The notes under the pieces: generated by a model
Databases searched by the model: none
What the model was told of the DNA's origin: nothing
What the model saw: the letters and a program-made list of their open reading frames with translations, nothing else
Part shown: in pieces, positions 1-64,000 of the stretch
How positions within the stretch are numbered: the stretch's first letter is position 1
How the letters are laid out: the number at the start of each line of letters is the position of its first letter
Made by a program: the position numbers and the translations under genes
Source: Betaproteobacteria bacterium
GTDB taxonomy: Bacteria > Pseudomonadota > Gammaproteobacteria > Burkholderiales > SG8-39
Reading direction: 5' to 3'
Length of the DNA: 64,000 nucleotides
Assembly: GCA_016210745.1 (NCBI GenBank)
Contig: JACQTO010000108.1
Coordinates: 9,563-73,562, forward strand

Positions 1-349
1 CGCTCGAGTTCGCGATAGTCGCGCTCGGCGACGTGGTTCACCATCATCGGCATCGCAAACATGCCGATGATGAGCACCGCCGTCACCAGGACCAGCGGCA
101 CGAAGGCGAGGGCGAGCACCACCCAGCCGATGTGCGCGGCGAAGAGCGCGAGCGGCCAGAATTGGATCATCCATTCGACCATCGATGACTGGCGCAAAGT
201 GACCTCGACCCACTGCGCCGCCTGCGCCCAGAACAGCGCCGCCAGCAGGATCCACAGCGCCAGCGCGATCAGCACCGGCCAGATCATCAGCAGCAGCATG
301 CGCGGGTGCAGCAGCGAGACAAACGCCCGAATCAGAGACTGCGCCAGCA
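1..349 (-). CDS. EI24/CysZ-like integral membrane protein, N-terminal part (gene continues past the left edge)
   Basis: The minus-strand frame is open to the window edge. The translation VLAQSLIRAFVSLLHPRMLLLMIWPVLIALALWILLAALFWAQ... is multi-TM and resembles EI24-domain proteins. GTG at 349-347 is the first plausible start after an in-frame stop. The ORF is absent from the ORF track because it is truncated. Confidence 0.5.
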
Positions 350-372
350 CCGGTTGCCCCTCGAATAGTAGG

Positions 373-457
373 CAAAATGGGGTCAGAGTAACTTTTCTTC
401 AAAGCAGTGCCAATTCGGCTCGCCGCGTTTAGGAAATGTTACTCTGACCCCATTTTG
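373..457. repeat. R1 palindromic element, copy 1 (arms CAAAATGGGGTCAGAGTAAC-TTTC / GAAATGTTACTCTGACCCCATTTTG)
   Basis: The 25-nt inverted arms at 373-397 and 433-457 are near perfect. An A-tract lies on the left and a T-tract on the right. The element sits 27 nt downstream of the cytochrome c stop codon. Confidence 0.9.
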
Positions 458-483
458 CGCAGCTCAACCTGCCGAAACGTCAC

Positions 484-933
484 TCAATACTTTGCCTGGA
501 TCCGCGCCAACTCGTCCTTGGTGATCGCGTCCCGCCTCTTGAGGGTCCAAGCGTCCTTGCCGATCCATTCCTTGAAGCGCGCGAGGTTCTTTTGCCGTTC
601 AGCCTCGGTCGCGCCCAGGGTGGAATACATGTTCCCCGGTTTCCCGTCCTTCGCATTCTTGCCGTCGTCCAGCCGCCGCATGATGGCCCCCGTATCGGGC
701 CAGGCGATGAAAAAGAGCAAGTCGGCATAGGTGTCCATACGCGGGCCTTTGCCGATGGCCTTGTACTTGTCCTTGTTCTCGCTGAATTCTCCGAGATAAG
801 GCGCGTCGGGTCCATGGCACGCTGAACATTTGGCTCCCCAAAGCGGGCGGATGTCCTTGCGGTACGTTACCTGCTGCGCCAAAGCGGGCGCTGCAAGCGC
901 CATGGACAGGAATAGACCAACCATCGCTCTCAT
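484..933 (-). CDS. Periplasmic mono-haem c-type cytochrome
   Basis: The internal ATG at 933 follows a GGGGGTGA Shine-Dalgarno sequence. There is a signal peptide MRAMVGLFLSMALAAPALAQ and a single CSACH haem-binding motif. Confidence 0.75.
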   Translation of the reverse strand: MRAMVGLFLSMALAAPALAQQVTYRKDIRPLWGAKCSACHGPDAPYLGEFSENKDKYKAIGKGPRMDTYADLLFFIAWPDTGAIMRRLDDGKNAKDGKPGNMYSTLGATEAERQKNLARFKEWIGKDAWTLKRRDAITKDELARIQAKY

Positions 934-1020
934 GTCACCCCCTTGAAACCGGCACGCTCGCGTTCGTTCCGATCCGTCCCGGGCCGCATAGGCTACCCGC
1001 GCTTTACGCATGCGGCAAGT

Positions 1021-1719
1021 TCAGCCGCGCCTTCGGCCCTCGGCTGGCTTGTTGGGCAGCTTGGCCGGTTTGTGCGGGCCCCAAACGCGGCTGTAGTAAG
1101 TGTCCGCCAGCTGCAGCGCGCCCACCGGGTTGTGGGCGAGCACTCGGTCCTTCGCGATCAGCGTAGTGACGAGTCCTTCGGAGTGGCGCATGAACAGGCT
1201 GTCGTGTCCCACGCACAGCCCGAGAATGACGTTCAGCTCGCAACCCGCGCGGTTGAGCAATTCAGCCTGTGAAATCGGGTTGCACATCGGTTCGAAGTTA
1301 CCCGGATTGATCTTTTCTTCGTCCTTCAGGCCGATCCGCTCCTTGGGGACGCCGCCGTGCTTGCAGGCGACCGAGGCCACTTCAAATCCGTGGCTCTCGA
1401 GAATGGCGCTGAACACACGGCCCAGATCGACGAAACTGATGCACATGGCGATGCCCACCTTGCGAAAACCCATTTTGGTCGCAAAGCGGCACACCTCCTC
1501 GACCCGCGTCCACTTGCAGTAGCCCTCGGCCTCGACCAAAGCCGCTGTCTTTGCGACGCGCATCGCGAACGGATCGGCGCTCGATTCCCAGGCCTTGGCG
1601 ATTCCCTCGGGATCCACCTTGGAGGGACAGAATCCGGGACCGCGCTGCTCGCCTTCTCCCTGTCGGCAGGCGCGAATCGTGTCCGGACAGTAGGAACAAC
1701 TCGGTGTCTCGTAGGTCAT
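1021..1719 (-). CDS. DUF1847-family Cys-rich metal-binding protein
   Basis: The protein starts at MTYETPSCSYCPD (ATG 1719, GGAGA upstream). Its Cys-rich pattern (CSYCPD, CRQGE, GFCPSK, GLCVGHD) is typical of DUF1847. Confidence 0.7.
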   Translation of the reverse strand: MTYETPSCSYCPDTIRACRQGEGEQRGPGFCPSKVDPEGIAKAWESSADPFAMRVAKTAALVEAEGYCKWTRVEEVCRFATKMGFRKVGIAMCISFVDLGRVFSAILESHGFEVASVACKHGGVPKERIGLKDEEKINPGNFEPMCNPISQAELLNRAGCELNVILGLCVGHDSLFMRHSEGLVTTLIAKDRVLAHNPVGALQLADTYYSRVWGPHKPAKLPNKPAEGRRRG

Positions 1720-1900
1720 GCGAATTTCTCCATCGTGACGATTCGCTTCCGGAAAACAATCATTGCCTGTCCGCGCTGCCGCGCGAGGAATGGCAGATCC
1801 ATGCAAATAGGCTACTCGCCCTTTGCGAGTGCATCAACCGCGTTGGCAATCGTCGCGAGTGCCATCGCGGCCATTCCATTGCAAAAGAGCGCGAGGCGGC

Positions 1901-4900
1901 TCATCGCTGCATCGCCGCCCACATCTTCTGCAGCCGCTTGGCCGACACCGGCACCGGGGTCTTGAGTTCCTGCGCGAATAGCTGCACGCGCAGCTCCTCC
2001 AGCATCCAGCCGAATTGACCGAGCCGCGGGTCGCGCTCGCCCGATTTCTGCCGCTTTGCGAGCTCTCGCTGCCACTGAACGAGCAAGGGCGAGATCTCGG
2101 CCTGGTTGCGCGCGTCGCGCGCCGGGTCGGTGCGCAGCTTGTCCAGGCGCAAACTCGCCGCCCTGAGGTAGCGCGGGAAATGCTGCAGCCGCTCGTAGGG
2201 CGTCTCGGCGATAAAGTGCTTGGGCAGCAGGCGCGCCAGGCCCTCGCGGATATCGCGGCACGCCTCGGGAAAGGCTTTTGCCGCCTGCTGCAGCTTTTTC
2301 TGCAGCGCTTGGTGTTCGCCGAGAATCGTGCCGGCGAGCCGGGCGAGCTCCTGCGCGATCAGCGTTACGCGGGCACGCCCCTCGTCGCGGCGGCGCGCGA
2401 ACTCGGCTGCGCTGCGCGGCCACGGTTCGGCGAGACAGGCGCGGTCGAATGCCGCGGCGAGCAGTTGTGATCTCAATTCGTTCGCGTCGCCAAAAGGGAT
2501 GAATGCGAGGGCAAGGGCCTGCAGCCCCGGCAGGTTTTTCTCGATGAACTTCGCCTGCTCTTTCAATTGCAGCATGAACAGGCGCCGCAGCCCCGCGCGG
2601 TGCAGCTCGTGCGCGCGCTCGGCTGAATCGAGCACTTCGAGCGTCACCGCGTCGTCGCCGTCTGTGAGCGCCGGATACCCGATCAAGGTCTGCGCCCCAC
2701 GGCGGATTTCCATCACTTCGGCCAGATCGCCAAAACTCCAGTCGGTGCAGCGTTCGCCCTTGGCTTCCGTCTTGGCCACGGCGGCGAAGCGCTCCCCGGC
2801 CGCGCCCCCAAGTTCTGCGCGCAATTGCGCCAGATTCCGGCTCATCGCGAGCTGGCGCCCATGCTCGTCGACGACGCGGAAGTTCAATGCCAGGTGCGCC
2901 GGCAGCAGCTCCGGCCGGAAGCCGTCCTGCGGCAACGCGAGGTTGAGTTCGCGGCGCGCGTAACGCGAGATAGCCTCCGCGAGCGTCGCTTCGCCCGGCT
3001 GCTCGGAGGCGAGAAACGCGTCGGCGAATTCGGCCGGAGGTCCGAGCCGATGGCGCAGCTTCTGCGGCAGCGACTTGGCGAGCAGCATCACTTTTTCGCG
3101 CCTCAGACCCGGCACCAGCCAATCGGCGAGCGCCGCGCTCACCTGGTTGAGCGCGATGAGCGGAACGGTCATGGTCACGCCGTCGCGTTGCCCGCCCGGG
3201 TCGTGGTGATATTCAAGCGCGAAGCTGCGCCCTGCCATTTCGATCTGATGCGGAAACTGCGCCGTGGTAATACCCGCGGCCTCGTGACGCATCAGGTCCT
3301 CGCGCCTGAGAAACAGGAGCTTCGGATTCGCCCTTTCGGCCTCCGCTCGCCAGGCGTCGAACGCCGCACCGTTGTGTATGCCTTCGGGAACCAAGCTGTC
3401 GTAAAAGGCATAGATCAGCTCGTCGTCCACCAACACGTCGGGCCGGCGCGACTTGTGCTCGAGCTGTTCGATCTCGCGCACGAGCTTGCGGTTGTGCTGA
3501 AAATACGGCGCGCGCGACTCCCAGTCGCCCTCGACCAGCGCCTGGCGGATGAAAATGCGGCGGGATTCCGCCGGGTCCATCGGACCGTAATGCACGCGCC
3601 GGTTCGTGTAGAGCGGCAGGCCGTAGAGCGTGCCGCGCTCGAAGGCGGCGACCTGCGCCGGCTTCTTCTCCCAGTGCGGGTCGTACTGGTGGCGCCGTAC
3701 CAGATGTTTCCCCACGTTTTCCAGCCACTCCGGTTCTATGGCGGCGATTGCACGGCCGTACAGACGCGTGGTCTCGGTGAGCTCGGCCGCCATGATCCAG
3801 CGCCCCGCCTTCTTCGCCACGCCCGATCCGGGATGCACCCAGAACTTGATGCCGCGGGCCCCGAGGTAGTTTCCTTCCTCGGTCTTCATGCCTATGTTTC
3901 CGAGCAGCCCCGTCAGAAGCGCGCGGTGGATCTGGACATAGTTGGCCGGGGTCTCGCCGCTGCGCCACCCCATCTCCGAAACCAGTTCCTTCAGTTGCGC
4001 ATGGACATCGCGCCACTCGCGCATGCGATTGAAGGACAGAAAATGATCGCGGCAGGCCTCGCGCAGTTTCCGGCTGGATTTCTTGTGCGCCAGCGCTTCC
4101 TCGAAAAACGCCCACAGCTTGAGGTAGGCGACGAAGTCGGAGCGCTCGTCGTCGAAGCGCTTCTGCGCCGTATCGGCGGCCTGCGCGCGATCGAGCGGGC
4201 GCTCGCGCGGATCCGGCACGGAGAGGGCCGCTGCGATGACCAGTGCTTCGGCGAGGCTCGCCTCGGATTTCGCTGCCAGAATCATGCGGCCGATGCGCGG
4301 ATCGACCGGAAGCCGCGCGAGCTGCTGACCTACTTCCGTCAATCGGCGTTCGCCATCGACCGCTCCCAGTTCGGTGAGCAGTGCATAGCCATCGGCGATC
4401 GCCTTCGGCTCCGGCGGGTCGATAAACGGAAAGTTTTCCACTTCGCCCAGCCGGAGCGATTTCATTCGCAGGATCACGCTCGCCAGCGATGAGCGCAGAA
4501 CTTCCGGGTCCATGAACGCCGGCCGCAGGTCGTAGTCGTCCTCGCCGTAGAGGCGGATGCACAGGCCCGCGGCCACCCTGCCGCAGCGCCCGGCGCGCTG
4601 TTTGGCCGCTGCTTGTGAGATCTTCTCCACCCGCAACTGCTCGACCTTATTGCGATAGCTGTAGCGCTTCACGCGCGCAAGCCCCGTGTCCACCACGAAG
4701 CGCACGCCCGGCACCGTGAGCGAGGTTTCCGCCACGTTGGTCGCGAGCACGATGCGCCGGCCCGGGTGCGGCCTGAACACGCGCTGCTGCTCTTCGGCCG
4801 AAAGCCGCGCGAACAACGGCAGGATCTCGGTTTGCGGCGGGTGGTGTTTTCGCAGCGTCTCGGCCGCCTCGCGGATCTCGCGCTCGCCCGGCAGGAACAC

Positions 4901-5656
4901 CAGCACGTCCCCGGGGCCGCGCAAGGCCAGCTCGTCCACCGCTTCGCTGATCGCGTCGTTGAGATCCGCTTCGTCCTCCTCCCTCGCATCGAGCGGCCTA
5001 TAACGCAGCTCCACCGGGTAAAGCCGTCCCGACACTTCGATCACTGGTGCGGCCCTTCCAGCGGGATCCGAGAAATGGTGCGAAAAGCGCTCGGCATCGA
5101 TGGTGGCCGAGGTGATGACGAGCTTCAGGTCCGGCCGCCTCGGCAGCAATCCCTTCAGATAGCCGAGCAGGAAATCGATGTTGAGGCTGCGTTCATGCGC
5201 CTCGTCGATGATCAGGGTGTCGTATTGCAGAAGCAGCGGATCGCCTTGCGTCTCGGCAAGCAGAATGCCGTCGGTCATCAGTTTCACGTACGAGCGCGGG
5301 CTGACGCGGTCGGTGAAACGGATTTTGTAGCCGACCGCGCCGCCCAGCTCGGCCTTCAGCTCCTGGGCGATGCGCGAGGCGGTCGCACGCGCCGCGATGC
5401 GTCGCGGCTGCGTGTGTCCGATAAAGCCGCCGACCCCGCGTCCCAGTTCAAGGAGAATTTTCGGCAACTGAGTGGTCTTGCCCGAGCCGGTCTCGCCGCA
5501 CACGATCACCACCGGGTGACAGGCGATCGCCGCTGCGATCTCGTCCCGTCTTGCGCAAATCGGAAGTTCGGGCGGGAATTCTGGACGCGGCAGCAAGCGG
5601 CGCCGCGCTTCGATTTCGGCAGGTGAAAAGCGTCTTGGCGTCTGGCTCGCGGACAT
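1901..5656 (-). CDS. hrpA: ATP-dependent RNA helicase HrpA (DEAH-box)
   Basis: The 1251-aa ORF carries GETGSGKTTQLP (Walker A), DEAH (IIDEAHERS), TNVAETSLT and QRAGRCGR motifs plus the long HrpA C-terminal region. Confidence 0.97.
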   Translation of the reverse strand: MSASQTPRRFSPAEIEARRRLLPRPEFPPELPICARRDEIAAAIACHPVVIVCGETGSGKTTQLPKILLELGRGVGGFIGHTQPRRIAARATASRIAQELKAELGGAVGYKIRFTDRVSPRSYVKLMTDGILLAETQGDPLLLQYDTLIIDEAHERSLNIDFLLGYLKGLLPRRPDLKLVITSATIDAERFSHHFSDPAGRAAPVIEVSGRLYPVELRYRPLDAREEDEADLNDAISEAVDELALRGPGDVLVFLPGEREIREAAETLRKHHPPQTEILPLFARLSAEEQQRVFRPHPGRRIVLATNVAETSLTVPGVRFVVDTGLARVKRYSYRNKVEQLRVEKISQAAAKQRAGRCGRVAAGLCIRLYGEDDYDLRPAFMDPEVLRSSLASVILRMKSLRLGEVENFPFIDPPEPKAIADGYALLTELGAVDGERRLTEVGQQLARLPVDPRIGRMILAAKSEASLAEALVIAAALSVPDPRERPLDRAQAADTAQKRFDDERSDFVAYLKLWAFFEEALAHKKSSRKLREACRDHFLSFNRMREWRDVHAQLKELVSEMGWRSGETPANYVQIHRALLTGLLGNIGMKTEEGNYLGARGIKFWVHPGSGVAKKAGRWIMAAELTETTRLYGRAIAAIEPEWLENVGKHLVRRHQYDPHWEKKPAQVAAFERGTLYGLPLYTNRRVHYGPMDPAESRRIFIRQALVEGDWESRAPYFQHNRKLVREIEQLEHKSRRPDVLVDDELIYAFYDSLVPEGIHNGAAFDAWRAEAERANPKLLFLRREDLMRHEAAGITTAQFPHQIEMAGRSFALEYHHDPGGQRDGVTMTVPLIALNQVSAALADWLVPGLRREKVMLLAKSLPQKLRHRLGPPAEFADAFLASEQPGEATLAEAISRYARRELNLALPQDGFRPELLPAHLALNFRVVDEHGRQLAMSRNLAQLRAELGGAAGERFAAVAKTEAKGERCTDWSFGDLAEVMEIRRGAQTLIGYPALTDGDDAVTLEVLDSAERAHELHRAGLRRLFMLQLKEQAKFIEKNLPGLQALALAFIPFGDANELRSQLLAAAFDRACLAEPWPRSAAEFARRRDEGRARVTLIAQELARLAGTILGEHQALQKKLQQAAKAFPEACRDIREGLARLLPKHFIAETPYERLQHFPRYLRAASLRLDKLRTDPARDARNQAEISPLLVQWQRELAKRQKSGERDPRLGQFGWMLEELRVQLFAQELKTPVPVSAKRLQKMWAAMQR

Positions 5657-5675
5657 TGGCGGCGCGAATGCTACC

Positions 5676-5790
5676 GAGCAAAATGGGGAAAAATGGGGTC
5701 AGAGTAACATTTCATCGTGGCGCGCCGATTTGGCGCGATGCGATTGGGAAATGTTACTCTGACCCCATTTTTCCTGACCCCATTTTGCTC
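5676..5790. repeat. R1 palindromic element, copy 2, with nested partial duplication of the arm tips
   Basis: The left side reads GAGCAAAATGGGGAAAAATGGGGTCAGAGTAACATTTC and the right side reads GAAATGTTACTCTGACCCCATTTTTCCTGACCCCATTTTGCTC. It lies between the hrpA start (5656) and the stop of the DUF2591 gene (5789-5791). Confidence 0.9.
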
Positions 5791-6139
5791 AGTCGATCTC
5801 GACCATCGCGCCGAGCTTCAGCGTAACCAGTGCCCGCATCGCCGCGACGAGCGGCGTCGGCCCGGCTGCAGCGACTTGGCGATCGATGTCGGCAGTCCAT
5901 TCCGCACCAGTCCGCTGCACGCTGATTCCGAACTTGTCGATCAGCGGGCCACCCTGCCTCCAGTCCGTCGTCGGCGTATAGGCAAACATGCGCGCGTCGG
6001 CAGTGCGGGTATAGACGCGCCTGTCCTTGTCTATCTCGAGGACGCGCCCCTCGGTATCCCGCATGTACAGGACATGGGTCGCCCTGGCAACCATGTAATC
6101 AAGCTCGATATTGCTGAGATCTGAAACCGACTTTTTCAT
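5789..6139 (-). CDS. DUF2591 / phage NinX-like protein
   Basis: The protein starts at MKKSVSDLSNIELDYMVARA. The motif YTPTTDWRQGGPLIDKFGI matches the NinX/DUF2591 pattern (LSDxELDxxVA ... STDWxQGGPII). Confidence 0.7.
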   Translation of the reverse strand: MKKSVSDLSNIELDYMVARATHVLYMRDTEGRVLEIDKDRRVYTRTADARMFAYTPTTDWRQGGPLIDKFGISVQRTGAEWTADIDRQVAAAGPTPLVAAMRALVTLKLGAMVEID

Positions 6140-6187
6140 CGTTTCGCGCGCAATCTGATACGACTTCCGCAATTGTAGGAGCTAAGT

Positions 6188-6330
6188 CGGACGAGCCGGA
6201 ACCGGGAAGGCTGTTTTTTTGCCTTTATTCGATCTCGTGTTTTCGTGCAGTTGCTTTGCAACTGCACGAAAACACGAGACCTAGAGAACACCAAAATCTT
6301 CACCGGAATTGCCAGCAATAAACTCGTGAG
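6188..6330 (+). repeat. R2 structured intergenic element, copy A
   Basis: It begins CGGACGAGCCGGAACC. A perfect 22-bp hairpin pairs 6233-6254 with 6258-6279 (TCTCGTGTTTTCGTGCAGTTGC ttt GCAACTGCACGAAAACACGAGA). The conserved 3' flank ends ..AAACTCGTGAG. Confidence 0.9.
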
Positions 6331-6380
6331 CCGCTATTGATGATCCCGTACCCGTCCCGCGCGGCCGATCCCTGCTTCCT

Positions 6381-7490
6381 TTACTGAGATTTTCCGCGCG
6401 CCTCGATCGTCCAGAAACCTTCAAGGCGTCCGCTACGATGCACGGCGAACCGGTCGTAAAGATTGACGGTGGTGTCGCAGTGACTGGGTATCAATTCGAT
6501 CCGATCGCCGAGCGCAAGATTCAGCTCGCCTGCGCTTGACCTGATGCTGCCGTGCTCGTCTCCCGCAAACTCGAATATCAAGTCTGATCGATTTTTCACC
6601 GACGGCAGTCCGCCGTCGCTGCTCGCTGATTTCCAGCCCACATCGACAATGGCCTTGCCCGCGGTGGTTTTGCTGATGACGCTGGCGAGTATAGTGAGCG
6701 GCTGTCCGAGCGGATGCTCGTCGCCCTCGCCCGCAAGGGCCACTTTGGCGTATGCGGTGTCCATGGTCACGTAGCTGCCGGGCTGCAGTTCGGTCAGCAT
6801 GCCAAGGCGGATGTCGATCGGGAAGCTTCCCGTTCCGCCTCCGGTTGCGACCGTACAATCCAGGCCCGCGGCGCGAACGCCGTCGCTGGCGAGGCGCAGC
6901 TTGCCCATCGCTTCGCGCACCAGCGCGTCGCGGTCGCTGAACGAGGCCACAGCCTGCAGTTTGCCCTGGTAGCCCTGCAAGCCGCGGAACCGAAGTCCTC
7001 GCGATCGCGCAATGACGGTTGCGAGTTCAGCCGCACGCGGACCCGGTGCAACTCCCGCGCGTGCCTGTCCCACGTCCACCTCGACCAGGACATCGATCTG
7101 CACGCCCGCCGAGCCGGCTGCTTGGGCAAGCTCGGCGATATTGGATTCGTCATCGACCACTACGGCCACCTTGGCCGACCTCGCCAGATCGACCAGCCTG
7201 CGAATCTTGAGTCCGCCCACCACCGGCGTAGTGACCAGCAGGTCGCGCACACCGCCTGCGGCCATCGCCTCGGCCTCTCCCAGCTTGGCACAGCAAAGCC
7301 CCACGGCGCCGCGCTCGACTTGAATTCGCCCGACGGCGCTGCACTTGTGCGCCTTCGCGTGGGGACGCAATTGCAGTCCTGCCGACGCGGCGCCGCGTTG
7401 GTAGCGGTCGATGTTGCGCTCGACCTGATCCAAATCGAGCAGCAGTGCCGGTGTATCGAGCTCGGCGAATTCTTCCTGTTTGGCGCTCAC
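6381..7490 (-). CDS. DSD1/D-threonine aldolase-family PLP enzyme (alanine-racemase-like N-domain)
   Basis: It has the RPHAKAHK PLP-lysine motif characteristic of DSD1/D-TA enzymes. The GTG start overlaps the stop of the downstream gene (GTGA). Confidence 0.8.
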   Translation of the reverse strand: MSAKQEEFAELDTPALLLDLDQVERNIDRYQRGAASAGLQLRPHAKAHKCSAVGRIQVERGAVGLCCAKLGEAEAMAAGGVRDLLVTTPVVGGLKIRRLVDLARSAKVAVVVDDESNIAELAQAAGSAGVQIDVLVEVDVGQARAGVAPGPRAAELATVIARSRGLRFRGLQGYQGKLQAVASFSDRDALVREAMGKLRLASDGVRAAGLDCTVATGGGTGSFPIDIRLGMLTELQPGSYVTMDTAYAKVALAGEGDEHPLGQPLTILASVISKTTAGKAIVDVGWKSASSDGGLPSVKNRSDLIFEFAGDEHGSIRSSAGELNLALGDRIELIPSHCDTTVNLYDRFAVHRSGRLEGFWTIEARGKSQ

Positions 7491-9268
7491 TGCATCACCT
7501 TCTGATAGACGATTCTTCCACCCACCATGGTCATTTCCGCTGCGATATCCTTCAGCGCATCTTGCTCGACGCTGAGCGGATCCGCGTCCAGTACGGCGAG
7601 GTCGGCCAGCTTGCCCGGCTCTATCGATCCCTTCCTGTTTTCATCGAAAGTGAGCCATGCGCCGTTGGCGGTGGCGCAGCGCAGCGCCTGCTCGCGCGTG
7701 AGCCGTTGATCCGGGGCGATCAAATCCTCGGTGTAGCGATTGCGGCGCGACACGACCTGCCACACGGGGTAGAACATGCTTACCGGCACGTTGTCTGTGG
7801 CGAGCGCCAGCTTCAGGCCGCGTTCGACCAACGAGCGAAACGGCGCGATTTCGTTCTCCCGCTCAGGTCCCAGACGCTGCTTGAGCAAGTGGCCCTCCTT
7901 GTATATATAGCGATTCGTATGTGAGGTCAGCACCAGGCCCATCTCCTCGATACGGTCTATGTCCCGTTCCGAAAGCGTGGAGATATGGCCATAAACCCAG
8001 CGCCTGCCGGTAAGCGGGACGACCCGGTGCACTTCGTAGAAAAGATCGACCATCGGCGGCGTACCGCCTACCACCCGGATGTCATTGCGCGCACACGCAA
8101 TCAACAATTCCTTGGCCCGCTCGCGCGGCAGCGCAGTCGCGTAATTGAAGCCCGCCCATCCCGTGTAGGGCAGGGCCGCCGCGCGCGCAAGATTATCGGG
8201 GGAGTGGGTGACGGTCACATAAATTCCGGTCATCTTGAGGAAATCGTCGCCGAGCGCCGGCTCCCCTAGCCAACCGCACCAGCCTTCGACAAAAGCGTTG
8301 AGGTCGACATCGCCCGCCGCGTGCCAGTTGGGGCTGAGCACGAGGGCAACGCGCATGGTCATTTCCTGGTTTCTCCGCAGATCCTTGTAGGCTCGAATCA
8401 GTTCGGTCGCAGCGCCATGTTCCTCGAACACGCTGGTGGTTCCGAAGGCATGATAGGCAGAAAACGAAGCCGGGAGCGTCCGCGCGCGGTCGGCGCGCGT
8501 GAATCCAGGCATGCCTCGCAGCAACGTCAATTCCACCACCGGCATGAAGGTGTCTTCGTAGAACACCCCCGTTGGCTCGCCCCTAGCGTCCTTTTCGATG
8601 GTGACCGATGCCGCGGGCGGAGCGGTGTTGCGGTCGATCCCCGCGGCCTCCAGCGCGCGGGTATTGGCAATCGAGACCAGCGGCAGCGTGTGGCGCCAGA
8701 AACCCCAGATCGGCCGGATATAGACCGGGTTGTCGGGCGCGGCCTCGTCCAATTCGTAACGGTTCGGGAATCGACGCTCTTTGAGGATGTCCGGCACGTC
8801 GAAATACGCCGGTGGATCGCCGATGGGCATAGTCACTATCCACTCGCCGGGCTTTGCGGCACGTGCGAGTCCGGAGATTCGCGCCTGGATGTCCGCAATC
8901 GAGCACACCCGGCCGAGGGAAGGGAAAACCGACTTCAGACCCTCACGGTCCACGTGCGCATGACCGTCGATCAAGCCCGGCAGGACCGACTTGCCTGCCA
9001 GATCGATCACCCGTGTTCCCGGACCGATCAGCGGTGCGATCTCGGCCGAAGAGCCAACCGCGGCAATGCGCTCCCCGCAGATCGCCACGGCGCGGGCCAC
9101 GGTGAAGGAATCGTCCACCGTGATGATTTTTCCGTTGGCAAGGACGATGTCGGCCTGGGCGTTCAAGATTTTTGCTTCGCGACTATGAAATAGTGCACGC
9201 CTGCCGGCCTGCGGATGCAGCACGATACTCCCCGAGGCCCGAGGCGGCAATCCATGACCGACATCCAT
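7487..9268 (-). CDS. Amidohydrolase-family (Amidohydro_3, D-aminoacylase-like) protein
   Basis: Motifs include ADIVLANGKIITVDD near the N-terminus, GLIDGHAHVD as the metal-binding motif, and a C-terminal TDNVP...GSIEPGKLADLAVLD. I chose the ATG at 9268 because it is preceded by GGGA. The longest ORF starts at GTG 9283. Confidence 0.8.
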   Translation of the reverse strand: MDVGHGLPPRASGSIVLHPQAGRRALFHSREAKILNAQADIVLANGKIITVDDSFTVARAVAICGERIAAVGSSAEIAPLIGPGTRVIDLAGKSVLPGLIDGHAHVDREGLKSVFPSLGRVCSIADIQARISGLARAAKPGEWIVTMPIGDPPAYFDVPDILKERRFPNRYELDEAAPDNPVYIRPIWGFWRHTLPLVSIANTRALEAAGIDRNTAPPAASVTIEKDARGEPTGVFYEDTFMPVVELTLLRGMPGFTRADRARTLPASFSAYHAFGTTSVFEEHGAATELIRAYKDLRRNQEMTMRVALVLSPNWHAAGDVDLNAFVEGWCGWLGEPALGDDFLKMTGIYVTVTHSPDNLARAAALPYTGWAGFNYATALPRERAKELLIACARNDIRVVGGTPPMVDLFYEVHRVVPLTGRRWVYGHISTLSERDIDRIEEMGLVLTSHTNRYIYKEGHLLKQRLGPERENEIAPFRSLVERGLKLALATDNVPVSMFYPVWQVVSRRNRYTEDLIAPDQRLTREQALRCATANGAWLTFDENRKGSIEPGKLADLAVLDADPLSVEQDALKDIAAEMTMVGGRIVYQKVMQ

Positions 9269-9523
9269 GACCGATCCCGTCACGGCTGACGCACTACAAA
9301 ACCCCGGCTCTCAGGGGTCTTTTCCCGTGCCTTCGCCCCACACTGCGGGATAGGCTATTATCAGCGGCAATTCGGAGGTTTGCGCTTGCGGGGGAGGACT
9401 CGCAATACCGGTCGTGCAAACAGGTACGGTATTCTTCTTCTGCTCCGGCGACACGCTGAATTCTCGGGTGGAATACTGCCAAGCTCCAACCCTTTGACCA
9501 ACAAAAATGCAAAAACGGAAGGA

Positions 9524-11647
9524 ATGATCAGAACCCCCACAGTGACGACCAGCATTGAGCAGCAGGTGCCTGCCGAAGCCGACTTGGTGCGCAGCCTCAG
9601 GGCGCAGGCCAAGATCCGCGCCATTTTCGGCATTCCGATCATGGCCTCAGCGCTCGTCTACCTATCCTATACCACCGGCGTCAACGAGTGGGTACAGGGC
9701 GTTACCGCCGCGAACACGATTTTTATCGTCACCATGCTGATCCTGGCTGCGCGGCTGCGGCCATTCTCTGCCAATCAGCTCCTATTCGCCACGGCAATCC
9801 TCGATCCGCTGCTGCTGTCGGCCTGGGTGTCGATGGTCGGCGAGGTGGGCAGCCTCGCCATCGGCTTCTACCTGTTCACGATCCTTGGCTTCGGGCTGCG
9901 CACCGGCACCCGCCTTATGGGGGTATGCCAGATCGGCGCCCTAATCGGCTTTTCGGCGGTGATGGTTTTGCAGCCATACTGGCGCCAGCACCACATAGTG
10001 TGGCTTTCGTTCTTGTTCACGCTTATCTTGGTGCCTCTGTATGCCGCGGTGCTGGTGAGAAAGCTGCATGAAGCGCGCGGGATTGCCGAGCGGGAAAGCC
10101 AGGCAAAGTCGCAACTGCTAGCCAAGGTAAGCCATGAATTGCGCACGCCCTTGTCGGGCATCGTCGCCGCGGCGCAACTGCTGTCGGCGGAAACCGAGGA
10201 TCCCCGTGTCACCAACCGGGCCGAGACCATCATGGGTCTCTCACGGGATTTGCTGCGCGAGATCAACGACCTTTTGGATCAGGCGAAATACGAGGCGCGG
10301 GCGCTGGTGCTGGAATCCACGCTATTCGATCTGCATGAGCAAATGGATCGGCTTTGCTTGAGCCTGGAACCGACTGCGGTCAACAAAGGATTGGCTTTTT
10401 CAGTCAAGCTGGACCCGCGTCTGAAGGGCCGGGTCCAGGGCGATTCCCATTACTTGAGCAAGGTGCTGATAAACCTGGCCGGCAATGCAGTCAAGTTCAC
10501 AGACCATGGCAAGGTCGAGATCGGCATGACGCTCCTGGAAGAACGCGACGATCGTTACCGCGTGCGATTCAGCGTTCAGGATACCGGCATCGGAATCCCC
10601 AAGGAAATGCACGAAAAGATCTTCGAGCCCTTCTTTCAGGCTGACCGTTCGACGGCGCGCAAGTACGGCGGCACGGGCCTGGGAATGACGATAGCAAAGG
10701 AAATCGTCAACCTGATGGGGGGCCAGATTCGACTGGAGAGCGAGCCGGGAACGGGAAGCCTTTTCTATTTCGACCTCGCCTTCCCGCGCGTCAACACGCC
10801 CCAGCGAAGCATGCAACAGACGGCCGCGCAAATCGTCTACGGCAAGCGCGTTCTGATCGTAGACGACAATGCGACGAATTTATCGTTGATTGCGGAAATG
10901 CTGGCGCGCGACCGTCACGAGGTCGTAGCCGCCAAGAGCGGCGTCGAGGCGCTGGAGGTGCTGACTCGTCGCGAATTCGACGTGATTTTTCTCGACTTCA
11001 ATATGGGCGGCATGGACGGAACCAAAGTCCTGCAGGTCTACCGGTTCGGGAAGTTGAAGCCTGCGCCGGTGTTTTTCCTGACTGCGGATGTGACCGCGGC
11101 TACCGCCGCGCGGCTCGGCAACGCCGGGGCTGTCGGTATTCTGCACAAACCCATCACTATGGATGGACTGCGTCAGGCTATCGGCCAGGTGTGCGGCTCC
11201 GGTGCAGAATCGGTTGCCGCCCCGCTCACCACCCCGTCGAAGGTCCCCGCGCCGGCGCCGTCACAGGTGACGCTCGCGCCGGTGCCGACACAGTATGTCG
11301 ACTACGGCGTGATAGACGGCTTGGTGTCGATGAGCGAACGGCCGCAATTCCTGGCCGAGGTGCTGAGCAGCGCCGTGACCGACATCGAACGCAACTGCAA
11401 TGAATTGATGGGCGCATTGGCGGCACGGGATTCCGAACGCGTGCGCGATACCGCACACGCGCTGAAGGGGATATGCACGACCGTGGGCGCGACCCGGCTC
11501 GAGACGTTGGCGAACAGGCTGGCGCAGAGCACCGGCGAGGAACTGACCCAGGCCGGTGCGCGCTTGAGAACTGACGTCGCCGATACCAGTCGTCAAAGCA
11601 TTGCCGCCATACGCAGCATCCTGTTGAGCCGGGCAGTCAACGGGTAG
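9524..11647 (+). CDS. RpfC-like hybrid sensor histidine kinase (multi-TM sensor, HisKA, HATPase, REC, HPt)
   Basis: ATG at 9524 follows GGAAGGA. The N-terminus has about 5 TM segments and no large periplasmic domain. The H-box is SHELRTPL and the N/G boxes are NLAGNAVKFT and GTGLGM. The REC domain shows RVLIVDDNATN...DVIFLDFNMGGMDG...LTAD, and the C-terminal HPt shows AHALKGICTTVGA. Confidence 0.9.
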   Translation: MIRTPTVTTSIEQQVPAEADLVRSLRAQAKIRAIFGIPIMASALVYLSYTTGVNEWVQGVTAANTIFIVTMLILAARLRPFSANQLLFATAILDPLLLSAWVSMVGEVGSLAIGFYLFTILGFGLRTGTRLMGVCQIGALIGFSAVMVLQPYWRQHHIVWLSFLFTLILVPLYAAVLVRKLHEARGIAERESQAKSQLLAKVSHELRTPLSGIVAAAQLLSAETEDPRVTNRAETIMGLSRDLLREINDLLDQAKYEARALVLESTLFDLHEQMDRLCLSLEPTAVNKGLAFSVKLDPRLKGRVQGDSHYLSKVLINLAGNAVKFTDHGKVEIGMTLLEERDDRYRVRFSVQDTGIGIPKEMHEKIFEPFFQADRSTARKYGGTGLGMTIAKEIVNLMGGQIRLESEPGTGSLFYFDLAFPRVNTPQRSMQQTAAQIVYGKRVLIVDDNATNLSLIAEMLARDRHEVVAAKSGVEALEVLTRREFDVIFLDFNMGGMDGTKVLQVYRFGKLKPAPVFFLTADVTAATAARLGNAGAVGILHKPITMDGLRQAIGQVCGSGAESVAAPLTTPSKVPAPAPSQVTLAPVPTQYVDYGVIDGLVSMSERPQFLAEVLSSAVTDIERNCNELMGALAARDSERVRDTAHALKGICTTVGATRLETLANRLAQSTGEELTQAGARLRTDVADTSRQSIAAIRSILLSRAVNG

Positions 11648-12530
11648 CGAGCGGTTGATAGTCCCGTTGCAGGCGAATCAGCATGTCCATGACCTTCAGG
11701 TCCGCCTCTCCCAGATCCATCGCCGCTTCTACCCACTCGCCAACGACCGTCAATAGTTCGCTATAGTCGAGCGGCGCCACGCGGTACCGGCCGCGCTGGA
11801 GCATCAGCCGCGCGTTGCGATGTTTGCTGTGGTTCGCGATGAACCGCTCCACGGCCAGTGCGCCTTCCCCTCTCGGGCATATTTCATCGACAATGCCCTT
11901 TTCCTTCAGTTCGGCCGCCGAATAGATCCGCGCATCGGTCATCATGCGTTCGGCCTCGTATACGCCCACCCGCCGCGCCAACAGGCTCATGCCTCCGGTG
12001 CACGGAAACAAGCCGAACAGGATCTCGGGGAAGCCGAACTCGCTCTGTTCCTCCGCGATCAGGTAGTCGGCGCTCAGTGCCGCCTCGAATCCCCCGCCCA
12101 ACGCCCGCCCCTGGACCAATGCTATGGTGGTCGCCTGGTTGTTCAGGCAGGTCGCCCACTCGTACATGATGTCCAGGCATAGCCGTGAATACTGATACAG
12201 GGCGTCCTTGTCCTTGCGCTCGATACAGGCGTGGAAGTGCCGCAGATCTCCCCCCAGGCCGAAGTAATCGGGATGGCCGGACTTGAGCACCGCATACTGG
12301 ACCGGCAGCAACTGGCCTTCGTCAACCCAGCGTCCGGCTCTGCCCTTTATGGCGTGGAGCACGTCGCGCAGGCCATGCAACAGCGACAGAGAGAAATTCT
12401 GACATCCCCCATCGGATGGCCGCTTCATCGTGATCCAAAGCACGTTGGATCCTCCACGATCGAGTTCCGCAGTAACACGATCGGAGATGTTCGGCTGTGA
12501 CAACGGAATTTGAAAATCTAAGGCTCCCAT
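11637..12530 (-). CDS. RpfF-like DSF synthase (crotonase-superfamily enoyl-CoA hydratase/thioesterase)
   Basis: As I recall Xanthomonas RpfF, several segments align with it. FGLGGDLRHF matches FNLGGDLALF. IALVQGRALGGGFEAALSADYLIAEE..FGFPEILFGLFP matches IALVQGNALGGGFEAALSCHTIIAEE..MGLPEVLFDLFP. EWVEAAMDLGEADLKVMDMLIRLQ matches EIWVDTAMQLGEKSLRTMDRLVRAQ. Confidence 0.85.
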   Translation of the reverse strand: MGALDFQIPLSQPNISDRVTAELDRGGSNVLWITMKRPSDGGCQNFSLSLLHGLRDVLHAIKGRAGRWVDEGQLLPVQYAVLKSGHPDYFGLGGDLRHFHACIERKDKDALYQYSRLCLDIMYEWATCLNNQATTIALVQGRALGGGFEAALSADYLIAEEQSEFGFPEILFGLFPCTGGMSLLARRVGVYEAERMMTDARIYSAAELKEKGIVDEICPRGEGALAVERFIANHSKHRNARLMLQRGRYRVAPLDYSELLTVVGEWVEAAMDLGEADLKVMDMLIRLQRDYQPLATR

Positions 12531-12548
12531 GGTTTTCCCCCTTTTCTA

Positions 12549-13859
12549 TCAACTGGACGACACCGAAACGGATGGACGCTTCGCGGGCATTTCGCGGTGT
12601 TTCGAAATGACCAACGCCACATTGGTACCACCGAAACCTGACGAAAAAGACATTGCCCGTTCGATCCGCCGATCGAAGATCGGGCTATTGGCCACGTGAT
12701 TCAGTTCGCACAGGGGATCGATTTCATCCAGGTGTGCCGTGGCGGGAAGAAACGACTCCGCGATCGCGAGGACAGTAACCACAAATTCTAGCGCGCTGGC
12801 CGCGCCAAGCAGGTGGCCATGGACAGACTTGGTCGAGCTTACCGGTACGGTCCTGCCGGCATCGCCGAAGGCGAGGTTTATTGCCTGCGCCTCGACGGTA
12901 TCCCCGCCGCGAGTTGCCGTTCCGTGAGCATTGATGTAATGGATATCTGCGGGTCCAATGCCCGCATCCTCGAGCGCCAGACGCATGGCCTTGGCCTCTC
13001 CCTCGAGTTTAGGCGACGCGATGTGATAGCCGTCGGAAGCGACTCCGTAACCAGAAAGCACGGCGTAGCAGGCGGCTCCGCGCCGCTGAGCATGCTCGGC
13101 CGATTCGAGCACTACAAAAGCAGCACCCTCGCCGAGAACCAGCCCTGCTCGATCCTTTGAAAAGGGCCTGCAGCTGCGGCCGACCTCGGACTCGTCCGGC
13201 ATGGCAAGCGCCCGGGTCGCGTCGAACCCCCAGAACATGGCAGCGGTAAGCGGAGCCTCTGCACCGCCGGCTACGGCGACGTCCAGGTACCCGTCGCGAA
13301 TGGCGCGCAGGGCCTCGCCGATAGCGGTCCCTGAGGAGGCGCAGGCTTCGCTGTGGGTCAATACCGGCCCGAGTATCTTGTGGCGTATCGAGATCTGAGC
13401 AGCGCCGGCGTTGTGCATCATCGACATCATCGTAAAAGGCCGCGCATTCTTATGTTCGATCAATATTTGCTCGTACGACGCCTGTTCGGTTTCCGCGCCG
13501 CCCCGGACCGTGCCATAGAAGAGGCCCGCACGCTGCTCGTAGCACGAAAAGTCCCCGAGTCCCGCGTCGGTCACTGCCTGGCGCGCGGCAATGATGGCCA
13601 TCTGCGGACACCGGTCCAAAAACGGCAGTTCGAGCTTGGTGAATTCATTGGCAAAGCTTCGAGGAACCACCCCGGCTGGAAACGTCTTTTGCAGGTAGCG
13701 TGGCTCACACAAGCGAATGCCGGAGCGCGCGGTTGAAAGATAGGAGATCAGTTCCCCGATGTCACACCCGATCGGGGATATGACACCCAGGCCGGTGATC
13801 ACGACATCCCGCTTATCGGACATGGGCGCTGGCCCCGGCTCGATACGGGCCGGGCTCAC
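12549..13859 (-). CDS. Beta-ketoacyl-ACP synthase (KAS I/II type)
   Basis: A Cys-His-His triad is present in SEACASSGTA, NAHGTATRGGD and KSVHGHLLGAAS. The longest ORF starts at GTG 13859, overlapping the ACP stop as GTGA. An alternative ATG at 13823 gives MSDKRDVVITGLG. Confidence 0.9.
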   Translation of the reverse strand: MSPARIEPGPAPMSDKRDVVITGLGVISPIGCDIGELISYLSTARSGIRLCEPRYLQKTFPAGVVPRSFANEFTKLELPFLDRCPQMAIIAARQAVTDAGLGDFSCYEQRAGLFYGTVRGGAETEQASYEQILIEHKNARPFTMMSMMHNAGAAQISIRHKILGPVLTHSEACASSGTAIGEALRAIRDGYLDVAVAGGAEAPLTAAMFWGFDATRALAMPDESEVGRSCRPFSKDRAGLVLGEGAAFVVLESAEHAQRRGAACYAVLSGYGVASDGYHIASPKLEGEAKAMRLALEDAGIGPADIHYINAHGTATRGGDTVEAQAINLAFGDAGRTVPVSSTKSVHGHLLGAASALEFVVTVLAIAESFLPATAHLDEIDPLCELNHVANSPIFDRRIERAMSFSSGFGGTNVALVISKHREMPAKRPSVSVSSS

Positions 13860-14104
13860 GCGCTGCCGGCCAGATTTCTGGATATGACCGCTGCCACCTC
13901 GCCCAGGGACGGGTTGGGCGGGAAAGACAAGTCAACGAGCTTTGTCCCAAGCTCCGCCTCGAGGTCAAGCATGATTTCGAGGACGTGGAGCGAATCGACC
14001 CCGAGATCGCCGAGCCTGGCGCCATCGCCAAGTTGGGCGACATCGAGCCCGAAACGATCGTGTAAGCTGGATTGGATCTTGGTGAGAATAGCGGCGTTGT
14101 CCAT
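13856..14104 (-). CDS. Acyl carrier protein
   Basis: It is 82 aa with an LGVDSLHVLEIM motif (DSL phosphopantetheine serine). It is the first gene of the ACP-KAS-crotonase operon. Confidence 0.9.
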   Translation of the reverse strand: MDNAAILTKIQSSLHDRFGLDVAQLGDGARLGDLGVDSLHVLEIMLDLEAELGTKLVDLSFPPNPSLGEVAAVISRNLAGSA

Positions 14105-14424
14105 CGTGACCTAACCCCCTGCAATTAGCGCATACGATTCGTTTGGTCCCAAGGCGAGGAATCGGCGCCATGACGCCATCCGCGCCCGGGAGCCGGAAGT
14201 TTAGCGGAGATTGGCTTTGACTGGGGAGGCGTTGGTCGAGGCGCCCGCTCATACGGAGGCGCCCCGTTCCCGAGCAAATCAGCCATGTATTACGCGCCGG
14301 GGCACGCGGTCATCATGCGGCCCGGGACGGGAATAGGCTGCTCGGTTTTTGCCGACAAGGCGCAGGATGCTATGCTTCCTATTCAGATGTCATAACACCA
14401 ACACCAATCAGCGGCGGACCAGGG

Positions 14425-15474
14425 ATGTACCCAATACTCGTCGACAAGAAAATACTCGTGGTTGATGACCAGGCGACGATCCGCAAAATTGTCAACGGCG
14501 TGCTGGTCCACAGCAGCGCTCAGGTGCTCGAGGCTAGCTGCGCCGACGAAGCAATTCGGATAGCTCGCGAACAGTGTATCGATGCATTTCTGCTCGACAT
14601 ACAGTTGCAGGGCACCAACGGCATCGAACTGTGCCGCACGCTCAGGGGGATGGATAACTACCGCAACACTCCCATCATGTTCGTCACCGCCATGGACGAA
14701 AGGCGGACTCTGCAACAGGCATTGGAAGCGGGCGGCGACGACTTCATTCACAAGCCGATCGATCCCGTCATTCTCAGGGCCCGGCTGAGCAATCTGTTTC
14801 AAAAAACGGAATACCTTCGACAGATCGAGCTGATGAGTCTTTCGCTGCACCGTTACGTGTCGCCGAGAACGGAGGAAATGGCCCGGATCTACGCCAGGAC
14901 AGGTGTCCTTCCCCCGCCCAGAAAACGCGAGGTTTCTGTCTTGTTTACCGACGTGCGCGACTTCACGGAATTGAGCCAGCAACTGGAGCCGGACGCCCTG
15001 TTCCACTCACTCAGCGAGCACCTCGCCACTCAGGTAGGTCTGGTCTATGCCCACGGAGGATACGTCGACAAATTCGCCGGCGACGGCATGATGGCCGTTT
15101 TCGATGGCGAAGACATGATCTTGAGAGGCTGCCTGTGCGCGCTGGACATCCTGGATTATTCCAAGAACCGGCTCGAGTCTCGGGGCACGAAAATCAATCA
15201 GCTTGGCATGGGGATCCATACGGGATCCGCCATGATCGGCAATCTCGGCTCCTCCGAACACCTGGATTACACCCTTGTGGGAGGTACCGTGAATCTGGCT
15301 GCTCGCCTTTGCGGCGTGGCAGACCGACTTTCCATCATCGCGTCGCGGAGCGTTCGCGACGCCCTCGCGGACGAACCTCGTGTTCGATTCTCGGATGAGC
15401 GGCGGGCGACCATGCGCGGATTCGAGGAACCGATATTGATCTACGACCTCAGCCGAGGGATCCCGTCCGCCTGA
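14425..15474 (+). CDS. Response regulator (REC) fused to a class III adenylate/guanylate cyclase
   Basis: The REC domain shows ILVVDDQATIR...DAFLLDIQL. The cyclase domain shows VLFTDVRDFT, DKFAGDGMMAVF, GIHTGSAMIGNLGS and DYTLVGGTVNLAARL. Confidence 0.9.
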   Translation: MYPILVDKKILVVDDQATIRKIVNGVLVHSSAQVLEASCADEAIRIAREQCIDAFLLDIQLQGTNGIELCRTLRGMDNYRNTPIMFVTAMDERRTLQQALEAGGDDFIHKPIDPVILRARLSNLFQKTEYLRQIELMSLSLHRYVSPRTEEMARIYARTGVLPPPRKREVSVLFTDVRDFTELSQQLEPDALFHSLSEHLATQVGLVYAHGGYVDKFAGDGMMAVFDGEDMILRGCLCALDILDYSKNRLESRGTKINQLGMGIHTGSAMIGNLGSSEHLDYTLVGGTVNLAARLCGVADRLSIIASRSVRDALADEPRVRFSDERRATMRGFEEPILIYDLSRGIPSA

Positions 15475-15597
15475 GCACTGGACCGAAGCCGGCCTCGTAT
15501 GCCCCTGGGCGCTTGACCCCCGAAGCCGTAAGACGGCAAATCCCCGGCAACTCTGCTGTAAAATAATAGCGGTCACCAAACCCGGAGGAGGATAACA

Positions 15598-15978
15598 ATG
15601 TTCAAGCGCATCGACCACGTGGAACTGATCCCACGCGACCTGGAAAAGACCATCGATTTCTACACCAAGGTGCTGGGCTTCAGCGTGAAGTCACGCCAAA
15701 AAAAGGAAGCCGGGCCGATGAAGGAGATCGTGTATCTGACGCTCGGCGACACCATGATGGAGCTGTTGGATATGAAAGATGCGCCGGACATAGCTCCCGA
15801 CACCCGGCGCATCGGCTATCGCATGATTGCGCTCGAGGTGGAGGATATGGATAAGACCTTCGACTACCTGAAGACCAAGGGCATTCTTCCCTCGGTAGCG
15901 CCGGTTACCCTGGGCACTTCGAAGCGCGCCGAGATCCTGGATCCGAACGGCAACTCTATCGAACTGAGGCAATGGTAG
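15598..15978 (+). CDS. VOC (glyoxalase/bleomycin-resistance/dioxygenase) family protein
   Basis: It is 126 aa with a strong GGAGGAGG Shine-Dalgarno sequence. MFKRIDHVELIPRDLEKTIDFYTKVLGF is a typical VOC beta-alpha-beta-beta-beta start. Confidence 0.8.
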   Translation: MFKRIDHVELIPRDLEKTIDFYTKVLGFSVKSRQKKEAGPMKEIVYLTLGDTMMELLDMKDAPDIAPDTRRIGYRMIALEVEDMDKTFDYLKTKGILPSVAPVTLGTSKRAEILDPNGNSIELRQW

Positions 15979-16010
15979 CGAAGAGCTATTGCCGCTGACT
16001 TCCTCGCGCG

Positions 16011-16973
16011 CTAAGCCGCCATTTCCTCGGGTTCGCCCGGCCGAACCAGCGCAAGCGTTACGGGCGGATGGCGTTTGAGCGCGCGAGCGTCGCCTGCCGT
16101 GGCGAGCTTGTGCGCGAACTGGACGTTCTTCGCAAGTTCCTCGAAGTAGCGATGCTCCCCGCCGAAGTGGCGCGCAGCGTGGTGATGGGCCCCATCGAAG
16201 TCAGTCTCCAAGCGCCGAATGGCCGATTCGTAGAATCGCGGCGTCTTCAACACCAGGTCCTCGCCGGACTCGAAAACCACCTGTTCTTCGCCATTGGGCA
16301 GGCGCTTGCGCGCGATGCCGGCGGCAACGAATTCGGGATACAGTCGATCGCGGCATTTCTCCAGGTAACAGCGGTCCGACATCTGCGCGATGATGTCGGC
16401 CGAGCCGAGAATGCTGCCCAGAAGCCTGTGGCTCGAAGTCGGGAGCGTAATATCCGCGACTGGAGTCTCAAAGCCGGTAAAGTGGATCAATTGGGCGGCG
16501 ATGTCGGCCATTTCGCCCATCCCTATAGTCGGCAGATAAGCCCTCACGAACTGCGCCCCCCGAGAGACGTGAGTCAGCGTCAGCTCGCTGCCGTTCCTAT
16601 GCTGTTTTTCCCCGAGCGTGCGCACATAGCCGCAGTCGTGAAATAGCGCGGTGACGATCCCGAGCCGGAAGAGCGGCGCGTCGAGGGATTCGATTCCAAC
16701 CACCCCGCGGTTGTACCCATCGATCAGCCGCGCCATGGCGAGCGTCACATCGAGCACATGCTGGATGTCGTGGTAGGGGGTATCGCAGGCGAAATAGCCC
16801 GGACGGTCACCGCAGTAAAGACCGGCCATGTCCTGGAATGCTCGATCGATCTGGCCGGCGGCTTCATTGGGGTAGAGTCGCGTGAAGATCCGGTCAACCG
16901 CCGCGTTGACGACGGCCGGGTCCGTGGTCTTGATATCGTTCGATACGTCGTATTCGCTGCGGCGCTGTTTCAA
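16011..16973 (-). CDS. HD-domain metal-dependent phosphohydrolase
   Basis: HD signatures are YHDIQHVLDV and ALFHDCGY. A TTG start is preceded by GAAGAGGGG. Confidence 0.65.
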   Translation of the reverse strand: MKQRRSEYDVSNDIKTTDPAVVNAAVDRIFTRLYPNEAAGQIDRAFQDMAGLYCGDRPGYFACDTPYHDIQHVLDVTLAMARLIDGYNRGVVGIESLDAPLFRLGIVTALFHDCGYVRTLGEKQHRNGSELTLTHVSRGAQFVRAYLPTIGMGEMADIAAQLIHFTGFETPVADITLPTSSHRLLGSILGSADIIAQMSDRCYLEKCRDRLYPEFVAAGIARKRLPNGEEQVVFESGEDLVLKTPRFYESAIRRLETDFDGAHHHAARHFGGEHRYFEELAKNVQFAHKLATAGDARALKRHPPVTLALVRPGEPEEMAA

Positions 16974-17280
16974 ACGACCCCTCTTCCCAAGTCAAGCTGT
17001 CGCATTCTTCTTGCCTGCAATTGCCGCTCTCGGAAAATCCGCCGCGAAAGCGTCTGCGCCTCATGCATATCGAACTCTCGTACCGGCTGCAGTCTTGCCG
17101 GACACAAGGTCCGATCGCTATGACAGCGGCATGGGAATAAGTATATGCCGGTTATCGTCGCTCGTGTACAGCCTTGGCGTTTGAATCCGGTCCCGGGCGG
17201 GAAAACGTCACATTGTCTTGCGATTAAGCGCAACTGCATGCGCAAGAACCGGTAGAGGGGGTAACCAAGAACCGGTAGAT

Positions 17281-17868
17281 CTAGGACGCGCTCAGCATCC
17301 GCTCGACGTAACGTGCGATCTGGTCCACTTCCAGATTCACGCGGCTGCCGGGTTTCAGGTGCTTGAGGGTGGTCGCTGAGAGGGTGTGCGGAATGAGGTT
17401 GATGTCGAAATCGGGACCCGAGACGGTATTGACCGTGAGGCTCACTCCCTGGATCGCGACCGAGCCCTTGCGTGCGATGTATTTCGCCAGTTCCGCCGGC
17501 GCGCGCACCCTGAGCAAATGGCTCTCACCCGCCGGTTCGAACTTCAGCACCTCGCCCACCCCGTCGACATGGCCTGACACGAGGTGCCCGCCGATCCGGT
17601 CGGCAAGCCGAAGCGACTTCTCCAGGTTGACTTCGGTGGGACCGTCCAAGCCCGCCGTGCAGTGAAGCGTTTCAGCGGAAACATCCGCATCGAAGCTCGA
17701 GGTCGTCTTTGCGATCACGGTCAGGCACACGCCATTCACGCAAATGCTGTCGCCGATCCCGACATCGTCCAACCCCAGCCGCACGGCGTGAATGCTGAGG
17801 CGCACGCCCCGATCGAGCGGCTGAACCTTGGTAATCCTGCCTACGGCAGCGACGATTCCCGAGAACAT
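17281..17868 (-). CDS. ribE: Riboflavin synthase alpha chain
   Basis: It starts MFSGIV..G.I and shows duplicated lumazine-binding repeats (GDSI.VNGVCLTV and GSVAIQGVSLTV). Confidence 0.95.
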   Translation of the reverse strand: MFSGIVAAVGRITKVQPLDRGVRLSIHAVRLGLDDVGIGDSICVNGVCLTVIAKTTSSFDADVSAETLHCTAGLDGPTEVNLEKSLRLADRIGGHLVSGHVDGVGEVLKFEPAGESHLLRVRAPAELAKYIARKGSVAIQGVSLTVNTVSGPDFDINLIPHTLSATTLKHLKPGSRVNLEVDQIARYVERMLSAS

Positions 17869-17924
17869 AGCTGTGTGCCTTTCTAGTAGGACCTGGCGCT
17901 AGCGTCCCAAATCCTAAATCCTAA

Positions 17925-18066
17925 GCCGAGCAAGCCGGAACCAAGGAAGCTGGTTTTGCCGTTTATCAATCTCCCTTTTTCGTGCAGTTGCACGCAACTG
18001 CACGAAAAGGGGAGACGAATCTAGAAACCAAGGCTTCGCCAAATTGGTCAACAGTACACTTGCAAG
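17925..18066 (+). repeat. R2 structured intergenic element, copy B
   Basis: The hairpin pairs 17970-17991 with 17994-18015 (one T/G wobble position). The conserved flanks are GCCGGAACCAAGGAAGCTGGTTTTGCCGTTTATCAA and ACGAATCTAGAAACCAAGGCTTCGCCAAATTGGTCAACAG. Confidence 0.9.
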
Positions 18067-18100
18067 AGGTTAAATCCTGAATTCTGCTTGAAAGCCGAGA

Positions 18101-19219
18101 TTACACCGCGACCGACACCCGCGCCAGGATGCGCACGTCATCGCCGATGCGCGTCACATCGCGGATGGCAAGGCGCGTCATCTGCGACAGGTCGGCCAGT
18201 TCGGGCAAGCCGAACATGCCGCGCCCGGAGTCGCCGATGATGCCCGGGGCCAGATAGATGAGCAGCTCGTCCACGCAGCCCTCGCGCAGGAGCGAGCCGT
18301 TGAGCCTTGTTCCGGCCTCGACATGCAGCTCGCCGACCCCGCGCCGCGCGAGCTCCGCAAGCAGCGCGGGCAGGTCGGTCTTGCCGCGAGGATTAGGGAT
18401 CACGATCACCTCGGCGCCCATCTTCCGAAGGACGTCGCGTTTCGCCTCGTCCTCGCGCGCCGCTACCACCAGCACGTTGCCGCCCTGGAGGATTTGCGCG
18501 TCCGGATCGAGTTCCAGCCGCGAGTCCACGACCACGCGCAGCGGCTGGCGCGCAGTCTCCACCAGACGGACATCGAGCCGAGGGTCGTCTTCCCTGACCG
18601 TGCCGATCCCCGTGAGCACGGCGCAAGCGCGCGCCCGGAAATGATGCCCGTCGCGCCGAGCCGCTTCGCCCGTGATCCACTGGCTCTTGCCGTTCGCCAG
18701 CGCGGTGCGTCCGTCGAGCGTCGCTGCGATCTTCATCCTCACCCACGGACGGCCCCGCGTCATGCGCGAGACAAAACCGATGTTGAGCTCGCGCGCCTCT
18801 TGCTCCATCAGTCCCGAGGACACCTCGATGCCGGCCGCACGCAAGCGCGCGAAACCGCTGCCGGCAACCTCGGGATTGGGATCCTGCATCGCCGCGACCA
18901 CGCGCGCGACGCCGGCCTGGATCAGGGTATCAGCACACGGCGGCGTGCGCCCGTGGTGGCTGCAGGGCTCGAGCGTGACATATAGCGTCGCGCCGCGTGC
19001 GCGTTCGGCCGCTTGCCTGATGGCGATAACCTCCGCATGCGGCATGCCAGCGGCCGCGTGCCAGCCTTCTCCGGCGAGCGAGCCGTCCCTCACGACCACG
19101 CTGCCTACGCGCGGATTGGGCGTAGTGGTGTACAGGCCGCGCTCGGCCAGGGCCAGTGCGCGGCTCATGTATTCGCGGTCGGTTTGGGAGAACGCGGACG
19201 GTGGCTTGGTTAGCGTCAT
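18101..19219 (-). CDS. ribD: Bifunctional riboflavin biosynthesis deaminase/reductase RibD
   Basis: The deaminase zinc motif is HAEV...LEPCSHHGRTPPC. The C-terminal reductase domain is present. Confidence 0.95.
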   Translation of the reverse strand: MTLTKPPSAFSQTDREYMSRALALAERGLYTTTPNPRVGSVVVRDGSLAGEGWHAAAGMPHAEVIAIRQAAERARGATLYVTLEPCSHHGRTPPCADTLIQAGVARVVAAMQDPNPEVAGSGFARLRAAGIEVSSGLMEQEARELNIGFVSRMTRGRPWVRMKIAATLDGRTALANGKSQWITGEAARRDGHHFRARACAVLTGIGTVREDDPRLDVRLVETARQPLRVVVDSRLELDPDAQILQGGNVLVVAAREDEAKRDVLRKMGAEVIVIPNPRGKTDLPALLAELARRGVGELHVEAGTRLNGSLLREGCVDELLIYLAPGIIGDSGRGMFGLPELADLSQMTRLAIRDVTRIGDDVRILARVSVAV

Positions 19220-19271
19220 TCTGTTGCCGCGGTGAGTTGGGCCTCGCTTGGCTCAGCCCAAGCTGCGCGCG

Positions 19272-19760
19272 CTACCCGGTCTTGCCGTGCTTGCGCACGC
19301 GCTTTGCGCCCGGGCGCTTCACCTGCTGGATCGCATCGCGAAAATCGTCCACGCGCTGGAAGTCCTCGTACACCGATGCGAAGCGAATATAGGCAACATC
19401 GTCCATCTTCTTCAGCTCACGCATCACCATCTCGCCGACCACCCGGCTGGCAACCTCGCGTTCGCCCAGCGCAAGCACCTTCTGCTCTATGCGGTTGATC
19501 GCGCCATCCACGTACTCGGTGGGCACCGGACGCTTGTGCAGCGCGCGCATGAAGCCGGTGCGGATCTTTTCGCGATCGTAGGCGGTTCGATTCCCGTTCT
19601 GCTTCACGATCATCGGCATTTGCAGCTCTACACGCTCGTAGGTGGTGAAGCGTTTGCCGCATTCCTGGCATTCGCGCCGACGGCGCACGCTGTCACCGTC
19701 CTCCGACAAGCGGGAGTCGACCACGCCGGTGTTTTCGGTCTTGCAGTAGGGACATTTCAT
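19272..19760 (-). CDS. nrdR: Transcriptional repressor NrdR
   Basis: MKCPYC...VVDSR...[17 protein letters not shown] gives the zinc ribbon, followed by the ATP-cone. Confidence 0.97.
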
Positions 19761-19781
19761 GAATTGTGCGCCAATGGCATC

Positions 19782-21068
19782 TCAGACGATGGCGACGCCG
19801 AGCACTTTGTGCGGCTCGGTTGCCCACGGATAGACAGGGAAGCGCTTGCAGAGCAGACCGACCTCGCGTTTCACCTTTGCGATCGCGGATTCGTCGGCCG
19901 GCGCGTCAATGACATCGGCGATGAGGTCGGCGACCTTCTCGGCCTCGGCATTGCCAAAACCGCGCGTGGTCATCGCCGGTGAGCCGATGCGAACGCCGCT
20001 CGTGACGAACGGCTTTTGCGGATCGTGAGGAATAGCGTTCTTGTTGACCGTGATGTTGGCGCGACCCAACGCGCTTTCGGCGTCCTTGCCGGTGATGTTC
20101 TTGGGGCGCAGATCCACGAGAAACATGTGGCTGTCGGTGCCGCCCGAAACGATCCGCAAGCCGCGCTTGGCGAGCGTTTCGGCCATGATGCGGGAATTGG
20201 CAAGCACCTGCTCCTGGTACTGTCTGAACCCGGCCGAGAGCGCCTCCTTGAACGCCACCGCCTTGGCGGCTATCACGTGCATGAGCGGTCCGCCCTGAAT
20301 GCCCGGGAAAATGGTCGAGTTGAGAATCTTCTCGTGCTCCGATTTGGCCAGAATGAATCCGCCGCGCGGGCCGCGAAGGGTCTTATGCGTGGTGCTGGTG
20401 ACAAAATCGGCGATGCCGACCGGGCTGGGATACAGACCCGCGGCAATGAGTCCGGCATAGTGGGCCATGTCGACCATCAGCCTCGCACCGACGCTGTCGG
20501 CGATGTCGCGGAAACGCTGCCAGTCGATCACGCGCGAATACGCCGACGCCCCGGCGACGATCAGTTTGGGCTGATGCTCCAGCGCCAGACGCTCGATTTC
20601 GTCGAAGTCGATTTCCTCGGCGGCGTTCAGTCCATAGGCCATGGCCCGATAGAGTTTGCCGGTCATGTTGACGGCTGCGCCGTGGGTGAGATGGCCCCCG
20701 TGTGCGAGCGACATGCCCAGAAACGTGTCCCCCGGCTGCAGCAGCGCCATGTAGACCGCCTGATTGGCCTGCGAACCGGAATGCGCCTGCACGTTGGCGC
20801 AATCGGCGCCGAAGAGCTGCCGAACGCGTTCGATTGCGAGTTGCTCGGCGATATCGACGAACTCGCACCCGCCGTAGTAGCGTTTGCCCGGATAGCCTTC
20901 GGCGTATTTGTTGGTCAGCTGCGATCCCTGCGCCTGCAGCACTGCGGGGCTCACGTAATTCTCCGAGGCGATCAGCTCGATGTGCTCTTCCTGGCGCTGG
21001 TTCTCGGCCTCGATGGCGCTGAAGATCTCGGGATCGGTGTGGGCAAGATTGTGGTTGGCGGGAAACAT
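19782..21068 (-). CDS. glyA: Serine hydroxymethyltransferase
   Basis: It is near identical in blocks to E. coli GlyA ([46 protein letters not shown]). I chose the ATG at 21068 (MFPANHNL); the upstream ORF extension lacks similarity. Confidence 0.97.
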
Positions 21069-21260
21069 TTCGACCTTCGGGCAAGAAACGCCAATTTTAA
21101 CATGCCCGGCTACCTCGGCCGTCCGCCCCGACCGCCCCGCCTTATGCAGTCCCGCGTAACGCCTCGACCTTCCTTCCACCCTGTGAGAAGGCGCTGAGGA
21201 CGAGGGACTGCGCGTCGGGCATTATGCAACGCTCATCGCGCGAACTGCCGGTATGAGAAA

Positions 21261-21935
21261 ATGACCTGCATGGACGACGCGATCAAGCAGAAGATATTGC
21301 ACCTCTACCCGGCGTTCGGTTCGATGACGGCGGCGGCGCTGGACCGGGTTCTCGACGAAGCGTTGGTGCGCACGGTTCCGGCCGGAACCGTGATGTTCGA
21401 CGAGTCCAATCCCTGCCAGGCCTTTCCGATGCTGATCGAGGGCACGATAAGCGTGTCGAAGGTGGCCGCCAATGGGCGTGAGCTGCAGCTCTACCGGGTC
21501 GTGCCGGGCGAATCGTGCCTGCTCACATCGAGCTGCCTGCTCGGCAATGTCCCCTACTCGGCGCGCGGCACCGCCGAGTCGGAGGTGACAGTGGTTGCGC
21601 TGCCGCCCGATCTGTTCAACCGGCTGGTGGCCGAGTACGAACCCTTTCGCACCTATATTTTCTCGTTGTTCGCCGAACGCATTTCCGATCTGATGCAGCT
21701 GGTGGAAGCAGTCGCCTTTCACCGCCTCGACCAGCGTCTGGCGGCGCTGCTGCTCGGCAAGGGGCGTACGATCCAGACCACCCACCAACAGCTCGCCGAA
21801 GAACTGGGCAGCGTGCGCGAAATCGTGAGCCGTCTGCTCAAGAGCTTCGCCGAGCAGGGACTCGTTGCGCTCTCGCGGGAGAGAATCGAAGTTCTGAATC
21901 CGCAGGAACTGCGCCGCATAGCCGGCGCAACCTGA
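21261..21935 (+). CDS. Crp/Fnr-family transcriptional regulator
   Basis: It has a cNMP-binding-like beta-barrel followed by a C-terminal HTH (THQQLAEELGSVREIVSRLLKSF). Confidence 0.85.
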   Translation: MTCMDDAIKQKILHLYPAFGSMTAAALDRVLDEALVRTVPAGTVMFDESNPCQAFPMLIEGTISVSKVAANGRELQLYRVVPGESCLLTSSCLLGNVPYSARGTAESEVTVVALPPDLFNRLVAEYEPFRTYIFSLFAERISDLMQLVEAVAFHRLDQRLAALLLGKGRTIQTTHQQLAEELGSVREIVSRLLKSFAEQGLVALSRERIEVLNPQELRRIAGAT

Positions 21936-21977
21936 CTCCCTGCGGCCGTCGCGCCGAGCGGCATGTGCGCCACGCCT

Positions 21978-22727
21978 TCAGAGGGAAGGAACGGCGCGCG
22001 CGAGCATCTGTTTCAGCCGCGTATAGTGAGTCCCTTCCCAGTAGACCCGCCCGCACGCGCTGCAAAGCTTGAAGCGCTGGTAGTGCTCGCGCACCTGTTC
22101 CGGGATCCGATCGAGCACCGCGGCTTTCGGCGCCTCCGAGAGCTCGACATTGCATTCGCGGCAGCGCGAAAACGGGCGCAGCAGGCGCTCGAGCTGCAGC
22201 GATCGCACGACCTCTCCAAGCTGGATCTCCGCATCAGTCGAGCGCACGAAATAGCCGCGCTCGACTGCGCCGCGCTTGAGCAAGCCGATGTCGCGCGTCA
22301 GGATAATGCGTTTCTCGACAAGCGAAATTCGGACGACCTCTTCGTCGGCGTAATCCTTGTCCCAGAGCGCGTCGAACCCCGCCAGGCGCAGGTGGCGCGC
22401 GAGTTTGCCCAGATGCGTATCGAGCACGAAGCGCGGATCGCGCAGGGGTGCCGGCCGTAGATGCACCAGCGGCGCTATATCGAGGCGCTCGAATTCGGGG
22501 TAGACGGCGACGCGCTCGCCCCCGCGCAGCACGTGATCGAAACCGACCGACTCGCCGTCGACGAGGATCAGGTCAACCTCGGGGTGCGGCACGCCCGCAG
22601 ATTCGATCGCGTCCTTGACCGAGCGGCCGCGATCGAGCTCGACGCTGATCGTGCGCCGGCGGCATTCGACCGGAAGAAAGTCGTTCAACTCCTCATAGAA
22701 ACGGAATTCGGAAGTGGGGCGTGTCAT
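21978..22727 (-). CDS. Mut7-C ubiquitin-like / RNase (PIN-like) domain protein
   Basis: The N-terminus has a ThiS/MoaD-like segment (FRFYEELNDFLP...GGERVAVYP). A Mut7-C nuclease domain follows (ILTRD..LLKR). The C-terminus has a CxxC...CxxC zinc ribbon (CRECN...CSACG). Confidence 0.7.
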   Translation of the reverse strand: MTRPTSEFRFYEELNDFLPVECRRRTISVELDRGRSVKDAIESAGVPHPEVDLILVDGESVGFDHVLRGGERVAVYPEFERLDIAPLVHLRPAPLRDPRFVLDTHLGKLARHLRLAGFDALWDKDYADEEVVRISLVEKRIILTRDIGLLKRGAVERGYFVRSTDAEIQLGEVVRSLQLERLLRPFSRCRECNVELSEAPKAAVLDRIPEQVREHYQRFKLCSACGRVYWEGTHYTRLKQMLARAVPSL

Positions 22728-22823
22728 GGCGATATCGCATCACAGCCTGGAGTAAGCACTCCTGTCATCGCACCCTGCTGTACGTGGCAACCTAAGTCGC
22801 GCCGCCCGTTGTTGGGGGCTGTT

Positions 22824-23000
22824 GCGCGGACGAAAAGCCGTCCGCGCTGATCGGCGATTGTGCACGGATGATGAACCCATCCGTGCACAATCGCCGATCT
22901 CGTATAAAACCCCGAACAGTCCTGGTTTTGACCATAACCGCTTTTTCTGCACGGATGCCGTTTATCCGTGCAGAAAAAGCGGTTGGCGCGCGCAGCGCGC
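22824..23000 (+). repeat. R3 three-hairpin element, copy X
   Basis: H1 pairs 22824-22832 with 22839-22847 (GCGCGGACG). H2 is a perfect 22-bp stem pairing 22849-22870 with 22878-22899. H3 is a perfect 21-bp stem pairing 22936-22956 with 22964-22984. A GGCGCGCGCAGCGCGC tail follows. Confidence 0.9.
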
Positions 23001-23032
23001 AACTCCGCTGCTGGCATCAGCAACGCAGGTGA

Positions 23033-24007
23033 CTACAGCAGCCGGCACATCGCCTGCAGATCGACGTTGCCCCCGGAGATGAGCACACCGACGCGCTTGC
23101 CGGCAACCGGCAGGCGACGCTCGAACAACCCGGCCGCACCGAGCGCCCCGGTCGGCTCGACCACGATCTTCATCCGCTCCCAGAGGTAGCGCATCGCCGA
23201 GAGCAACTCGGCATCGCTCACGGTGATCATGTCGTGCACGTGCGAGAGCACCAGCGGAAAAGTGATCTTCCCCAACGAATGCGTGCGCGCTCCGTCGGCG
23301 ATGGTCTCCGGATTGTGGCAGCTCTGCAGGGTTTTCGACTTGAACGAGCGAGTGGCGTCGTCGCCCGCCTCGGGTTCGACGCCGATCACTTTGCAGCCCG
23401 GCGATAGCGCCGCCGCGGCAATGGCGCAACCGGAGATCAGCCCGCCGCCGCCGCAGGGCACGAACAGGTAATCGAGCGCGCCGGCGTCCTCGGCCAACTC
23501 CTTGGCGGCGGTGCCTTGGCCGGCGACGATGTGCGCATGATCGAAAGGCGGAATGAGCGCTAGCCCGCGCTCGGCGGCGATTTCCCCCGCAAGGTCCTCG
23601 CGCGAGGTCGTGTGCTTGTCGTACAGCACGACCTCGGCGCCATAGCCTTTGGTCGCCTCCAGCTTTACGGCTGGCGCATCCTGCGGCATCACGATGGTGG
23701 CGCGGATATCGAGTTCGCGCCCTGCGAGGGCGACCGCTTGCGCGTGGTTGCCCGAGGAGTAGGCGATCACGCCGCGGCGCCGCGCCGCGATCGGGAGCAG
23801 CGCCAAGGCATTGAACGCGCCGCGATACTTGAAGGCGCCCATGCGCTGAAAGTTTTCGCACTTGAAGAATACGCGCGCGCCGGTGCGCGCGTCGACGGTG
23901 CGTGACGTGAGCACCGGCGTTCGCCGCACGTGACCGGCAAGCCGCTCGCTTGCCGCCGCGACATCGGCGTACTGGACCGGCAGAGGCGAAATTCCGGAAT
24001 CACTCAT
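23033..24007 (-). CDS. Threonine/serine dehydratase (PLP-dependent, fold type II)
   Basis: FKCENFQRMGAFKYRGA carries the PLP lysine motif, and the glycine loop is PCGGGGLISG. Confidence 0.9.
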   Translation of the reverse strand: MSDSGISPLPVQYADVAAASERLAGHVRRTPVLTSRTVDARTGARVFFKCENFQRMGAFKYRGAFNALALLPIAARRRGVIAYSSGNHAQAVALAGRELDIRATIVMPQDAPAVKLEATKGYGAEVVLYDKHTTSREDLAGEIAAERGLALIPPFDHAHIVAGQGTAAKELAEDAGALDYLFVPCGGGGLISGCAIAAAALSPGCKVIGVEPEAGDDATRSFKSKTLQSCHNPETIADGARTHSLGKITFPLVLSHVHDMITVSDAELLSAMRYLWERMKIVVEPTGALGAAGLFERRLPVAGKRVGVLISGGNVDLQAMCRLL

Positions 24008-24081
24008 GCTGGAAGAATTTTACGCCGGCGCGACGCTTCGGCGCTGTCTGCCGCCTGAAAACGGCGATCGATGACCCCGTG

Positions 24082-24732
24082 TCAACGCGCCGTCGGAACC
24101 ACCGGGTTGATGTCCTCAAGCCCTTGTGCGGCCAGGTGCGCCACCTCGCCCCAGGTCTCGATCTTCCAGGCGCTGCCGTCGAAATGCAGCCGGTTGATGC
24201 TCGCGTTGGCAATCGTGTACGTGCGCGGCGCGTCGAACCCCAGTCCCATGGCATGGCGGTACATGACCCCGAGCACACCGCCATGCGTGACCACCGCGAA
24301 CCGCTGGCCTCGCAGCGTCCGTGCAAACCGCGTGAGCGTGGCCACCACGCGCTCCTGGAATTGCACCGCACTTTCACCGCCTTGGGCCGTTGCAAGCGGT
24401 TCGCGGCGCACAATGCGTTCGTAATCCTCTGGAAAGTCGCGCTTGATTTCGGCGTAGGTGCGGCCTTCCCAAGCCCCATAGTTGCGCTCTCTCAACGCGC
24501 TGTCGAATACCGGCACAAGGCCCGTCGACTCAGTGATCGGATGCGCTGTCTGGCGCGTGCGGCCGAGATCGCTTGAAATCAGCGCATCAAGGGGCTCCTC
24601 GGCCAGGCGCGCACCCAGCGCCTCGGCCTGCGCGCGTCCCAGGTGGGTGAGCGGGCTATCGAGATAGCCCTGAATGCGGCCCTCCACATTCCACGCGGTT
24701 TCTCCATGACGAATCAGCAATACCGTAGTCAT
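24082..24732 (-). CDS. Histidine phosphatase (phosphoglycerate mutase-like) family protein
   Basis: LIRHGETAWN is the RHG catalytic motif, and VVTHGGV lies downstream. Confidence 0.85.
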   Translation of the reverse strand: MTTVLLIRHGETAWNVEGRIQGYLDSPLTHLGRAQAEALGARLAEEPLDALISSDLGRTRQTAHPITESTGLVPVFDSALRERNYGAWEGRTYAEIKRDFPEDYERIVRREPLATAQGGESAVQFQERVVATLTRFARTLRGQRFAVVTHGGVLGVMYRHAMGLGFDAPRTYTIANASINRLHFDGSAWKIETWGEVAHLAAQGLEDINPVVPTAR

Positions 24733-24740
24733 GACTACCC

Positions 24741-26591
24741 CTATACCTCGGCCCGGTGCGGCCTGCTAAGCCATTTGTCAAGCAATGCCGTGTGCCGCGA
24801 AGCCGAGAGCGCGCAAGTATCGCCGGGGCTGCGCAACAGCCGCACGTCGAAGCGGCGCAACTCGTCGCGCCGAAACGCGTGGATAGCCACCAATTCCCCC
24901 ACGCGGCGCTTGTCGAGGAGCGCATCGATTCCGCCCGTTCCCGGGCGGATGCCGTCGATGGCGACGATCACATCGCCTGCAGACATCCCCGCTGCCTGCG
25001 CCGCACCGCCATCGAGCACGTGCGTGACCGCCAAATCCTTGCCTTCGGCGCGCGTCGACAAACCCAGCGCGGGCCGCGGCGCAAACGCCTCGCGCGGTTT
25101 CGCCGCCGGCTTGCCCCCCTTGTCGGAGGCCGATTCGGCAGGACGCAACGCCATGTCCACGCCGTGCGTCGCGAGCAGCCGCTTGAGCGGCAGCTCTTCG
25201 GTGGAGCGCAGCGCGCGCTCGAAGAAGCGGCGCAGATTCAGACCGCTCACTCTTTCGGCAATGCGCTCGACGTCGCGTTCGCCCACGCCGATACCGCGCA
25301 AGCCGTGTTCACGCCACAGCGCGCGCATCACGTCATCGAGCGACAGGCGTGCGCGCGACTTAGAGCGGATCAGCAGATCCAGACACAGTCCTATCAGGCT
25401 GCCCTTGAGATAGTAGCTGACGATGGCGTTGGGCGAGTTCTCGTCCGGCCGGTAATAGCGCGTCCAGGCATCGAAGGAGGATTCGGCCACGCTCTGGCGC
25501 CGGCGACCGGGCGTGCGCAAATAGCTGGTGATGTTGCGGCCGAGCAGTTCCAGGTATTGCTCGCGCGACAGGAGTCCGCAGCGCTGGAGCAGCAGATCGT
25601 CGTAATAGGAAGTCAAGCCCTCAAAAGCCCACAACAGCGTGGTGTAGTTCTCGCGTCCGAGGTCGTAGGGGGAAAATACGGCCGGCTTTATGCGCTTGAC
25701 GTTCCAGGTGTGGAAATACTCGTGGCTGGCAAGGCCGAGGAAAGTGCGGTAACCCTCGCTCGTCTCTTCCATTCCGGGCGGAGGAAGATCGTTACGCGAA
25801 CAAAGCAGCGCGCTCGAGGCACGGTGCTCCAGGCCTCCGTAGCCCTCGCCCACCGCGGTGACGAGAAACAGGTAATGATCAAAGGGTGGCTCCGAGCCGA
25901 AAAACCGGATCTGCTGCTCGCACAGCCGCTTCAGATCCTCACGCAAGCGCGCCAAGTCCGTGCGCTGCCGGCCGGAGATCGCGACCCGGTGCGCGACGCC
26001 GCAGGCGCGAAACTCGGCGAGTGCGAATTCGCCCATCTCCACCGGGTGGTCGATCAGTTCATCGTAGTCGGCCGCGACATATCCCCCGAACCCAAACGGT
26101 TTCGCGCCGGCCCTGGTCATGGCGGTGGCGACGCGCCAGTTTCGATAGTTGGGACGCTCGCTTCCGCCACGGCTTTTCTCGCTTGCCCTTGGCGGCAGGA
26201 TCTCGAGCTCGCAGGCGCGCTCTTCGTGCCCTGCCACGCGCAGGAACACGCACGGGCCGTTGAAGAATCCGTGCCATTCATCCAGATGCGCGGCGCGCAC
26301 CGAGAGGTCCCATGCGTACACCTCGGCGATCACCGTGAGCGGTGCGGCCGCCGGCGCGGCCCGCCAAGTATGTTTGTCCGTCTTTTCCAGCGCCACGGGC
26401 CGCCGCCGGCTCTCGGCGCGGATGGAAACAACGTGGCGCGCAAAATCGCGGATCATGTAGCTGCCCGGCGCCCAGGCCGGCAGCGCAAACACCTGGCCCT
26501 GCGGATCCGGATCGCCGACCGTACAGCGCACCTCGAACAGATGCGCTTCCGGCCGCTTGGGGAAAATCGCGTAGCGGACAGGCGTTTTCAT
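24741..26591 (-). CDS. M61 glycyl aminopeptidase-family metallopeptidase with C-terminal PDZ domain
   Basis: It has the HEYFHTWNVKRIKP zinc motif and a C-terminal PDZ (GMSAGDVIVAIDG). The ATG at 26591 gives MKTPVRYAIFP. The longer ORF merely reads through repeat R2-C. Confidence 0.85.
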   Translation of the reverse strand: MKTPVRYAIFPKRPEAHLFEVRCTVGDPDPQGQVFALPAWAPGSYMIRDFARHVVSIRAESRRRPVALEKTDKHTWRAAPAAAPLTVIAEVYAWDLSVRAAHLDEWHGFFNGPCVFLRVAGHEERACELEILPPRASEKSRGGSERPNYRNWRVATAMTRAGAKPFGFGGYVAADYDELIDHPVEMGEFALAEFRACGVAHRVAISGRQRTDLARLREDLKRLCEQQIRFFGSEPPFDHYLFLVTAVGEGYGGLEHRASSALLCSRNDLPPPGMEETSEGYRTFLGLASHEYFHTWNVKRIKPAVFSPYDLGRENYTTLLWAFEGLTSYYDDLLLQRCGLLSREQYLELLGRNITSYLRTPGRRRQSVAESSFDAWTRYYRPDENSPNAIVSYYLKGSLIGLCLDLLIRSKSRARLSLDDVMRALWREHGLRGIGVGERDVERIAERVSGLNLRRFFERALRSTEELPLKRLLATHGVDMALRPAESASDKGGKPAAKPREAFAPRPALGLSTRAEGKDLAVTHVLDGGAAQAAGMSAGDVIVAIDGIRPGTGGIDALLDKRRVGELVAIHAFRRDELRRFDVRLLRSPGDTCALSASRHTALLDKWLSRPHRAEV

Positions 26592-26610
26592 AGGATCGCT
26601 AGCGCTATAG

Positions 26611-26712
26611 CAGGAACCAACAAGGCTGGCTTTGCCTTTATCGATCTCGTGTTTTGGTGCCGTTGCGACTTCGCAACGGCAAGAAAACGCGAGACACATG
26701 CAACGCCAAACT
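26611..26712 (+). repeat. R2 structured intergenic element, copy C (divergent, shortened 3' flank)
   Basis: The hairpin pairs 26645-26668 with 26671-26694 (24 positions, 3 non-Watson-Crick). It shares the GCCTTTATCGATCTCGTGTTTT variant with copy A. Confidence 0.75.
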
Positions 26713-26715
26713 CTT

Positions 26716-26816
26716 CGCGGAAAGAAAAATTGGGGTCAGAGTAACTTTTCACTATGCAGCCTCGTAATGCGCAATTGCGGTCGAAGAAAAGTTACTCTGA
26801 CCCCAATTTTTCCGCG
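26716..26816. repeat. R1 palindromic element, copy 3
   Basis: The arms are CGCGGAAAGAAAAATTGGGGTCAGAGTAACTTTTC and GAAAAGTTACTCTGACCCCAATTTTTCCGCG. It ends 6 nt before the DegQ stop codon. Confidence 0.9.
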
Positions 26817-26822
26817 GCCCGA

Positions 26823-28178
26823 TTACTTGATCACGAGCGTGATGCGGTATTCGCCCCGCAACAGCGACAGTCGCAACGGCGAGTCGCCCGCGCGCAGGGC
26901 GGCCAGAAACTCATTCACGCTGCGCACGCGGCGCCGGCCGACGCCATAGACGATGTCGCCGGAGCGCATGCCGTTGCGCGCCGCTGCGCTTCGCGCCTCG
27001 ACCGACACCACGATGACTCCCTCGACCTGGCCGTACATCGGCATTCCTGGTTCGATGTTTGCCACGCGCGCCCCGGCCAGCTGCGGCACGGCTTCGCCCG
27101 CGCTTCCGGTGACCGCGAACGGTTCGCCGACTCGGGCGCGAATTTCAGTCCGACCGCTCGAACGCTCGATGCCGAGCGCGATCTCCTCGCCCACCGGCGT
27201 CAGTCCGACGCGGTTGCGCACGTCGGCAGCGCCGCGTATCGGCCGGCCGTTGGCAGACACGAGCACGTCGCCTTTCCTGAGGCCGGCCTTGTCCGCGGGC
27301 GACCCGGCTTGCACCGCAACCACCACCGCGCCGTCCCCGGCGCGTACCCCGAGCTTCTTGGCAATCTCCGGGGTCAGATCGGCGGTGGACACGCCCAGGC
27401 GTCCCCGGCGCACCTCACCGAAACGCAGTATCTGCGCCACGACCTGGCGCGCCATCGCCGCCGGGACGGCAAAACCGATGCCGACGTTGCCGCCCGAGGG
27501 TCCGAGGATTGCGGTATTGATGCCGATCAGTTCTCCCCTCAGGTTCACCAGGGCGCCGCCCGAGTTGCCGGGATTGATCGAAGCGTCGGTCTGAATGAAG
27601 TCCTCGTAGCCTTCGATTCCCAAGCCGCTGCGGCCGAGCGCGGAAACGATTCCCGAGGTAACCGTTTGGCCGATGCCGAAAGGATTGCCGATCGCGACTA
27701 CAAAATCGCCGACCTGCAGCGCGTCCGAATCGCCGAACGCGAGCGCGGTCAGATTCTCGGCCGGAATCCTGAGCAGCGCGATGTCGGTTCCAGGGTCGGT
27801 GCCGGCGAGCCGCGCCTTGAGCTGGCGCCGGTCCTTGAGCGTCACCACGATTTCCTGGGCGTCCTTGATGACGTGGTTGTTGGTGAGCACGAGTCCTTGG
27901 GCGGCATCGACGATCACGCCCGAGCCCGCGCTTTGTTCACCGCGAGGCTGATCGGGAAGATTGAAAAACCTCCGGAAGAACGGATCCCGGAGCAGTGGGT
28001 TGTTCTCCGCCGGGTCGCGCATCTGCACTGAGATGTTCACCACTGCAGGGGTCGCCTTCGCGAGCATCGGCGCCAGGCTAGGTATGCCCTGCGCGTTGCT
28101 GGCAAGAGGCAGCGCGGCATGGGCGAGCGCGCCGGTGCCGAGCACAAGCGCGATCAAAACGCGACGTAGCGTCTTCAT
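26823..28178 (-). CDS. DegQ/DegP-family periplasmic serine endoprotease (trypsin domain plus two PDZ)
   Basis: There is a signal peptide MKTLRRVLIALVLGTGALAHA. Motifs include GSGVIVD, the catalytic GNSGGALVN, and two PDZ-like segments. Confidence 0.92.
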   Translation of the reverse strand: MKTLRRVLIALVLGTGALAHAALPLASNAQGIPSLAPMLAKATPAVVNISVQMRDPAENNPLLRDPFFRRFFNLPDQPRGEQSAGSGVIVDAAQGLVLTNNHVIKDAQEIVVTLKDRRQLKARLAGTDPGTDIALLRIPAENLTALAFGDSDALQVGDFVVAIGNPFGIGQTVTSGIVSALGRSGLGIEGYEDFIQTDASINPGNSGGALVNLRGELIGINTAILGPSGGNVGIGFAVPAAMARQVVAQILRFGEVRRGRLGVSTADLTPEIAKKLGVRAGDGAVVVAVQAGSPADKAGLRKGDVLVSANGRPIRGAADVRNRVGLTPVGEEIALGIERSSGRTEIRARVGEPFAVTGSAGEAVPQLAGARVANIEPGMPMYGQVEGVIVVSVEARSAAARNGMRSGDIVYGVGRRRVRSVNEFLAALRAGDSPLRLSLLRGEYRITLVIK

Positions 28179-28263
28179 GAATTTAGGGTTGGTTCCGGGC
28201 GGGGACAGGATAATTCTAGCGCCGCTTGCCTGACGGCGTGGCTTGCCGCGGCGCAAGTTCGCG

Positions 28264-28929
28264 TCAGCCCTCAAGGGTGCGCGCGGGGCTGGGTGCGGGA
28301 AAGCCCTCGAGATCCTCCGGCGTGTCGATATCGCGCAGCACGCCTGGATCGTCGATCTCGATCACCGTGATCGCCTCGGCATACCGCTGCAGCAGCATCC
28401 TTGCGCCCTGGTCCCCGGTGAGGCGCAGAAGATCCTCGCGGAAGCGCCGTGAGATGCCGACCGGGTGCCCGCGCGTACCCGCCCGAGAGGGCGCGGCGAT
28501 CGCAGCGCCTTGGGCCAGCTGGACAGCCACCGAGCGTATGGATGCAGGACGAATAAAGGGCATGTCGGCAAGGGCCACCACCCAGCCGCGCGACTCCCCC
28601 GAAGCGCGCACCCCCGAAGCGAGGCTCGCACCCATGCCGCTGCGCGCGTTGCGCGAAGTCACGACCGTGCAGCCGGTCTCGCGCAGCAATTGCGCCAGCC
28701 GTTTCGCACCGGGACGCACGACGGCAATGGTTCGCGGCAGCGCGGCGAGCATGTTTCGCGCCGCGGCGGCTGCGATCGGCATGCCGTCGGGCAGGCGATG
28801 AAGCAGCTTATTGGATCCGAAGCGGCTGGAAGATCCGGCAGCAAGCAGGATGCCGCAAATCTGGGCCGCCACACCTTCCCCCTCGAGGGGAGGGAGTCCT
28901 GTTGGGCTCAAGGCTGGGTAACGGTGCAC
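28264..28929 (-). CDS. MobA-like NTP transferase (probable molybdenum cofactor cytidylyltransferase MocA)
   Basis: The LLAAGSSSRFGSNKLL nucleotide-binding motif is present. The gene overlaps the upstream xdhC-family gene and lies next to the Mo-hydroxylase cluster. The exact start is uncertain; the longest ORF starts at GTG. Confidence 0.75.
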   Translation of the reverse strand: MHRYPALSPTGLPPLEGEGVAAQICGILLAAGSSSRFGSNKLLHRLPDGMPIAAAAARNMLAALPRTIAVVRPGAKRLAQLLRETGCTVVTSRNARSGMGASLASGVRASGESRGWVVALADMPFIRPASIRSVAVQLAQGAAIAAPSRAGTRGHPVGISRRFREDLLRLTGDQGARMLLQRYAEAITVIEIDDPGVLRDIDTPEDLEGFPAPSPARTLEG

Positions 28930-29915
28930 CCCGCGCTGACGCCGGCCTTGGGCGCTTCTATCATTTCGCCGATCTGCACTCCGTGACGCACGGCGGTCAT
29001 CTCGGCCAGGATCGCCACCGCGATTTCAGGCGGAGTCTTGGATCCGATCTTCAGACCGACCGGCCCGCGCAGGCGTGCGATTTCGTCCGCCGAAAGATCG
29101 AACTGGGCAAGCCGTATGCGGCGGTTGTCGTTGTTCTTCTTCGAACCCAGGGCGCCAACGAAGAACGCCGGCGACTTGAGCGCTTCCAGTAGCGCCATGT
29201 CGTCGAGCTTCGGATCGTGCGTCAGCGCCACCACGGCACAGTGCGCATCCATGTTCATCGACAGCACCACGTCGTCGGGCATGCCGCGGTTGATGGGAAC
29301 ATCGGTGACATCCCACCCGTCCTCGTACTCCTCGCGCGGATCGCAAACGACGACGTTATAGTCGAGCGAGCGCGCCATGGTCGCGAGATAGCGCGACACC
29401 TGACTGGCGCCGATGATGAGCAGCCGCCAGCGCGGACCATGCACCGACTTCAGCAGCTTGCCGTCGAACTCCAGCGTGTCGGACCACCTACCCGGCTCGA
29501 TCCGCACCTCGCCCGACTCCATGTCCAGAAAGCGCGCCACCAGCTCGTGGCGCTCGATCGACCCGAGCAACTCGGCGAGCTTCGATTCCTTGCGCACCGG
29601 TTCGAGCACGATCTCCAGGGTGCCGCCACAGGGAAGGTTGTAGCGCTCGGCCTGCTCCTTGGTGACCCCGTAGACGACCTTTTCGGGTTTTTCGACTGCG
29701 ACGCTGCTCGTCCTGACCTTGTCGATCAGATCGTCTTCCACACAGCCGCCGGAAACCGAACCGACCACCTGCCCATCGTCGCGTACTATCACCATCGAGC
29801 CGACCGGCCGGGGTCCGGAACCCCAAGTATGGGTAATGGTCCCGAGCGTGGCCTTGTGCCCGGTTTCCAGCCAACGCAGGGCCGTTCTTACCACTTCCAA
29901 ATCAACGCTATCCAT
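28908..29915 (-). CDS. XdhC/CoxI-family molybdoenzyme maturation protein
   Basis: The N-terminal XdhC_CoxI region (GSGPRPVGSMVIV..DG...GSVSGGCVE) and the C-terminal Rossmann region (LLIIGASQVSRYL) are both present. Confidence 0.85.
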   Translation of the reverse strand: MDSVDLEVVRTALRWLETGHKATLGTITHTWGSGPRPVGSMVIVRDDGQVVGSVSGGCVEDDLIDKVRTSSVAVEKPEKVVYGVTKEQAERYNLPCGGTLEIVLEPVRKESKLAELLGSIERHELVARFLDMESGEVRIEPGRWSDTLEFDGKLLKSVHGPRWRLLIIGASQVSRYLATMARSLDYNVVVCDPREEYEDGWDVTDVPINRGMPDDVVLSMNMDAHCAVVALTHDPKLDDMALLEALKSPAFFVGALGSKKNNDNRRIRLAQFDLSADEIARLRGPVGLKIGSKTPPEIAVAILAEMTAVRHGVQIGEMIEAPKAGVSAGCTVTQP

Positions 29916-30235
29916 CTGCTGCCTCTATGTGATTGAGCTTCGTGCAAGGGTAGTCTGATGGACTGTCAGGGTCAAGGTTGGTTCGGCGCCGCGTTGGTCC
30001 GGCACCTTCCGAACCCGCTGTCGATTCAATGGTCTAAGCCCATTGCCAGTCGGGTTGATGCCGCGGGGTCACCCTCCAGGTTTCTTCTGGTGCGCTCATC
30101 CCGACCGCAAATCGGCCGTGGAGGGGTTTCCATCGCATCCATTCAGCAGCTTTGCGCGAGGCGCGAACAAGAAATTCAAGCCGGACCGGCGCGAACGTCG
30201 CAGCATTGGCGCGCGCCGCGAACAGGAGGATTAAC

Positions 30236-30709
30236 ATGACCGTCAAGGTATCCATGACCGTCAACGGCAAGCCCGTCAGCGACGAAGTCGAGGAGCGCAC
30301 GCTGCTCGTCACCTACCTTCGCGAAACACTGCACCTTACGGGGACCCATGTCGGCTGCGACACCGCCCAGTGCGGCGCCTGCACCGTCGAACTGGACGGT
30401 CGCGCGGTGAAGGCGTGCAACCTGCTTGCCATGCAGGCCGAGGGCGCGAACGTCGTCACCATCGAAGGCATCGCGAAAGCCGACGGCACCCTGCATCCCA
30501 TGCAGGAAGCGTTCCGGCAGAACCACGGGCTGCAGTGCGGCTTCTGCACGCCGGGCATGGTGATCTCGGCGATCGACCTGGTGAAGAACAATCCCAGCCC
30601 AACGGAACAACAGATCCGCAGCCAGTTGGACGGCAATTTCTGCCGCTGCACCGGCTACCACAACATCGTGAAGGCGGTTCGGGCGGGCGCCGAAGCGATG
30701 AGGGGGTGA
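30236..30709 (+). CDS. Mo-hydroxylase small subunit, two [2Fe-2S] clusters (CoxS-like)
   Basis: ATG at 30236 follows AGGAGGA. The cysteine motifs are [12 protein letters not shown] and CGFCTPGM...CRCTGY. Confidence 0.93.
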
Positions 30710-30712
30710 GCC

Positions 30713-33067
30713 ATGGACACGGCGTTCATCGGACAACCGATCAAGCGCAGGGAAGACTACCGTTTTCTCACCGGTGCGGGAAACTATACCGACGATCTCA
30801 CCCTGCCCCGCCAGAGCTACGCCGTCTTCATCCGCTCGCCGCATGCGCATGCGGCCATCAAGGCGATCAACAAAGCCAAGGCCGCAACAGCGCCCGGCGT
30901 AATCGCCGTCTTCACCGGCGCCGACATCGCCGCTGCCAAGATCGGCGGCTTGCCCTGCGGCTGGCTGATCACCGACGTCAATGGCCAGCCCATGAAGGAG
31001 CCGGCTCATCCGGTGCTGGCCCAGGGCAAGGTGCGCTATGTCGGCGATCATGTCGCGGTCGTCATCGCCGAGACCTATCAGCTGGCCAAAGATGCGGCCG
31101 AATGGGTCGAGGTGGACTATGAGGTGCTGCCTGCGGTGGTCAAAGGAAGCGAGGCGCGCACGAAGGGCGCTCCGGTCCTGCACGAGATCGCGCCGGACAA
31201 CACCTGCTACGTGTGGGCGCTCGGAGACAAGGCCGCGGTGGACAAGGCCATTGCCGGGGCAGCGCACGTCACGACGCTCGAATTCATCAATAACCGGCTG
31301 ATCCCCAACGCCATCGAACCGCGCGCGGTGAATGCACAGTACTCGCGCGCCGACGACAGCTACACGCTCTACGTCGCCAGCCAAAACCCGCATGTCGAGC
31401 GGCTGTTGATGACGGCCTTCGTCCTGGGATTGCCCGAGCACAAGGTGCGCGTGGTCTCGCCCGATGTCGGCGGCGGCTTCGGCTCGAAGATCTACCTCTA
31501 TGCCGAAGACGTGGTGTGCACCTGGGCGTCGAAACAGGTCAATCGTCCGGTCAAGTGGACCGCCGATCGCAGCGAATCGTTCCAGTCGGACGCGCACGGC
31601 CGCGATCACGCGACCAAGGCGGAACTGGCGCTGGACAAGGACGGCAAGTTTCTGGCCCTGCGGGTGACGACCACCGCGAATCTGGGCGCGTATCTCTCGA
31701 CCTTCGCCTCGGCCATTCCCACCATCCTTTATGCCACGCTGCTCGCGGGCCAATACACCACTCCGGCGATCTACACCGAGGTGACGGCGGTGTTTACCAA
31801 CACCGCGCCGGTGGACGCGTACCGGGGCGCGGGCCGCCCCGAGGCGACCTATGTGGTCGAGCGCATCGTCGAGCAGGCGGCACGCGAAATGAACATCGAA
31901 CCGGCCGAAATCCGCCGGCGCAATTTCATCCGTAACTTCCCCTACCAGACCCCGGTGGCCCTGCTCTACGACGCCGGCAACTACGAAGCGACGCTTGCCG
32001 AAGCGATGAAGATGGCCGACGTGGCGGGCTTTGCCTCGCGCAAGGCCGAGGCGGCCAAGCGCGGCAAGCTCCGCGGCCTGGGCTACGCCTGCTACATCGA
32101 GGCCTGCGGCATCGCGCCCTCGAACGTGGCCGGGTCCCTCGGCGCCAGAGCGGGCCTGTTCGAAGCGGGAGAAGTACGCGTGCACCCAACGGGCAAGGTA
32201 ACGGTGTTCACCGGCTCGCACAGCCACGGCCAGGGCCACGAGACCACCTTTGCGCAGGTTGTCGCCGAGCGCTTGGGCATTCCGATGGAAGACGTGGATA
32301 TCGTGCACGGGGACACCGGCAAGATTCTTTTCGGCATGGGTACTTACGGGTCCCGATCGATTGCCGTCGGCGGCACGGCGATCGTCAAGGCCGTGGACAA
32401 GGTCATAACCAAAGGCAAGAAGATCGCCGCGCATCTGCTGGAAGCTTCGGAAACCGACATCGAATTCAAGGACGGGATCTTCAGGATTGCCGGAACCGAC
32501 AAGCAAGTGCCCTTCGCGTCGGTGGCGCTCACTGCCTACGTGCCGCACAACTATCCGCTCGACAAGCTGGAACCCGGTCTGAACGAGAACGCGTTCTACG
32601 ACCCGACCAACTTCACTTTCCCCGCCGGCAGCTACGTGTGCGAGGTGGAGATCGATCCGGAGACCGGTCACACGCGCATCGTCGGCTTCACCGCGGTGGA
32701 CGACTTCGGCAAGATCATCAATCCGATGATTGTCGAGGGTCAGGTGCACGGCGGCCTGGCGCAAGGGATCGGTCAGGCGCTCATCGAGAACTGCTACTAC
32801 GACCCCGAGACGGGGCAGCTTATCTCGGGCTCCTTCCAGGACTACGGACTGCCGCACGCCGACGAGCTGCCCTCGTTCAAAGTGGGCACCAAGGAGACCG
32901 CGTGCACCCACAACCCGCTCGGCGTGAAAGGATGCGGCGAGGCGGGCGCGATCGGCTCGCCGGCGGCGCTGATGAACGCGATCACCGATGCGCTCGGGGT
33001 GCGCGACCTGGAAATGCCGGCTACGCCGCAGCGTGTCTGGCGCGCGGCGAACAGGAAAGCGGCCTAG
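30713..33067 (+). CDS. Mo-hydroxylase large subunit, form II CODH-like (CoxL-like, AYRGAGR motif)
   Basis: The 784-aa protein of the xanthine dehydrogenase/aldehyde oxidase family carries an AYRGAGR active-site loop at nt 31817-31837. This is the form II signature rather than the form I AYXCSFR signature. Confidence 0.9.
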
Positions 33068-33079
33068 GAGGACCCATTC

Positions 33080-33877
33080 ATGTACGCATTCAAATACCAA
33101 CGTGCAAAGTCGCTGACGTCGGCCTCGGCCGCAATTGCGAACAATGCCGACGCCAAGCTGCTTGCGGGCGGACAGAGCCTGATCGCGGCGATGAAATTGC
33201 GCCTTGCGCATCCGACGGAGCTAGTCGATCTCGCACCGATCAAGGAACTCTACGGCATCAAGGCCGGTAAAGGGACCGTCACCGTAGGTGCGATGACGCG
33301 CCATGCCGAAGTCGCTTCCTCCGCAGATGTGAAGAAGGCCATCCCGGCGCTGGCCGTCCTCGCCGAGGCGATCGGCGACCGTCAAGTGCGCAACATGGGC
33401 ACCTTGGGCGGTTCGATTGCCAACAACGACCCGGCAGCCGATTATCCGGCGGGCTTGGTCGGCCTCGGGGCCACAGTCACAACGAACAAGCGCAAGATTG
33501 CCGCCGATGATTTCTTCAGGGGCATGTACGAGACCGCGCTCGAATCGGGGGAGATCATAACCGCGGTTGCTTTCCCGGTGCCCAAGCGCGCGGCCTACAT
33601 GAAGTTCAAGAACCCGGCATCGCGCTTTGCGCTCGTCGGCGTATTCGTCGCCGACACCGGCTCGGGCGTGCGCGTCGCGGTAACCGGTGCAGGTCCCGCG
33701 GTATTTCGGGTCGCAGATATGGAACAGGCCCTCTCGGCAAAGTTCGCACCCGAGTCCATTGCCGGCATCAAGGTGCCCGAAGTTGGTCTCAACGCCGACC
33801 TGCACGCAAAAGCCGATTACCGCGCCCACCTCGTCACGGTGATGGCCAAGCGCGCGGTCGAGGAAGCGATGAGATAG
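33080..33877 (+). CDS. Mo-hydroxylase medium FAD-binding subunit (CoxM-like)
   Basis: It has an LLAGGQSL FAD-binding motif, the GTLGGSIANNDPAADY segment and the CO dehydrogenase flavoprotein C-terminal domain. Confidence 0.9.
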   Translation: MYAFKYQRAKSLTSASAAIANNADAKLLAGGQSLIAAMKLRLAHPTELVDLAPIKELYGIKAGKGTVTVGAMTRHAEVASSADVKKAIPALAVLAEAIGDRQVRNMGTLGGSIANNDPAADYPAGLVGLGATVTTNKRKIAADDFFRGMYETALESGEIITAVAFPVPKRAAYMKFKNPASRFALVGVFVADTGSGVRVAVTGAGPAVFRVADMEQALSAKFAPESIAGIKVPEVGLNADLHAKADYRAHLVTVMAKRAVEEAMR

Positions 33878-33897
33878 TCGCAATCCCCCCTCGCCCC

Positions 33898-33932
33898 AAC
33901 CCTTTTCCTCGATTCGTGGAAGAGGGTTTTTT
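33898..33932 (+). terminator. Rho-independent terminator candidate after the coxM-like gene
   Basis: The stem pairs CCCTTTTCC (33900-33908) with GGAAGAGGG (33918-33926), with one T/G position. TTTTTT follows. Confidence 0.6.
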
Positions 33933-33958
33933 GCGTTTCTTGCTGGCATAATTGACAC

Positions 33959-34915
33959 ATGAATTCGCCGCTCCCCGCCTCCATCGAGGCCACCATCGAC
34001 TTGCTCGCTTCGGCCGACTATGTGGCCGAGCGGAGCCTGGCCACCGCCGTTTATCTCGCGCTGCGCATGGGACGGCCGCTGTTTCTCGAAGGCGAAGCCG
34101 GCGTGGGCAAGACCGAAATCGCCAAAGTGCTCGCGGCAACGCTCGGCCGCAAGCTCGTTCGCCTGCAGTGCTACGAGGGACTGGACATCGCCAACGCGGT
34201 CTACGAGTGGAACTATTCGCGCCAAATGATGGAAATCCGGCTGGCCGAGTCCGAAGGCTCCGGAACTAGCGACGGATCCGGCCGGGGTAAGGGGACCCGG
34301 GGCCGCAGCCGCGAGCGCCTCGCGAAAGATATTTTTTCCGAGAAATTCCTCATCCGCCGGCCGATTCTTCAGGCGCTCGAAGGCGAGAAGGGCGCAGCGC
34401 CGGTGCTGCTGATCGACGAGTTGGACCGCACCGACGAGCCCTTCGAAGCCTACCTTCTCGAAGTGCTCTCGGATTTCCAGGTCACCATACCGGAACTCGG
34501 CACCATCCACGCCGAGGAACCGCCGGTGGTCGTGATCACCTCCAACCGCACGCGCGAGATTCACGACGCGATCAAGCGGCGCTGCTACTACCATTGGGTC
34601 GATTACCCGGACGCCGCGCGCGAGCTCGAGATCCTGCGCCGACGAGCCCCGGGAGCGGCCGCACGGCTGTCCCGCGAAGTGGTCGCCTTCGTGCAACGGC
34701 TGCGCAGCATGGATCTGTTCAAGCTGCCCGGCGTGGCCGAAACCATCGACTGGTCCCGAGCGCTGGTGGCGCTGGACAAACTCTCGCTCGACCCGCAAAC
34801 GGTCAACGACACGCTCGGCGCGCTGCTCAAGTACCAAGACGACATCGCGCGCGTGCGCGGCAGCGAAGCCGAGCGATTGCTCGCCGAGGTCAAAGCCGAA
34901 CTCGCGTCGGCGTGA
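33959..34915 (+). CDS. MoxR-family AAA+ ATPase (CoxD-like)
   Basis: Walker A is GEAGVGKT, Walker B is LLIDELDR, and the MoxR C-terminal region is present. Confidence 0.9.
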   Translation: MNSPLPASIEATIDLLASADYVAERSLATAVYLALRMGRPLFLEGEAGVGKTEIAKVLAATLGRKLVRLQCYEGLDIANAVYEWNYSRQMMEIRLAESEGSGTSDGSGRGKGTRGRSRERLAKDIFSEKFLIRRPILQALEGEKGAAPVLLIDELDRTDEPFEAYLLEVLSDFQVTIPELGTIHAEEPPVVVITSNRTREIHDAIKRRCYYHWVDYPDAARELEILRRRAPGAAARLSREVVAFVQRLRSMDLFKLPGVAETIDWSRALVALDKLSLDPQTVNDTLGALLKYQDDIARVRGSEAERLLAEVKAELASA

Positions 34916-34928
34916 GCCGAGCAGCCGA

Positions 34929-36275
34929 ATGAAATCGCCGTCGTTGATCAAGCGCTTTCTGGGATCGGTCGCCGGACTCGGCGCCCGGGAGCCCGCCGCG
35001 GTCGATCGCCGGACGCGCAGGGCACTGGCGCTGTGCGAGGCGCTTCTTTCAGAGCGCGGAGAGGCGTCGGGCGCGGCGCTCGCGCGCGACGCGCTGGAGG
35101 CGATCAAAGGGCTCGACGGCGCGCCGCTGGCGAGTTTCTTCGACATGCTGGCGGAGAAATTCTCCCCCGATCCCAATGTCATCGTGCGTACCGCCGAGGT
35201 CTATCGCCAGGAACCCTCGCAGGCGAATCTGGTTCGTCTGCAAGGCGTGGTCGAGCCGCCGCGCCAGGAGCTGTTCCGCCGCCTCAATATGGCCCCCGGC
35301 GGAACCGCGGCGCTGGTGGACATGCGCCGACGGCTGCTCATGGGGCTGGGGGCCAAGCCGGAATGGGCGGGAATCGAGGCCGATCTCGTTCACTTGCTCA
35401 CCTCCTGGTTCAATCGCGGCTTTCTCGTGCTCGAGCGCATCGACTGGCGCACTTCGGCGCTGGTGCTCGAGAAGCTCAGCACCTACGAGGCCGTGCACGA
35501 AGTCCGGGGCTGGCGCGACCTTCGCCGCCGGCTTCAAGCCGACCGGCGCTGTTTCGCGTTCTTCCATCCCGCGCTCCCGGAAGAGCCGATCATCTTCATC
35601 GAGGTGGCGCTGACCCAGGGCATGAGCCAACGCGTGCAGCCTCTGCTGGACACCGATTCGCCCCTGGCCGATCCGAGGCACGCAGACTGCGCGATCTTCT
35701 ACTCGATCACCAACTGCCAGGAGGGTCTGCGCGGAATTTCATTCGGAAACTTCCTCATCAAGCAGGTCGCCGAAGATCTGGGCCGCGAGTTCCCGCGCCT
35801 CGGTATTTTCGCCACGCTCTCGCCGCTGCCGGGCTTTCGCGCCTGGGTAACATCGATCAAGAAGGATCTCGCCGAGACGCCCGGCGGCAATGCGGTTCTC
35901 GATCAGCTCGAACTGATGGAGCGGCCGCTCTGGCACGAGCAAGCCGGTCTCGCCGCCAAGCTCAAGAAACCTCTGATGCGCCTGGGCGCCTGGTACCTGC
36001 TTCACGCCAAGCGCGCTCGCGAGCCGCTCGATCCGGTGGCGCGCTTCCACCTGGGTAACGGCGCCAGCATCGAGCAGCTCAACTGGCTCGCCGACATCTC
36101 CAAGACCGGCATGGCGCGCTCGGCCGGCATGATGGTCAACTACCAGTACCGGCTCGGGCATATCGAGCGCAACCACGAAGCCTACGTAAAGCAGAGCGAG
36201 GTGGTGGCTTCGGCGAGGCTGCGCGCGATATCGCGCGAGTGCGAACTCGCGGCGAAACGCAAGCCGGCGCCGTGA
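34929..36275 (+). CDS. Malonyl-CoA decarboxylase (MCD/MatA family)
   Basis: MCD-family hallmarks are LSPLPGFRAW and ARFHLGNGASIEQLNWLADIS..GMMVNYQY. Confidence 0.8.
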   Translation: MKSPSLIKRFLGSVAGLGAREPAAVDRRTRRALALCEALLSERGEASGAALARDALEAIKGLDGAPLASFFDMLAEKFSPDPNVIVRTAEVYRQEPSQANLVRLQGVVEPPRQELFRRLNMAPGGTAALVDMRRRLLMGLGAKPEWAGIEADLVHLLTSWFNRGFLVLERIDWRTSALVLEKLSTYEAVHEVRGWRDLRRRLQADRRCFAFFHPALPEEPIIFIEVALTQGMSQRVQPLLDTDSPLADPRHADCAIFYSITNCQEGLRGISFGNFLIKQVAEDLGREFPRLGIFATLSPLPGFRAWVTSIKKDLAETPGGNAVLDQLELMERPLWHEQAGLAAKLKKPLMRLGAWYLLHAKRAREPLDPVARFHLGNGASIEQLNWLADISKTGMARSAGMMVNYQYRLGHIERNHEAYVKQSEVVASARLRAISRECELAAKRKPAP

Positions 36276-37531
36276 GCGTCGCCTTCCAGCCGGCCGAGTC
36301 GGCGGGAAAGTTCGCCGAGAACGTGATGCATTTCGCGCGCGTTCTGCGCGCTGCGGGCCTGCCGATCGGACCGGACCGTGTGATCGACGCCATGCGCGCG
36401 ATCGAGGTGACGGGCATCGAGCGGCGCGACGACTTCTATTGGACGCTTGCTTCGGTGTTTCTCGACCGGCACGAGCAGTTCCAGATATTCGACCAAGCCT
36501 TCCACATATTCTGGCGCGACCCGCATTTGCTCGAGCGCGCCATGGCGATGCTGCTTCCATCCGTCTACAGCCGAACACCGCGGGCAACAGATTCCCCGGT
36601 CGGCAAAAGCGTATCCGAGGCACTTTATTCGGGACTGCAGCACAAGGAACGCGCTGCCGGCGACATTCCCGAACAGGTCGAACTGGATGCCGCGCTCACG
36701 TTCTCGTCGACCGAGGTGCTGCAGCGCGCCGATTTCGAGACCATGACTGCCGAGGAAATCGCGCACGCCAAGGCGTTGATCGCCTCGCTGCGCCTGCCGA
36801 TTCCGGAGATTCGCACGCGCCGTTATCGTCCCGACGCCCACGGTGCGCGCATCGACCTGCGCGCAACGCTGCGCTCATCCTTGCGCGATGGCGGTCACTC
36901 GATCCCCTTAAAGAAACGCACGCCGCGCCGGCGCCACCCGCCGCTGGTCGTGCTGTGCGACATCTCCGGCAGCATGAGCCGCTATTCGCGCATGTTCCTG
37001 CATTTCGTGCACGCGATCACCAACGATTACGACCGCGTGCACGCTTTCGTTTTCGGCACGCGCCTTACCAACGTGACGCGCTGCCTGCGCCACCGCGATA
37101 TCGACGTGGCCATGGTCGAGGTTGCGGACATTGTCGCCGATTGGTCCGGGGGCACGCGCATCGGCGCCTGTCTCAAGCAGTTCAACTTGCGTTGGTCACG
37201 CCGGGTGCTGGGGCAGAACGCGGCGGTGCTGCTCATCTCCGATGGCCTGGATCGCGATATCGGCGAGGGCCTCTCCGAGGAAACCGAGCGCCTGCACAAG
37301 AGCTGCCGGAGGCTGATCTGGCTCAATCCGCTCCTGCGCTACGAAGGCTTCGAGGCGCGCCCGGCGGGAATCCGCGCCATGCTGCCTCATGTCGACGCGT
37401 TCCTGCCGGTGCACAACATCGAGAGCCTGAAGGACCTCGCGCGCGCACTCGCGGATGCGACACCCCTGCGGGCGGGCGCGCAGCGTGCTGGGAATCAAGT
37501 GAGCCGAGAGCGCGAAATACTGAGAAAATAG
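36272..37531 (+). CDS. VWA-domain protein (CoxE-like)
   Basis: AENVMHFARVLRAAGLPIGPDR is a typical CoxE N-terminus. The VWA MIDAS motif is LCDISGSM. I chose the GTG at 36272, which overlaps the MCD stop as GTGA. The longest ORF starts at GTG 36239. Confidence 0.8.
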   Translation: MSVAFQPAESAGKFAENVMHFARVLRAAGLPIGPDRVIDAMRAIEVTGIERRDDFYWTLASVFLDRHEQFQIFDQAFHIFWRDPHLLERAMAMLLPSVYSRTPRATDSPVGKSVSEALYSGLQHKERAAGDIPEQVELDAALTFSSTEVLQRADFETMTAEEIAHAKALIASLRLPIPEIRTRRYRPDAHGARIDLRATLRSSLRDGGHSIPLKKRTPRRRHPPLVVLCDISGSMSRYSRMFLHFVHAITNDYDRVHAFVFGTRLTNVTRCLRHRDIDVAMVEVADIVADWSGGTRIGACLKQFNLRWSRRVLGQNAAVLLISDGLDRDIGEGLSEETERLHKSCRRLIWLNPLLRYEGFEARPAGIRAMLPHVDAFLPVHNIESLKDLARALADATPLRAGAQRAGNQVSREREILRK

Positions 37532-37555
37532 CGCAATTGCACGGAGGATCAAAGC

Positions 37556-38152
37556 ATGGAAATGAAAGGCGAACAACTTATCCCGGTACCGCAGGCCGAG
37601 GTCTGGCGCGGACTCAACGATCCGGAAACGCTCAAGGCTTGCATTCCCGGATGCGAGACGATCGAAAGGGTCACCGACACCGAGTACAAGGTGGCGCTGA
37701 CGGTCGCGGTAGGGCCGGTAAAGGCGAAATTCGCCGGCAAACTGATGCTCTCGGATTTGAACCCGCCGACCTCGTACTCGCTTGCCTTCGAAGGCTCTGG
37801 CGGCGCGGCCGGCTTCGCCAAGGGTAACGCCAGCGTGAGTCTCTCGACCGAAGGCTCGGCGACCAGACTCTCGTATAGCACCAAGGCAAACGTCGGCGGC
37901 AAGCTGGCGCAGATCGGTTCGCGCCTGATCGACGGCGTGGCGATGAAAACGGCGGATGAGTTCTTCGCCAAGTTCAACGCGATAATGGCGCCGGCGGCGG
38001 CCGCCGGCGGCGCCGTCCCTGCCGCCGCCGGCGCCGCGCCGCAGTTGAAAGCGGCCCAGCCCTCGGGTTTCAATCCGATCTGGATCGTCGCTGTGGTGAT
38101 TGCCGTGATGCTGGCGATGAACTACTTGATTGGGGCACCGAAGTATCTGTAG
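37556..38152 (+). CDS. SRPBCC-fold CoxG-like protein with C-terminal membrane anchor
   Basis: The CoxG pattern GEQLIPVPQAEVWRGLNDPETLKACIPGCE is followed by an Ala-rich linker and a terminal hydrophobic helix. Confidence 0.85.
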   Translation: MEMKGEQLIPVPQAEVWRGLNDPETLKACIPGCETIERVTDTEYKVALTVAVGPVKAKFAGKLMLSDLNPPTSYSLAFEGSGGAAGFAKGNASVSLSTEGSATRLSYSTKANVGGKLAQIGSRLIDGVAMKTADEFFAKFNAIMAPAAAAGGAVPAAAGAAPQLKAAQPSGFNPIWIVAVVIAVMLAMNYLIGAPKYL

Positions 38153-38198
38153 TGCTGGATCCGCGATCCAACACTCAGGATCAGCCGACCGTGGCCTT

Positions 38199-38376
38199 GC
38201 GCGCTGCGCGCGCCAACCGGGTTTTCAGTACGGATAAAAAGCATCCGCACTGAAAACCCGGTTATGGATAACGGCATGGACGGCTTGGTATTTCATATGA
38301 GATCGGCGATTATGCACGGATGGTTTCTTCATCCGTGCATAATCGCCGATCCGCGCGGACGCCTTTTCGTCCGCGC
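38199..38376 (-). repeat. R3 three-hairpin element, copy Y (inverted relative to copy X)
   Basis: The GCGCGCTGCGCGCGCC tail is at 38199-38214. H3 pairs 38215-38235 with 38243-38263. H2 pairs 38301-38322 with 38330-38351. H1 pairs 38353-38361 with 38368-38376. Confidence 0.9.
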
Positions 38377-38445
38377 AACATCGCGGAAGCCAAATTTCAA
38401 ATAGATTTGGCTTAAGGTTTAGCGAGCAGGCAACACGCCGAACGA

Positions 38446-39291
38446 CTATTTCCTCGTCGCCTGCCACTTGACCTCGGCGCCGTTGCTCGAGCGCACCGTG
38501 CCCTCCATGGTGTTGCCCGCGACGCGGCCGCGGTAGTCGCGGCGCACGCTGCCATCGACGACGCTGAAACCGATTTGATTGCCGCGCAGAGTGGTCGCCG
38601 ACAGCAGCAAGTCGCGCGTGGCTGATTGGAGGCTTCCCTCGATGACCTGGAAGTTCTGCTTGAGCGCCAGATCGAAGTCCTGCCCCATGCCGTTGGCGCG
38701 CAGCCGCCACGTACCTGCGACCTTGGCCGGCACCACCCAGAACAGGGCCTGCCGATTGTCGACATGAGCGGTCTCATCGGGCTGCCATTCGCCCATGGTG
38801 AACTGGTGCGAGGCCACCCGCGTGCCTGGCTTCATGTCGAGGATTTTCGGGCGCAACTTGATATTCAGGTCGGGCAGCAGGTACATGGTGATGACCGTGG
38901 CCTGGCTGAAGTCGGCCTCGAAAATGTCGGCCTTCACGAACTTCACTTTGTCGGCAACGCCTTCCTTCTGCGCCGCGCGGTTGCTCAAAGCGACCATGTC
39001 GGGGTTGTACTCGATGCCAAGTCCGCGCGCGCCGTATTTCTTTGCCGCTTGAATCACGGTGCGCCCGTCGCCGGAACCCAGATCGATGACGAAGTCATTG
39101 GCCGTGGTCTGCGTCATGGTGAGCATTTTGTCGATCACCTCGAGCGGCGTCGGCACCCAGATCACGTCCTTGCCCGCCTGCCCCACCTGCGGCTCGAAAT
39201 CGGCCGCGCGCTTTTGCGCGCCTGCCGGGACCGAAAGCGCGATTCCCAACGCAAGCAGGGCAACACCAAGCAACTTCCGTCTCATCGTCAT
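38446..39291 (-). CDS. Class I SAM-dependent methyltransferase-fold protein with N-terminal Sec-type signal peptide
   Basis: ATG at 39291 follows AGGAGA. The signal peptide is MTMRRKLLGVALLALGIALSVPAGAQ, and motif I is VIDLGSGDGR. The upstream ORF extension only reads through repeat R2-D. Confidence 0.75.
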   Translation of the reverse strand: MTMRRKLLGVALLALGIALSVPAGAQKRAADFEPQVGQAGKDVIWVPTPLEVIDKMLTMTQTTANDFVIDLGSGDGRTVIQAAKKYGARGLGIEYNPDMVALSNRAAQKEGVADKVKFVKADIFEADFSQATVITMYLLPDLNIKLRPKILDMKPGTRVASHQFTMGEWQPDETAHVDNRQALFWVVPAKVAGTWRLRANGMGQDFDLALKQNFQVIEGSLQSATRDLLLSATTLRGNQIGFSVVDGSVRRDYRGRVAGNTMEGTVRSSNGAEVKWQATRK

Positions 39292-39367
39292 CGATTCTCT
39301 CCTGTCTTCAGCAACGAAGTCGCGGCTTGAGCGCCTATAACGCGCTCTGTTTCCTGATTTCCTCAGT

Positions 39368-39505
39368 CCGACGAGCCGGAACCAAGGAAGCCGGTTTTGC
39401 CGTTTATCAATCTCCCCCTGTTCGGGCAGTTGCTTGCAACTGCCCGAACAGGGGGAGACGAATTTAGAAAGCAGATCCTCGCCGAATTCGGCAACTCGTA
39501 ACAAG
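39368..39505 (+). repeat. R2 structured intergenic element, copy D
   Basis: A perfect 23-bp hairpin pairs 39411-39433 with 39436-39458 (TCTCCCCCTGTTCGGGCAGTTGC). The element abuts the permease stop codon. Confidence 0.9.
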
Positions 39506-40846
39506 CTAATTTCTTCGGCCCGGACTGACGATCACCAGAAGCACCCCGACTGCCAGCACGCCCACGCCGACCAACGCGCCGCGTCCGGTATAGGCCAGGC
39601 TCGAGTACAGCATGTAGATGCACACGCCGCAAAATATGAGCGGCGTCACCGGGTAAAAAGGCACGCGGAAAGGCCGCGAGGCATTAGGCTCCCAGCGGCG
39701 GAAGACGAACAGCGTCATGCCGGTGAGGAAGAAGAACAGCCAGAACACCGGCGCGGTGTAATCGACCATGGTCTCGAAGCCCCTGCGCGTCCAAGTACCC
39801 AGAGCGACCAGCGCCAGCGCGATCGCCCCCTGCACGATCATGGCGTTGCGCGGCACGCTTGCCTGCGCATCCCATTTTCCCAGTGCTGCAAACAGCGGCC
39901 AGTCGCGCCCCAGCGCATAACTGGTGCGCGCGCCGGTGAGAATTGTGGCGTTGGCCGAGGTGATCGCGGCAACGGCGACGATGACGCTGATGAGCGCGGC
40001 GCCCGTGGTGCCCCAGGCGCGCTGGAGCAGATCGGCCGCGGGTGCCCCGGACTTCGAGAGCGCCTCCATGCCCAGACCGACAACATAAGCGTAGCTCACC
40101 AGGATATACAGGCAGGCGACGATCGCAAGCCCGGCCATCAGCGAGCGCACGATGTTGCGGTTCCCGTCCTTGATTTCCGCCGACAGATAGGCTGCGTCGT
40201 TCCAGCCGCCGTAAGTGAGCAGTACGAACACCATCGCCAGGCCGAAGGCTGCCTGCGGCGAACCCGGCGCGCCTGGAATTTGCGTCTGCGCCGGCGCCGA
40301 TGGGACCAGGAACAGCCCGGCGATCACCACCAGCGCCAGTCCCAGGCACTCGATCAGCGTCAGAATGTTCTGCGTCGTCTTGCCCGCGCGGATGCCGACC
40401 AGATTGATCGCGGTAAGCGCCACGATGAGCAGCGCCGCATAGATCGAGGATGAGTGGGCGCCCATTGGAAGCATCTGGGTGGCATAGTCGGCGAAAACGA
40501 AGGCGAAAATCGCGATCGACCCGCTGGCGATGACCGTCATCCGAGCCCAGGCGAATAGCCGGGCGACATCGCCGCCGAAGGCGCGCTCCAGGAAATGGTA
40601 TTCGCCGCCGGCGTTGGGGTGGCTACTGCCCAGCTCGGCGTAGCAAAGCGCCCCGATGATCGAAATCGCCGCACCGAGCACCCAGGCGAGCATCATGGTG
40701 GAGGCGTCGCCGGTATTGGCCGCTACCGGTGCCGGCAGCTTGAAAATGCCTGCACCGACCACGATGCCGACCACGAGCGCGATCGCATCCTTCAGATCGA
40801 GGACGGGTTTGGGTTCGGCGGGCGCGGCGGCGGGATTTTTGTTCAT
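39506..40846 (-). CDS. APC-superfamily amino acid permease
   Basis: The 446-aa protein has about 12 TM segments and the typical APC N-terminus LKDAIALVVGIVVGAGIF. Confidence 0.88.
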   Translation of the reverse strand: MNKNPAAAPAEPKPVLDLKDAIALVVGIVVGAGIFKLPAPVAANTGDASTMMLAWVLGAAISIIGALCYAELGSSHPNAGGEYHFLERAFGGDVARLFAWARMTVIASGSIAIFAFVFADYATQMLPMGAHSSSIYAALLIVALTAINLVGIRAGKTTQNILTLIECLGLALVVIAGLFLVPSAPAQTQIPGAPGSPQAAFGLAMVFVLLTYGGWNDAAYLSAEIKDGNRNIVRSLMAGLAIVACLYILVSYAYVVGLGMEALSKSGAPAADLLQRAWGTTGAALISVIVAVAAITSANATILTGARTSYALGRDWPLFAALGKWDAQASVPRNAMIVQGAIALALVALGTWTRRGFETMVDYTAPVFWLFFFLTGMTLFVFRRWEPNASRPFRVPFYPVTPLIFCGVCIYMLYSSLAYTGRGALVGVGVLAVGVLLVIVSPGRRN

Positions 40847-40903
40847 TGTGGGTAGGCCGTCGGCATCGTATTACGATAGGCACTTATCAGGCAAGTGTTG
40901 GCA

Positions 40904-41040
40904 CACTTGTGACAGACTTGGCGACATTTCGGTCGTTAACTTCGTCTCCCCTTTTTCGTGCAGTTGCGAGCAACTGCACGAGAAAGGGGAGATTGATATA
41001 AAGGCAAGAGCAACCCCCTTTTGTTCGGGCACGGCCGACG
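40904..41040 (-). repeat. R2 structured intergenic element, copy E (opposite orientation to the other six)
   Basis: The hairpin pairs 40945-40967 with 40970-40992 (one T/G position). The reverse complement aligns with the family flanks (..CTTTATATCAATCTCCCC.. and ..GGGGAGACGAAGTTAACGACCGAAATGTCGCCAAGTCTGTCACAAGTG). Confidence 0.85.
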
Positions 41041-41100
41041 AGGATGTATACGACCCTCATTACGGCTATACAATCGCTCAATCACCTGCCTGGAGCGGCA

Positions 41101-42711
41101 ATGGCATACGACGTCCTCATCGTCGGCGGCGGGCACAATGGCCTAGTGTGCGCCTGCTATCTTGCGCGCGCCGGGCTCAAGGTGCGCGTACTCGAGCGGC
41201 GAGCGGTGGTCGGCGGCGCGGCGATCAGCGCGGAATTCTCGCCGGGTTTTCGCAATTCGGTCGCCGCCTATACCGTCAGCCTGCTGCACCCGAAGGTGAT
41301 CCGGGATCTCAATCTCGCGCGCCACGGCCTGCGAATCGTCGAGCGATCGCTGGCGAATTTTCTGCCCCTATCCGAGGGCAATCAGACCCCGAGCAGCTTT
41401 CGCCTCGGGCCGGACACGGAAGCGACGCAATCCGAACTGGCGCGCTTTTCGAGTCGCGATGCCGCGCAGCTCCCCGGCTACTACCGCATGATCGCTCGCG
41501 CGGCCGACACCCTGCGCGCCATGGCGCTCGAGACGCCGCCGCTCGCGCGCGGCGGCTGGAGCGATCTGATCGAGGCGTTCCAGCTCGGATGCACCGTCAA
41601 AGGGCTCGATGCGCGCGCGCGGCGCGAACTGCTGGACCTGTTCACCAAGAGCGCGGGGGATCTGCTAGACGGCTGGTTCGAAAGCGACCCGGTCAAGGCC
41701 GCATTCGGCTTCGATTCGGTGGTCGGCAACTATGCGAGCCCCTACACGCCAAACACCGCCTATGTCCTGCTGCACCACACCTTTGGCGAGGTCAACGGCA
41801 AGCGCGGGACCTGGGGACACGCGATCGGCGGCATGGGCGCGATCACGCAGGCCATGGCGAAGGAAGCGCAGTCGCGGGGCGTGGAAATCAGCACCGACGC
41901 CGCGGTGGCCGAAGTGCGCGTGCGCGGCGAGCGCACCGTGGGGGTGACCCTTGTCGACGGCACCCGCATCGAGGCGCGCGCGATCGCGGCCAACGTCAAC
42001 CCGAAGACGCTCTACCTCGACCTGGTCGCCGCCGAGCATCTGCAACCGGAATTCCGCGAGCGCATGGCCCGCTGGAAGTGCGCCTCGGCATCGCTGCGCA
42101 TGAATGTCGCCCTCGCAGAGCTGCCCGAATTCAGCTGCGCGCCCGGCAAGCAGGCGCAGCCGCACCATGGCGCGGGCATCATCATGGCGCCGTCGCTCGG
42201 CTACATGGAGCAGGCGTATTTCGACGCGCGCATGCACGGCTGGGCGCGCGCGCCGATCGTCGAGATGCTGATCCCGAGCACGGTCGATGACACCCTCGCT
42301 CCGCGCGGGGCGCACGTTGCGAGCCTGTTCTGCCAGCACTTCGCCCCGACCCTTTCCGATGGCCGCTCCTGGGATGAGGCGCGCGAGCAGGCAGCCGATC
42401 TCGTTATCGACACCGTCAACCGCTACGCTCCCAATTTCAAGGCGAGCGTGCTCGCGCGCAGCACGCTCACGCCGCTCGACATGGAACGCGATTTCGGACT
42501 CGTGGGCGGCGACATCTTCCACGGCGCGCTCTCGCTCGACCAGATTTGGGCGGCGCGGCCGATGCTGGGCTTCGCCGATTACCGCGCTCCCCTCAAGGGA
42601 CTGTATATCTGCGGATCGGGCGCACATCCGGGCGGCGGCGTCACCGGCCTGCCCGGACACAACGCGGCGCGCGAAATACTGCGCGACCTGCGGCGCCGGG
42701 AGCGCGGCTAG
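41101..42711 (+). CDS. NAD(P)/FAD-dependent oxidoreductase (phytoene desaturase/CrtI-like family)
   Basis: ATG at 41101 gives MAYDVLIVGGGHNGLVCACYLARAG, a dinucleotide-binding motif. The C-terminus has GLYICGSGAHPGGGVTG. Confidence 0.85.
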   Translation: MAYDVLIVGGGHNGLVCACYLARAGLKVRVLERRAVVGGAAISAEFSPGFRNSVAAYTVSLLHPKVIRDLNLARHGLRIVERSLANFLPLSEGNQTPSSFRLGPDTEATQSELARFSSRDAAQLPGYYRMIARAADTLRAMALETPPLARGGWSDLIEAFQLGCTVKGLDARARRELLDLFTKSAGDLLDGWFESDPVKAAFGFDSVVGNYASPYTPNTAYVLLHHTFGEVNGKRGTWGHAIGGMGAITQAMAKEAQSRGVEISTDAAVAEVRVRGERTVGVTLVDGTRIEARAIAANVNPKTLYLDLVAAEHLQPEFRERMARWKCASASLRMNVALAELPEFSCAPGKQAQPHHGAGIIMAPSLGYMEQAYFDARMHGWARAPIVEMLIPSTVDDTLAPRGAHVASLFCQHFAPTLSDGRSWDEAREQAADLVIDTVNRYAPNFKASVLARSTLTPLDMERDFGLVGGDIFHGALSLDQIWAARPMLGFADYRAPLKGLYICGSGAHPGGGVTGLPGHNAAREILRDLRRRERG

Positions 42712-42842
42712 GCAAGCGTATGCGCATAGGAGAGAATCTCCGTGCCGTCGTGGTGTGCAGGCGAACGCCAGAACCGATACAGTCGGCGCGGCCGCGGGAG
42801 ACGCGGTAGACCGACGCGCAGCGAATAGCGGAGAAAACAAAC

Positions 42843-43412
42843 ATGACGATCTTGCTCGCGCTCTCGCGACTGATCGATGCGGTCAACGAATACGTCGGCC
42901 GCGCCGTGTACTGGCTGGTGCTGGCCGCCGTCCTAGTCAGTTCCGTCAACGCCGCCATGCGCTACGCCTTCAACATGAGCTCGAACGCCTGGCTAGAGGC
43001 CCAGTGGTACCTGTTCGCCGCGGTGTTCCTGCTGTGCGCCGGCCATACCCTGCTGCATAACGAACACATCCGCATCGACGTGATCTCCAGCCTTTTCTCC
43101 CGGCGCACCAGGGTCTGGATCGACGTATTCGGCACGCTGTTCTTCCTGCTGCCGATGGCGCTCATGATCATGTGGCTGTCCTGGCCGATGTTCATGCACG
43201 CCTTCGTCGGCAGCGAGATGTCGAGCAATGCCGGCGGCCTGCTGCGCTGGCCGGCGAAACTGCTCGTCCCCGTGGGCTTTTTCCTGCTCGCGGCCCAGGG
43301 ACTGTCCGAGCTGATCAAGCGCATCGCCGTCTTGATGGGCCTGATTCCGGACCCGGTCGAGAAGCACCGCGATCCGGTGCTCGAAGCGCTCGCGGACAAG
43401 ACCGCCAGATGA
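42843..43412 (+). CDS. dctQ: TRAP transporter small permease (DctQ family)
   Basis: It is 189 aa with 4 TM segments. Its stop overlaps the dctM start as ATGA. Confidence 0.85.
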   Translation: MTILLALSRLIDAVNEYVGRAVYWLVLAAVLVSSVNAAMRYAFNMSSNAWLEAQWYLFAAVFLLCAGHTLLHNEHIRIDVISSLFSRRTRVWIDVFGTLFFLLPMALMIMWLSWPMFMHAFVGSEMSSNAGGLLRWPAKLLVPVGFFLLAAQGLSELIKRIAVLMGLIPDPVEKHRDPVLEALADKTAR

Positions 43413-44968
43413 CGGAGTTCATGACCGCCAATATGGCGCCGATGATGTTCGCGGCACTGGTCTTCTTCCTCTTGCTCGGTTACCCGGTCGCTTTCGCGCT
43501 GGCCGCCAATGGCTTGTTTTTCGGTTTTATCGGCGTCGAACTGGGACTGCTCACGCCGGCGCTGCTGCGGGCCCTGCCGGAGCGCATCTTCGGCATCATG
43601 GCCAATGACACCCTGCTTGCGGTGCCGTTTTTCACCCTGATGGGGCTGATCCTCGAGCGCAGCGGCATGGCCGAGGACCTGCTCGACACCATCGGCCAGC
43701 TATTCGGGCCCATACGCGGCGGGCTCGCCTACGCGGTCGTCTTCGTCGGCGCGCTGCTTGCCGCCACCACCGGCGTCGTCGCCGCTTCCGTGATCTCCAT
43801 GGGACTGATCTCCCTGCCTATCATGCTGCGCTACGGCTACGACCGGCGCCTCGCCACGGGCGTGATCGCCGCTTCGGGAACGCTGGCGCAGATCATTCCG
43901 CCTTCGCTGGTCCTGATCGTGCTCGCCGACCAGCTCGGGCGCTCTGTCGGCGACATGTATCGGGGCGCGTTCATTCCGGGATTTATCCTCACCGGCATGT
44001 ATGCGCTCTACGTCCTGGGCGTGGCCACGCTTTTTCCCAATGCCGCGCCGGCGCTGCCGCCGGAGGCGCGCACGCTGCGGGGATTCAAGCTGGTCCGGCG
44101 GGTGATTTTCGTGCTCATTCCGCCGCTCGCGCTGATCTTCCTCGTTCTCGGGACGATTTTCCTCGGTGTCGCCACGCCCTCGGAGGGTGGCGCGATGGGG
44201 GCCACCGGAGCGCTGGTCCTGGCGTTGATAAACCGCAGGCTGACCTGGTCGCTGCTGCGTCAGGCCATGCACTCCACTGCGAAGCTCAGTTCCTTTGTCA
44301 TGTTCATCCTGGTCGGCTCGACCGTGTTCAGCCTCGTGTTCCGAGCCGTGAACGGCGACCTGTGGGTCGAACACCTGCTCACCGGCCTGCCGGGGGGGCA
44401 ACTCGGCTTTCTCATCGTGGTGAACATCCTCACCTTCGTGCTCGCCTTCTTTCTCGACTTCTTCGAACTGGCGTTCATCATCGTGCCGCTGCTGGGCCCG
44501 GTTGCCGACAAACTGGGTATCGACCTCATCTGGTTCGGCGTGCTGCTCGGGGTGAACATGCAGACCTCGTTCATGCATCCGCCCTTCGGCTTTGCGCTGT
44601 TCTATCTGCGCAGCGTGGCGCCGGCGAGCGACTATATCGACCAGGTAAGCGGCAAGCGGACCGCGAGGGTCACGACCGGCCAGATCTACTGGGGAGCGGT
44701 GCCGTTCGTGGTCATTCAAGTGGTCATGGTGGTCATCGTGATCGCCTTTCCCGGGATGGTCACCGGCAGCCTCACCAAGAGCACGCTCGATCCGTCAAAG
44801 ATCGAAATCCAGATCGAGGCGCCGGACTACGAGAAGGAAGCGCCTGAGATGGCCCCGGCCGAAGGCGCGACGCCGGGCGAGCCGGGCACCGAGCCGGCCG
44901 AAGCACCGGCAAGTTCAAACGACAGGGCCGCCGACGAAATCGAGCGGGCTCTGAGACAGTCCCGCTGA
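43409..44968 (+). CDS. dctM: TRAP transporter large permease (DctM family) with Ala/Glu/Pro-rich C-terminal tail
   Basis: It starts MTEFMTANMAPMMFAALVFFLLLGYPVAFAL and is multi-TM throughout. The last ~70 residues are low complexity (EAPDYEKEAPEMAPAEGATPGEPGTEPAEAP). Confidence 0.9.
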   Translation: MTEFMTANMAPMMFAALVFFLLLGYPVAFALAANGLFFGFIGVELGLLTPALLRALPERIFGIMANDTLLAVPFFTLMGLILERSGMAEDLLDTIGQLFGPIRGGLAYAVVFVGALLAATTGVVAASVISMGLISLPIMLRYGYDRRLATGVIAASGTLAQIIPPSLVLIVLADQLGRSVGDMYRGAFIPGFILTGMYALYVLGVATLFPNAAPALPPEARTLRGFKLVRRVIFVLIPPLALIFLVLGTIFLGVATPSEGGAMGATGALVLALINRRLTWSLLRQAMHSTAKLSSFVMFILVGSTVFSLVFRAVNGDLWVEHLLTGLPGGQLGFLIVVNILTFVLAFFLDFFELAFIIVPLLGPVADKLGIDLIWFGVLLGVNMQTSFMHPPFGFALFYLRSVAPASDYIDQVSGKRTARVTTGQIYWGAVPFVVIQVVMVVIVIAFPGMVTGSLTKSTLDPSKIEIQIEAPDYEKEAPEMAPAEGATPGEPGTEPAEAPASSNDRAADEIERALRQSR

Positions 44969-45016
44969 GACGCACCAAAAGCAAACCCCGCCACGGCGGG
45001 GTTTGCTGATGCGTCA
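44969..45016. terminator. Shared hairpin between convergent dctM and dctP (bidirectional terminator candidate)
   Basis: GCAAACCCCG (44981-44990) pairs with CGGGGTTTGC (44997-45006). The outer pairing is GACGCA with TGCGTC. On the minus strand the stem is followed by TTTGCTTTTGG. Confidence 0.55.
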
Positions 45017-45022
45017 ATTCAC

Positions 45023-46165
45023 CTACTTCTTCGCCGCCTTGGCCGCTCCGGCCTTGGCGGGGGCGGCAGGCCCCGCGCCGACCTTGGAACTGAACACGTA
45101 ATTGTCATAGGTCCCCTCGGCCACGCGGAACCAGAGGAACACGTCGTCGCGGAATTTTTTCCAGCCCGGATACATGCGCCGCCAGTGCGGGCTTTTCGCT
45201 GCCAGTTCCCCGTACAGCTCGAATGCGGCCTTCTCGCATGCTTCCATGATGGCCCTGGAGAACGGCCGCAGCTTGGTGCCGCTCGCGACCAGTCTGCGCA
45301 GCGCTTCGGGATTTTTCACGTCGTAGCTCGCCACCATGCGCGAATTGACTTCAGCGCAGGCCGACTCGAGGGCTGCCTGATAGTTCTTGGGCAACTCATT
45401 CCATTTCTTCTCGTTCACCAGCGTGTGGATCATCGGCCCGCCTTCCCACCACGCCGGATAGTAGTAGTACGGCGCGACCTTGTAGAAGCCGAGTTTTTCG
45501 TCGTCGTACGGGCCCACCCACTCGGCGGCGTCGATCGTGCCTTTTTCCAGCGCCGGGTAGATGTCGCCGCCTGCGATCTGCTGCGGCACCACGCCAAGCT
45601 TGGTCAGCACTTGACCGGCAAGACCGCCGATGCGGAACTTGAGGCCTCTCAGATCGGCCACGGTCCTGATCTCCTTGCGATACCAGCCGCCCATCTGCGC
45701 GCCGGTGTTGCCCGCGGGGATCGCGACGCAGCCATAGTCCTTGAACAGCGGCGCGGCGAGTTCGGCGCCGCCGCCGTGGTACCACCAGGCGTTTTTCTGG
45801 CGCGTGTTCATGCCAAACGGGATATCGCTCACCAGGCCGAATGCCGGGTCCTTGCCGACGTAGTAGTACATCACGGTATGCCCGAGTTCGACGGTGCCGT
45901 TCTGTACCGCATCGAGAACCTGCAGTCCCGGAACGATTTCGCCTGCTGCAAAAGCCCGAATCTGGAATTTGCCGTCGGTCAGTTCCGCGACCCGCTTGGT
46001 GATCAGCTCGGCATTGCCGAACAGGGTATCCAGACTCTTGGGCCAGCTCGCCGGCATGCGCCAGTTGATGGTGGGCTGCGACTGGGCGATTGCGGGGGCC
46101 GCAACGACAGCGCCGCTCGCAGCCGCTCCCAGTCCGGCCTTCTTCAAAAATTCGCGTCTTTTCAT
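45023..46165 (-). CDS. dctP: TRAP transporter solute-binding protein (DctP family) with twin-arginine-type signal
   Basis: It has the MKRREFLKKAGLGAAASGAVVAAPAIAQ signal and DctP-type periplasmic-binding features. Confidence 0.85.
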   Translation of the reverse strand: MKRREFLKKAGLGAAASGAVVAAPAIAQSQPTINWRMPASWPKSLDTLFGNAELITKRVAELTDGKFQIRAFAAGEIVPGLQVLDAVQNGTVELGHTVMYYYVGKDPAFGLVSDIPFGMNTRQKNAWWYHGGGAELAAPLFKDYGCVAIPAGNTGAQMGGWYRKEIRTVADLRGLKFRIGGLAGQVLTKLGVVPQQIAGGDIYPALEKGTIDAAEWVGPYDDEKLGFYKVAPYYYYPAWWEGGPMIHTLVNEKKWNELPKNYQAALESACAEVNSRMVASYDVKNPEALRRLVASGTKLRPFSRAIMEACEKAAFELYGELAAKSPHWRRMYPGWKKFRDDVFLWFRVAEGTYDNYVFSSKVGAGPAAPAKAGAAKAAKK

Positions 46166-46255
46166 TTGTGTTCTCCTCTGACTCGAATGATCGTTGAACG
46201 AACGAGGGACTAACGCCGCCGATTATACAGGGGGCTTCCGAGAGGACCCTAAGCT

Positions 46256-46396
46256 GGACGAGCCGGAACCAAGGGAGCTGATTTTGCCGTTTATCAATCT
46301 CCCCTTTTGGGACAGTTGCATGCATCTGTCCCAAAAGGGGAGACGAATTTAGAAACCAAATCTTCGCCAAACTTGCCAATAACAGACTTGTAAGTG
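46256..46396 (+). repeat. R2 structured intergenic element, copy F
   Basis: The hairpin pairs TCTCCCCTTTTGGGACAG (46308-46325) with CTGTCCCAAAAGGGGAGA (46336-46353) around a self-complementary TTGCATGCAT centre. The element abuts the stop codon of the TPR/OGT gene. Confidence 0.9.
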
Positions 46397-46397
46397 A

Positions 46398-48137
46398 CTA
46401 AAGCACGAATGAGCGGGGAGGTTCTCCGGAGATCGCCCTCGCGTGCATGATTTCAAGCGCGCGCTCGAAATCGGCGACGAAGCGGCGCGTGTCGAAAAGC
46501 GGCGTGGTCAGGCGATTGCTCGCGAGGCGCGTGCGGATCTCGGCGAGCTTCGCCGGATTTCGCGCCAGATCGATCGCGAGCCGCTCGTATTCCGTGAGGT
46601 CGCGCACGACCAGATCTTCCAGGCCGAGCGCACTGACCAGACTCGCCGCGACCCTGGTGCCCAGGGTTTCGCCCGGACAGGTGAGGACCGGCAGCCCCGC
46701 CCAGAGGGCGTCGCTTGCGGTGGTGCCCGCGTTGATGATGCGCGTATCGAGAAACAGATCGGCCAGGCGATGGCGCGCCAAGTGCTCCTCCTTGGGCAGA
46801 GCCTTCGCGAAGACAAGGCGCCGGGAATCGACGCCAGCGCCTTCGGCCGCGCGGCACAGGTTCCCTTGCGCGAGCTGGCTCGATCGCATCAGCCACAGCA
46901 CCGAGCCGGGCACCGCCTGCAGCACGCGCATCCACGCTTCGAACATCGTTCGTTCGATCTTGTAGGCCTGATTGAAGCAGCAGAAGACGAATGCCTCGTT
47001 CGGCAGACCGGCCTCGCTGCGCGAGGGCGCCGCCTCCGCGATGCGCTGGGTCGCGTCGTTCACCTGATAGCAGTTCGGCAGCCATGCGATCGCCTCGGAG
47101 AATTGCCAGGCGATCGACTCCGGCAGCGCCACGCGATCGGCGATGAAATAATCGATAAAGTCCGCGCCCGTGGTGCCGGGATAACCGAGCCAGTTCACCT
47201 GCACCGGCGCGGGCCGCATGGCGAAGATTTCGCTGCGACTGCCGCCCGCGTATCCTGTCAAGTCGATCAGGATGTCGATCCCATCGCGCGCGATGCGCTC
47301 GGCGCTCGCCTCGAAGCGCTCGCCTTCGATGTCGGCGAAGCGCTCGACGCCGCCGACGATGCGCCGGCGAAACTCGCTGCCGTCGTCGTGCGCCCAAGAG
47401 TAGGCGCAGACCTCGAAGCGGCTGCGGTCGTGCAGCTCGAACATGCCCGCGGTCAGATGCGCCAGCGCGTGATTGCGGAAATCTCCCGAGGCGTAACCGA
47501 TCCGGATGCGGTCGTGATCGCGCGCGCGCCTGCCGCGCAAGCCGGCGATGCGCTCGCGCTCATGCGCCCACGCCGCCGCGAGCCGCCCCGCGTAATGCGC
47601 CGCAAGCCGCTTCCTGAATTCCGGCGCAAGCGGCAGCAATTGAGAAACAAAAGGCATGACCCGCTCGGCCCAGGCGGTCTCGGGCTTGGTGCGATGGAGT
47701 TCCTCCAGCTCCGCGGTAATCAGCTCGACTTCGCGCCACTGGCAGGCGTCCATGAGCGGCTTGACGACATTGACGCGCGTCTCGGGCGCATCGGGGGCCA
47801 GGCGCAGTGCCTCGAGGTAGTGCGCAACGGCAGCATCCACCTGTCCGTCGAAATGAAGCGTGTTGGCCAGATTGATCCGCGCCCCCGCATGCTTGGGGTC
47901 GATCGCAACCGCGTGCTGCAGGCGATCCAAGCCTTCCTCCAGGCGGCGCTGCTCGACCAGCACCATGCCCAGATTGGAACAGGCCGCCGCGTGGGAATCG
48001 TCGCGGGCCAGCGCATCGCGAAAGCGCTGCTCGGCCCCCTTGAGCTCGCCTGCCTGCCAGAGCCGGATGCCCTCTTCGTTGAGCGCGGCCGCGTCCGGCG
48101 AACGCCGAGCGAGGGAGCGCAGGAGTTGTCGCAGCAT
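46398..48137 (-). CDS. TPR-repeat protein fused to an O-GlcNAc-transferase-like (GT41/SPY) domain
   Basis: The N-terminus has TPR repeats and the C-terminal half is GT41-like (YASGDFRNHA..., FCCFNQAYKI, LDTRIINAGTTASDALWAGLPVLT). I chose the ATG at 48137; the longest ORF starts at GTG 48197. Confidence 0.8.
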   Translation of the reverse strand: MLRQLLRSLARRSPDAAALNEEGIRLWQAGELKGAEQRFRDALARDDSHAAACSNLGMVLVEQRRLEEGLDRLQHAVAIDPKHAGARINLANTLHFDGQVDAAVAHYLEALRLAPDAPETRVNVVKPLMDACQWREVELITAELEELHRTKPETAWAERVMPFVSQLLPLAPEFRKRLAAHYAGRLAAAWAHERERIAGLRGRRARDHDRIRIGYASGDFRNHALAHLTAGMFELHDRSRFEVCAYSWAHDDGSEFRRRIVGGVERFADIEGERFEASAERIARDGIDILIDLTGYAGGSRSEIFAMRPAPVQVNWLGYPGTTGADFIDYFIADRVALPESIAWQFSEAIAWLPNCYQVNDATQRIAEAAPSRSEAGLPNEAFVFCCFNQAYKIERTMFEAWMRVLQAVPGSVLWLMRSSQLAQGNLCRAAEGAGVDSRRLVFAKALPKEEHLARHRLADLFLDTRIINAGTTASDALWAGLPVLTCPGETLGTRVAASLVSALGLEDLVVRDLTEYERLAIDLARNPAKLAEIRTRLASNRLTTPLFDTRRFVADFERALEIMHARAISGEPPRSFVL

Positions 48138-48229
48138 GGCAGCCGATTCTACCGGAGGGCGGCGCTCAGTCGCGACGCGCCGACCGACACCCGGCACAAA
48201 GCGCGAAAATGCCGGCGGTGAGCGGTCCT

Positions 48230-49570
48230 TTAATGCCCCGCGACCGTCATCTTATCGATCAACACGGATCCGCACTCGCGCGCGCCGCGCACGAGCGTGT
48301 CGGTGCCCACGGCGACGATGCCGCGGAACATGTCGCGCAGGTTGCCGGCGATGGTGATCTCCTCGACCGGATAGCGGATCTCGCCGTCTTCGACCCAGAA
48401 GCCGGCCGCGCCGCGCGAGTAATCGCCGTTGACGGGGTTGATGCCTTGGCCCATCAGCTCGGTGACGAGCAGACCGCGGCCCATCAGCCGAATCAGGCCG
48501 GAAAGATCGTGCTCCCCCGGCGCGACGATGAGGTTGTGGCTTCCGCCTGCGTTGCCGGTCGATTTGAGCCCGAGCTTGCGTCCCGAATAGGTGGAGAGGA
48601 AGTAACCCTGCAGAACGCCGGCGCGCACCACGTCACGATCGCGGGTTGCGACGCCGTCGTCGTCGAAATAGGAACTCGCCATGCCGCGCGGAAGATGCGG
48701 GCGTTCGGCGATGTTCACGATCGGCGCGAACACCTGTTTGCCGAGACTGTCGAGCAGGAACGAAGACTTGCGGTACAAGGAGCCTCCGGACACGGCGGAG
48801 GTGAAATGCGACAGCAGGCCGTTGGCGGCCGGCGCTTCGAACAGCACCGGCACCGTGATCGTGTCGATCTTGCGGCTGCGCAGGCGCGAAAGCGCGCGCC
48901 GTCCGGCGTACTCGCCGATGGACTCCACGCTCGGCAATTCATCGGGGGAGCGCTTGGAAACAAACCAGTCGTCGCGCCACATGCCGTCGCCTTCACCTGC
49001 GATAACAGCGCAGGCGACGTAATGGCGCGAGCCGGGAAAGCCCCCCATGAATCCGAGGCTGTTGGCGAGCACGAACTGGTTCTGCTGGCAGGAGACGCTT
49101 GCGCCCTCGGAGTTCACCACGCGCTTATCCAGTCTGAATGCCGCGGCTTCGCACTCGCGCGCCATCTCGATGGCGCGCTCCACCGGCAGCTCCCACGGAT
49201 GGAACAGGTCGAGGTCGTGCACCTCGCGGCACAGCAGCTCGGGGTCCGCGAGTCCGGCGCAGTCGTCCGCGGCGGTGAAGCGCGCGATGGAAAGAGCGGC
49301 ATCCACGGTATCAGCGACCGCGCGCGGACTGAGGTCCGATGAACTCGCGTGGCCTTTTTTCGCGCCGATGTAGACGGTAACGCTCAGCCCCTTGTCGCGG
49401 TTGTACTCGATATTCTCGACTTCGCCCTTGCGCACGGAAACGGTCTGCCCGTAACCGTGCGAGGCCTCGGTTTCGCAGGCGTTGGCGCCTTTTTCGCGCG
49501 CTCGCTTGAGCACGTCGGCGGTGATTTCCTGCAGGGTCTCTATCGGCTGGGTGAAGCGGGCTTTGCCCAT
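48230..49570 (-). CDS. pmbA: Metalloprotease PmbA (TldE)
   Basis: It is collinear with E. coli PmbA blocks as I recall them (GEVENIEYNRDKGLSVTVY, SSSDLSPRAV). It is divergent from yjgA, as in enterobacteria. Confidence 0.92.
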   Translation of the reverse strand: MGKARFTQPIETLQEITADVLKRAREKGANACETEASHGYGQTVSVRKGEVENIEYNRDKGLSVTVYIGAKKGHASSSDLSPRAVADTVDAALSIARFTAADDCAGLADPELLCREVHDLDLFHPWELPVERAIEMARECEAAAFRLDKRVVNSEGASVSCQQNQFVLANSLGFMGGFPGSRHYVACAVIAGEGDGMWRDDWFVSKRSPDELPSVESIGEYAGRRALSRLRSRKIDTITVPVLFEAPAANGLLSHFTSAVSGGSLYRKSSFLLDSLGKQVFAPIVNIAERPHLPRGMASSYFDDDGVATRDRDVVRAGVLQGYFLSTYSGRKLGLKSTGNAGGSHNLIVAPGEHDLSGLIRLMGRGLLVTELMGQGINPVNGDYSRGAAGFWVEDGEIRYPVEEITIAGNLRDMFRGIVAVGTDTLVRGARECGSVLIDKMTVAGH

Positions 49571-49631
49571 GGCAGGTGCTTTCAAAAAGCGGCTATGATA
49601 CCAGCCCCGTCTCATTTACCCCTCCCATCCA

Positions 49632-50147
49632 ATGACCGAAGATTCCGCCCAGGCGCAGGACCGTCCCAGCAAGACGCAAACGAAAAAGCGCATGCATGAG
49701 CTGCAGGCGCTGGGCGAGCGTCTGGTGGAATTGAATCCCGAGCAGCTCGCGTCGGTCGGCCTGCCCGAAAAACTGCTCGATGCGGTGCTCGAGACGCGCC
49801 GCATCGGCGGCCGAGAATCGCGCCGGCGCCAGTTGCAGTACGTCGGCCGGCTGATGCGCGATGTCGATCCAGAGCAAATTCGCGAAAAACTGGCGGTCTG
49901 GGACGGCGTCTCGCGCGAGCACACCGCGCGCGTGCACCTGGTCGAACGCTGGCGCGAGCGCCTGCTCGAAGATGAAGCGGCGCTGGCAGAGTTGGCAGCC
50001 GCACACCCGGGAACCGACACGCAGCATCTGCGCAACCTGATCCGCAACGCACGCGCCGAGCGCGACGCAGGCAGACCGCCGAAGAGCTTTCGCGAACTGT
50101 TCCGCGCGTTGCGGGATATCCTCGGCGAAAAAATGGGGTCAGAGTAA
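49632..50147 (+). CDS. yjgA: Ribosome-associated protein YjgA (DUF615)
   Basis: SKTQTKKRMHELQALGERLVEL...LPEKLLDAVLE is the YjgA signature. The last five codons and the stop lie inside repeat R1 copy 4. Confidence 0.88.
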   Translation: MTEDSAQAQDRPSKTQTKKRMHELQALGERLVELNPEQLASVGLPEKLLDAVLETRRIGGRESRRRQLQYVGRLMRDVDPEQIREKLAVWDGVSREHTARVHLVERWRERLLEDEAALAELAAAHPGTDTQHLRNLIRNARAERDAGRPPKSFRELFRALRDILGEKMGSE

Positions 50148-50217
50148 CTTTTCCCATTTCCCGATACTCCAAAACGCCAGGCCGCCAACGGAAAAGTTAG
50201 TCTGAACCCATTTCTTC
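50127..50217. repeat. R1 palindromic element, copy 4 (right arm degenerate)
   Basis: The left arm GAAAAAATGGGGTCAGAGTAACTTTTC is at 50127-50153. The right arm GAAAAGTTAGTCTGAACCCATTTCTTC is at 50191-50217. Confidence 0.8.
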
Positions 50218-50234
50218 CTATACTTTCATCCATC

Positions 50235-50825
50235 ATGACAAACGAACTTCTCATCGGCCTGGTTTCGATCAGCGACCGGGCATCCGGCGGGGTGTACAAG
50301 GACGAGGGCATTCCCGCGCTGCAGGACTGGTTTTCGAAAGCGCTCGCCACGCCCTGGCGCATGGAGACGCGCCTCATCCCCGACGAGCAGGCATTGATCG
50401 AATCCACCTTGGTGGAACTGGTGGACTCGGCAGAGTGCCAGTTGGTGCTCACCACCGGCGGCACCGGCCCTGCGCCGCGCGACGTCACGCCCGAGGCGAC
50501 CCTCGCGGTCGCCGACAAGCCCATGCCCGGTTTCGGCGAACAGATGCGCCGCATCAGCCTGGAGTTCGTTCCCACCGCGATCCTGTCGCGCCAGGTGGCG
50601 GTCGTGCGCAAGCAATGCCTCATCATCAACCTGCCCGGCCAGCCCAAAGCCATCAAGGAAACGCTCGAAGGTCTCAAGGACAAAGACGGCAAGCAGATCG
50701 TGCCGGGCATTTTCGCCGCGGTGCCCTACTGCATCGACCTCATCGGCGGGCCCTACATCGAGACCCACGAACAAATCATCAAGGCATTTAGGCCCAAGTC
50801 GGCGATAAGACCGAAGCAGGCCTGA
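50235..50825 (+). CDS. mogA: Molybdopterin adenylyltransferase MogA
   Basis: Blocks are near identical to E. coli MogA (IGLVSISDRAS.GVY.D.GIPAL, LVLTTGGTGPA.RDVTP.ATLAVAD..MPGFGEQMR.ISL.FVPTAILSRQ). Confidence 0.95.
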   Translation: MTNELLIGLVSISDRASGGVYKDEGIPALQDWFSKALATPWRMETRLIPDEQALIESTLVELVDSAECQLVLTTGGTGPAPRDVTPEATLAVADKPMPGFGEQMRRISLEFVPTAILSRQVAVVRKQCLIINLPGQPKAIKETLEGLKDKDGKQIVPGIFAAVPYCIDLIGGPYIETHEQIIKAFRPKSAIRPKQA

Positions 50826-50947
50826 AGCGAGGCGAGAACTCCCTTGCTCTGAGCGCGCTAGCCGCTCGGCGAATGTTGCTTGCGCGGCAGCCGGCGCGCA
50901 CTAGCGCTATCATTCGCCGCCCTCCTTTTCTTTGCGCGAGATCGATC

Positions 50948-51691
50948 ATGACCCCAGTATCGGCTGCCGTGCGTTCGGACCTCGCCCCCACGGGCGCCTT
51001 GCGCGTCGGACTCAACCTTGCGAACTACCTTCTGGTCTCCAAGGACCCGGTGAGCGGAGAACTTCGCGGCGTGGCACTGGACCTCGCGCAGGAACTTGGC
51101 CGGCGCGCGGGCGTGGCGGTCGAGTTCGTCGGCTTCGATTCGCCGGGGAAGATGGCCGATGCCGCCAAGGACGGCGCATGGGACATCGGATTTCTGGCCG
51201 CCGAGCCTTCGCGTGGGGACATTTTCGAATTCACGCCGGCCTATCTGGAAGTGGAAGCGACGTATCTGGTGCCCGCGGGGTCTGCGCTTCGCACCATCGA
51301 CGAGGTGGACCGCGACGGAGTGCGCATCTGCGTGTACGAAAAGAGCGCCTACGATTTGTACCTGAGCCGCTCGATCAAGCGCGCCCAGTTGGTGCGGGCC
51401 GGCAGCATCGGCGCTTCTTACGAGCGCTTCGTCGCGGAAAAACTCGAGGCGCTCGCGGGACTGCGGCCGCGTCTGGTAGTGGACGCCGAGAAGCTGCCCG
51501 GAGCGCGGGTGCTAGAGGGGCGATTCACCGCGATCCAGCAGGCGATCTGCATTCCGAAGGGTCACGACGCGGCGGCCAGGTACCTGCGCGAATTCGTCGA
51601 GGACGTGAAGGCCACGGGGATGGTTGCTGAGGCAATCAGGCGCCACGGCGTGCGCGGCGTTACGGTTGCCGCGAAGGCTCCGATTCAATAG
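50948..51691 (+). CDS. Family-3 solute-binding-domain protein without an obvious signal peptide
   Basis: It has an SBP_bac_3-like pattern (LRVGLNLANYLLV...GVALDLAQELGRR). ATG at 50948 gives MTPVSAAVRSD, with no hydrophobic leader. Confidence 0.65.
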   Translation: MTPVSAAVRSDLAPTGALRVGLNLANYLLVSKDPVSGELRGVALDLAQELGRRAGVAVEFVGFDSPGKMADAAKDGAWDIGFLAAEPSRGDIFEFTPAYLEVEATYLVPAGSALRTIDEVDRDGVRICVYEKSAYDLYLSRSIKRAQLVRAGSIGASYERFVAEKLEALAGLRPRLVVDAEKLPGARVLEGRFTAIQQAICIPKGHDAAARYLREFVEDVKATGMVAEAIRRHGVRGVTVAAKAPIQ

Positions 51692-51701
51692 GCGGCGCGG
51701 A

Positions 51702-53231
51702 TTACTCAGCGCTGTCGCGCATCATCTTGCGGAAGCGCAGCAACTCGTAGTCGTCGCCGTGCTCGGCGGCGCCGGCGGGCAACAGCAGGAAGAGTCTACC
51801 CTCTGCCTGCATCTCGAGATTCTGTCCGGGAAGCACCACGCCCGCGGGCAGCAGAAGTTGCGCTTCGGCATCGGAGCCGCCGGCGAGCGGGTGCAGGAGA
51901 ATCCCCGTCTGCGCCTCGTCATGGCCGCCTTCGATTCTGAGCGGCACAACCTCCGCCGACTTGGCGAAGGTCTGCACGCCCACCGCGCCTCGCTGCGATG
52001 AATCGCGGTTGAAGCGGCGGATGACTCCGATCAGCCAGTTCTCGCCGCCTTCGGGCTGCAGCCCGATCAGCGCGCCGATCTTCAACCAGTCGCCCTTGAC
52101 CTGCGGCACCAGCGCGCCAAACCCACCCGCGCTGACGTTCTCCACCACCCAGTTTTCGATGCGGCTCTGGTCGAAATCGAGCGAGCTCGCGGAATCGAGC
52201 GCCGCGAGCACGCCGTCGAATCCGTGCGTCACCACCAGGCGCGATTTCACCGTGTGGCGCGCGAACTTGCGCTCCGGCGGTTTGGGCGACCAGACCATCG
52301 CCAGATGCTGGAGCACCGCGAGGACCACCTGCGGTTCGTAGGTCCCGCCGAGATTGAGGCTCGACGGTATGGCGTTGCTCGAGCGGATCGCCTGCATCAG
52401 CGCTTCGAGCTGCTCGCCGGCCTTGCCGGCGGCGAAAAAGCGCAGCGTCGGCGCGTGCTGCGGCGGACGCGCCAAGCGCAGCGGAGGCTCGCCGGCGGCC
52501 AGATCGATCCAGTAGGCGATGTCGGGCTGCTGCTCCAGCACCAGCGTGAACGAAGCGGAAAAATGGGCGATCGACCGTTCGGCGATCTCGATTTCTACCG
52601 GGGTCAATCCATCGGGCGAAGAAGCCGCCAGTACTACCGCCCTGAGGAACTCCTGTTCCGGTGAAGATTCGCCCGGAACGTTCGGATACACGGCGAGCCT
52701 GATGCGGGCAAAGTTCTTCTGTTCCGCAAGCGCGTAGATCTTCGCCACCATGGCCCACAGCGAGTTATCGAACGGACCGTAACGCAGATATTGCCATTTC
52801 ATTTGGGCCGCGAGCGCCCGCAGCGCGCGCACCGACAGCAGCGGCGCCGCGCTCTTGAGCGCGTCGGTGCCCTTGGCCCCGCTTGCATACGGCTCGATGC
52901 AGAACACCATTGCGAGTGCCGATTGCCTCCAGTACTCGTGGATCGCGACCCATAGACGGTTTTCCTGGAATTTCGGCAGACGCGGCGAGGAAAGGTATTC
53001 GCGCGAGAGTCTGCGCAAATGGATCTGGGCGGTTTCGTCGATCAATTGCACCAGCTGCGCGCGGTACTCCGGCTTGAATCCCTCTACCGCGCGCACCGAT
53101 TCGTGCCAGTGCGCGAGCTCATCGAGTGCCTTGAATGAATCGTTGGCAGGCACCGCCTCGAGGATGTTGCGCGCCTCCTTGAGTTCAGCCAAGGGATGAT
53201 CGGGTTTGCTGCTGCGAAACAGATTCAGCAT
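51702..53231 (-). CDS. PilZ-domain protein with a large uncharacterised N-terminal domain
   Basis: ATG at 53231 gives MLNLFRSSKPDHP. The C-terminal PilZ motifs are RKFAR and, about 45 residues downstream, ENVSAGGFG. The longer ORF (to 53741) only reads through repeat R2-G. Confidence 0.7.
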   Translation of the reverse strand: MLNLFRSSKPDHPLAELKEARNILEAVPANDSFKALDELAHWHESVRAVEGFKPEYRAQLVQLIDETAQIHLRRLSREYLSSPRLPKFQENRLWVAIHEYWRQSALAMVFCIEPYASGAKGTDALKSAAPLLSVRALRALAAQMKWQYLRYGPFDNSLWAMVAKIYALAEQKNFARIRLAVYPNVPGESSPEQEFLRAVVLAASSPDGLTPVEIEIAERSIAHFSASFTLVLEQQPDIAYWIDLAAGEPPLRLARPPQHAPTLRFFAAGKAGEQLEALMQAIRSSNAIPSSLNLGGTYEPQVVLAVLQHLAMVWSPKPPERKFARHTVKSRLVVTHGFDGVLAALDSASSLDFDQSRIENWVVENVSAGGFGALVPQVKGDWLKIGALIGLQPEGGENWLIGVIRRFNRDSSQRGAVGVQTFAKSAEVVPLRIEGGHDEAQTGILLHPLAGGSDAEAQLLLPAGVVLPGQNLEMQAEGRLFLLLPAGAAEHGDDYELLRFRKMMRDSAE

Positions 53232-53306
53232 GAAATCTCCCCTCGATTCGGCAGTGCTGGAGATGCGGATCGCCGTATTTAGTTTAGCGCAAAATTCTGT
53301 CCTAAA

Positions 53307-53449
53307 CCGGACGAACCGGAACCAACAAAGTTGGTTTTGCCGTTTATCAATCTCCCCCTTTTCGTGCGGTTGCAAGCAACCGCACGAAAAGGGGGAGACG
53401 ACTTTAGAAATCAAATCTTCGCCAAATTTGTCAACAGCAAACTTGTGAG
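53307..53449 (+). repeat. R2 structured intergenic element, copy G
   Basis: A perfect 23-bp hairpin pairs 53351-53373 with 53376-53398 (TCTCCCCCTTTTCGTGCGGTTGC). The conserved flanks are present. Confidence 0.9.
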
Positions 53450-53640
53450 CGCCCAAGACACGCGCCGTATTACGCGAAGCACGTGCACGCATGGCCGCAT
53501 GCGCACTCGCGCCATGGGCATAATGCGTTTGATCCACGTCAATGGGGCAAGAGCGCCGCCGTGATTTCATATGCTCGCGGCTCAAGAAGCGGAGCCGCTG
53601 CGACGCAGTTGTACTTTCCTGCTCTACGCAAGGAGGCAAC

Positions 53641-54084
53641 ATGTTCAAGCATATCCTGGTACCCACCGACGGCTCCTCGCTCTCGCTCCAAGCCGCCAAA
53701 CGCGCAATCGCATTCGCGAAAGGATCGGGCGCCCGCATCACCGCGTTCTATGCCGGGCCACAGTACACGGTGCAGATCTATGGCGACTTCGTGCCGCCTG
53801 ATTTCGTCACGCCACAGGAGTTCGCCCGGCAATCCAAGCGCGTTGCCGACCGTTACCTCGAAGCGATCGCGAAGCTGGCCAAGACGGCGCGCGTGCGCTG
53901 TCAAACGCACTACGTCGTCAGCGCCTCGCCGTGGCAAGCGATCGTCAAGGCGGCCAAGGCGAAGAAATGCGATCTGATCTTCATGGCCTCGCACGGCCGC
54001 CGCGGCTTGAGCGGACTGCTGCTAGGCAGCGAGACGCAGAGGGTGCTCACGCACAGCAAGGTGCCGGTGCTGGTGCACCGTTAG
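53641..54084 (+). CDS. Universal stress protein (UspA family)
   Basis: It has an AGGAGG Shine-Dalgarno sequence, starts MFKHILVPTDGS, and has the C-terminal GSETQRVLTHSKVPVLV motif. Confidence 0.9.
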   Translation: MFKHILVPTDGSSLSLQAAKRAIAFAKGSGARITAFYAGPQYTVQIYGDFVPPDFVTPQEFARQSKRVADRYLEAIAKLAKTARVRCQTHYVVSASPWQAIVKAAKAKKCDLIFMASHGRRGLSGLLLGSETQRVLTHSKVPVLVHR

Positions 54085-54161
54085 AGCAGTCTGCGCGGTA
54101 ACGGGTGAGCCTCAACGTCTCAAATTCTCATCCGCCACTGCGGACGGTCAATTCCGGGGAA

Positions 54162-54365
54162 TTAGGTTTCGCGCGGCGTATCGAGTCGGCGGCCGAACAG
54201 CACCTTGGAGAGGACCTCCAGCGACGCTTGGGCCGCCGAGCGCACTTGGTGTGCCTCGGTCATCTGTTTGACCACGGCACGCATGCAAGCGCTCATCTGA
54301 CCGAGGATCATGACCACGAAGCCAAGTCGTGCGCATCGATGGGACAACGCCACTTCGACTGCCAA
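54162..54365 (-). CDS. Possible small hypothetical protein (weak call)
   Basis: The only support is a codon third-position G/C bias of about three quarters, counted by hand, in this frame. There is no recognisable motif and the start is uncertain (TTG 54365 or ATG 54311). Confidence 0.2.
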   Translation of the reverse strand: MAVEVALSHRCARLGFVVMILGQMSACMRAVVKQMTEAHQVRSAAQASLEVLSKVLFGRRLDTPRET

Positions 54366-54406
54366 CTTGTCCTTGGCCTAGCCCTTGGCAAAGCGGGGAG
54401 TGGAGG

Positions 54407-54482
54407 TGGTGCCGGACAGAGGAATCGAACCCCCGACCTTCGCATTACGAATGCGCTGCTCTACCGACTGAGCTAGTCCGGC
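54407..54482 (-). tRNA. tRNA-Thr (anticodon CGU)
   Basis: The reverse complement is GCCGGACTAGCTCAGTCGGTAGAGCAGCGCATTCGTAATGCGAAGGTCGGGGGTTCGATTCCTCTGTCCGGCACCA. It folds as a cloverleaf with anticodon loop TTCGTAA, a GGTTCGATTCC T-arm and an encoded CCA. Confidence 0.95.
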
Positions 54483-54796
54483 CTTTCCCCGCTACTGCCT
54501 GTTTTCTGCCTACTCGAAGAACAGCCAGAATACTGGACGCGAGGAAAATCTGATTATATCAAAGACCTTCTTGCGACCATTTGCGCTCGGCCTTCTTATT
54601 ACGAACGCGCTGCGCTAGCAACTCCGCTACAGCGGTTTGTCGTCGTACTAAGCGCCTTACACCGTTTGCCGGACCGGCCGCTGAGCGCGCGCCGCACCGG
54701 GAAAACGCTTAAGGAAGGGTCACTTGTATGAGGGAAGGCGCGCGCTCCGAGCGCGGCGCCGTCCGGTTGAATTGCGCGAGCGTCCGCGACGTTCCG

Positions 54797-55651
54797 TTAC
54801 CGCTTTGCGGCTGAACGTTGCTGCGGCGACGACTTGGCCGCAGCGGGCGCCTTCTTGTATCCGGCGGCATCGAGCGCGGCGTCATAATCGCTCTGCTCGA
54901 AGCCCTTCTGCACGTACTCGCCGATGGCCAACACCGGCACCACATTGCCCCCGGAGACGCGCTTCAATTCATCGATGTCTTTGGGCAGCACCACCTGCAC
55001 TTCGCGAAACTCGACCCCGCGCGCGGCGAGCAGCTCGCGCGCGTCCTTGCAGGGCGTGCCGCAGTCGGGCGAAATATAGAGCGTTACCTGCTTGCCGTCC
55101 TTGATGTTGGCGGGCACCGGGGTGCGTTTCTGATCGGTCTCGGTCGCCGGCTGCGGCTTGACGCGTTCCACCTCCGGCTGCAACGGCGGCCCGCTCAAGG
55201 GGTAGCCCGCGGCGTCCAATGCCCCGTGGTACAGCAACGCGTCGAAGCCTTTTTGCACCGCCGACCCGACGAGCAATACCGGCACCGAGGTACCGCCCGA
55301 GACTTGCTTCAGGCGCTCCAGCGACTTGGCGTCGCCGACTTCGAACACGCGATGGGGGATGCCGCGCTTGGCGAGCAGGGCACGCGCATCCTTGCACGCG
55401 TCGCCGCATTCTTCCGCGACATACAGGGTCACCGGAAAATTGGCGGCCGCGACCTTGGTGGCATACGGAATCTGGACGGCGTCCGGCGCGCCCGAAGACA
55501 TGCGCTTCTTCTGTACGCTCTTCGCGTCCGCGGGAGGCGGTGTCTGGGTGTAGTGAACGCGGCCGCTGCTGTCGACCCAGCGGTACATCTGCTGCGCTGA
55601 GACCGCCGCCGCCAGCGCGAGCGATACGCCAATGATGATAAACGCGCGCAC
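54797..55651 (-). CDS. DUF4124-domain protein with two glutaredoxin-like domains
   Basis: GTG at 55651 follows GGAG and gives the signal-like VRAFIIIGVSLALAAAVSAQQ. MYRWVDSSGRVHYTQTPP is the DUF4124 segment. Two Grx-like modules follow (VTLYVAEECGDACKDARALL and VTLYISPDCGTPCKDARELL). Confidence 0.75.
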   Translation of the reverse strand: MRAFIIIGVSLALAAAVSAQQMYRWVDSSGRVHYTQTPPPADAKSVQKKRMSSGAPDAVQIPYATKVAAANFPVTLYVAEECGDACKDARALLAKRGIPHRVFEVGDAKSLERLKQVSGGTSVPVLLVGSAVQKGFDALLYHGALDAAGYPLSGPPLQPEVERVKPQPATETDQKRTPVPANIKDGKQVTLYISPDCGTPCKDARELLAARGVEFREVQVVLPKDIDELKRVSGGNVVPVLAIGEYVQKGFEQSDYDAALDAAGYKKAPAAAKSSPQQRSAAKR

Positions 55652-55754
55652 GTTACACTCCGCAAGTCGTACGTTGCGATCATACCACCTCGGCGCCGCG
55701 ATGCACCGCGCCGCCGACCACGCAACCGTGCTGGAATTCGCGATCGAAACCGAT

Positions 55755-56207
55755 TTATTCGGCCGAATGCCCGGACGATTTGGCGCCGCTTCGCCGCGCA
55801 CGCGTGCGCACAATGACATCCACCCGCTCGGTCTCGAGCTCCGGCGGCAGCGCAGGCAGGCCGGCAACGTGGATGCTATCCGCGGGAATATCGGCGAGCT
55901 CGCCGGTTTCGACGTTGTAGATATGGTGGTGCGGAGCGGTGTTCGGATCGTAGACCACCTTGCTCGGATCGATGACCAGTTCGCGAACCAGATTTTTTTC
56001 CCGGAATAATCTGAGCGTGTTGTAGACAGTGGCCTTGGAAGCCTCGGCGTGGCGCTCATTGACGAGCAAAAGGATCTGCTCGGCGCTCAGATGCTCCATG
56101 CGCTCGAACAGAACCTGCGCGATCACCATGCGCTGGTGCGTTGGCGTAATGCCGTGCCGGCGCAAACGCTCGCTGACCGACTGCCGGGCGCTGTGGTCGC
56201 TGTCCAT
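55755..56207 (-). CDS. Fur-family regulator, cysteine-free, Irr-like (HHH motif)
   Basis: It has the Fur winged-helix pattern (RITPQR-like ITPTHQRMVIAQVL, ATVYNTLRLF) and the motif NTAPHHHIYNVETGEL. No Cys residue appears anywhere in the protein. Confidence 0.8.
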   Translation of the reverse strand: MDSDHSARQSVSERLRRHGITPTHQRMVIAQVLFERMEHLSAEQILLLVNERHAEASKATVYNTLRLFREKNLVRELVIDPSKVVYDPNTAPHHHIYNVETGELADIPADSIHVAGLPALPPELETERVDVIVRTRARRSGAKSSGHSAE

Positions 56208-56292
56208 AGCCGCATTATAGCGAACATCTTAGACAGAGTCTAACGGTTTGACCTGAAACAGGTCTGTACTAGATCCAGGGCTCCGTATTATT

Positions 56293-56319
56293 GCAAGAGC
56301 CCGCTACGCGGGCTTTTGC
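56293..56319 (-). terminator. Hairpin downstream of pilY1 (terminator candidate)
   Basis: GCAAGAGCCCGC tac GCGGGCTTTTGC forms a 12-bp stem with one mismatch. The U-run on the minus strand is weak. Confidence 0.4.
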
Positions 56320-56362
56320 TGGCTTAGACGCGGGACCCTGACCCAGGCGCATCGCCTTGCCG

Positions 56363-59300
56363 CTAGTCGATCTTGCGCCGCCAATAGGTTCGAATACGGG
56401 TTTCCAGGGTCAGGCCGCCTGGATTCTGGACCGAGGTGCCCGAGATGACGGCCTGGTATTTCTTGCCGCCGATGGTGACGATCACCGGTACCGGGGAGGG
56501 CAAATAACCCCCACCCGCGTGAGTTTGGAAGCGATCGGCGGTGGTCACAGTGCCGGTGGCGTTGAGGTCGGTGGTAGCCGTGGCGTCCTTGTAGCTGAGC
56601 AGGTACGAGCGGGCGATACCGAGGTTGGCGCCGCAGGCGCCGCCACCCGCGGTGGCGCTCGGCTGATTGGTGTTGAAAAGGGTCGTCCCCGAGATTGTCG
56701 TTGCCGTCCCGACGGTCTTCTCGCCGGCACCCAAGGTCACGAACCAGCCCTTACTGGAGAGCAGGTTTGCCGAAGCGCTCGACTGCTGGGTGTCGTTGCA
56801 GACGCCCGAGTCCTGCAGGCAGTTGTTGGTCGCATCGAACAGATCGGACTCGGTGATCGGCAAGCCGGAAGTGTTGGTGGTCAAGCCCGTACTGCGGTCC
56901 TTGAACATGTAGAAGCGGTTGGTGATGGTCGCGTCGAACGGATGCTCGCGGTCTCCGCTTCCCACCAGCACCGCGTCATACCTGCCGAGCGAATCGCTGG
57001 AGAAAACCACGTCGGGTGCGAACTGGAACTTGCGCTTGTTGTCGAGGCCTGAGCCCGATACCGACGCCAGCTTGGTAATCGTCCAACTGGCGGGCGATGC
57101 CGAGTCCACGTCCGCACGCCACAGGTTGCCTCCGGTATCCACCGCATAGATCCGATCGCTGAAGCCCGGCCCCACGCTTTCCTTGCCAGTAAGCGTGCGC
57201 GTGGTATCGCGGTCGCGGTTGAGTATCGTTAGGTCGGCCGCGATCGAGTAATCCATTCCCGAGACAACCAAATCGGCACTGGAGTCGGGCCCACCGCGCC
57301 ACAGCACCGTCCCATCGGTCGCCCGGACCACATAGATGCTGCGGCCCTTGGTGCGGTCGAAGGTTTGCGACGAGGTTCCGCTGTGGGTGCATGTCCCGTT
57401 CGAGCTATAGATGACCGTGCCGCCGGTTCGTGCCGTGACGCCGTTGTTGTCGTTGGCAGTGACCAGGCAGGGCTGCGGATCCTCCGGCGCCGTGTCGTAA
57501 CCGCCGCCGAAGATCAGCACCGGCGTCGCCGGGAAAGCGCGCAGGTACGCGACCTTGGGCTCCGACCACGTCTGCCCGATCTTCTCGTAGCCCGTATCGC
57601 AGCCATCGTCGCCGCTTGTGTTGGGGCAGCCCTTCTTCCACAGGAATTTCGGATTGGCCGGGTCGCTCACGTCCAGGGCGTAGATGTAGCGGCCGCCGCG
57701 CCGCATACCGATGAAGAGCCAGACCTTGTCGCCGTCGCTCGAGATCAGCCTGCCGTCGCTGTTGACATCCCGCGTATAGACGCCGATCGGTCCGTCGAAG
57801 AAATAGTCGCGATGCGCTGTGGAATTGATCGTCGGGGTGTTGTCGCGCAGGCGTCTCAACTTGGAAAACGATTCCTGCGCGACGAATCCCCAGACCTCGG
57901 TGCCCCCGTTGGATGCGAACCCGCCTTGCACCGCGTGAAATATGCCGTCGTTTGCTCCGTAGAAGACAAACACGTCGTTGTCAGTACCGAAGCGGTTGTA
58001 GTTGATAACTGCCGGGCGCGAATGCAACACGTCGCCGTGAATTGAAGAGCGTACGTTGCTCAACACGGTGTCCGCGTTCTCATCCTCGGCGTTTTCCTCC
58101 CCGCGCACCCAGTTGATGAGGTTGGTACGCGCCGCGGTATCGGCGTCGGTCTTGCGGCCGGCCACGATGGATCCGGTAGCGTTGGTCTGGGTCGAGACCG
58201 AGGTGGTGGCGATCGCCTTGGCCGCATGGATGGTGCCGCTTCCGGAGACCACGCGTTGAATTGAATTGACCGTACGGCTGATGCTCGCGCTGACGCTCAC
58301 CGTGCCTGTCGCCGGCGTCGCGGCGACATTAATGCCCTCGTTGACATACGTGAAGGTATTCGTCGTCACCGCCGTGATAACCCACGTACCGTTGTATTGG
58401 TTCTGTGTGGCGCCGGTTATGGTCACCACGTCGTTGACTGCAAATCCGTGCGCGGCACTGGTGACGGTAGCGACGCTCTTGGCCGAAGTCGAGCCGCCAG
58501 TCGGGTGGGTGATGGAGGTGATGCTTCTCGTGGTGGCGCCGACCGTCGCGGACATGGTTCCGGTTGCAGGTGTCGCCGCGTTAACAATGCCATCGTTTAC
58601 ATAGGTAAAGGTCGTACCCGAGGCCGAGACCAGGGTTCGCGGCCCATTGTATTCGCGCTGGTTCGCGCCGGAGATGGTCACGACGTCGCCCGGCGACAGG
58701 TTATGCGCAGCGGCGGTGGTCACGGTCGCGGTGTCTTTCGCCGAGCCGGTGGTCGGATGGGTCACCGAAGTCGCCGAAAGCGTTACCCCGGGCTTCGAGG
58801 CCGTAATCGTCCCGGTCGGGTTCAAAATCTGCGTCGACGGCAGGGTGTAGGTGAAGGTATTGGCGTCGATTACCGTGACGAGAAACGAGCCGTTATAGGC
58901 ATCGAGCGAAGCGCCGGCGATGGTCACCGTGTCGCCGGTGACAAACCCGTGTCCAATCGCATTTACCCTGGCCGTGGTTGCGGCAGCCGCCGTGATCGGG
59001 GCATTGTAGGTGAAGGTATTGGGATCGGTTCCGACGGTGATGGTATAGGTGCCGTTGAACTCGGCCGGCGTCGCACCGGTAATGGTGACCGACGCCGAAT
59101 TCGGATAGTTGTGCACCGGAACGTTGGCAGTGACCGCAGTGCTCGATGCACCGACCAAACCCGTGAGCGAGCTCACCAGCTTCTTGCCCGCCACAGAGTG
59201 GCCGCTCGATGCACCGGTCACAGCTGCCCCGAGTGGATAGGTGAAGGAATCGGAGTTCACCTTGGTTACTGCGGTATCGGCGACGTTGTAGCCCGCCTGC

Positions 59301-61093
59301 GCGGAGCCGGTCACGGTGACGAGGTCCCCGGTATTCAAGCCGTGATTGGTTGCGACTACGCTCGCGGTGTTGCCCGAGGGCGACGACGACAGGGGGTAGG
59401 TGAAGGTATTGGCATCCACGACCGTGATGCTAAAGGTGCCGTTGTACACTTCCGGCGAGGCGCCGGAAACGGTCACGCTGTTGCCGCTGGCAAAACCGTG
59501 TCCGGTCACCGTCGCGGTCGCAGTCGATCCCGAGCTCACCAGAGTGATGACCGGTTTGGTGACATACGTGCCCAGATCCCCGGCGGTGATGTTGGCGTTG
59601 CTGGTCACAAACTGCGATCCCGAGAGATCGCTACCGGTGGTGCAGGTGCCGGTGCAGGTGTAGAGCTTGCGGGTGGCGATGGCCGCTGTGTCCGGATAGG
59701 TGTTTCGAAGGATTTGCGCTGCTCCACCCTTCTCGACTTTGTCCCCGTCGGGAAGGTCGGACCAGTACTTGTAGCTGGTCGGAACCGTGCACGACGAGGG
59801 CTGGGTCGCGGTCGAATTGGGATCGGTGCCCCAGAAATACCAGTAACACGATTCCGCCGACCAGAAGCTCTTGGCCGAATTGCTGATGAACCCGGTCGCG
59901 GCATTCTCCGCCACGGCCCCTGCCGCGTCGGCAAGGAAAAGCGTACCGGTGGCGCTGTTGACCGCGAGATCGTAGAGCTTCAGGTTTCCATACCAGCGCG
60001 GCGCCTTGTTCGGGTCGGGCCGGAACACGCCGATGTACACCTGGTTCAGGTTGGTGCCACGCACGTTCACGCTCACCGGCAGCGTGGTCGATGCGAACAC
60101 GCTGTTGACCGATTGGATTTCCTGGAATATCGCCTTCAGCTTGGCAATCAAGTCCTCCGCGCCGCCCGAGGCATCGACGGAGGCGTACTTGCCCTTGCCC
60201 ATCGCCGCGGCGCTTTTCAGCAGCGCCGTGTGCGAGGGTCCCTGGCCGGTCGAGCCCGGGTTGACATCCACGGTATAGGTCACGACCGACTGTATTCCCT
60301 CGAAATTGGCGTTGCAGTCGTTGTTGGCCATGAACTTGGCGTACTCGTCCATCCAGTTGTTCTGCTCGCCGTTGGGGGTAATGGCGATGGTCGTCGGCGC
60401 CCCACCCGAGATGCCTGTGAGCAGCGTCTCGGCCGCCGCAAGCGACGAGACGTTGTCGCTTGCGGGGCCGTTGGAAATGACGATGATGAAATTCTTCTGG
60501 CAGGCGTTGGTGATCGGGCTCACGTACTGGACGCTCGCCGCGGAGGTGAAAGCATTGCCGGGAAGATTGGCCGCGAGCGGGTTATGGGAGGTATTGCCGG
60601 CGTAGTCGCGCTTGACCTTGCCGAACCCGGCACGGGCGGGGATGCCGGCGAAGTAGGCATAGGCCTCGTACATGAGCAGCGAGAAGGTCGCGTTGTTGCC
60701 CTTGTCCCCTATCTTGTCGAGATTGTTGACCATGCCGGAGAACGCGGTCTTGTTGTCGGCGGTCATTTGCCGCACGCCAAAGCGCACGTAACCGCCGTCG
60801 GTGGCGTCGTTGGGGCTGCCGGTCTCGGGGAACATCATCAGTCCGACGTTATAGCCGTCGGTCAGACTGTTGACCACCGTGACCAGCGCGGTTTTTTCGA
60901 CGTCGAACGGCGTGTTCCAGTTCGCAGTGTTGTCGAGCAGGATGAGCACATTGGACCGCTGGGCAAAAGCCGCCGGATTGGCGAGGAAGATGTCGATGTC
61001 TTCGCCGACCGGATCGAAGGCCGCGAAAACGCTCGAAACAACGGCGCAGAAACTCAGCAGCAATACGGCAATCGATTTCGCGGCGATATTCAT
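56363..61093 (-). CDS. pilY1: Type IV pilus tip adhesin/biogenesis factor PilY1, unusually large (1576 aa)
   Basis: It has a signal peptide and an N-terminal VWA-like region (VLILLDNTANW). The C-terminal PilY1 propeller shows DVNSDGRLISSDGDKVWLFIGMRRGGRYIYALDVSDP. It sits downstream of pilVWX. Confidence 0.9.
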   Translation of the reverse strand: MNIAAKSIAVLLLSFCAVVSSVFAAFDPVGEDIDIFLANPAAFAQRSNVLILLDNTANWNTPFDVEKTALVTVVNSLTDGYNVGLMMFPETGSPNDATDGGYVRFGVRQMTADNKTAFSGMVNNLDKIGDKGNNATFSLLMYEAYAYFAGIPARAGFGKVKRDYAGNTSHNPLAANLPGNAFTSAASVQYVSPITNACQKNFIIVISNGPASDNVSSLAAAETLLTGISGGAPTTIAITPNGEQNNWMDEYAKFMANNDCNANFEGIQSVVTYTVDVNPGSTGQGPSHTALLKSAAAMGKGKYASVDASGGAEDLIAKLKAIFQEIQSVNSVFASTTLPVSVNVRGTNLNQVYIGVFRPDPNKAPRWYGNLKLYDLAVNSATGTLFLADAAGAVAENAATGFISNSAKSFWSAESCYWYFWGTDPNSTATQPSSCTVPTSYKYWSDLPDGDKVEKGGAAQILRNTYPDTAAIATRKLYTCTGTCTTGSDLSGSQFVTSNANITAGDLGTYVTKPVITLVSSGSTATATVTGHGFASGNSVTVSGASPEVYNGTFSITVVDANTFTYPLSSSPSGNTASVVATNHGLNTGDLVTVTGSAQAGYNVADTAVTKVNSDSFTYPLGAAVTGASSGHSVAGKKLVSSLTGLVGASSTAVTANVPVHNYPNSASVTITGATPAEFNGTYTITVGTDPNTFTYNAPITAAAATTARVNAIGHGFVTGDTVTIAGASLDAYNGSFLVTVIDANTFTYTLPSTQILNPTGTITASKPGVTLSATSVTHPTTGSAKDTATVTTAAAHNLSPGDVVTISGANQREYNGPRTLVSASGTTFTYVNDGIVNAATPATGTMSATVGATTRSITSITHPTGGSTSAKSVATVTSAAHGFAVNDVVTITGATQNQYNGTWVITAVTTNTFTYVNEGINVAATPATGTVSVSASISRTVNSIQRVVSGSGTIHAAKAIATTSVSTQTNATGSIVAGRKTDADTAARTNLINWVRGEENAEDENADTVLSNVRSSIHGDVLHSRPAVINYNRFGTDNDVFVFYGANDGIFHAVQGGFASNGGTEVWGFVAQESFSKLRRLRDNTPTINSTAHRDYFFDGPIGVYTRDVNSDGRLISSDGDKVWLFIGMRRGGRYIYALDVSDPANPKFLWKKGCPNTSGDDGCDTGYEKIGQTWSEPKVAYLRAFPATPVLIFGGGYDTAPEDPQPCLVTANDNNGVTARTGGTVIYSSNGTCTHSGTSSQTFDRTKGRSIYVVRATDGTVLWRGGPDSSADLVVSGMDYSIAADLTILNRDRDTTRTLTGKESVGPGFSDRIYAVDTGGNLWRADVDSASPASWTITKLASVSGSGLDNKRKFQFAPDVVFSSDSLGRYDAVLVGSGDREHPFDATITNRFYMFKDRSTGLTTNTSGLPITESDLFDATNNCLQDSGVCNDTQQSSASANLLSSKGWFVTLGAGEKTVGTATTISGTTLFNTNQPSATAGGGACGANLGIARSYLLSYKDATATTDLNATGTVTTADRFQTHAGGGYLPSPVPVIVTIGGKKYQAVISGTSVQNPGGLTLETRIRTYWRRKID

Positions 61094-61112
61094 GTTTGCC
61101 TCTTTCCCCGGA

Positions 61113-61574
61113 TCATGGGCAACTGCCCGCGGTCATGCGCATTTTGAGCCCCTGCATCAGCTCCACCGCCGCCCCGGTCAGCGGATCGGTGGCGGTCGCC
61201 TTGACCTCCCAGTTGTTGTCCTCGGGTGAGATCGCAGAAGTGGCGCTGTAGCCCTCGGCGACCTGCGAAAAAACACAGGTAGGCCGATCGATCGTTACGG
61301 TGTAACTGTTCACCGAAGCCGTGATGCTGGTGGTTCCGGCAGGCCATGAACCCGTATTGCCTACGGCGTCATTGAAGAAGGTTACGGTGCTCACCTTTTC
61401 TTCGACCGTCTGCTGTGCGCTCGCTTCGAGCTGGCGCTGCGCCTGCATGTTGCCGACCACCTTGAGGTTGGTGCTCGACAAGCGCACCATCGAAACCACG
61501 AACAGCGTGATCATCACCAGCATCACCAGCACCACCAGCAGCGTCGCGCCAAGTTGATTCCCCGTCGGTTTCAT
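61113..61574 (-). CDS. pilX: Type IV pilus minor pilin-associated protein PilX
   Basis: The N-terminal hydrophobic helix GATLLVVLVMLVMITLFVVSMV matches the PilX_N pattern. The gene lies between pilW and pilY1. Confidence 0.8.
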   Translation of the reverse strand: MKPTGNQLGATLLVVLVMLVMITLFVVSMVRLSSTNLKVVGNMQAQRQLEASAQQTVEEKVSTVTFFNDAVGNTGSWPAGTTSITASVNSYTVTIDRPTCVFSQVAEGYSATSAISPEDNNWEVKATATDPLTGAAVELMQGLKMRMTAGSCP

Positions 61575-62668
61575 GGGTTCTCCCTGCGCGAGCTCAGATT
61601 CACGAACCGGATCTCGCTCTGGTAGGCGTGCCGTTTGTACTGATCGTTGAAGGCCGGCACCCCGGTCCCGGCCAGCGTATAGGTCTTGTCGTCGGTATGC
61701 CCCGGCGAAGGTTCGGTATTGCGCGACAGCACCCCGACCTTCGCGCTCACGGCGTTGCCGAGTTCCGCCACGGTGGCCGCGGTCGGCGCGGTGATGTAGC
61801 GGTCGGCCGCGCCGTCGCCGATTATTCCGGTGTTGCTGTTGACCGCGGCTGGAGTCTCGTCGACGCCGACTTGCACCTTGAGAAAATCGATTCCCTCGGA
61901 GATCGGCATCACGGAAAACGTTCGTACGCCGCCCGAGACACCCAGTTCGAGCCGCTTCAGCGTCGGAACCGGCTGTCCCGCGTCATCGGCGGAGCCGGTG
62001 CAGATCGTGCCGCCGCCGGAGGGCAGACTGCAGGTGGCGACAAAATAGATGTGCACGCGGTACTTGAGAATATCGGCCGCCGTCAAGCCGTCCCTTTTCT
62101 TCACGGTTGCGACCGCGCCGGTGGCCTTGCTGGTGCTGGTGATCGTGGCGCCGGTGCCGAGCTGGATCTCCGCGGTGCTGGTGTTTGCCTGGAGATAGAC
62201 CTCGCCCGAGACCGCGGTCGAGCCGACCGCCAGCGGCGAAGTCTCGGCGCGCCTCACCACGAAAATATCGCTTCCCGGCTGCACGTTGGTCGCATTGATC
62301 CAAGTCGCGCAGGTCGTGCCGGTCATGTTCGGGATGCTCGACAGGTCGGGAGCCGGGTAGTACTGGATCGGGAAACTCATGGCGGCGAGCAGCACGGATT
62401 CGTCGCCGGTGGCGCAGGGATCGGGCGCCGTCGTCCCGACCGGGAAAGAGTAATACTGGCCGTAGTATCCGGCATGATGGAGATCCTGTGTAATCGTATC
62501 CATCGCGTAGCGGCCGTTTTCGATCTGCTGCGCCGAGCGCTGCAGCTCCATCTGGCTCCGGCTGGAAGTGGAGAACACGGTGACCAGCCCGGTGAGCAGC
62601 ACCAGTCCCAGCGTCATGGAGATCATGAGCTCGATCAGCGACAGCCCTGACTGCGCGGTATTTTTCAT
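61571..62668 (-). CDS. pilW: Type IV pilus minor pilin PilW
   Basis: The prepilin leader and cleavage motif are MKNTAQSGLSLIELMISMTLGL. QQIENGRYAMDTITQDLHHAGYYG is typical of PilW. Confidence 0.88.
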   Translation of the reverse strand: MKNTAQSGLSLIELMISMTLGLVLLTGLVTVFSTSSRSQMELQRSAQQIENGRYAMDTITQDLHHAGYYGQYYSFPVGTTAPDPCATGDESVLLAAMSFPIQYYPAPDLSSIPNMTGTTCATWINATNVQPGSDIFVVRRAETSPLAVGSTAVSGEVYLQANTSTAEIQLGTGATITSTSKATGAVATVKKRDGLTAADILKYRVHIYFVATCSLPSGGGTICTGSADDAGQPVPTLKRLELGVSGGVRTFSVMPISEGIDFLKVQVGVDETPAAVNSNTGIIGDGAADRYITAPTAATVAELGNAVSAKVGVLSRNTEPSPGHTDDKTYTLAGTGVPAFNDQYKRHAYQSEIRFVNLSSRRENP

Positions 62669-62669
62669 G

Positions 62670-63275
62670 TCAGTTGAGAGTGGCAAAGCGCACGGTGGTC
62701 CATACCACCCGGCGCCTCGTTTCCGTGCCGTACAGGCCGTTGGCGCAATTGACCACCGGCGTGAACGTGTCGGTCATGCCCTGCCACGCCACCGCGATGG
62801 TGAAGACGCTGGTCGCCGCATCGAACATGACACAGCCGCGGGAGCCGATCATCGCCCCGACCGAGGTGGCGTTCTTCGTTTCCGAGGTGCCCTTCAGTAG
62901 ATTGTCCCACTCGGCCATTCCTCGGTCGGCGATCTCCTTGGTGCTCGAATCCGAAAACCCGGTGGCACAGTTGGGCGTTCCCAGATGGCCTGCAGAGCTC
63001 GCGTCCCCGAGGTAAGGCGTTCCGCTGGCGGCGTTGGTGAAGGCGTAGCAGCCCCGCGCCCTGCGGTTCGAATTGAGGCGCTCGACGATGTCGTTCAACA
63101 GGATAAGCGCTTGCGCCCGCTGGTAGGATTCGAGCTCGGCCTGGTGGGCGACGGCCTGCATTCCTGCAAGACCAAGCAGACCGAACACGAGAATGACGAT
63201 CGACACCAACACCTCGAGCATGCTGAAGCCGCGCTGCGCAACGGCTCGGATATCAGACGCAGCCATTGGCAGCAT
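62670..63275 (-). CDS. pilV: Type IV pilus minor pilin PilV
   Basis: It has QRGFSMLEVLVSIVILVFGLLGLAGMQ (a prepilin G/F site followed by the PilV GLLG..Q motif). The start is ATG 63275 or 63266; the longest ORF extends further upstream. Confidence 0.85.
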   Translation of the reverse strand: MLPMAASDIRAVAQRGFSMLEVLVSIVILVFGLLGLAGMQAVAHQAELESYQRAQALILLNDIVERLNSNRRARGCYAFTNAASGTPYLGDASSAGHLGTPNCATGFSDSSTKEIADRGMAEWDNLLKGTSETKNATSVGAMIGSRGCVMFDAATSVFTIAVAWQGMTDTFTPVVNCANGLYGTETRRRVVWTTVRFATLN

Positions 63276-63759
63276 CCCCGTCCTTGTCCGTGCGAACGCT
63301 GGGTCGGCCGGCGGCATCGACATAAACGCAGCGCGCCTGGACAGTGGCGTATTCAGTGGTATAGAGAACAATCTGTCGCACGTTGGTTGACACGCGTCCA
63401 TCGAGCTTGAAGCTCAGGTTGCCGCTGGCATTGGACGAAACCGTCACGCCGGTAAGCGCCTCATGCGTACTCATCACGGTGCTGTCCGATTGCACCTGCA
63501 CCGACCAGCCGGCCGCCCATCCGCCCGCGCCGGGCACTATGTCGATCGCCGCATTGCGCTTGATCGCCTCGCTGCGCGCGAGCAGCACCGATTCGTAAAG
63601 ATCGGAGGCCGCCGAGCGCACACGCGAGGCCACGATCATCTCCCGGAACGCGGGCGCCGCAACGCTGGACAGGATCGCGAGAATGACGATGACGATCATC
63701 AGCTCGACGATCGTAAAGCCGCGGCTGCGCGTACCTCCGATACCCATGCGCGCGTTCAT
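63253..63759 (-). CDS. fimT: GspH/FimT-family minor pseudopilin
   Basis: It has SRGFTIVELMIVIVILAILSSVAAPAF and the FimT/FimU pattern ...SAASDLYESVLLARSEAIKRN. Confidence 0.85.
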   Translation of the reverse strand: MNARMGIGGTRSRGFTIVELMIVIVILAILSSVAAPAFREMIVASRVRSAASDLYESVLLARSEAIKRNAAIDIVPGAGGWAAGWSVQVQSDSTVMSTHEALTGVTVSSNASGNLSFKLDGRVSTNVRQIVLYTTEYATVQARCVYVDAAGRPSVRTDKDGDAANGCV

Positions 63760-63768
63760 GGCGTCTCC

Positions 63769-64000
63769 TTACCAACCCTTGTCGGTCGACCCGACCATGC
63801 GCGTCTTGGTCCCGGTGGAGGCAAGCGTCAGCGTGCCATCGTCGGCCTGCGTCGTGCCGGTCGGATCGGCGCTGATCGAAAATGTCGGCGGCGGTCCGGC
63901 TGCGAGCGTGACCGTAATGACGTACTTTCCGTTGGTGCAGGTCGCGGTGCAGGTCCAGCCGTCCTTGTTCCCGATGTTGAGCCCGCCCGAACCTATCGTG
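63769..64000 (-). CDS. C-terminal part of an unidentified protein upstream of fimT (possibly pilin-like; gene continues past the right edge)
   Basis: The open minus frame ends ...GNKDGWTCTATCTNGKYVITVTLAAGPPPTFSISADPTGT...GSTDKGW with stop TAA at 63771-63769. The GWTC...C pattern is only suggestive of a pilin disulfide loop. Confidence 0.3.
   Translation of the reverse strand, partial: TIGSGGLNIGNKDGWTCTATCTNGKYVITVTLAAGPPPTFSISADPTGTTQADDGTLTLASTGTKTRMVGSTDKGW

Follow-up and report, generated by a model that had tools for sequence, protein, structure and literature searches.

REP sequences are defined as palindromes of 20-50 nt that follow a conserved unpaired GTAG, or CGTC with stems of 8-9 bp (PMC8266576, PMC3733652). 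REPINs consist of two inverted REPs, the conserved ends of which pair as the base of a hairpin; they are mobile, and compensatory changes are common in their hairpins (PMC3116915). A REPIN or REPtron is further expected to have a cognate RAYT gene in its genome, which the repeats usually flank. Template switching can generate a perfect stem, a multi-base compensatory change or an inverted loop in a single event (PMC8794818).

We analyzed a 64,000-nt stretch of DNA (the window) in which a sequence-only reading had described seven copies of an intergenic hairpin element, called here R2. An nhmmer profile built from the copies gave exactly 7 hits in the window (E = 1e-24 to 1e-40) and no further ones. 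All of them were located where they had been reported and were also found with covariance model R1, in which they scored 48-187 bits. The boundaries were slightly wider than first noted, from one CTAA-like motif to another. The density was approximately 1 copy per 9 kb, and the copies were spaced by 1.5-13 kb, with housekeeping genes in between. The copies and their settings were as follows.

Copy A, 6182-6337, plus strand: runs from CTAA to CTAT; hairpin at 6233-6279 with a perfect 22-bp stem and a 3-nt loop; neighbours are a D-Ser-dehydratase-like gene (6381-7490, minus strand) and a NinX-like gene (5789-6172, minus strand).
Copy B, 17921-18073, plus strand: hairpin at 17970-18015, 21 bp with one T.G; the copy separates the ribD stop (18101) from the ribE start (17868) within the rib operon.
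Copy C, 26599-26723, plus strand: 3' part missing or replaced; hairpin at 26645-26694 with one T.G and a 2x2 G/A internal loop.
Copy D, 39362-39509, plus strand: hairpin at 39411-39458 with a perfect 22-bp stem; the TAG stop of an amino-acid permease gene (39506-40846, minus strand) lies in the terminal CTAA (39506-39509).
Copy E, 40876-41042, minus strand: the sole inverted copy of the window; hairpin at 40945-40992 with one C.A in the element's own orientation; the divergent spacer that holds it has the permease gene (minus strand) on one side and a FAD oxidoreductase gene (plus strand) on the other.
Copy F, 46249-46401, plus strand: hairpin at 46298-46343, mismatched once (T.T) close to the apex; the TAG stop of a GT41/TPR gene (46398-48197, minus strand) lies in the terminal CTAA (46398-46401), and a DctP gene is found downstream.
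Copy G, 53302-53456, plus strand: the top score, 187 bits; hairpin at 53351-53398 with a perfect 22-bp stem; located in the divergent spacer between an ORF on the minus strand and a Usp gene (53542-54084, plus strand).

An array of TCCTAAA heptamers (17905-17924) adjoins the 5' end of copy B, and a member of a different palindromic family is placed directly after copy C (26727-26809).

The R2 unit is approximately 155 bp long, and its G+C content is 46-50%, compared with 63% for the genome. The 5' flank is asymmetric and conserved in sequence (GGAAC...TTTTGCCGTTTATCAATCTC), and the 3' flank (...TTCGCC...GTCAAC...) is less conserved than the 5' one. The central hairpin of 20-24 bp is almost always perfect. 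Its base (TCTC/GAGA) and apex (GTTGC/GCAAC) are conserved, and it is preceded by TATCAA and followed by CG(A/T)A. The consensus ends are CTAAGCCGGACGAG... and ...CTTGTAAGTGACTAA, which have in common a subterminal 5-mer alone (ACGAG/CTCGT). The best conserved blocks are internal, beside the hairpin, and not at the termini. A weak outer helix, TGGTTTT/AAAACCA (7 bp), is also present; it is 77% paired, covaries to some extent and includes many G.U pairs. Two further structures, GGAACC/GGTTTT as a second hairpin on the 5' side and ACGAG/CTCGT as a terminal helix, were rejected, as their folds were inconsistent between copies. Coding sequence was ruled out, since indels in stem length break the frame.

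The stem is very stable as RNA (-32 to -47 kcal/mol) and the repeat is enriched downstream of genes, so that the hairpin might serve as a (bidirectional) transcription terminator. We regard this as extremely improbable. The stem is followed by CGAATTTAG on one strand and by TTGATAAAC on the other, without a T/U tract 3' of it on either of them. The terminator scan gave no call in copies D-G, one copy (B) is situated within the ribD-ribE operon, and two (E and G) occupy divergent spacers. The original statements that there is no U-tract and that R2 is not an intrinsic terminator were thereby confirmed. Promoter-like calls were also absent from copies D-G, and no -10 element is placed 16-18 bp from the TTGACA that the conserved GTCAAC gives on the reverse strand.

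We aligned 80 copies to the model in order to examine pairing in the stem. In the central helix 99.3% of cells were paired and 16 of the 22 pairs changed on both sides, the middle of the hairpin being its variable part. None of the shuffled controls reached the observed values of pairing and covariation (0/500), and controls with slid partners were 42-58% paired. The arms were 98.3% complementary within one copy and 80% identical between copies (66% in mid-stem). The claim that both arms change together was therefore strongly borne out, and R2 is a real structured element in many copies rather than a chance feature. The stems quoted in the sequence-only reading were also correct, and those of A, D and G are perfect Watson-Crick helices of 22 bp. 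It had further described T/G mismatches in B and E as wobble-compatible. This held for B (T.G), but the T.G of E is present on the plus strand of the window only and is C.A in the element's orientation. Relative to the element, the wobbles of B and E are therefore on opposite strands.

A helix of 20-24 bp that is so extremely well conserved and covaries could indicate that R2 is primarily a cis-acting structured RNA (an RNase III site, a 3'-end stabiliser or a small-RNA family), the hairpin of which is kept by selection on RNA folding. The partial pairing and covariation of the outer helix point in the same direction. An excess of G.T over A.C in the stem on the sense strand (16:6) also favours this explanation, but the alignment behind this count had been fitted to that strand, and a stricter count (12:6) was not significant. 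An even larger excess (39:6) was an artefact, as RNAfold closed G.T pairs inside GAAGTT loops. The location of the B and E wobbles on opposite strands argues against a structured RNA, and so does the lack of promoter-like or terminator-like sites in copies D-G. There was likewise no Rfam match for R2; at the gathering threshold only a tRNA passed in the window, in agreement with the initial view that the element belongs to no named RNA family. In E-value mode copy B matched only generic miRNA-hairpin models, with 11-27 bits against thresholds of 65-184.

The changes between copies point to a mutational origin of the pairing. Relative to the asymmetric flanks, the loop was observed in both orientations (AACTTC 17, GAAGTT 13; CTTG 17, CAAG 9). 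Both were represented in groups of copies with the same arms, and orthologous copies also differed in loop orientation. In one orthologous pair (L057:5597 and L092:4391) the flanks were 99.5-100% identical over 2 x 200 nt and the stem contained one both-arm change; further pairs showed 2 or 3 both-arm changes and 0 one-arm changes. Loop flips and one-step both-arm changes between near-identical orthologues mean that the paired changes arise as single events at the DNA level. We conclude that complementarity of the arms is kept mainly by DNA-level copying, that is template switching or arm-to-arm conversion. The sequence-only reading had reasoned that covarying arms imply selection on structure, and hence a functional RNA or structured site rather than a decaying duplicate. 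The loop flips and one-step changes leave this reasoning unsupported. We consider it unlikely that R2 is primarily a structured RNA, although a secondary RNA-level effect on host transcripts may exist.

With related MAG and metagenome contigs added to the window, the family amounted to 126 copies at 92 loci, of which the metagenome copies were ascertained by a pattern requiring an intact 5' flank and 5' apex and are thus enriched in well-kept ones. MAG JACPRN01 contained 12 copies in 45 kb, among unrelated flanking genes, and MERJ01 and MEQX01 contained one copy each. Its distribution is restricted to one uncultured lineage of Betaproteobacteria. We obtained no match by blastn in a plasmid collection and no paper in a full-text literature search with the R2 core sequence. 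Five viral contigs matched the R2 pattern by chance, as none of them matched the covariance model (0/5). Several contigs end inside R2 copies.

Based on gene calls that are crude (GC3-based) in the metagenome loci, the spacers were 46 tandem antisense, 25 tandem sense, 17 convergent and 9 divergent. The spacer included at least one gene 3' end for 91% of the copies with two called neighbours, and 10 of 62 cases had the neighbour's stop codon exactly inside the terminal CTAA. Both this location and the modest orientation bias in tandem spacers (46:25, p about 0.02) would suit a structured RNA. However, both orientations are common in co-directional spacers, divergent spacers are occupied as well, and the neighbouring genes are unrelated housekeeping genes. 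The orientation bias, together with the 16:6 excess of G.T, leaves room for some strand-specific constraint on R2. We rejected a 5'-UTR or regulon element: the reverse strand of all copies in the window faces the downstream gene, but these genes are unrelated and all orientations are present in the larger sample.

Further, we compared R2-filled and empty orthologous sites. The ribD-ribE spacer, filled in the window, was empty in L025, L026, L027 and L028 (RibE identity to the window in the relatives with the empty spacer: 91%, 89%, 82%), while the nrdR-ribD spacer was filled in the 82% relative and empty in the window and L025. Another site was filled in L140, L136 and L128 and empty in L094; a copy at L128:3548 corresponded to empty sites in L081 and L068; and L007 and L119 were filled where L112 was not. 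These comparisons show that R2 is gained or lost at orthologous sites between close relatives, the empty sites being too diverged to place the junctions at nucleotide level. Arrays of (ATCCTRA)n heptamers were present at both filled and empty sites. Tandem copies had one CTAA-like motif in common, and some decayed copies had lost the hairpin or one arm.

Filled and empty sites, either orientation in every intergenic context, unrelated neighbours, and tandem and decayed copies constitute the population behaviour of mobile DNA. Copies that are gained, lost and decaying also argue against a structured RNA. We believe, with some reservation, that the R2 copies are probably intergenic DNA repeats of a non-autonomous family that is, or until recently was, mobile; they look selfish, and their arms are kept complementary mainly by DNA copying.

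R2 could instead be a DNA site recruited by the host, a cruciform or protein-binding site acting in nucleoid organisation, supercoiling or replication, like the BIME/REP sites that bind IHF and gyrase. Independence of orientation, the high density in the window (about 1 per 9 kb) and the conserved blocks that flank the hairpin (TTTTGCCGTTTATCAATCTC, GAGAC, TTCGCC, GTCAAC) are consistent with such a site. The IHF consensus has a WATCAA core, then TTR four bases downstream. The core is present in TATCAATCTC, but the rest of the consensus is not found in R2, and no binding protein could be named for it. Presence/absence polymorphism in close relatives and decayed copies speak against a need for R2 at individual sites, and we find a host-recruited site very unlikely.

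If R2 is a mobile repeat, its insertion would be targeted to (C)TAA/TTAG-type sites, and such targeting would lead to enrichment at gene 3' ends. The hairpin and the adjacent conserved blocks may form the recognition unit of a trans-acting enzyme, possibly on single-stranded DNA, as for HUH/Y1 enzymes. With the hairpin as a recognition feature, copies that keep it would be those that propagate. Effects on host mRNAs, as an RNase III site or 3' stabiliser, would be a by-product.

There were no transposase, integrase or HUH genes and no Y1_Tnp domain among the ORFs of the window. The genes enclosed between inverted R2 pairs were metabolic, with no transposase, integrase or HUH gene, so that a composite transposon or REPtron was rejected for these pairs. 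A tblastn search with an approximate E. coli RAYT query gave no match in 853 kb, and the sequences examined contained no longer element bearing R2 ends. Conservation that is internal rather than terminal is unusual for a transposase-mobilised element and counts against mobility. A scan of boundary offsets and lengths found no clear target-site duplication. Of 71 copies, 12 had identical CTAA motifs at the two ends, where 7.1 would be expected (p = 0.018), nearly all of these cases being consensus equal to consensus. The absence of flanking duplications noted at the outset is thus not contradicted, and that of terminal inverted repeats holds except for the weak subterminal ACGAG/CTCGT. A replication-strand bias of the IS200/IS605 type was rejected, as copies on one contig are often opposite in orientation and the GC skew of the window is weak. 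Integron attC sites are imperfect hairpins that contain extrahelical bases and have outer R''/R' core sites (RYYYAAC...GTTRRRY) at their base; they alternate with gene cassettes in arrays beside an integrase. R2 was rejected as an attC site: it has perfect stems with GTTGC/GCAAC at the apex and not at the base, its copies are 1.5-13 kb apart among housekeeping genes, and there is no integrase.

A more far-reaching idea is that R2 represents a new class of hairpin-centred mobile element. A hairpin-specific enzyme, acting on the single long perfect hairpin and adjacent single-stranded blocks and not on the termini, would mobilise it to (C)TAA sites and also cause the loop to flip and the arms to convert with unusual frequency, and the (ATCCTRA)n arrays would be insertion hot spots or excision footprints. 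We hold this to be highly doubtful.

With R2, an uncultured betaproteobacterial lineage gains an abundant repeat family that had not been described, and at the density found in the window the family will break metagenome assemblies. It is also a clean natural case showing that a covarying long perfect stem need not reflect selection at the RNA level, and calls for caution in covariation-based RNA discovery with R-scape or Infernal.

R2 resembles RAYT-mobilised REP/REPIN sequences as a high-copy intergenic repeat that forms a long hairpin, occurs in tandem clusters and has no terminal inverted repeats and no clear target-site duplications. As in REPINs, the middle of the hairpin is less conserved and compensatory changes are frequent (PMC3116915), and both are enriched downstream of genes as well as between convergent or co-directional ORFs (PMC3733652). 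Unlike REPs, R2 has no GTAG or unpaired CGTC tag beside the palindrome: GTAG is absent from both strands, and CGTC is found on the reverse strand only, in approximately 65% of copies, where it overlaps the stem, which has 20-24 bp and not 8-9 bp. Nor is the hairpin made of two inverted REPs of 20-50 nt, as the stem is one uninterrupted helix. The conserved flanks are asymmetric, are not reverse complements and do not pair with each other apart from the weak 7-bp outer helix (77% paired), and no RAYT was found in the sequences examined.

Bacterial MITEs and small mobile sequences (Correia/NEMIS, ERIC/RU-1, RUP) are similar to R2 in being intergenic, 100-170 bp long and AT-richer than the host genome. 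They share with it insertion polymorphism between strains, overlap with or supply of stop codons, long hairpins, and occasional nesting or tandems. R2 differs from them in that it has no terminal inverted repeats, demonstrable target-site duplication or known related full-length insertion sequence, and its conserved parts are internal. With the subterminal ACGAG/CTCGT 5-mer as the only terminal likeness, a classical DDE-mobilised MITE was rejected, which supports the same judgement in the sequence-only reading. The architecture of R2 matches neither the REP/REPIN nor the MITE definitions, and no mobilising enzyme was found, which together make R2 a reasonable lead to a new element-transposase pair.

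IS200/IS605-type transposons and PATEs lack terminal inverted repeats, as does R2, and target-site duplications, of which R2 has no clear example, and in them, as in R2, a hairpin with adjacent conserved single-stranded sequence is a plausible recognition unit. A short motif (CTAA in R2) is present at the left junction and repeated at the right end, and head-to-tail tandems have it in common. In contrast to them, R2 has one central hairpin instead of two subterminal ones, its ends are approximately 50-60 nt from the hairpin, and no Y1 transposase was found. There is also no orientation bias within contigs, though lagging-strand insertion in IS200/IS605 predicts one.

The stem itself resembles the products of template-switch (quasi-palindrome) mutation described by Monttinen and Loytynoja in 2022 (PMC8794818), with perfect long stems, multi-base changes in one step and loop inversions that spare the stem. 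The cases described there are rRNA and microRNA genes, whereas R2 is a high-copy bacterial intergenic repeat in which both loop states occur at comparable frequency.

The window had the gene content of an ordinary proteobacterial chromosome (HrpA, SHMT-NrdR-RibD-RibE, a CO-dehydrogenase-type molybdoenzyme cluster, TRAP transporters, DegP and type IV pilins) and 63.2% G+C. Repeat search, profile HMM and covariance model all identified exactly seven copies of R2, the dispersed intergenic hairpin repeat, at the positions proposed in the sequence-only reading. Its quoted stems were upheld by alignment and folds.

Copies of R2 in the window and their stems
A, 6182-6337: perfect 22-bp Watson-Crick helix
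B, 17921-18073, ribD-ribE spacer: one T.G
C, 26599-26723: 2x2 internal loop and one T.G
D: perfect 22-bp Watson-Crick helix
E, inverted: one mismatch, C.A in the element's own orientation
F: one T.T
G: perfect 22-bp Watson-Crick helix

This unbiased sample therefore contained three perfect stems and four with one to three imperfect positions. The mismatches of B and E had been described as wobble-compatible, which is true of B and, for E, of the window plus strand only; the C.A of E in its own orientation means that the two "wobbles" are on opposite strands. Five copies were antisense in co-directional spacers, and E and G were in divergent spacers. Further, we observed these features in the window:

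5789-6172 (-): NinX-like small ORF just downstream of copy A (phage P22 NinX PF10765, E = 1.5e-19), no further phage genes being visible near it
54410-54482 (-): tRNA gene, the sole Rfam match of the window at gathering threshold
56363-61093 (-): 1576-aa ORF with internal repeats, among them a 124-nt direct repeat (58831-58954 and 59380-59503), and almost no Pfam signal beyond a weak E1_FCCH match; possibly a PilY1-like or tip-adhesin gene
61113-63759: minor type IV pilin cluster (PilW, GspH-like, N_methyl) adjoining that ORF

R2 was also present outside the window. A one-genome-per-species scan with an 18-mer of the 5' flank matched six contigs of a second groundwater MAG, JACPRN01, which carried 12 copies in 45 kb and had only R2, and no flanking genes, in common with the window. 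A degenerate pattern scan matched 113 stretches of metagenome contigs. The HMM total was 126 copies at 92 loci, many of them kin by descent, so that cell counts exceed the number of independent events. The copies had 43-58% G+C and their host loci 56-69%. Five pattern matches in viral contigs were rejected, since the covariance model matches none. No match was obtained in the plasmid collection or in Rfam, in agreement with the earlier statement that R2 is no named RNA family, and a full-text literature search with its sequence found no paper. Several short metagenome contigs (L103, L053, L131, L046, L132, L129, L063) start or stop within a copy, which suggests that R2 breaks metagenome assemblies. 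In the orthologous copy of MEQX01 (L029:8815-8842) a run of N lies exactly at the hairpin 3' arm; it probably arose as an artefact when the palindrome was assembled or masked.

Among 67 near full-length copies, conservation climbed from background (30-40%) at TCCTAAGCCGG and returned to it after AAGTGACTAA; these bounds define a unit of about 155 bp with CTAA at either end. Conservation was highest in internal blocks (GGAAC, TTTTGCC, TT.ATCAATCTC, TTCGCC, GTCAAC), together with the stem base TCTC/GAGA(C) and apex GCAGTTGC/GCAACTGC, and the mid-stem varied most. When copies were compared in pairs, identity averaged 73% in the 5' flank, 80% in the arms, 66% in the mid-arm and 57% in the 3' flank, and arm-to-arm complementarity within one copy was 98.3%. 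Perfect hairpins were formed in 59/101 cases (stems 20-24 bp, loops mostly 4 or 6 nt); the metagenome sampling pattern could match only copies whose 5' flank and 5' apex were intact, so the metagenome perfect-stem fraction is an upper estimate. The arms had been claimed to change together, and they do: in 80 copies aligned to R1, the covariance model of R2, the central helix was 99.3% paired and 16/22 pairs changed on both sides, values attained by 0/500 shuffles, and slid-partner controls gave 42-58% pairing. An outer 7-bp helix predicted by RNAalifold (TGGTTTT/AAAACCA) was just 77% paired; other candidate helices were dropped, as their folds were inconsistent among copies.

Paired change of the arms had been interpreted as selection on structure. 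However, the loop was found either way round between the asymmetric flanks, also among copies with identical arms:

Loop sequence and count, reverse complement and count
AACTTC 17, GAAGTT 13
CTTG 17, CAAG 9
ACTT 4, AAGT 1

Several rarer loop pairs behaved likewise. The loop was flipped between orthologous copies (L068 vs L094 and L140; L140 vs L128), and orthologues differed by two both-arm and zero one-arm changes (L136 vs L128) or by three and zero (L140 vs L079). L057:5597 and L092:4391 differed by one both-arm change, although 2 x 200 nt of flank were 99.5-100% identical. On such a background independent paired substitutions are very unlikely, and a single event is therefore the best reading of the double change. 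Loop flips and both-arm changes are characteristic of replication template switching or arm-to-arm conversion, and so point mainly to DNA-level copying rather than selection on structure. Template switching has been shown to generate perfect stems, to introduce multi-base compensatory changes and to invert loops, all in a single step (PMC8794818). The G.T to A.C ratio of stem mismatches was 12:6 in the ungapped count and 16:6 in the model-fitted alignment, and gave no firm strand signal. A larger G.T excess was an artefact, as the folding program closed G.T pairs inside GAAGTT loops.

Further, we compared filled and empty sites. The ribD-ribE spacer, which holds copy B in the window, was element-free and 20-120 nt long in relatives (RibE identity to the window 91% in L025, 89% in L026 and L027, 82% in L028 and L029). 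The nrdR-ribD spacer carried a copy in an 82%-RibE relative and none in the window or L025. One metagenome site was filled in L140, L136 and L128 and empty in L094; the site at L128:3548 was empty in L081 and L068; another was filled in L007 and L119 and had only a heptamer array in L112. Empty sites were 8-18% diverged, so the junctions are blurred. Crude GC3-based gene calls placed 46 copies antisense and 25 sense in co-directional spacers, 17 in convergent and 9 in divergent spacers. Opposite orientations often occurred on one contig, and neighbouring genes were functionally unrelated to each other. In 10/62 cases the adjacent gene's stop codon coincided exactly with the TAA in the left CTAA or, read as reverse complement, with the TAG in the right one, as checked by eye for D and F. 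This coincidence and the scarcity of copies in divergent spacers suggest that R2 inserts at (C)TAA/TTAG-type sites; duplication scans of the copies demonstrated no target-site duplication. In some copies the entire hairpin, or one of its arms, had been lost. Head-to-tail tandem pairs were seen at L104:1038-1306, L095:4522-4805 and L057:5471-5694 (orthologue L092:4391-4613), and the L104 copies had a single CTAA-like junction motif common to both. From site polymorphism, free context, unrelated neighbours, tandem and decayed copies and stop-codon termini we conclude that R2 behaves as mobile DNA.

In the copy at L002:2675-2881 (-) a different perfect palindrome, GGGGGTCAGGTCTTGCTTCTTGC...GCAAGAAGCAAGACCTGACCCCC, stood in place of the hairpin apex; this looks like a nested hairpin-into-hairpin insertion. 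Among the 45 best copies, about 10 had tandem (ATCCTRA)n heptamer arrays abutting the 3' end and sometimes the 5' end. Such arrays were also found without R2, often in inverted pairs separated by 35-110 nt:

Heptamer arrays
Window 17905-17924
L055:159-186
L110:4208-4228
L050:988-1015
L112:8440-8606
L125:667-787 and 3137-3233
L061:2868-2980
L025:1820-1847

Two empty alleles (L025, L112) were such arrays, and the terminal TCCTAA of R2 is one heptamer unit. The arrays may mark hot spots of insertion, may be footprints left by excision, or may be a third element. A second repeat family has units of about 85 nt, in which terminal inverted repeats of 20-26 bp (AAAATGGGGTCAGAGTAAC...GTTACTCTGACCCCATTTT) enclose a variable centre of about 35 nt. 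These units fold into long hairpins (z-scores -4.5 to -12), and the family looks like a classical TIR-type MITE:

Copies of the second family in the window
372-456
5687-5771
26727-26809, directly abutting R2 copy C
50131-50213

Taken together, R2 is rather probably a non-autonomous mobile intergenic repeat. Its hairpin would form in DNA and be continually re-perfected by template switching, and the conserved base, apex and adjacent blocks may serve propagation, through recognition by a putative enzyme that may act on single-stranded DNA. Neither the window nor the stretches between inverted copy pairs yielded a transposase, and tblastn over 853 kb with an E. coli RAYT sequence gave no match. 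A host-level by-product of R2 is plausible, for instance an RNase III site, as the enzyme could potentially cleave a perfect 22-bp duplex within a read-through transcript. A scan gave no promoter-like or terminator-like sites in copies D-G, consistent with the earlier view that R2 is not a simple intrinsic terminator.

R2 resembles REPINs, whose hairpins show compensatory changes in a variable middle, in its long hairpin of this kind, lack of TIR and of a demonstrable TSD, and clustering (PMC3116915). It differs from them in having neither GTAG tag nor REP-doublet construction, and no visible RAYT in the window, inverted-pair interiors or 853 kb (PMC8266576). CGTC-tagged REPs have stems of 8-9 bp (PMC3733652), compared with 20-24 bp in R2. 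Classical MITEs are similar in size, base composition, insertion polymorphism and stop-codon overlap; however, the conservation profile of near full-length copies revealed no terminal inverted repeats, in line with the earlier view that R2 is no classical MITE, and no TSD was provable. IS200/IS605-type elements, which lack TIR and TSD, are like R2 with its lack of TIR and of a demonstrable TSD, and they share the junction motif, but they carry two hairpins in subterminal position and show a strand bias not seen for R2. Given this mixed likeness, R2 is a small dispersed intergenic palindromic repeat outside every defined family.

Follow-up and report, generated by a model that had tools for sequence, protein, structure and literature searches.

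A probable DSF-family signalling module in which an RpfF-like crotonase is joined by its own ketosynthase and carrier protein, an RpfC-like kinase and a predicted adenylate cyclase

In Xanthomonas, the genes for the Rpf signal synthase and its sensor are convergent, and the RpfF-type mechanism acts on 3-hydroxyacyl-ACP (PMC4504480). Residues E141, E161, G86, and G138 of the Xcc enzyme are cited as critical (PMC9040811). Synthases of the Burkholderia BCAM0581 type have no linked ketosynthase or ACP, and the gene of Pseudomonas aeruginosa DspI belongs to a cluster for fatty-acid metabolism that has no sensor kinase (PMC4504480). The locus described here occupies positions 9524-15474 of the window, the whole 64,000-nucleotide stretch of DNA that was analysed, and consists of a kinase gene, a convergent ACP-ketosynthase-crotonase operon, and a divergent gene for a response regulator (REC) fused to a cyclase:

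9524..11647, + strand: RpfC-like hybrid sensor histidine kinase, 707 aa (Pfam HisKA, HATPase_c, Response_reg, and Hpt)
9614..10051, + strand: input region of the kinase, embedded in the membrane (residues 31-176) and predicted to bind the signal (Kyte-Doolittle peaks)
11637..12530, - strand: RpfF-like crotonase, 297 aa, the predicted signal synthase (dehydratase and thioesterase; Pfam ECH_1)
12549..13823, - strand: FabF-like elongating ketosynthase, 424 aa (Pfam ketoacyl-synt N and C domains)
13856..14104, - strand: dedicated acyl carrier protein, 82 aa (Pfam PP-binding)
14105..14424, no strand: intergenic region from which the ACP operon and the REC-cyclase gene diverge, with presumed promoters (from the sequence)
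14425..15474, + strand: response regulator fused to a class IIIb nucleotide cyclase, 349 aa (Pfam Response_reg and Guanylate_cyc)

Apart from the ketosynthase start, Pfam recovered all five genes with the positions and domains that an earlier sequence-only reading had given them. The locus is probably a self-contained module for cell-cell signalling of the DSF family, running from synthesis through sensing to an output in cAMP. The combination of the predicted signal synthase with its own ketosynthase and ACP is a widespread variant; in the literature searched, we found no description of this architecture, nor any link between a cyclase and the output of a DSF-type sensor.

The best PDB matches of the crotonase are RpfF entries (3m6m, 7zq7, 6dgn, and 5fus; 140-153 bits), whereas ordinary enoyl-CoA hydratases do not exceed 60 bits. 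It passes the broad RpfF-like NCBIfam model NF006452 (280 bits, cut-off 177), which the experimentally studied Cronobacter RpfF also matches (388 bits), and fails the narrow RpfF equivalog model NF053515 (186 bits, cut-off 550). A bootstrapped neighbour-joining tree places it inside the RpfF superfamily, in a sister clade to RpfF (bootstrap 100/100) at about 40% identity to the Xanthomonas synthase. On these comparisons, the crotonase is a member of the RpfF superfamily and not a beta-oxidation hydratase, which agrees with the first assignment; judged from the tree, it belongs to a sister clade and is not an RpfF orthologue. The module shares with the Burkholderia/Cronobacter type an RpfF-superfamily synthase (Cronobacter RpfF, 5fus and 6dgn, scores 140 bits), its occurrence in Betaproteobacteria, and a synthase gene convergent with a sensor gene, but the tree joins Cronobacter RpfF to canonical RpfF (92/100) and leaves it outside the module clade. 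DspI, a cis-2-decenoic acid synthase and likewise a crotonase implicated in a cis-2-enoic acid signal, was rejected as the identity of the module enzyme, since its structure (5wyb) scores only 54 bits, level with generic enoyl-CoA hydratases.

The two catalytic glutamates, E149 (GGGFEAALS) and E169 (FPEILF), align with both glutamates of Xanthomonas RpfF (3m6m), as had been proposed, and every one of the 81 family members has them. Together with G94 and G146, they correspond to Xcc E141, E161, G86, and G138, respectively, all invariant or nearly so among the 81 members. The clade nevertheless carries its own signature at residues 175-181, FPCTGGM as opposed to the FPGMGAY of RpfF, in which C177, T178, and M181 replace G169, M170, and Y173 near the active site. 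C102, C218, and H234 are also new, being invariant in the clade and absent from canonical RpfF. These residues close to the active site could support a different chemistry.

Directly upstream of the synthase gene, in the place that rpfB takes in Xanthomonas, sits a dedicated ketosynthase gene, with that of a dedicated ACP before it. The three genes form a tight operon, in which a gap of 18 nt containing AAGGGGGAA separates the ketosynthase stop from the crotonase ATG. For the ketosynthase, the most probable start is ATG 13823 (424 aa), 32 nt past the ACP stop, with homologues starting 4-6 residues before VVITGLG; an alternative start at GTG 13859 would give 436 aa. Because of this likely start, the 4-nt overlap between the ACP and ketosynthase genes is doubtful. 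Hence, the ketosynthase assigned earlier to 12549-13859 keeps its domains but probably not its start, and the 18-nt gap leaves an overlap-type translational coupling to the synthase unsupported. The active-site set is intact (Cys173, His312, His349, Lys344, and Phe409 in the 436-aa numbering, with Cys-His-His complete), and the best PDB match is FabF (3-oxoacyl-ACP synthase II, 5sxo; 282 bits) with the active-site motifs aligned. The NCBIfam FabF models give 373 and 371 bits, under their cut-offs of 387 and 494. The ACP has its phosphopantetheine site at Ser38 in a DSL motif and scores only 18-32 bits against AcpP models with cut-offs of 66-106; by these scores, it is a dedicated carrier and not the housekeeping AcpP.

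The arrangement recurs in some 80 independent genomes, far beyond what chance would produce. Among 83 related loci from Burkholderiales and Lysobacterales, 78 of 79 have a ketosynthase gene immediately upstream of the crotonase gene, and in 68 of 72 the crotonase is followed by a convergent RpfC-like kinase. Of the 60 full-length loci, 59 have an ACP no more than 7 kb away, placed ahead of the ketosynthase or on the far side of the kinase. From locus to locus, the percent identities to the window's crotonase and ketosynthase rise and fall together, as do those to its crotonase and kinase (r=0.91 each). Only these four genes are conserved across the 83 loci, with no further biosynthetic gene, and the triad does not turn out to belong to any larger pathway for polyketides or lipids. 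The ACP and ketosynthase had been read as a departure of this locus from canonical rpf clusters; the dedicated pair is present, but it defines a large family rather than being special to the window, and many Lysobacterales members include RpfG and RpfB.

In Rudaea and Lysobacter, the module stands within classical rpf synteny, at the rpfF-rpfC position. Its neighbours in Lysobacterales include genes for an rpfG-like HD-GYP protein, an rpfB-like ligase, PilZ, aconitase, lysS, prfB, and recJ, the same chromosomal neighbourhood as in X. campestris; the window, unlike X. campestris, has no RpfB nearby. In one Lysobacter locus (L029), the module lies in tandem with a canonical rpfG-rpfC-rpfF set, which argues for a second, distinct signal.

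As in X. campestris, the kinase is a hybrid with multi-pass membrane input followed by HisKA, HATPase, REC, and Hpt domains, and its gene is convergent with that of the synthase, the two overlapping by 11 nt at their 3' ends. Its start is ATG 9524, which gives 707 aa against 701-712 aa in homologues, compared with 755 aa from an upstream TTG. Kyte-Doolittle hydropathy gives about six hydrophobic segments at residues 31-176, one more than the roughly five first counted, joined by short loops and, as noted then, with no periplasmic domain. Over 608 aa, transmembrane helices included, the kinase is 32% identical to the canonical-type RpfC whose gene stands between rpfG and rpfF in L029; residues 67-185 of the kinase align with the transmembrane region of that protein, and motifs such as GxGLRxGxR, PYW, and VPLY are common to both. 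By this homology, the resemblance of the kinase to RpfC extends from the cytoplasmic domains into the membrane input region, and the name given to it at the outset can be kept. The residues of the phosphorelay are present at H204 (HisKA), D491 (REC), and H645 (Hpt).

No RpfG (HD-GYP) gene had been seen in the locus, and the adjacent regulator is indeed of another kind, with REC residues D13, D14, D58, T88, and K110 followed by a cyclase domain that has all six class III catalytic residues (D176, K216, D220, T283, N290, and R294), conserved in homologues from three related loci (L001, L088, and L089). The best PDB match of the cyclase is the class IIIb enzyme CyaB of P. aeruginosa (3r5g), to which it aligns end to end, including the metal Asp pair, the Lys/Thr substrate pair, and the Asn/Arg pair, and its REC domain matches that of PleD, also a REC-fused second-messenger enzyme, at 93 bits. 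The Lys/Thr pair would mark a class IIIb adenylate cyclase, with a preference for ATP over GTP read from these two residues, and the protein is predicted to be an adenylate cyclase controlled by phosphorylation. It differs from CyaB and PleD as the apparent output of a DSF-type sensor.

The regulator type varies among relatives, being HD-GYP (RpfG-like), GGDEF-EAL, or, in the window and its four closest relatives, the cyclase, and REC domains compared between these three types share only 28-32% identity. Among the module's features, the cyclase output alone is restricted to the window's lineage, in which signalling appears to proceed via cAMP and not c-di-GMP. The GGDEF-EAL protein of the Herbaspirillum and Undibacterium relatives recalls RpfR (PAS-GGDEF-EAL), but it is REC-controlled rather than ligand-binding, and the module's sensor is a membrane RpfC-type kinase as opposed to a soluble PAS receptor. 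A Crp-family gene lies in the window 6 kb from the module; its product has no tblastn match in the related loci L001-L086, and no cAMP receptor is conserved beside the module. The intergenic region upstream of the cyclase gene (14105..14424) holds no recognisable operator, sigma-70-like consensus promoter, or repeats.

In the scheme we favour, malonate would be loaded onto the dedicated ACP and condensed by the ketosynthase with an acyl chain from fatty-acid synthesis. The resulting 3-oxoacyl-ACP would be reduced by a housekeeping FabG-type reductase, invoked because the module encodes none, and the crotonase would dehydrate the 3-hydroxyacyl-ACP to cis-2-enoyl-ACP, with subsequent hydrolysis yielding a diffusible 2-enoic acid. 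Since the module lacks genes for a ketoreductase, a malonyl transferase, and a phosphopantetheinyl transferase, several steps would rely on unseen housekeeping enzymes. The ketosynthase/ACP pair may set the chain length and keep the synthase substrate apart from the membrane-lipid acyl-ACP pool, as a private pool. By homology, the kinase would detect the signal in the membrane and start a His-Asp-His phosphorelay; conserved adjacency and catalytic residues suggest that the phosphoryl group would then pass to D58 of the REC-cyclase and lead to cAMP. Where sister lineages combine this core with an HD-GYP or GGDEF-EAL regulator, the output would be c-di-GMP.

A tentative alternative, to which we give a minor share of our confidence, retains this signalling architecture with a product other than a cis-2-enoic acid. 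The ketosynthase would make 3-oxoacyl-ACP on the private carrier, and the crotonase, mainly a thioesterase or decarboxylase, would release a 3-oxo or 3-hydroxy acid, or a methyl ketone after decarboxylation; the RpfC-like kinase would then sense a new chemical class of signal. Such a product would fit a family in which none of the 83 loci encodes a ketoreductase and the crotonases form a separate clade with its own invariant residues, and coexistence with a canonical RpfF/RpfC pair in L029 implies a distinguishable signal; crotonase-fold decarboxylases and hydrolases do exist. However, both hydration/dehydration glutamates are kept along with the RpfF pocket residues L144, G145, G146, G93, W266, and L284, borrowing of FabG is common among type II systems, and the RpfB-type ligase kept in many loci fits free fatty-acid products. 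We hence retain a 2-enoic acid as the probable signal.

It is unlikely, to a slightly greater degree, that the core is a DSF-type module whose kinase signals to a regulator encoded elsewhere, with the REC-cyclase serving another pathway. No regulator lies within 7 kb in 19 of 60 full loci, which indicates that distant partners exist in the family, and the REC domain of the cyclase is no closer to RpfG-type REC domains than to unrelated ones (28-31% identity). Nevertheless, a REC-cyclase adjoins the module in all five sub-clade members (the window, L089, L007, L088, and L008; L001 and L002 also have one but are duplicates of L008 by tblastn), in two gene orders, over 72-100% crotonase identity and with differing flanking genes otherwise. 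Sister clades hold another REC-fused second-messenger enzyme in the same neighbourhood, and a hybrid kinase ending in Hpt requires a separate REC acceptor by established two-component logic. The link between kinase and cyclase is one of adjacency, which suggests that the two are paired.

We regard it as very improbable that the product of the operon is a small polyketide or a cell-bound lipid rather than a signal, with the adjacent two-component system sensing, for example, membrane or lipid status and merely regulating or accompanying it: a free-standing ACP, ketosynthase, and crotonase do co-locate in polyketide beta-branching cassettes (donor ACP, decarboxylating ketosynthase, HMG synthase, ECH1, and ECH2), the crotonase weakly matches polyketide-associated ECH NCBIfam models (65-68 bits), and the module lacks a transcription factor gene, but it also lacks an HMG-CoA synthase, a second ECH, a nearby assembly line, and conserved further biosynthetic genes, its ketosynthase keeps Cys173 in place of the decarboxylating Cys-to-Ser change, its single crotonase is far nearer RpfF than any other crotonase, its kinase input domain is homologous to that of RpfC, its synthase and sensor genes converge as in Xanthomonas (PMC4504480), and it takes the rpfF-rpfC position beside rpfG and rpfB in classical rpf synteny. 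None of the related loci L001-L086 has the genes that flank the module in the window; an amidohydrolase and a D-serine dehydratase-like gene are common to the window and its nearest relatives, L089 and L090, only.

All domains that the sequence-only reading had named at 9524-15474 were recovered with Pfam, and the genes of the locus are arranged as follows.

Genes of the signaling locus (coordinates, strand, product, Pfam assignment)
9524-11647, +, RpfC-like kinase (HisKA, HATPase_c, Response_reg, Hpt)
11637-12530, -, crotonase (ECH_1)
12549-13859 (likely start ATG 13823), -, ketosynthase (KS), a two-domain beta-ketoacyl synthase
13856-14104, -, ACP (PP-binding)
14425-15474, +, response regulator with predicted class III cyclase domain, here REC-cyclase (Response_reg and Guanylate_cyc)

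The kinase ATG at 9524 agrees with the lengths of its homologs (701-712 aa). The KS probably starts at ATG 13823 rather than at GTG 13859, because in its homologs only 4-6 residues precede the VVITGLG motif, and this start would leave a gap of 32 nt between ACP and KS. The gap between KS and crotonase is 18 nt and contains AAGGGGGAA. Of the translational coupling suggested from sequence, the tight operon holds, but with these gaps coupling of the overlap type is not proven. Scans of two intergenic regions for promoters, terminators, and repeats gave nothing beyond shuffled expectation, and neither a palindromic operator nor a Crp-like site was found in them. The search for mobile-element and RNA features yielded one distant tRNA only, with no Rfam match near the locus.

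The crotonase has the expected fold (Pfam ECH_1, 99.5 bits; ECH_2, 49 bits) and is an RpfF-superfamily enzyme that is not an RpfF orthologue, as judged from its PDB and NCBIfam scores, its residue signature, and its position in a tree. Its closest relatives in the PDB are all RpfF (Xanthomonas 3m6m, 153 bits; 7zq7, 148 bits; Cronobacter 6dgn and 5fus, 140-142 bits), whereas ordinary enoyl-CoA hydratases reach at most 60 bits and P. aeruginosa DspI 54 bits. The NCBIfam model NF006452 matches the crotonase with 280 bits, above its cut-off of 177; it also matches Cronobacter RpfF (388 bits) and canonical-type Lysobacter RpfF (362 bits), and is in effect an RpfF-superfamily model. Orthology with Xanthomonas RpfF fails, with 186 bits against a cut-off of 550 for the equivalog NF053515. 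With E. coli PaaF as root, a neighbor-joining tree unites the KS-linked crotonases in one clade (100/100 bootstraps), whose sister group is canonical RpfF together with Cronobacter RpfF (92/100). For DspI and BCAM0581, bit scores and Cronobacter RpfF served as proxies in place of a position in this tree. Both scores and tree thus place the enzyme with RpfF and not with the hydratases of fatty-acid oxidation; grouping with the latter would have spoken against the original proposal.

That proposal had also rested on two glutamates that are catalytic in RpfF. Both are present: E149 and E169 align with E141 and E161 of Xanthomonas campestris (Xcc) RpfF and are invariant in 81/81 clade members, as is G94 (Xcc G86), and G146 (Xcc G138) is kept in 80/81; for the roles of the glutamates and of Gly86 and Gly138 in the Xcc enzyme we follow PMC9040811. 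The clade likewise keeps L144, G145, G93, W266, and L284 of the RpfF pocket. Superimposed on this shared core is a signature specific to the KS-linked enzymes. The second glutamate is always followed by FPCTG(G/A)M in the 81 relatives, in contrast to the canonical FPGMGAY, so that C177 and T178 stand beside it at the positions of canonical G169 and M170. Four residues (C102, C177, C218, and H234) are invariant in 81/81 KS-linked crotonases and missing from every canonical RpfF compared. These residues could form an acyl-acceptor, metal, or redox site, or alternatively a docking surface.

Over its full length, the KS can be aligned with structures of FabF (5sxo, 282 bits; residues in 436-aa numbering). 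Because its active-site residues are kept, including Cys173 along with His312, His349, Lys344, and the gating Phe409, it is predicted to be an elongating condensing enzyme rather than a decarboxylating one. Its scores stay just below the curated FabF cut-offs (373 versus 387 bits for NF005589; 371 versus 494 for TIGR03150), and the ACP falls far below those for AcpP (18-32 versus 66-106 bits). Neither protein is the housekeeping FabF or AcpP copy. The locus does not match a polyketide beta-branching cassette, as an HMG-CoA synthase homolog, a second ECH, and a decarboxylating Cys-to-Ser KS are absent from the window locus and not conserved in the 83 related loci described below.

A protein search returned about 2,000 relatives, many of them labeled "DSF synthase" by JGI. 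Scanned at one genome per species, 377 genomes carried a relative, and the best 80 loci were examined. Within these best 80 of 377, carriers belong to two orders, Burkholderiales (RIFCSP betaproteobacterial MAGs, Sterolibacteriaceae, Herbaspirillum, Noviherbaspirillum, Undibacterium, and Herminiimonas) and Lysobacterales (Rudaea, Dokdonella, Lysobacter, Luteimonas, Arenimonas, Thermomonas, and Pseudoxanthomonas), and sequences from the two orders are interleaved in the crotonase tree. We mapped the window proteins onto 83 non-redundant loci, with denominators that vary with the available sequence. The triad of ACP, KS, and RpfF-like enzyme, for which a neighborhood survey had been proposed, is recurrent: the KS is the immediate upstream neighbor of the crotonase in 78/79 loci, a convergent RpfC-like kinase follows immediately downstream in 68/72 (and lies upstream in three of the rest), and an ACP is found within 7 kb in 59/60, either upstream of the KS (32 loci) or beyond the kinase (27). 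Across loci, identity to the window crotonase tracks KS identity and kinase identity, with r=0.91 for each.

Clustering of ORFs from 81 loci revealed no conserved reductase, dehydratase, transacylase, or phosphopantetheinyl transferase; the other high-count clusters are shadow ORFs or genes of rpf synteny. The window's flanking genes were not found in loci L001-L086 of the comparison set, and the flanking amidohydrolase and D-serine dehydratase-like genes are common to the closest relatives only (L089 and L090). Because no further biosynthetic gene is conserved and the flanks differ, the triad does not belong to a larger pathway for polyketides or lipids, another outcome that would have undermined the initial reading. 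The G+C content is about 62% for the window and 63-66% over most of it, and lies at 58-61% across the signaling locus (10000-16000). This dip, together with flanks common to the closest relatives only and the interleaved tree, is consistent with the module having been transferred horizontally.

Two lineages connect the module to classical rpf clusters. In Rudaea (L005 and L006), the gene order is recJ, prfB, lysS, REC-HD-GYP, ACP, KS, crotonase, convergent kinase, PilZ, AMP-ligase, and aconitase, which corresponds to the Xanthomonas rpfA/rpfB ... rpfG/lysS/prfB/recJ neighborhood. In Lysobacter sp. CFH 32150 (L029), lysS, an rpfG-like gene, an rpfC-like gene, and a convergent canonical-type rpfF are followed immediately by KS, crotonase 2, convergent kinase 2, ACP, an rpfB-like gene, and aconitase. 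The canonical-type and KS-crotonase-kinase-ACP sets thus stand back to back at 1778-13356 of this locus, between lysS and rpfB/aconitase, apparently as an in-situ pair of paralogous fatty-acid signaling systems with one RpfG and one RpfB in common. The presence of two synthase/sensor pairs side by side argues for the KS-linked pair handling a signal other than the canonical one. Both the convergent layout of synthase and sensor and the position directly upstream of the synthase, held by rpfB in Xanthomonas and by the ketosynthase in KS-linked loci, have their parallel in the Xanthomonas rpf cluster (PMC4504480).

With kinase 2 of this Lysobacter locus the window kinase shares 47% identity, and with the canonical-type kinase there 32%. 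The window protein has the layout HisKA-HATPase-REC-Hpt with the phosphorelay residues H204, D491, and H645 present. Hydropathy analysis places about six hydrophobic segments, joined by short loops, at residues 31-176 and shows no periplasmic domain; the earlier description is therefore correct as to the missing periplasmic part, whereas its count of about five transmembrane segments is revised to about six. A BLASTP alignment starts at residue 67, spans the transmembrane helices, and extends as far as the Hpt domain, the reference being the Lysobacter kinase encoded between rpfG and rpfF and not Xcc RpfC, and indicates that the input region is homologous to RpfC. We infer that the kinase is a sensor of a DSF-family fatty acid.

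On the output side, no REC-HD-GYP protein was detected with Pfam in the window locus, in agreement with the reported lack of an RpfG gene, and the regulator beside the core is variable. Among 60 full-length loci it is an HD-GYP protein in 34, a GGDEF-EAL protein in 4, and a REC-cyclase in 3, with none within 7 kb in 19. When shorter loci are included, REC-cyclase carriers are the window itself and four relatives ranked by crotonase identity, L089 (90%), L007 (80%), L088 (76%), and L008 (72%; L001 and L002 are its duplicates), with the cyclase gene either divergent from the ACP gene or downstream of the kinase. A simple swap of output domains on one conserved REC was rejected, as REC identity between the HD-GYP, GGDEF-EAL, and cyclase regulators is only 28-32%. 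Because these RECs are no more alike than unrelated RECs, the output types represent independent recruitments.

Class III cyclases use two metal-binding Asp residues, a substrate-specifying Lys with Asp or Thr, and a transition-state Asn and Arg, with the Lys and Thr pair marking the ATP-specific class IIIb. The closest PDB match of the window cyclase domain is P. aeruginosa CyaB (3r5g), and alignment to this structure identifies the corresponding pairs D176/D220, K216/T283, and N290/R294, which are kept in three homologs. Their spacing (K+4 to D, T+7 to N, N+4 to R) is that of class III. These features indicate a predicted class IIIb adenylate cyclase. Its REC domain has D58, T88, and K110, and the adjacency of the two genes suggests that it is paired with the kinase. 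On the basis of these residues and of adjacency to the core, a pathway would lead from the signal to the kinase, its Hpt domain, the REC-cyclase, and finally cAMP.

Two further genes lie in this region. Adjoining the cyclase gene, 16011-16973 (-) encodes a 320-aa protein with a sub-threshold HD match only (Pfam HD, E=0.048; NCBIfam Npun_R2479 HD family, 43 bits). It has neither a REC domain nor a GYP motif and was rejected as an RpfG substitute; as a guess, it might be a nucleotide phosphodiesterase. At 21261-21935 (+), about 6 kb from the REC-cyclase gene, a Crp/Fnr-family regulator (cNMP_binding and HTH_Crp_2) is a possible cAMP receptor. Neither protein was found beside the related modules L001-L086.

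RpfF-type enzymes act on 3-hydroxyacyl-ACP, which they dehydrate and then hydrolyze, and are promiscuous thioesterases whose side products are recycled by RpfB (PMC4504480; PMC5941067). In the most economical model, the KS would carry out the last condensation onto the dedicated ACP, a housekeeping FabG would reduce the 3-oxoacyl product on this carrier, and the crotonase would then work on the same carrier, converting 3-hydroxyacyl-ACP to a free cis-2-enoic acid as predicted from its family. The KS/ACP step would set the chain length and shield lipid synthesis from the thioesterase. All steps of this scheme are inferred, and different chemistry is conceivable in view of the lack of a reductase in the module and of the novel invariant Cys177.

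The KS/ACP-linked clade might represent a third core DSF architecture beside RpfF-RpfC-RpfG and RpfF-RpfR. It would have a private carrier and hence a chemically distinct signal, differing from FAS-derived DSF/BDSF in chain length or C3 group (possibly via Cys177), as well as interchangeable second-messenger outputs, and the window lineage would provide the first fatty-acid quorum sensing that leads to cAMP. We put this combined reading forward tentatively, at somewhat less than an even chance.

The window module would work like an Rpf system; it passes superfamily-level tests for synthase and sensor, fails RpfF orthology, and is without RpfG. DSF-family signals govern virulence, biofilm formation, and antibiotic tolerance. 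Reviews recognize two core architectures of DSF perception, RpfC/RpfG and RpfR, and in current models the synthase skims housekeeping fatty-acid-synthesis intermediates and perception ends in c-di-GMP turnover (PMC4504480). In the full-text literature that can be searched without subscription, we found no mention of a KS/ACP-linked RpfF-type synthase or of a cyclase output. A large sister synthase family that nearly always comes with its own KS and ACP would point to undiscovered signal structures, and the dedicated proteins would explain both what determines chain length and how a promiscuous thioesterase/dehydratase is kept off the lipid pool, bearing on the control of signal chain specificity and thioesterase promiscuity. 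Because the sensor core would accept HD-GYP, GGDEF-EAL, or adenylate cyclase outputs, it would offer a tidy system for pathway-rewiring studies, and the triad would provide a compact three-gene cassette for defined 2-enoic acids. The module is experimentally accessible, since it occurs in cultured strains, for example, Undibacterium arcticum KCTC 42986, Noviherbaspirillum suwonense DSM 26001, Dokdonella immobilis CGMCC 1.7659, Lysobacter sp. Root690, and Luteimonas notoginsengisoli KCTC 42211.

Several features elsewhere in the window were recorded. The stretch 28908-38152 holds a CoxS/L/M-like cluster for a molybdenum hydroxylase, which includes XdhC, a MoxR-type AAA ATPase, CoxE, and CoxG, with a malonyl-CoA decarboxylase gene (34929-36275) between its AAA and CoxE genes. 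A 1,576-aa ORF at 56363-61093 (-) has an atypical codon-position G+C (GC1 0.52) and no Pfam domain beyond a weak E1_FCCH match; its neighbor is a type IV pilus gene of PilW-like type (61571-62686), and the ORF may encode a PilY1-like tip protein. At the window start (484-1806, -) lie genes for a PccH-like cytochrome c and for a DUF1847 protein, and a phage P22 NinX-like gene (5789-6172, -) stands alone between helicase and D-serine dehydratase-like genes.
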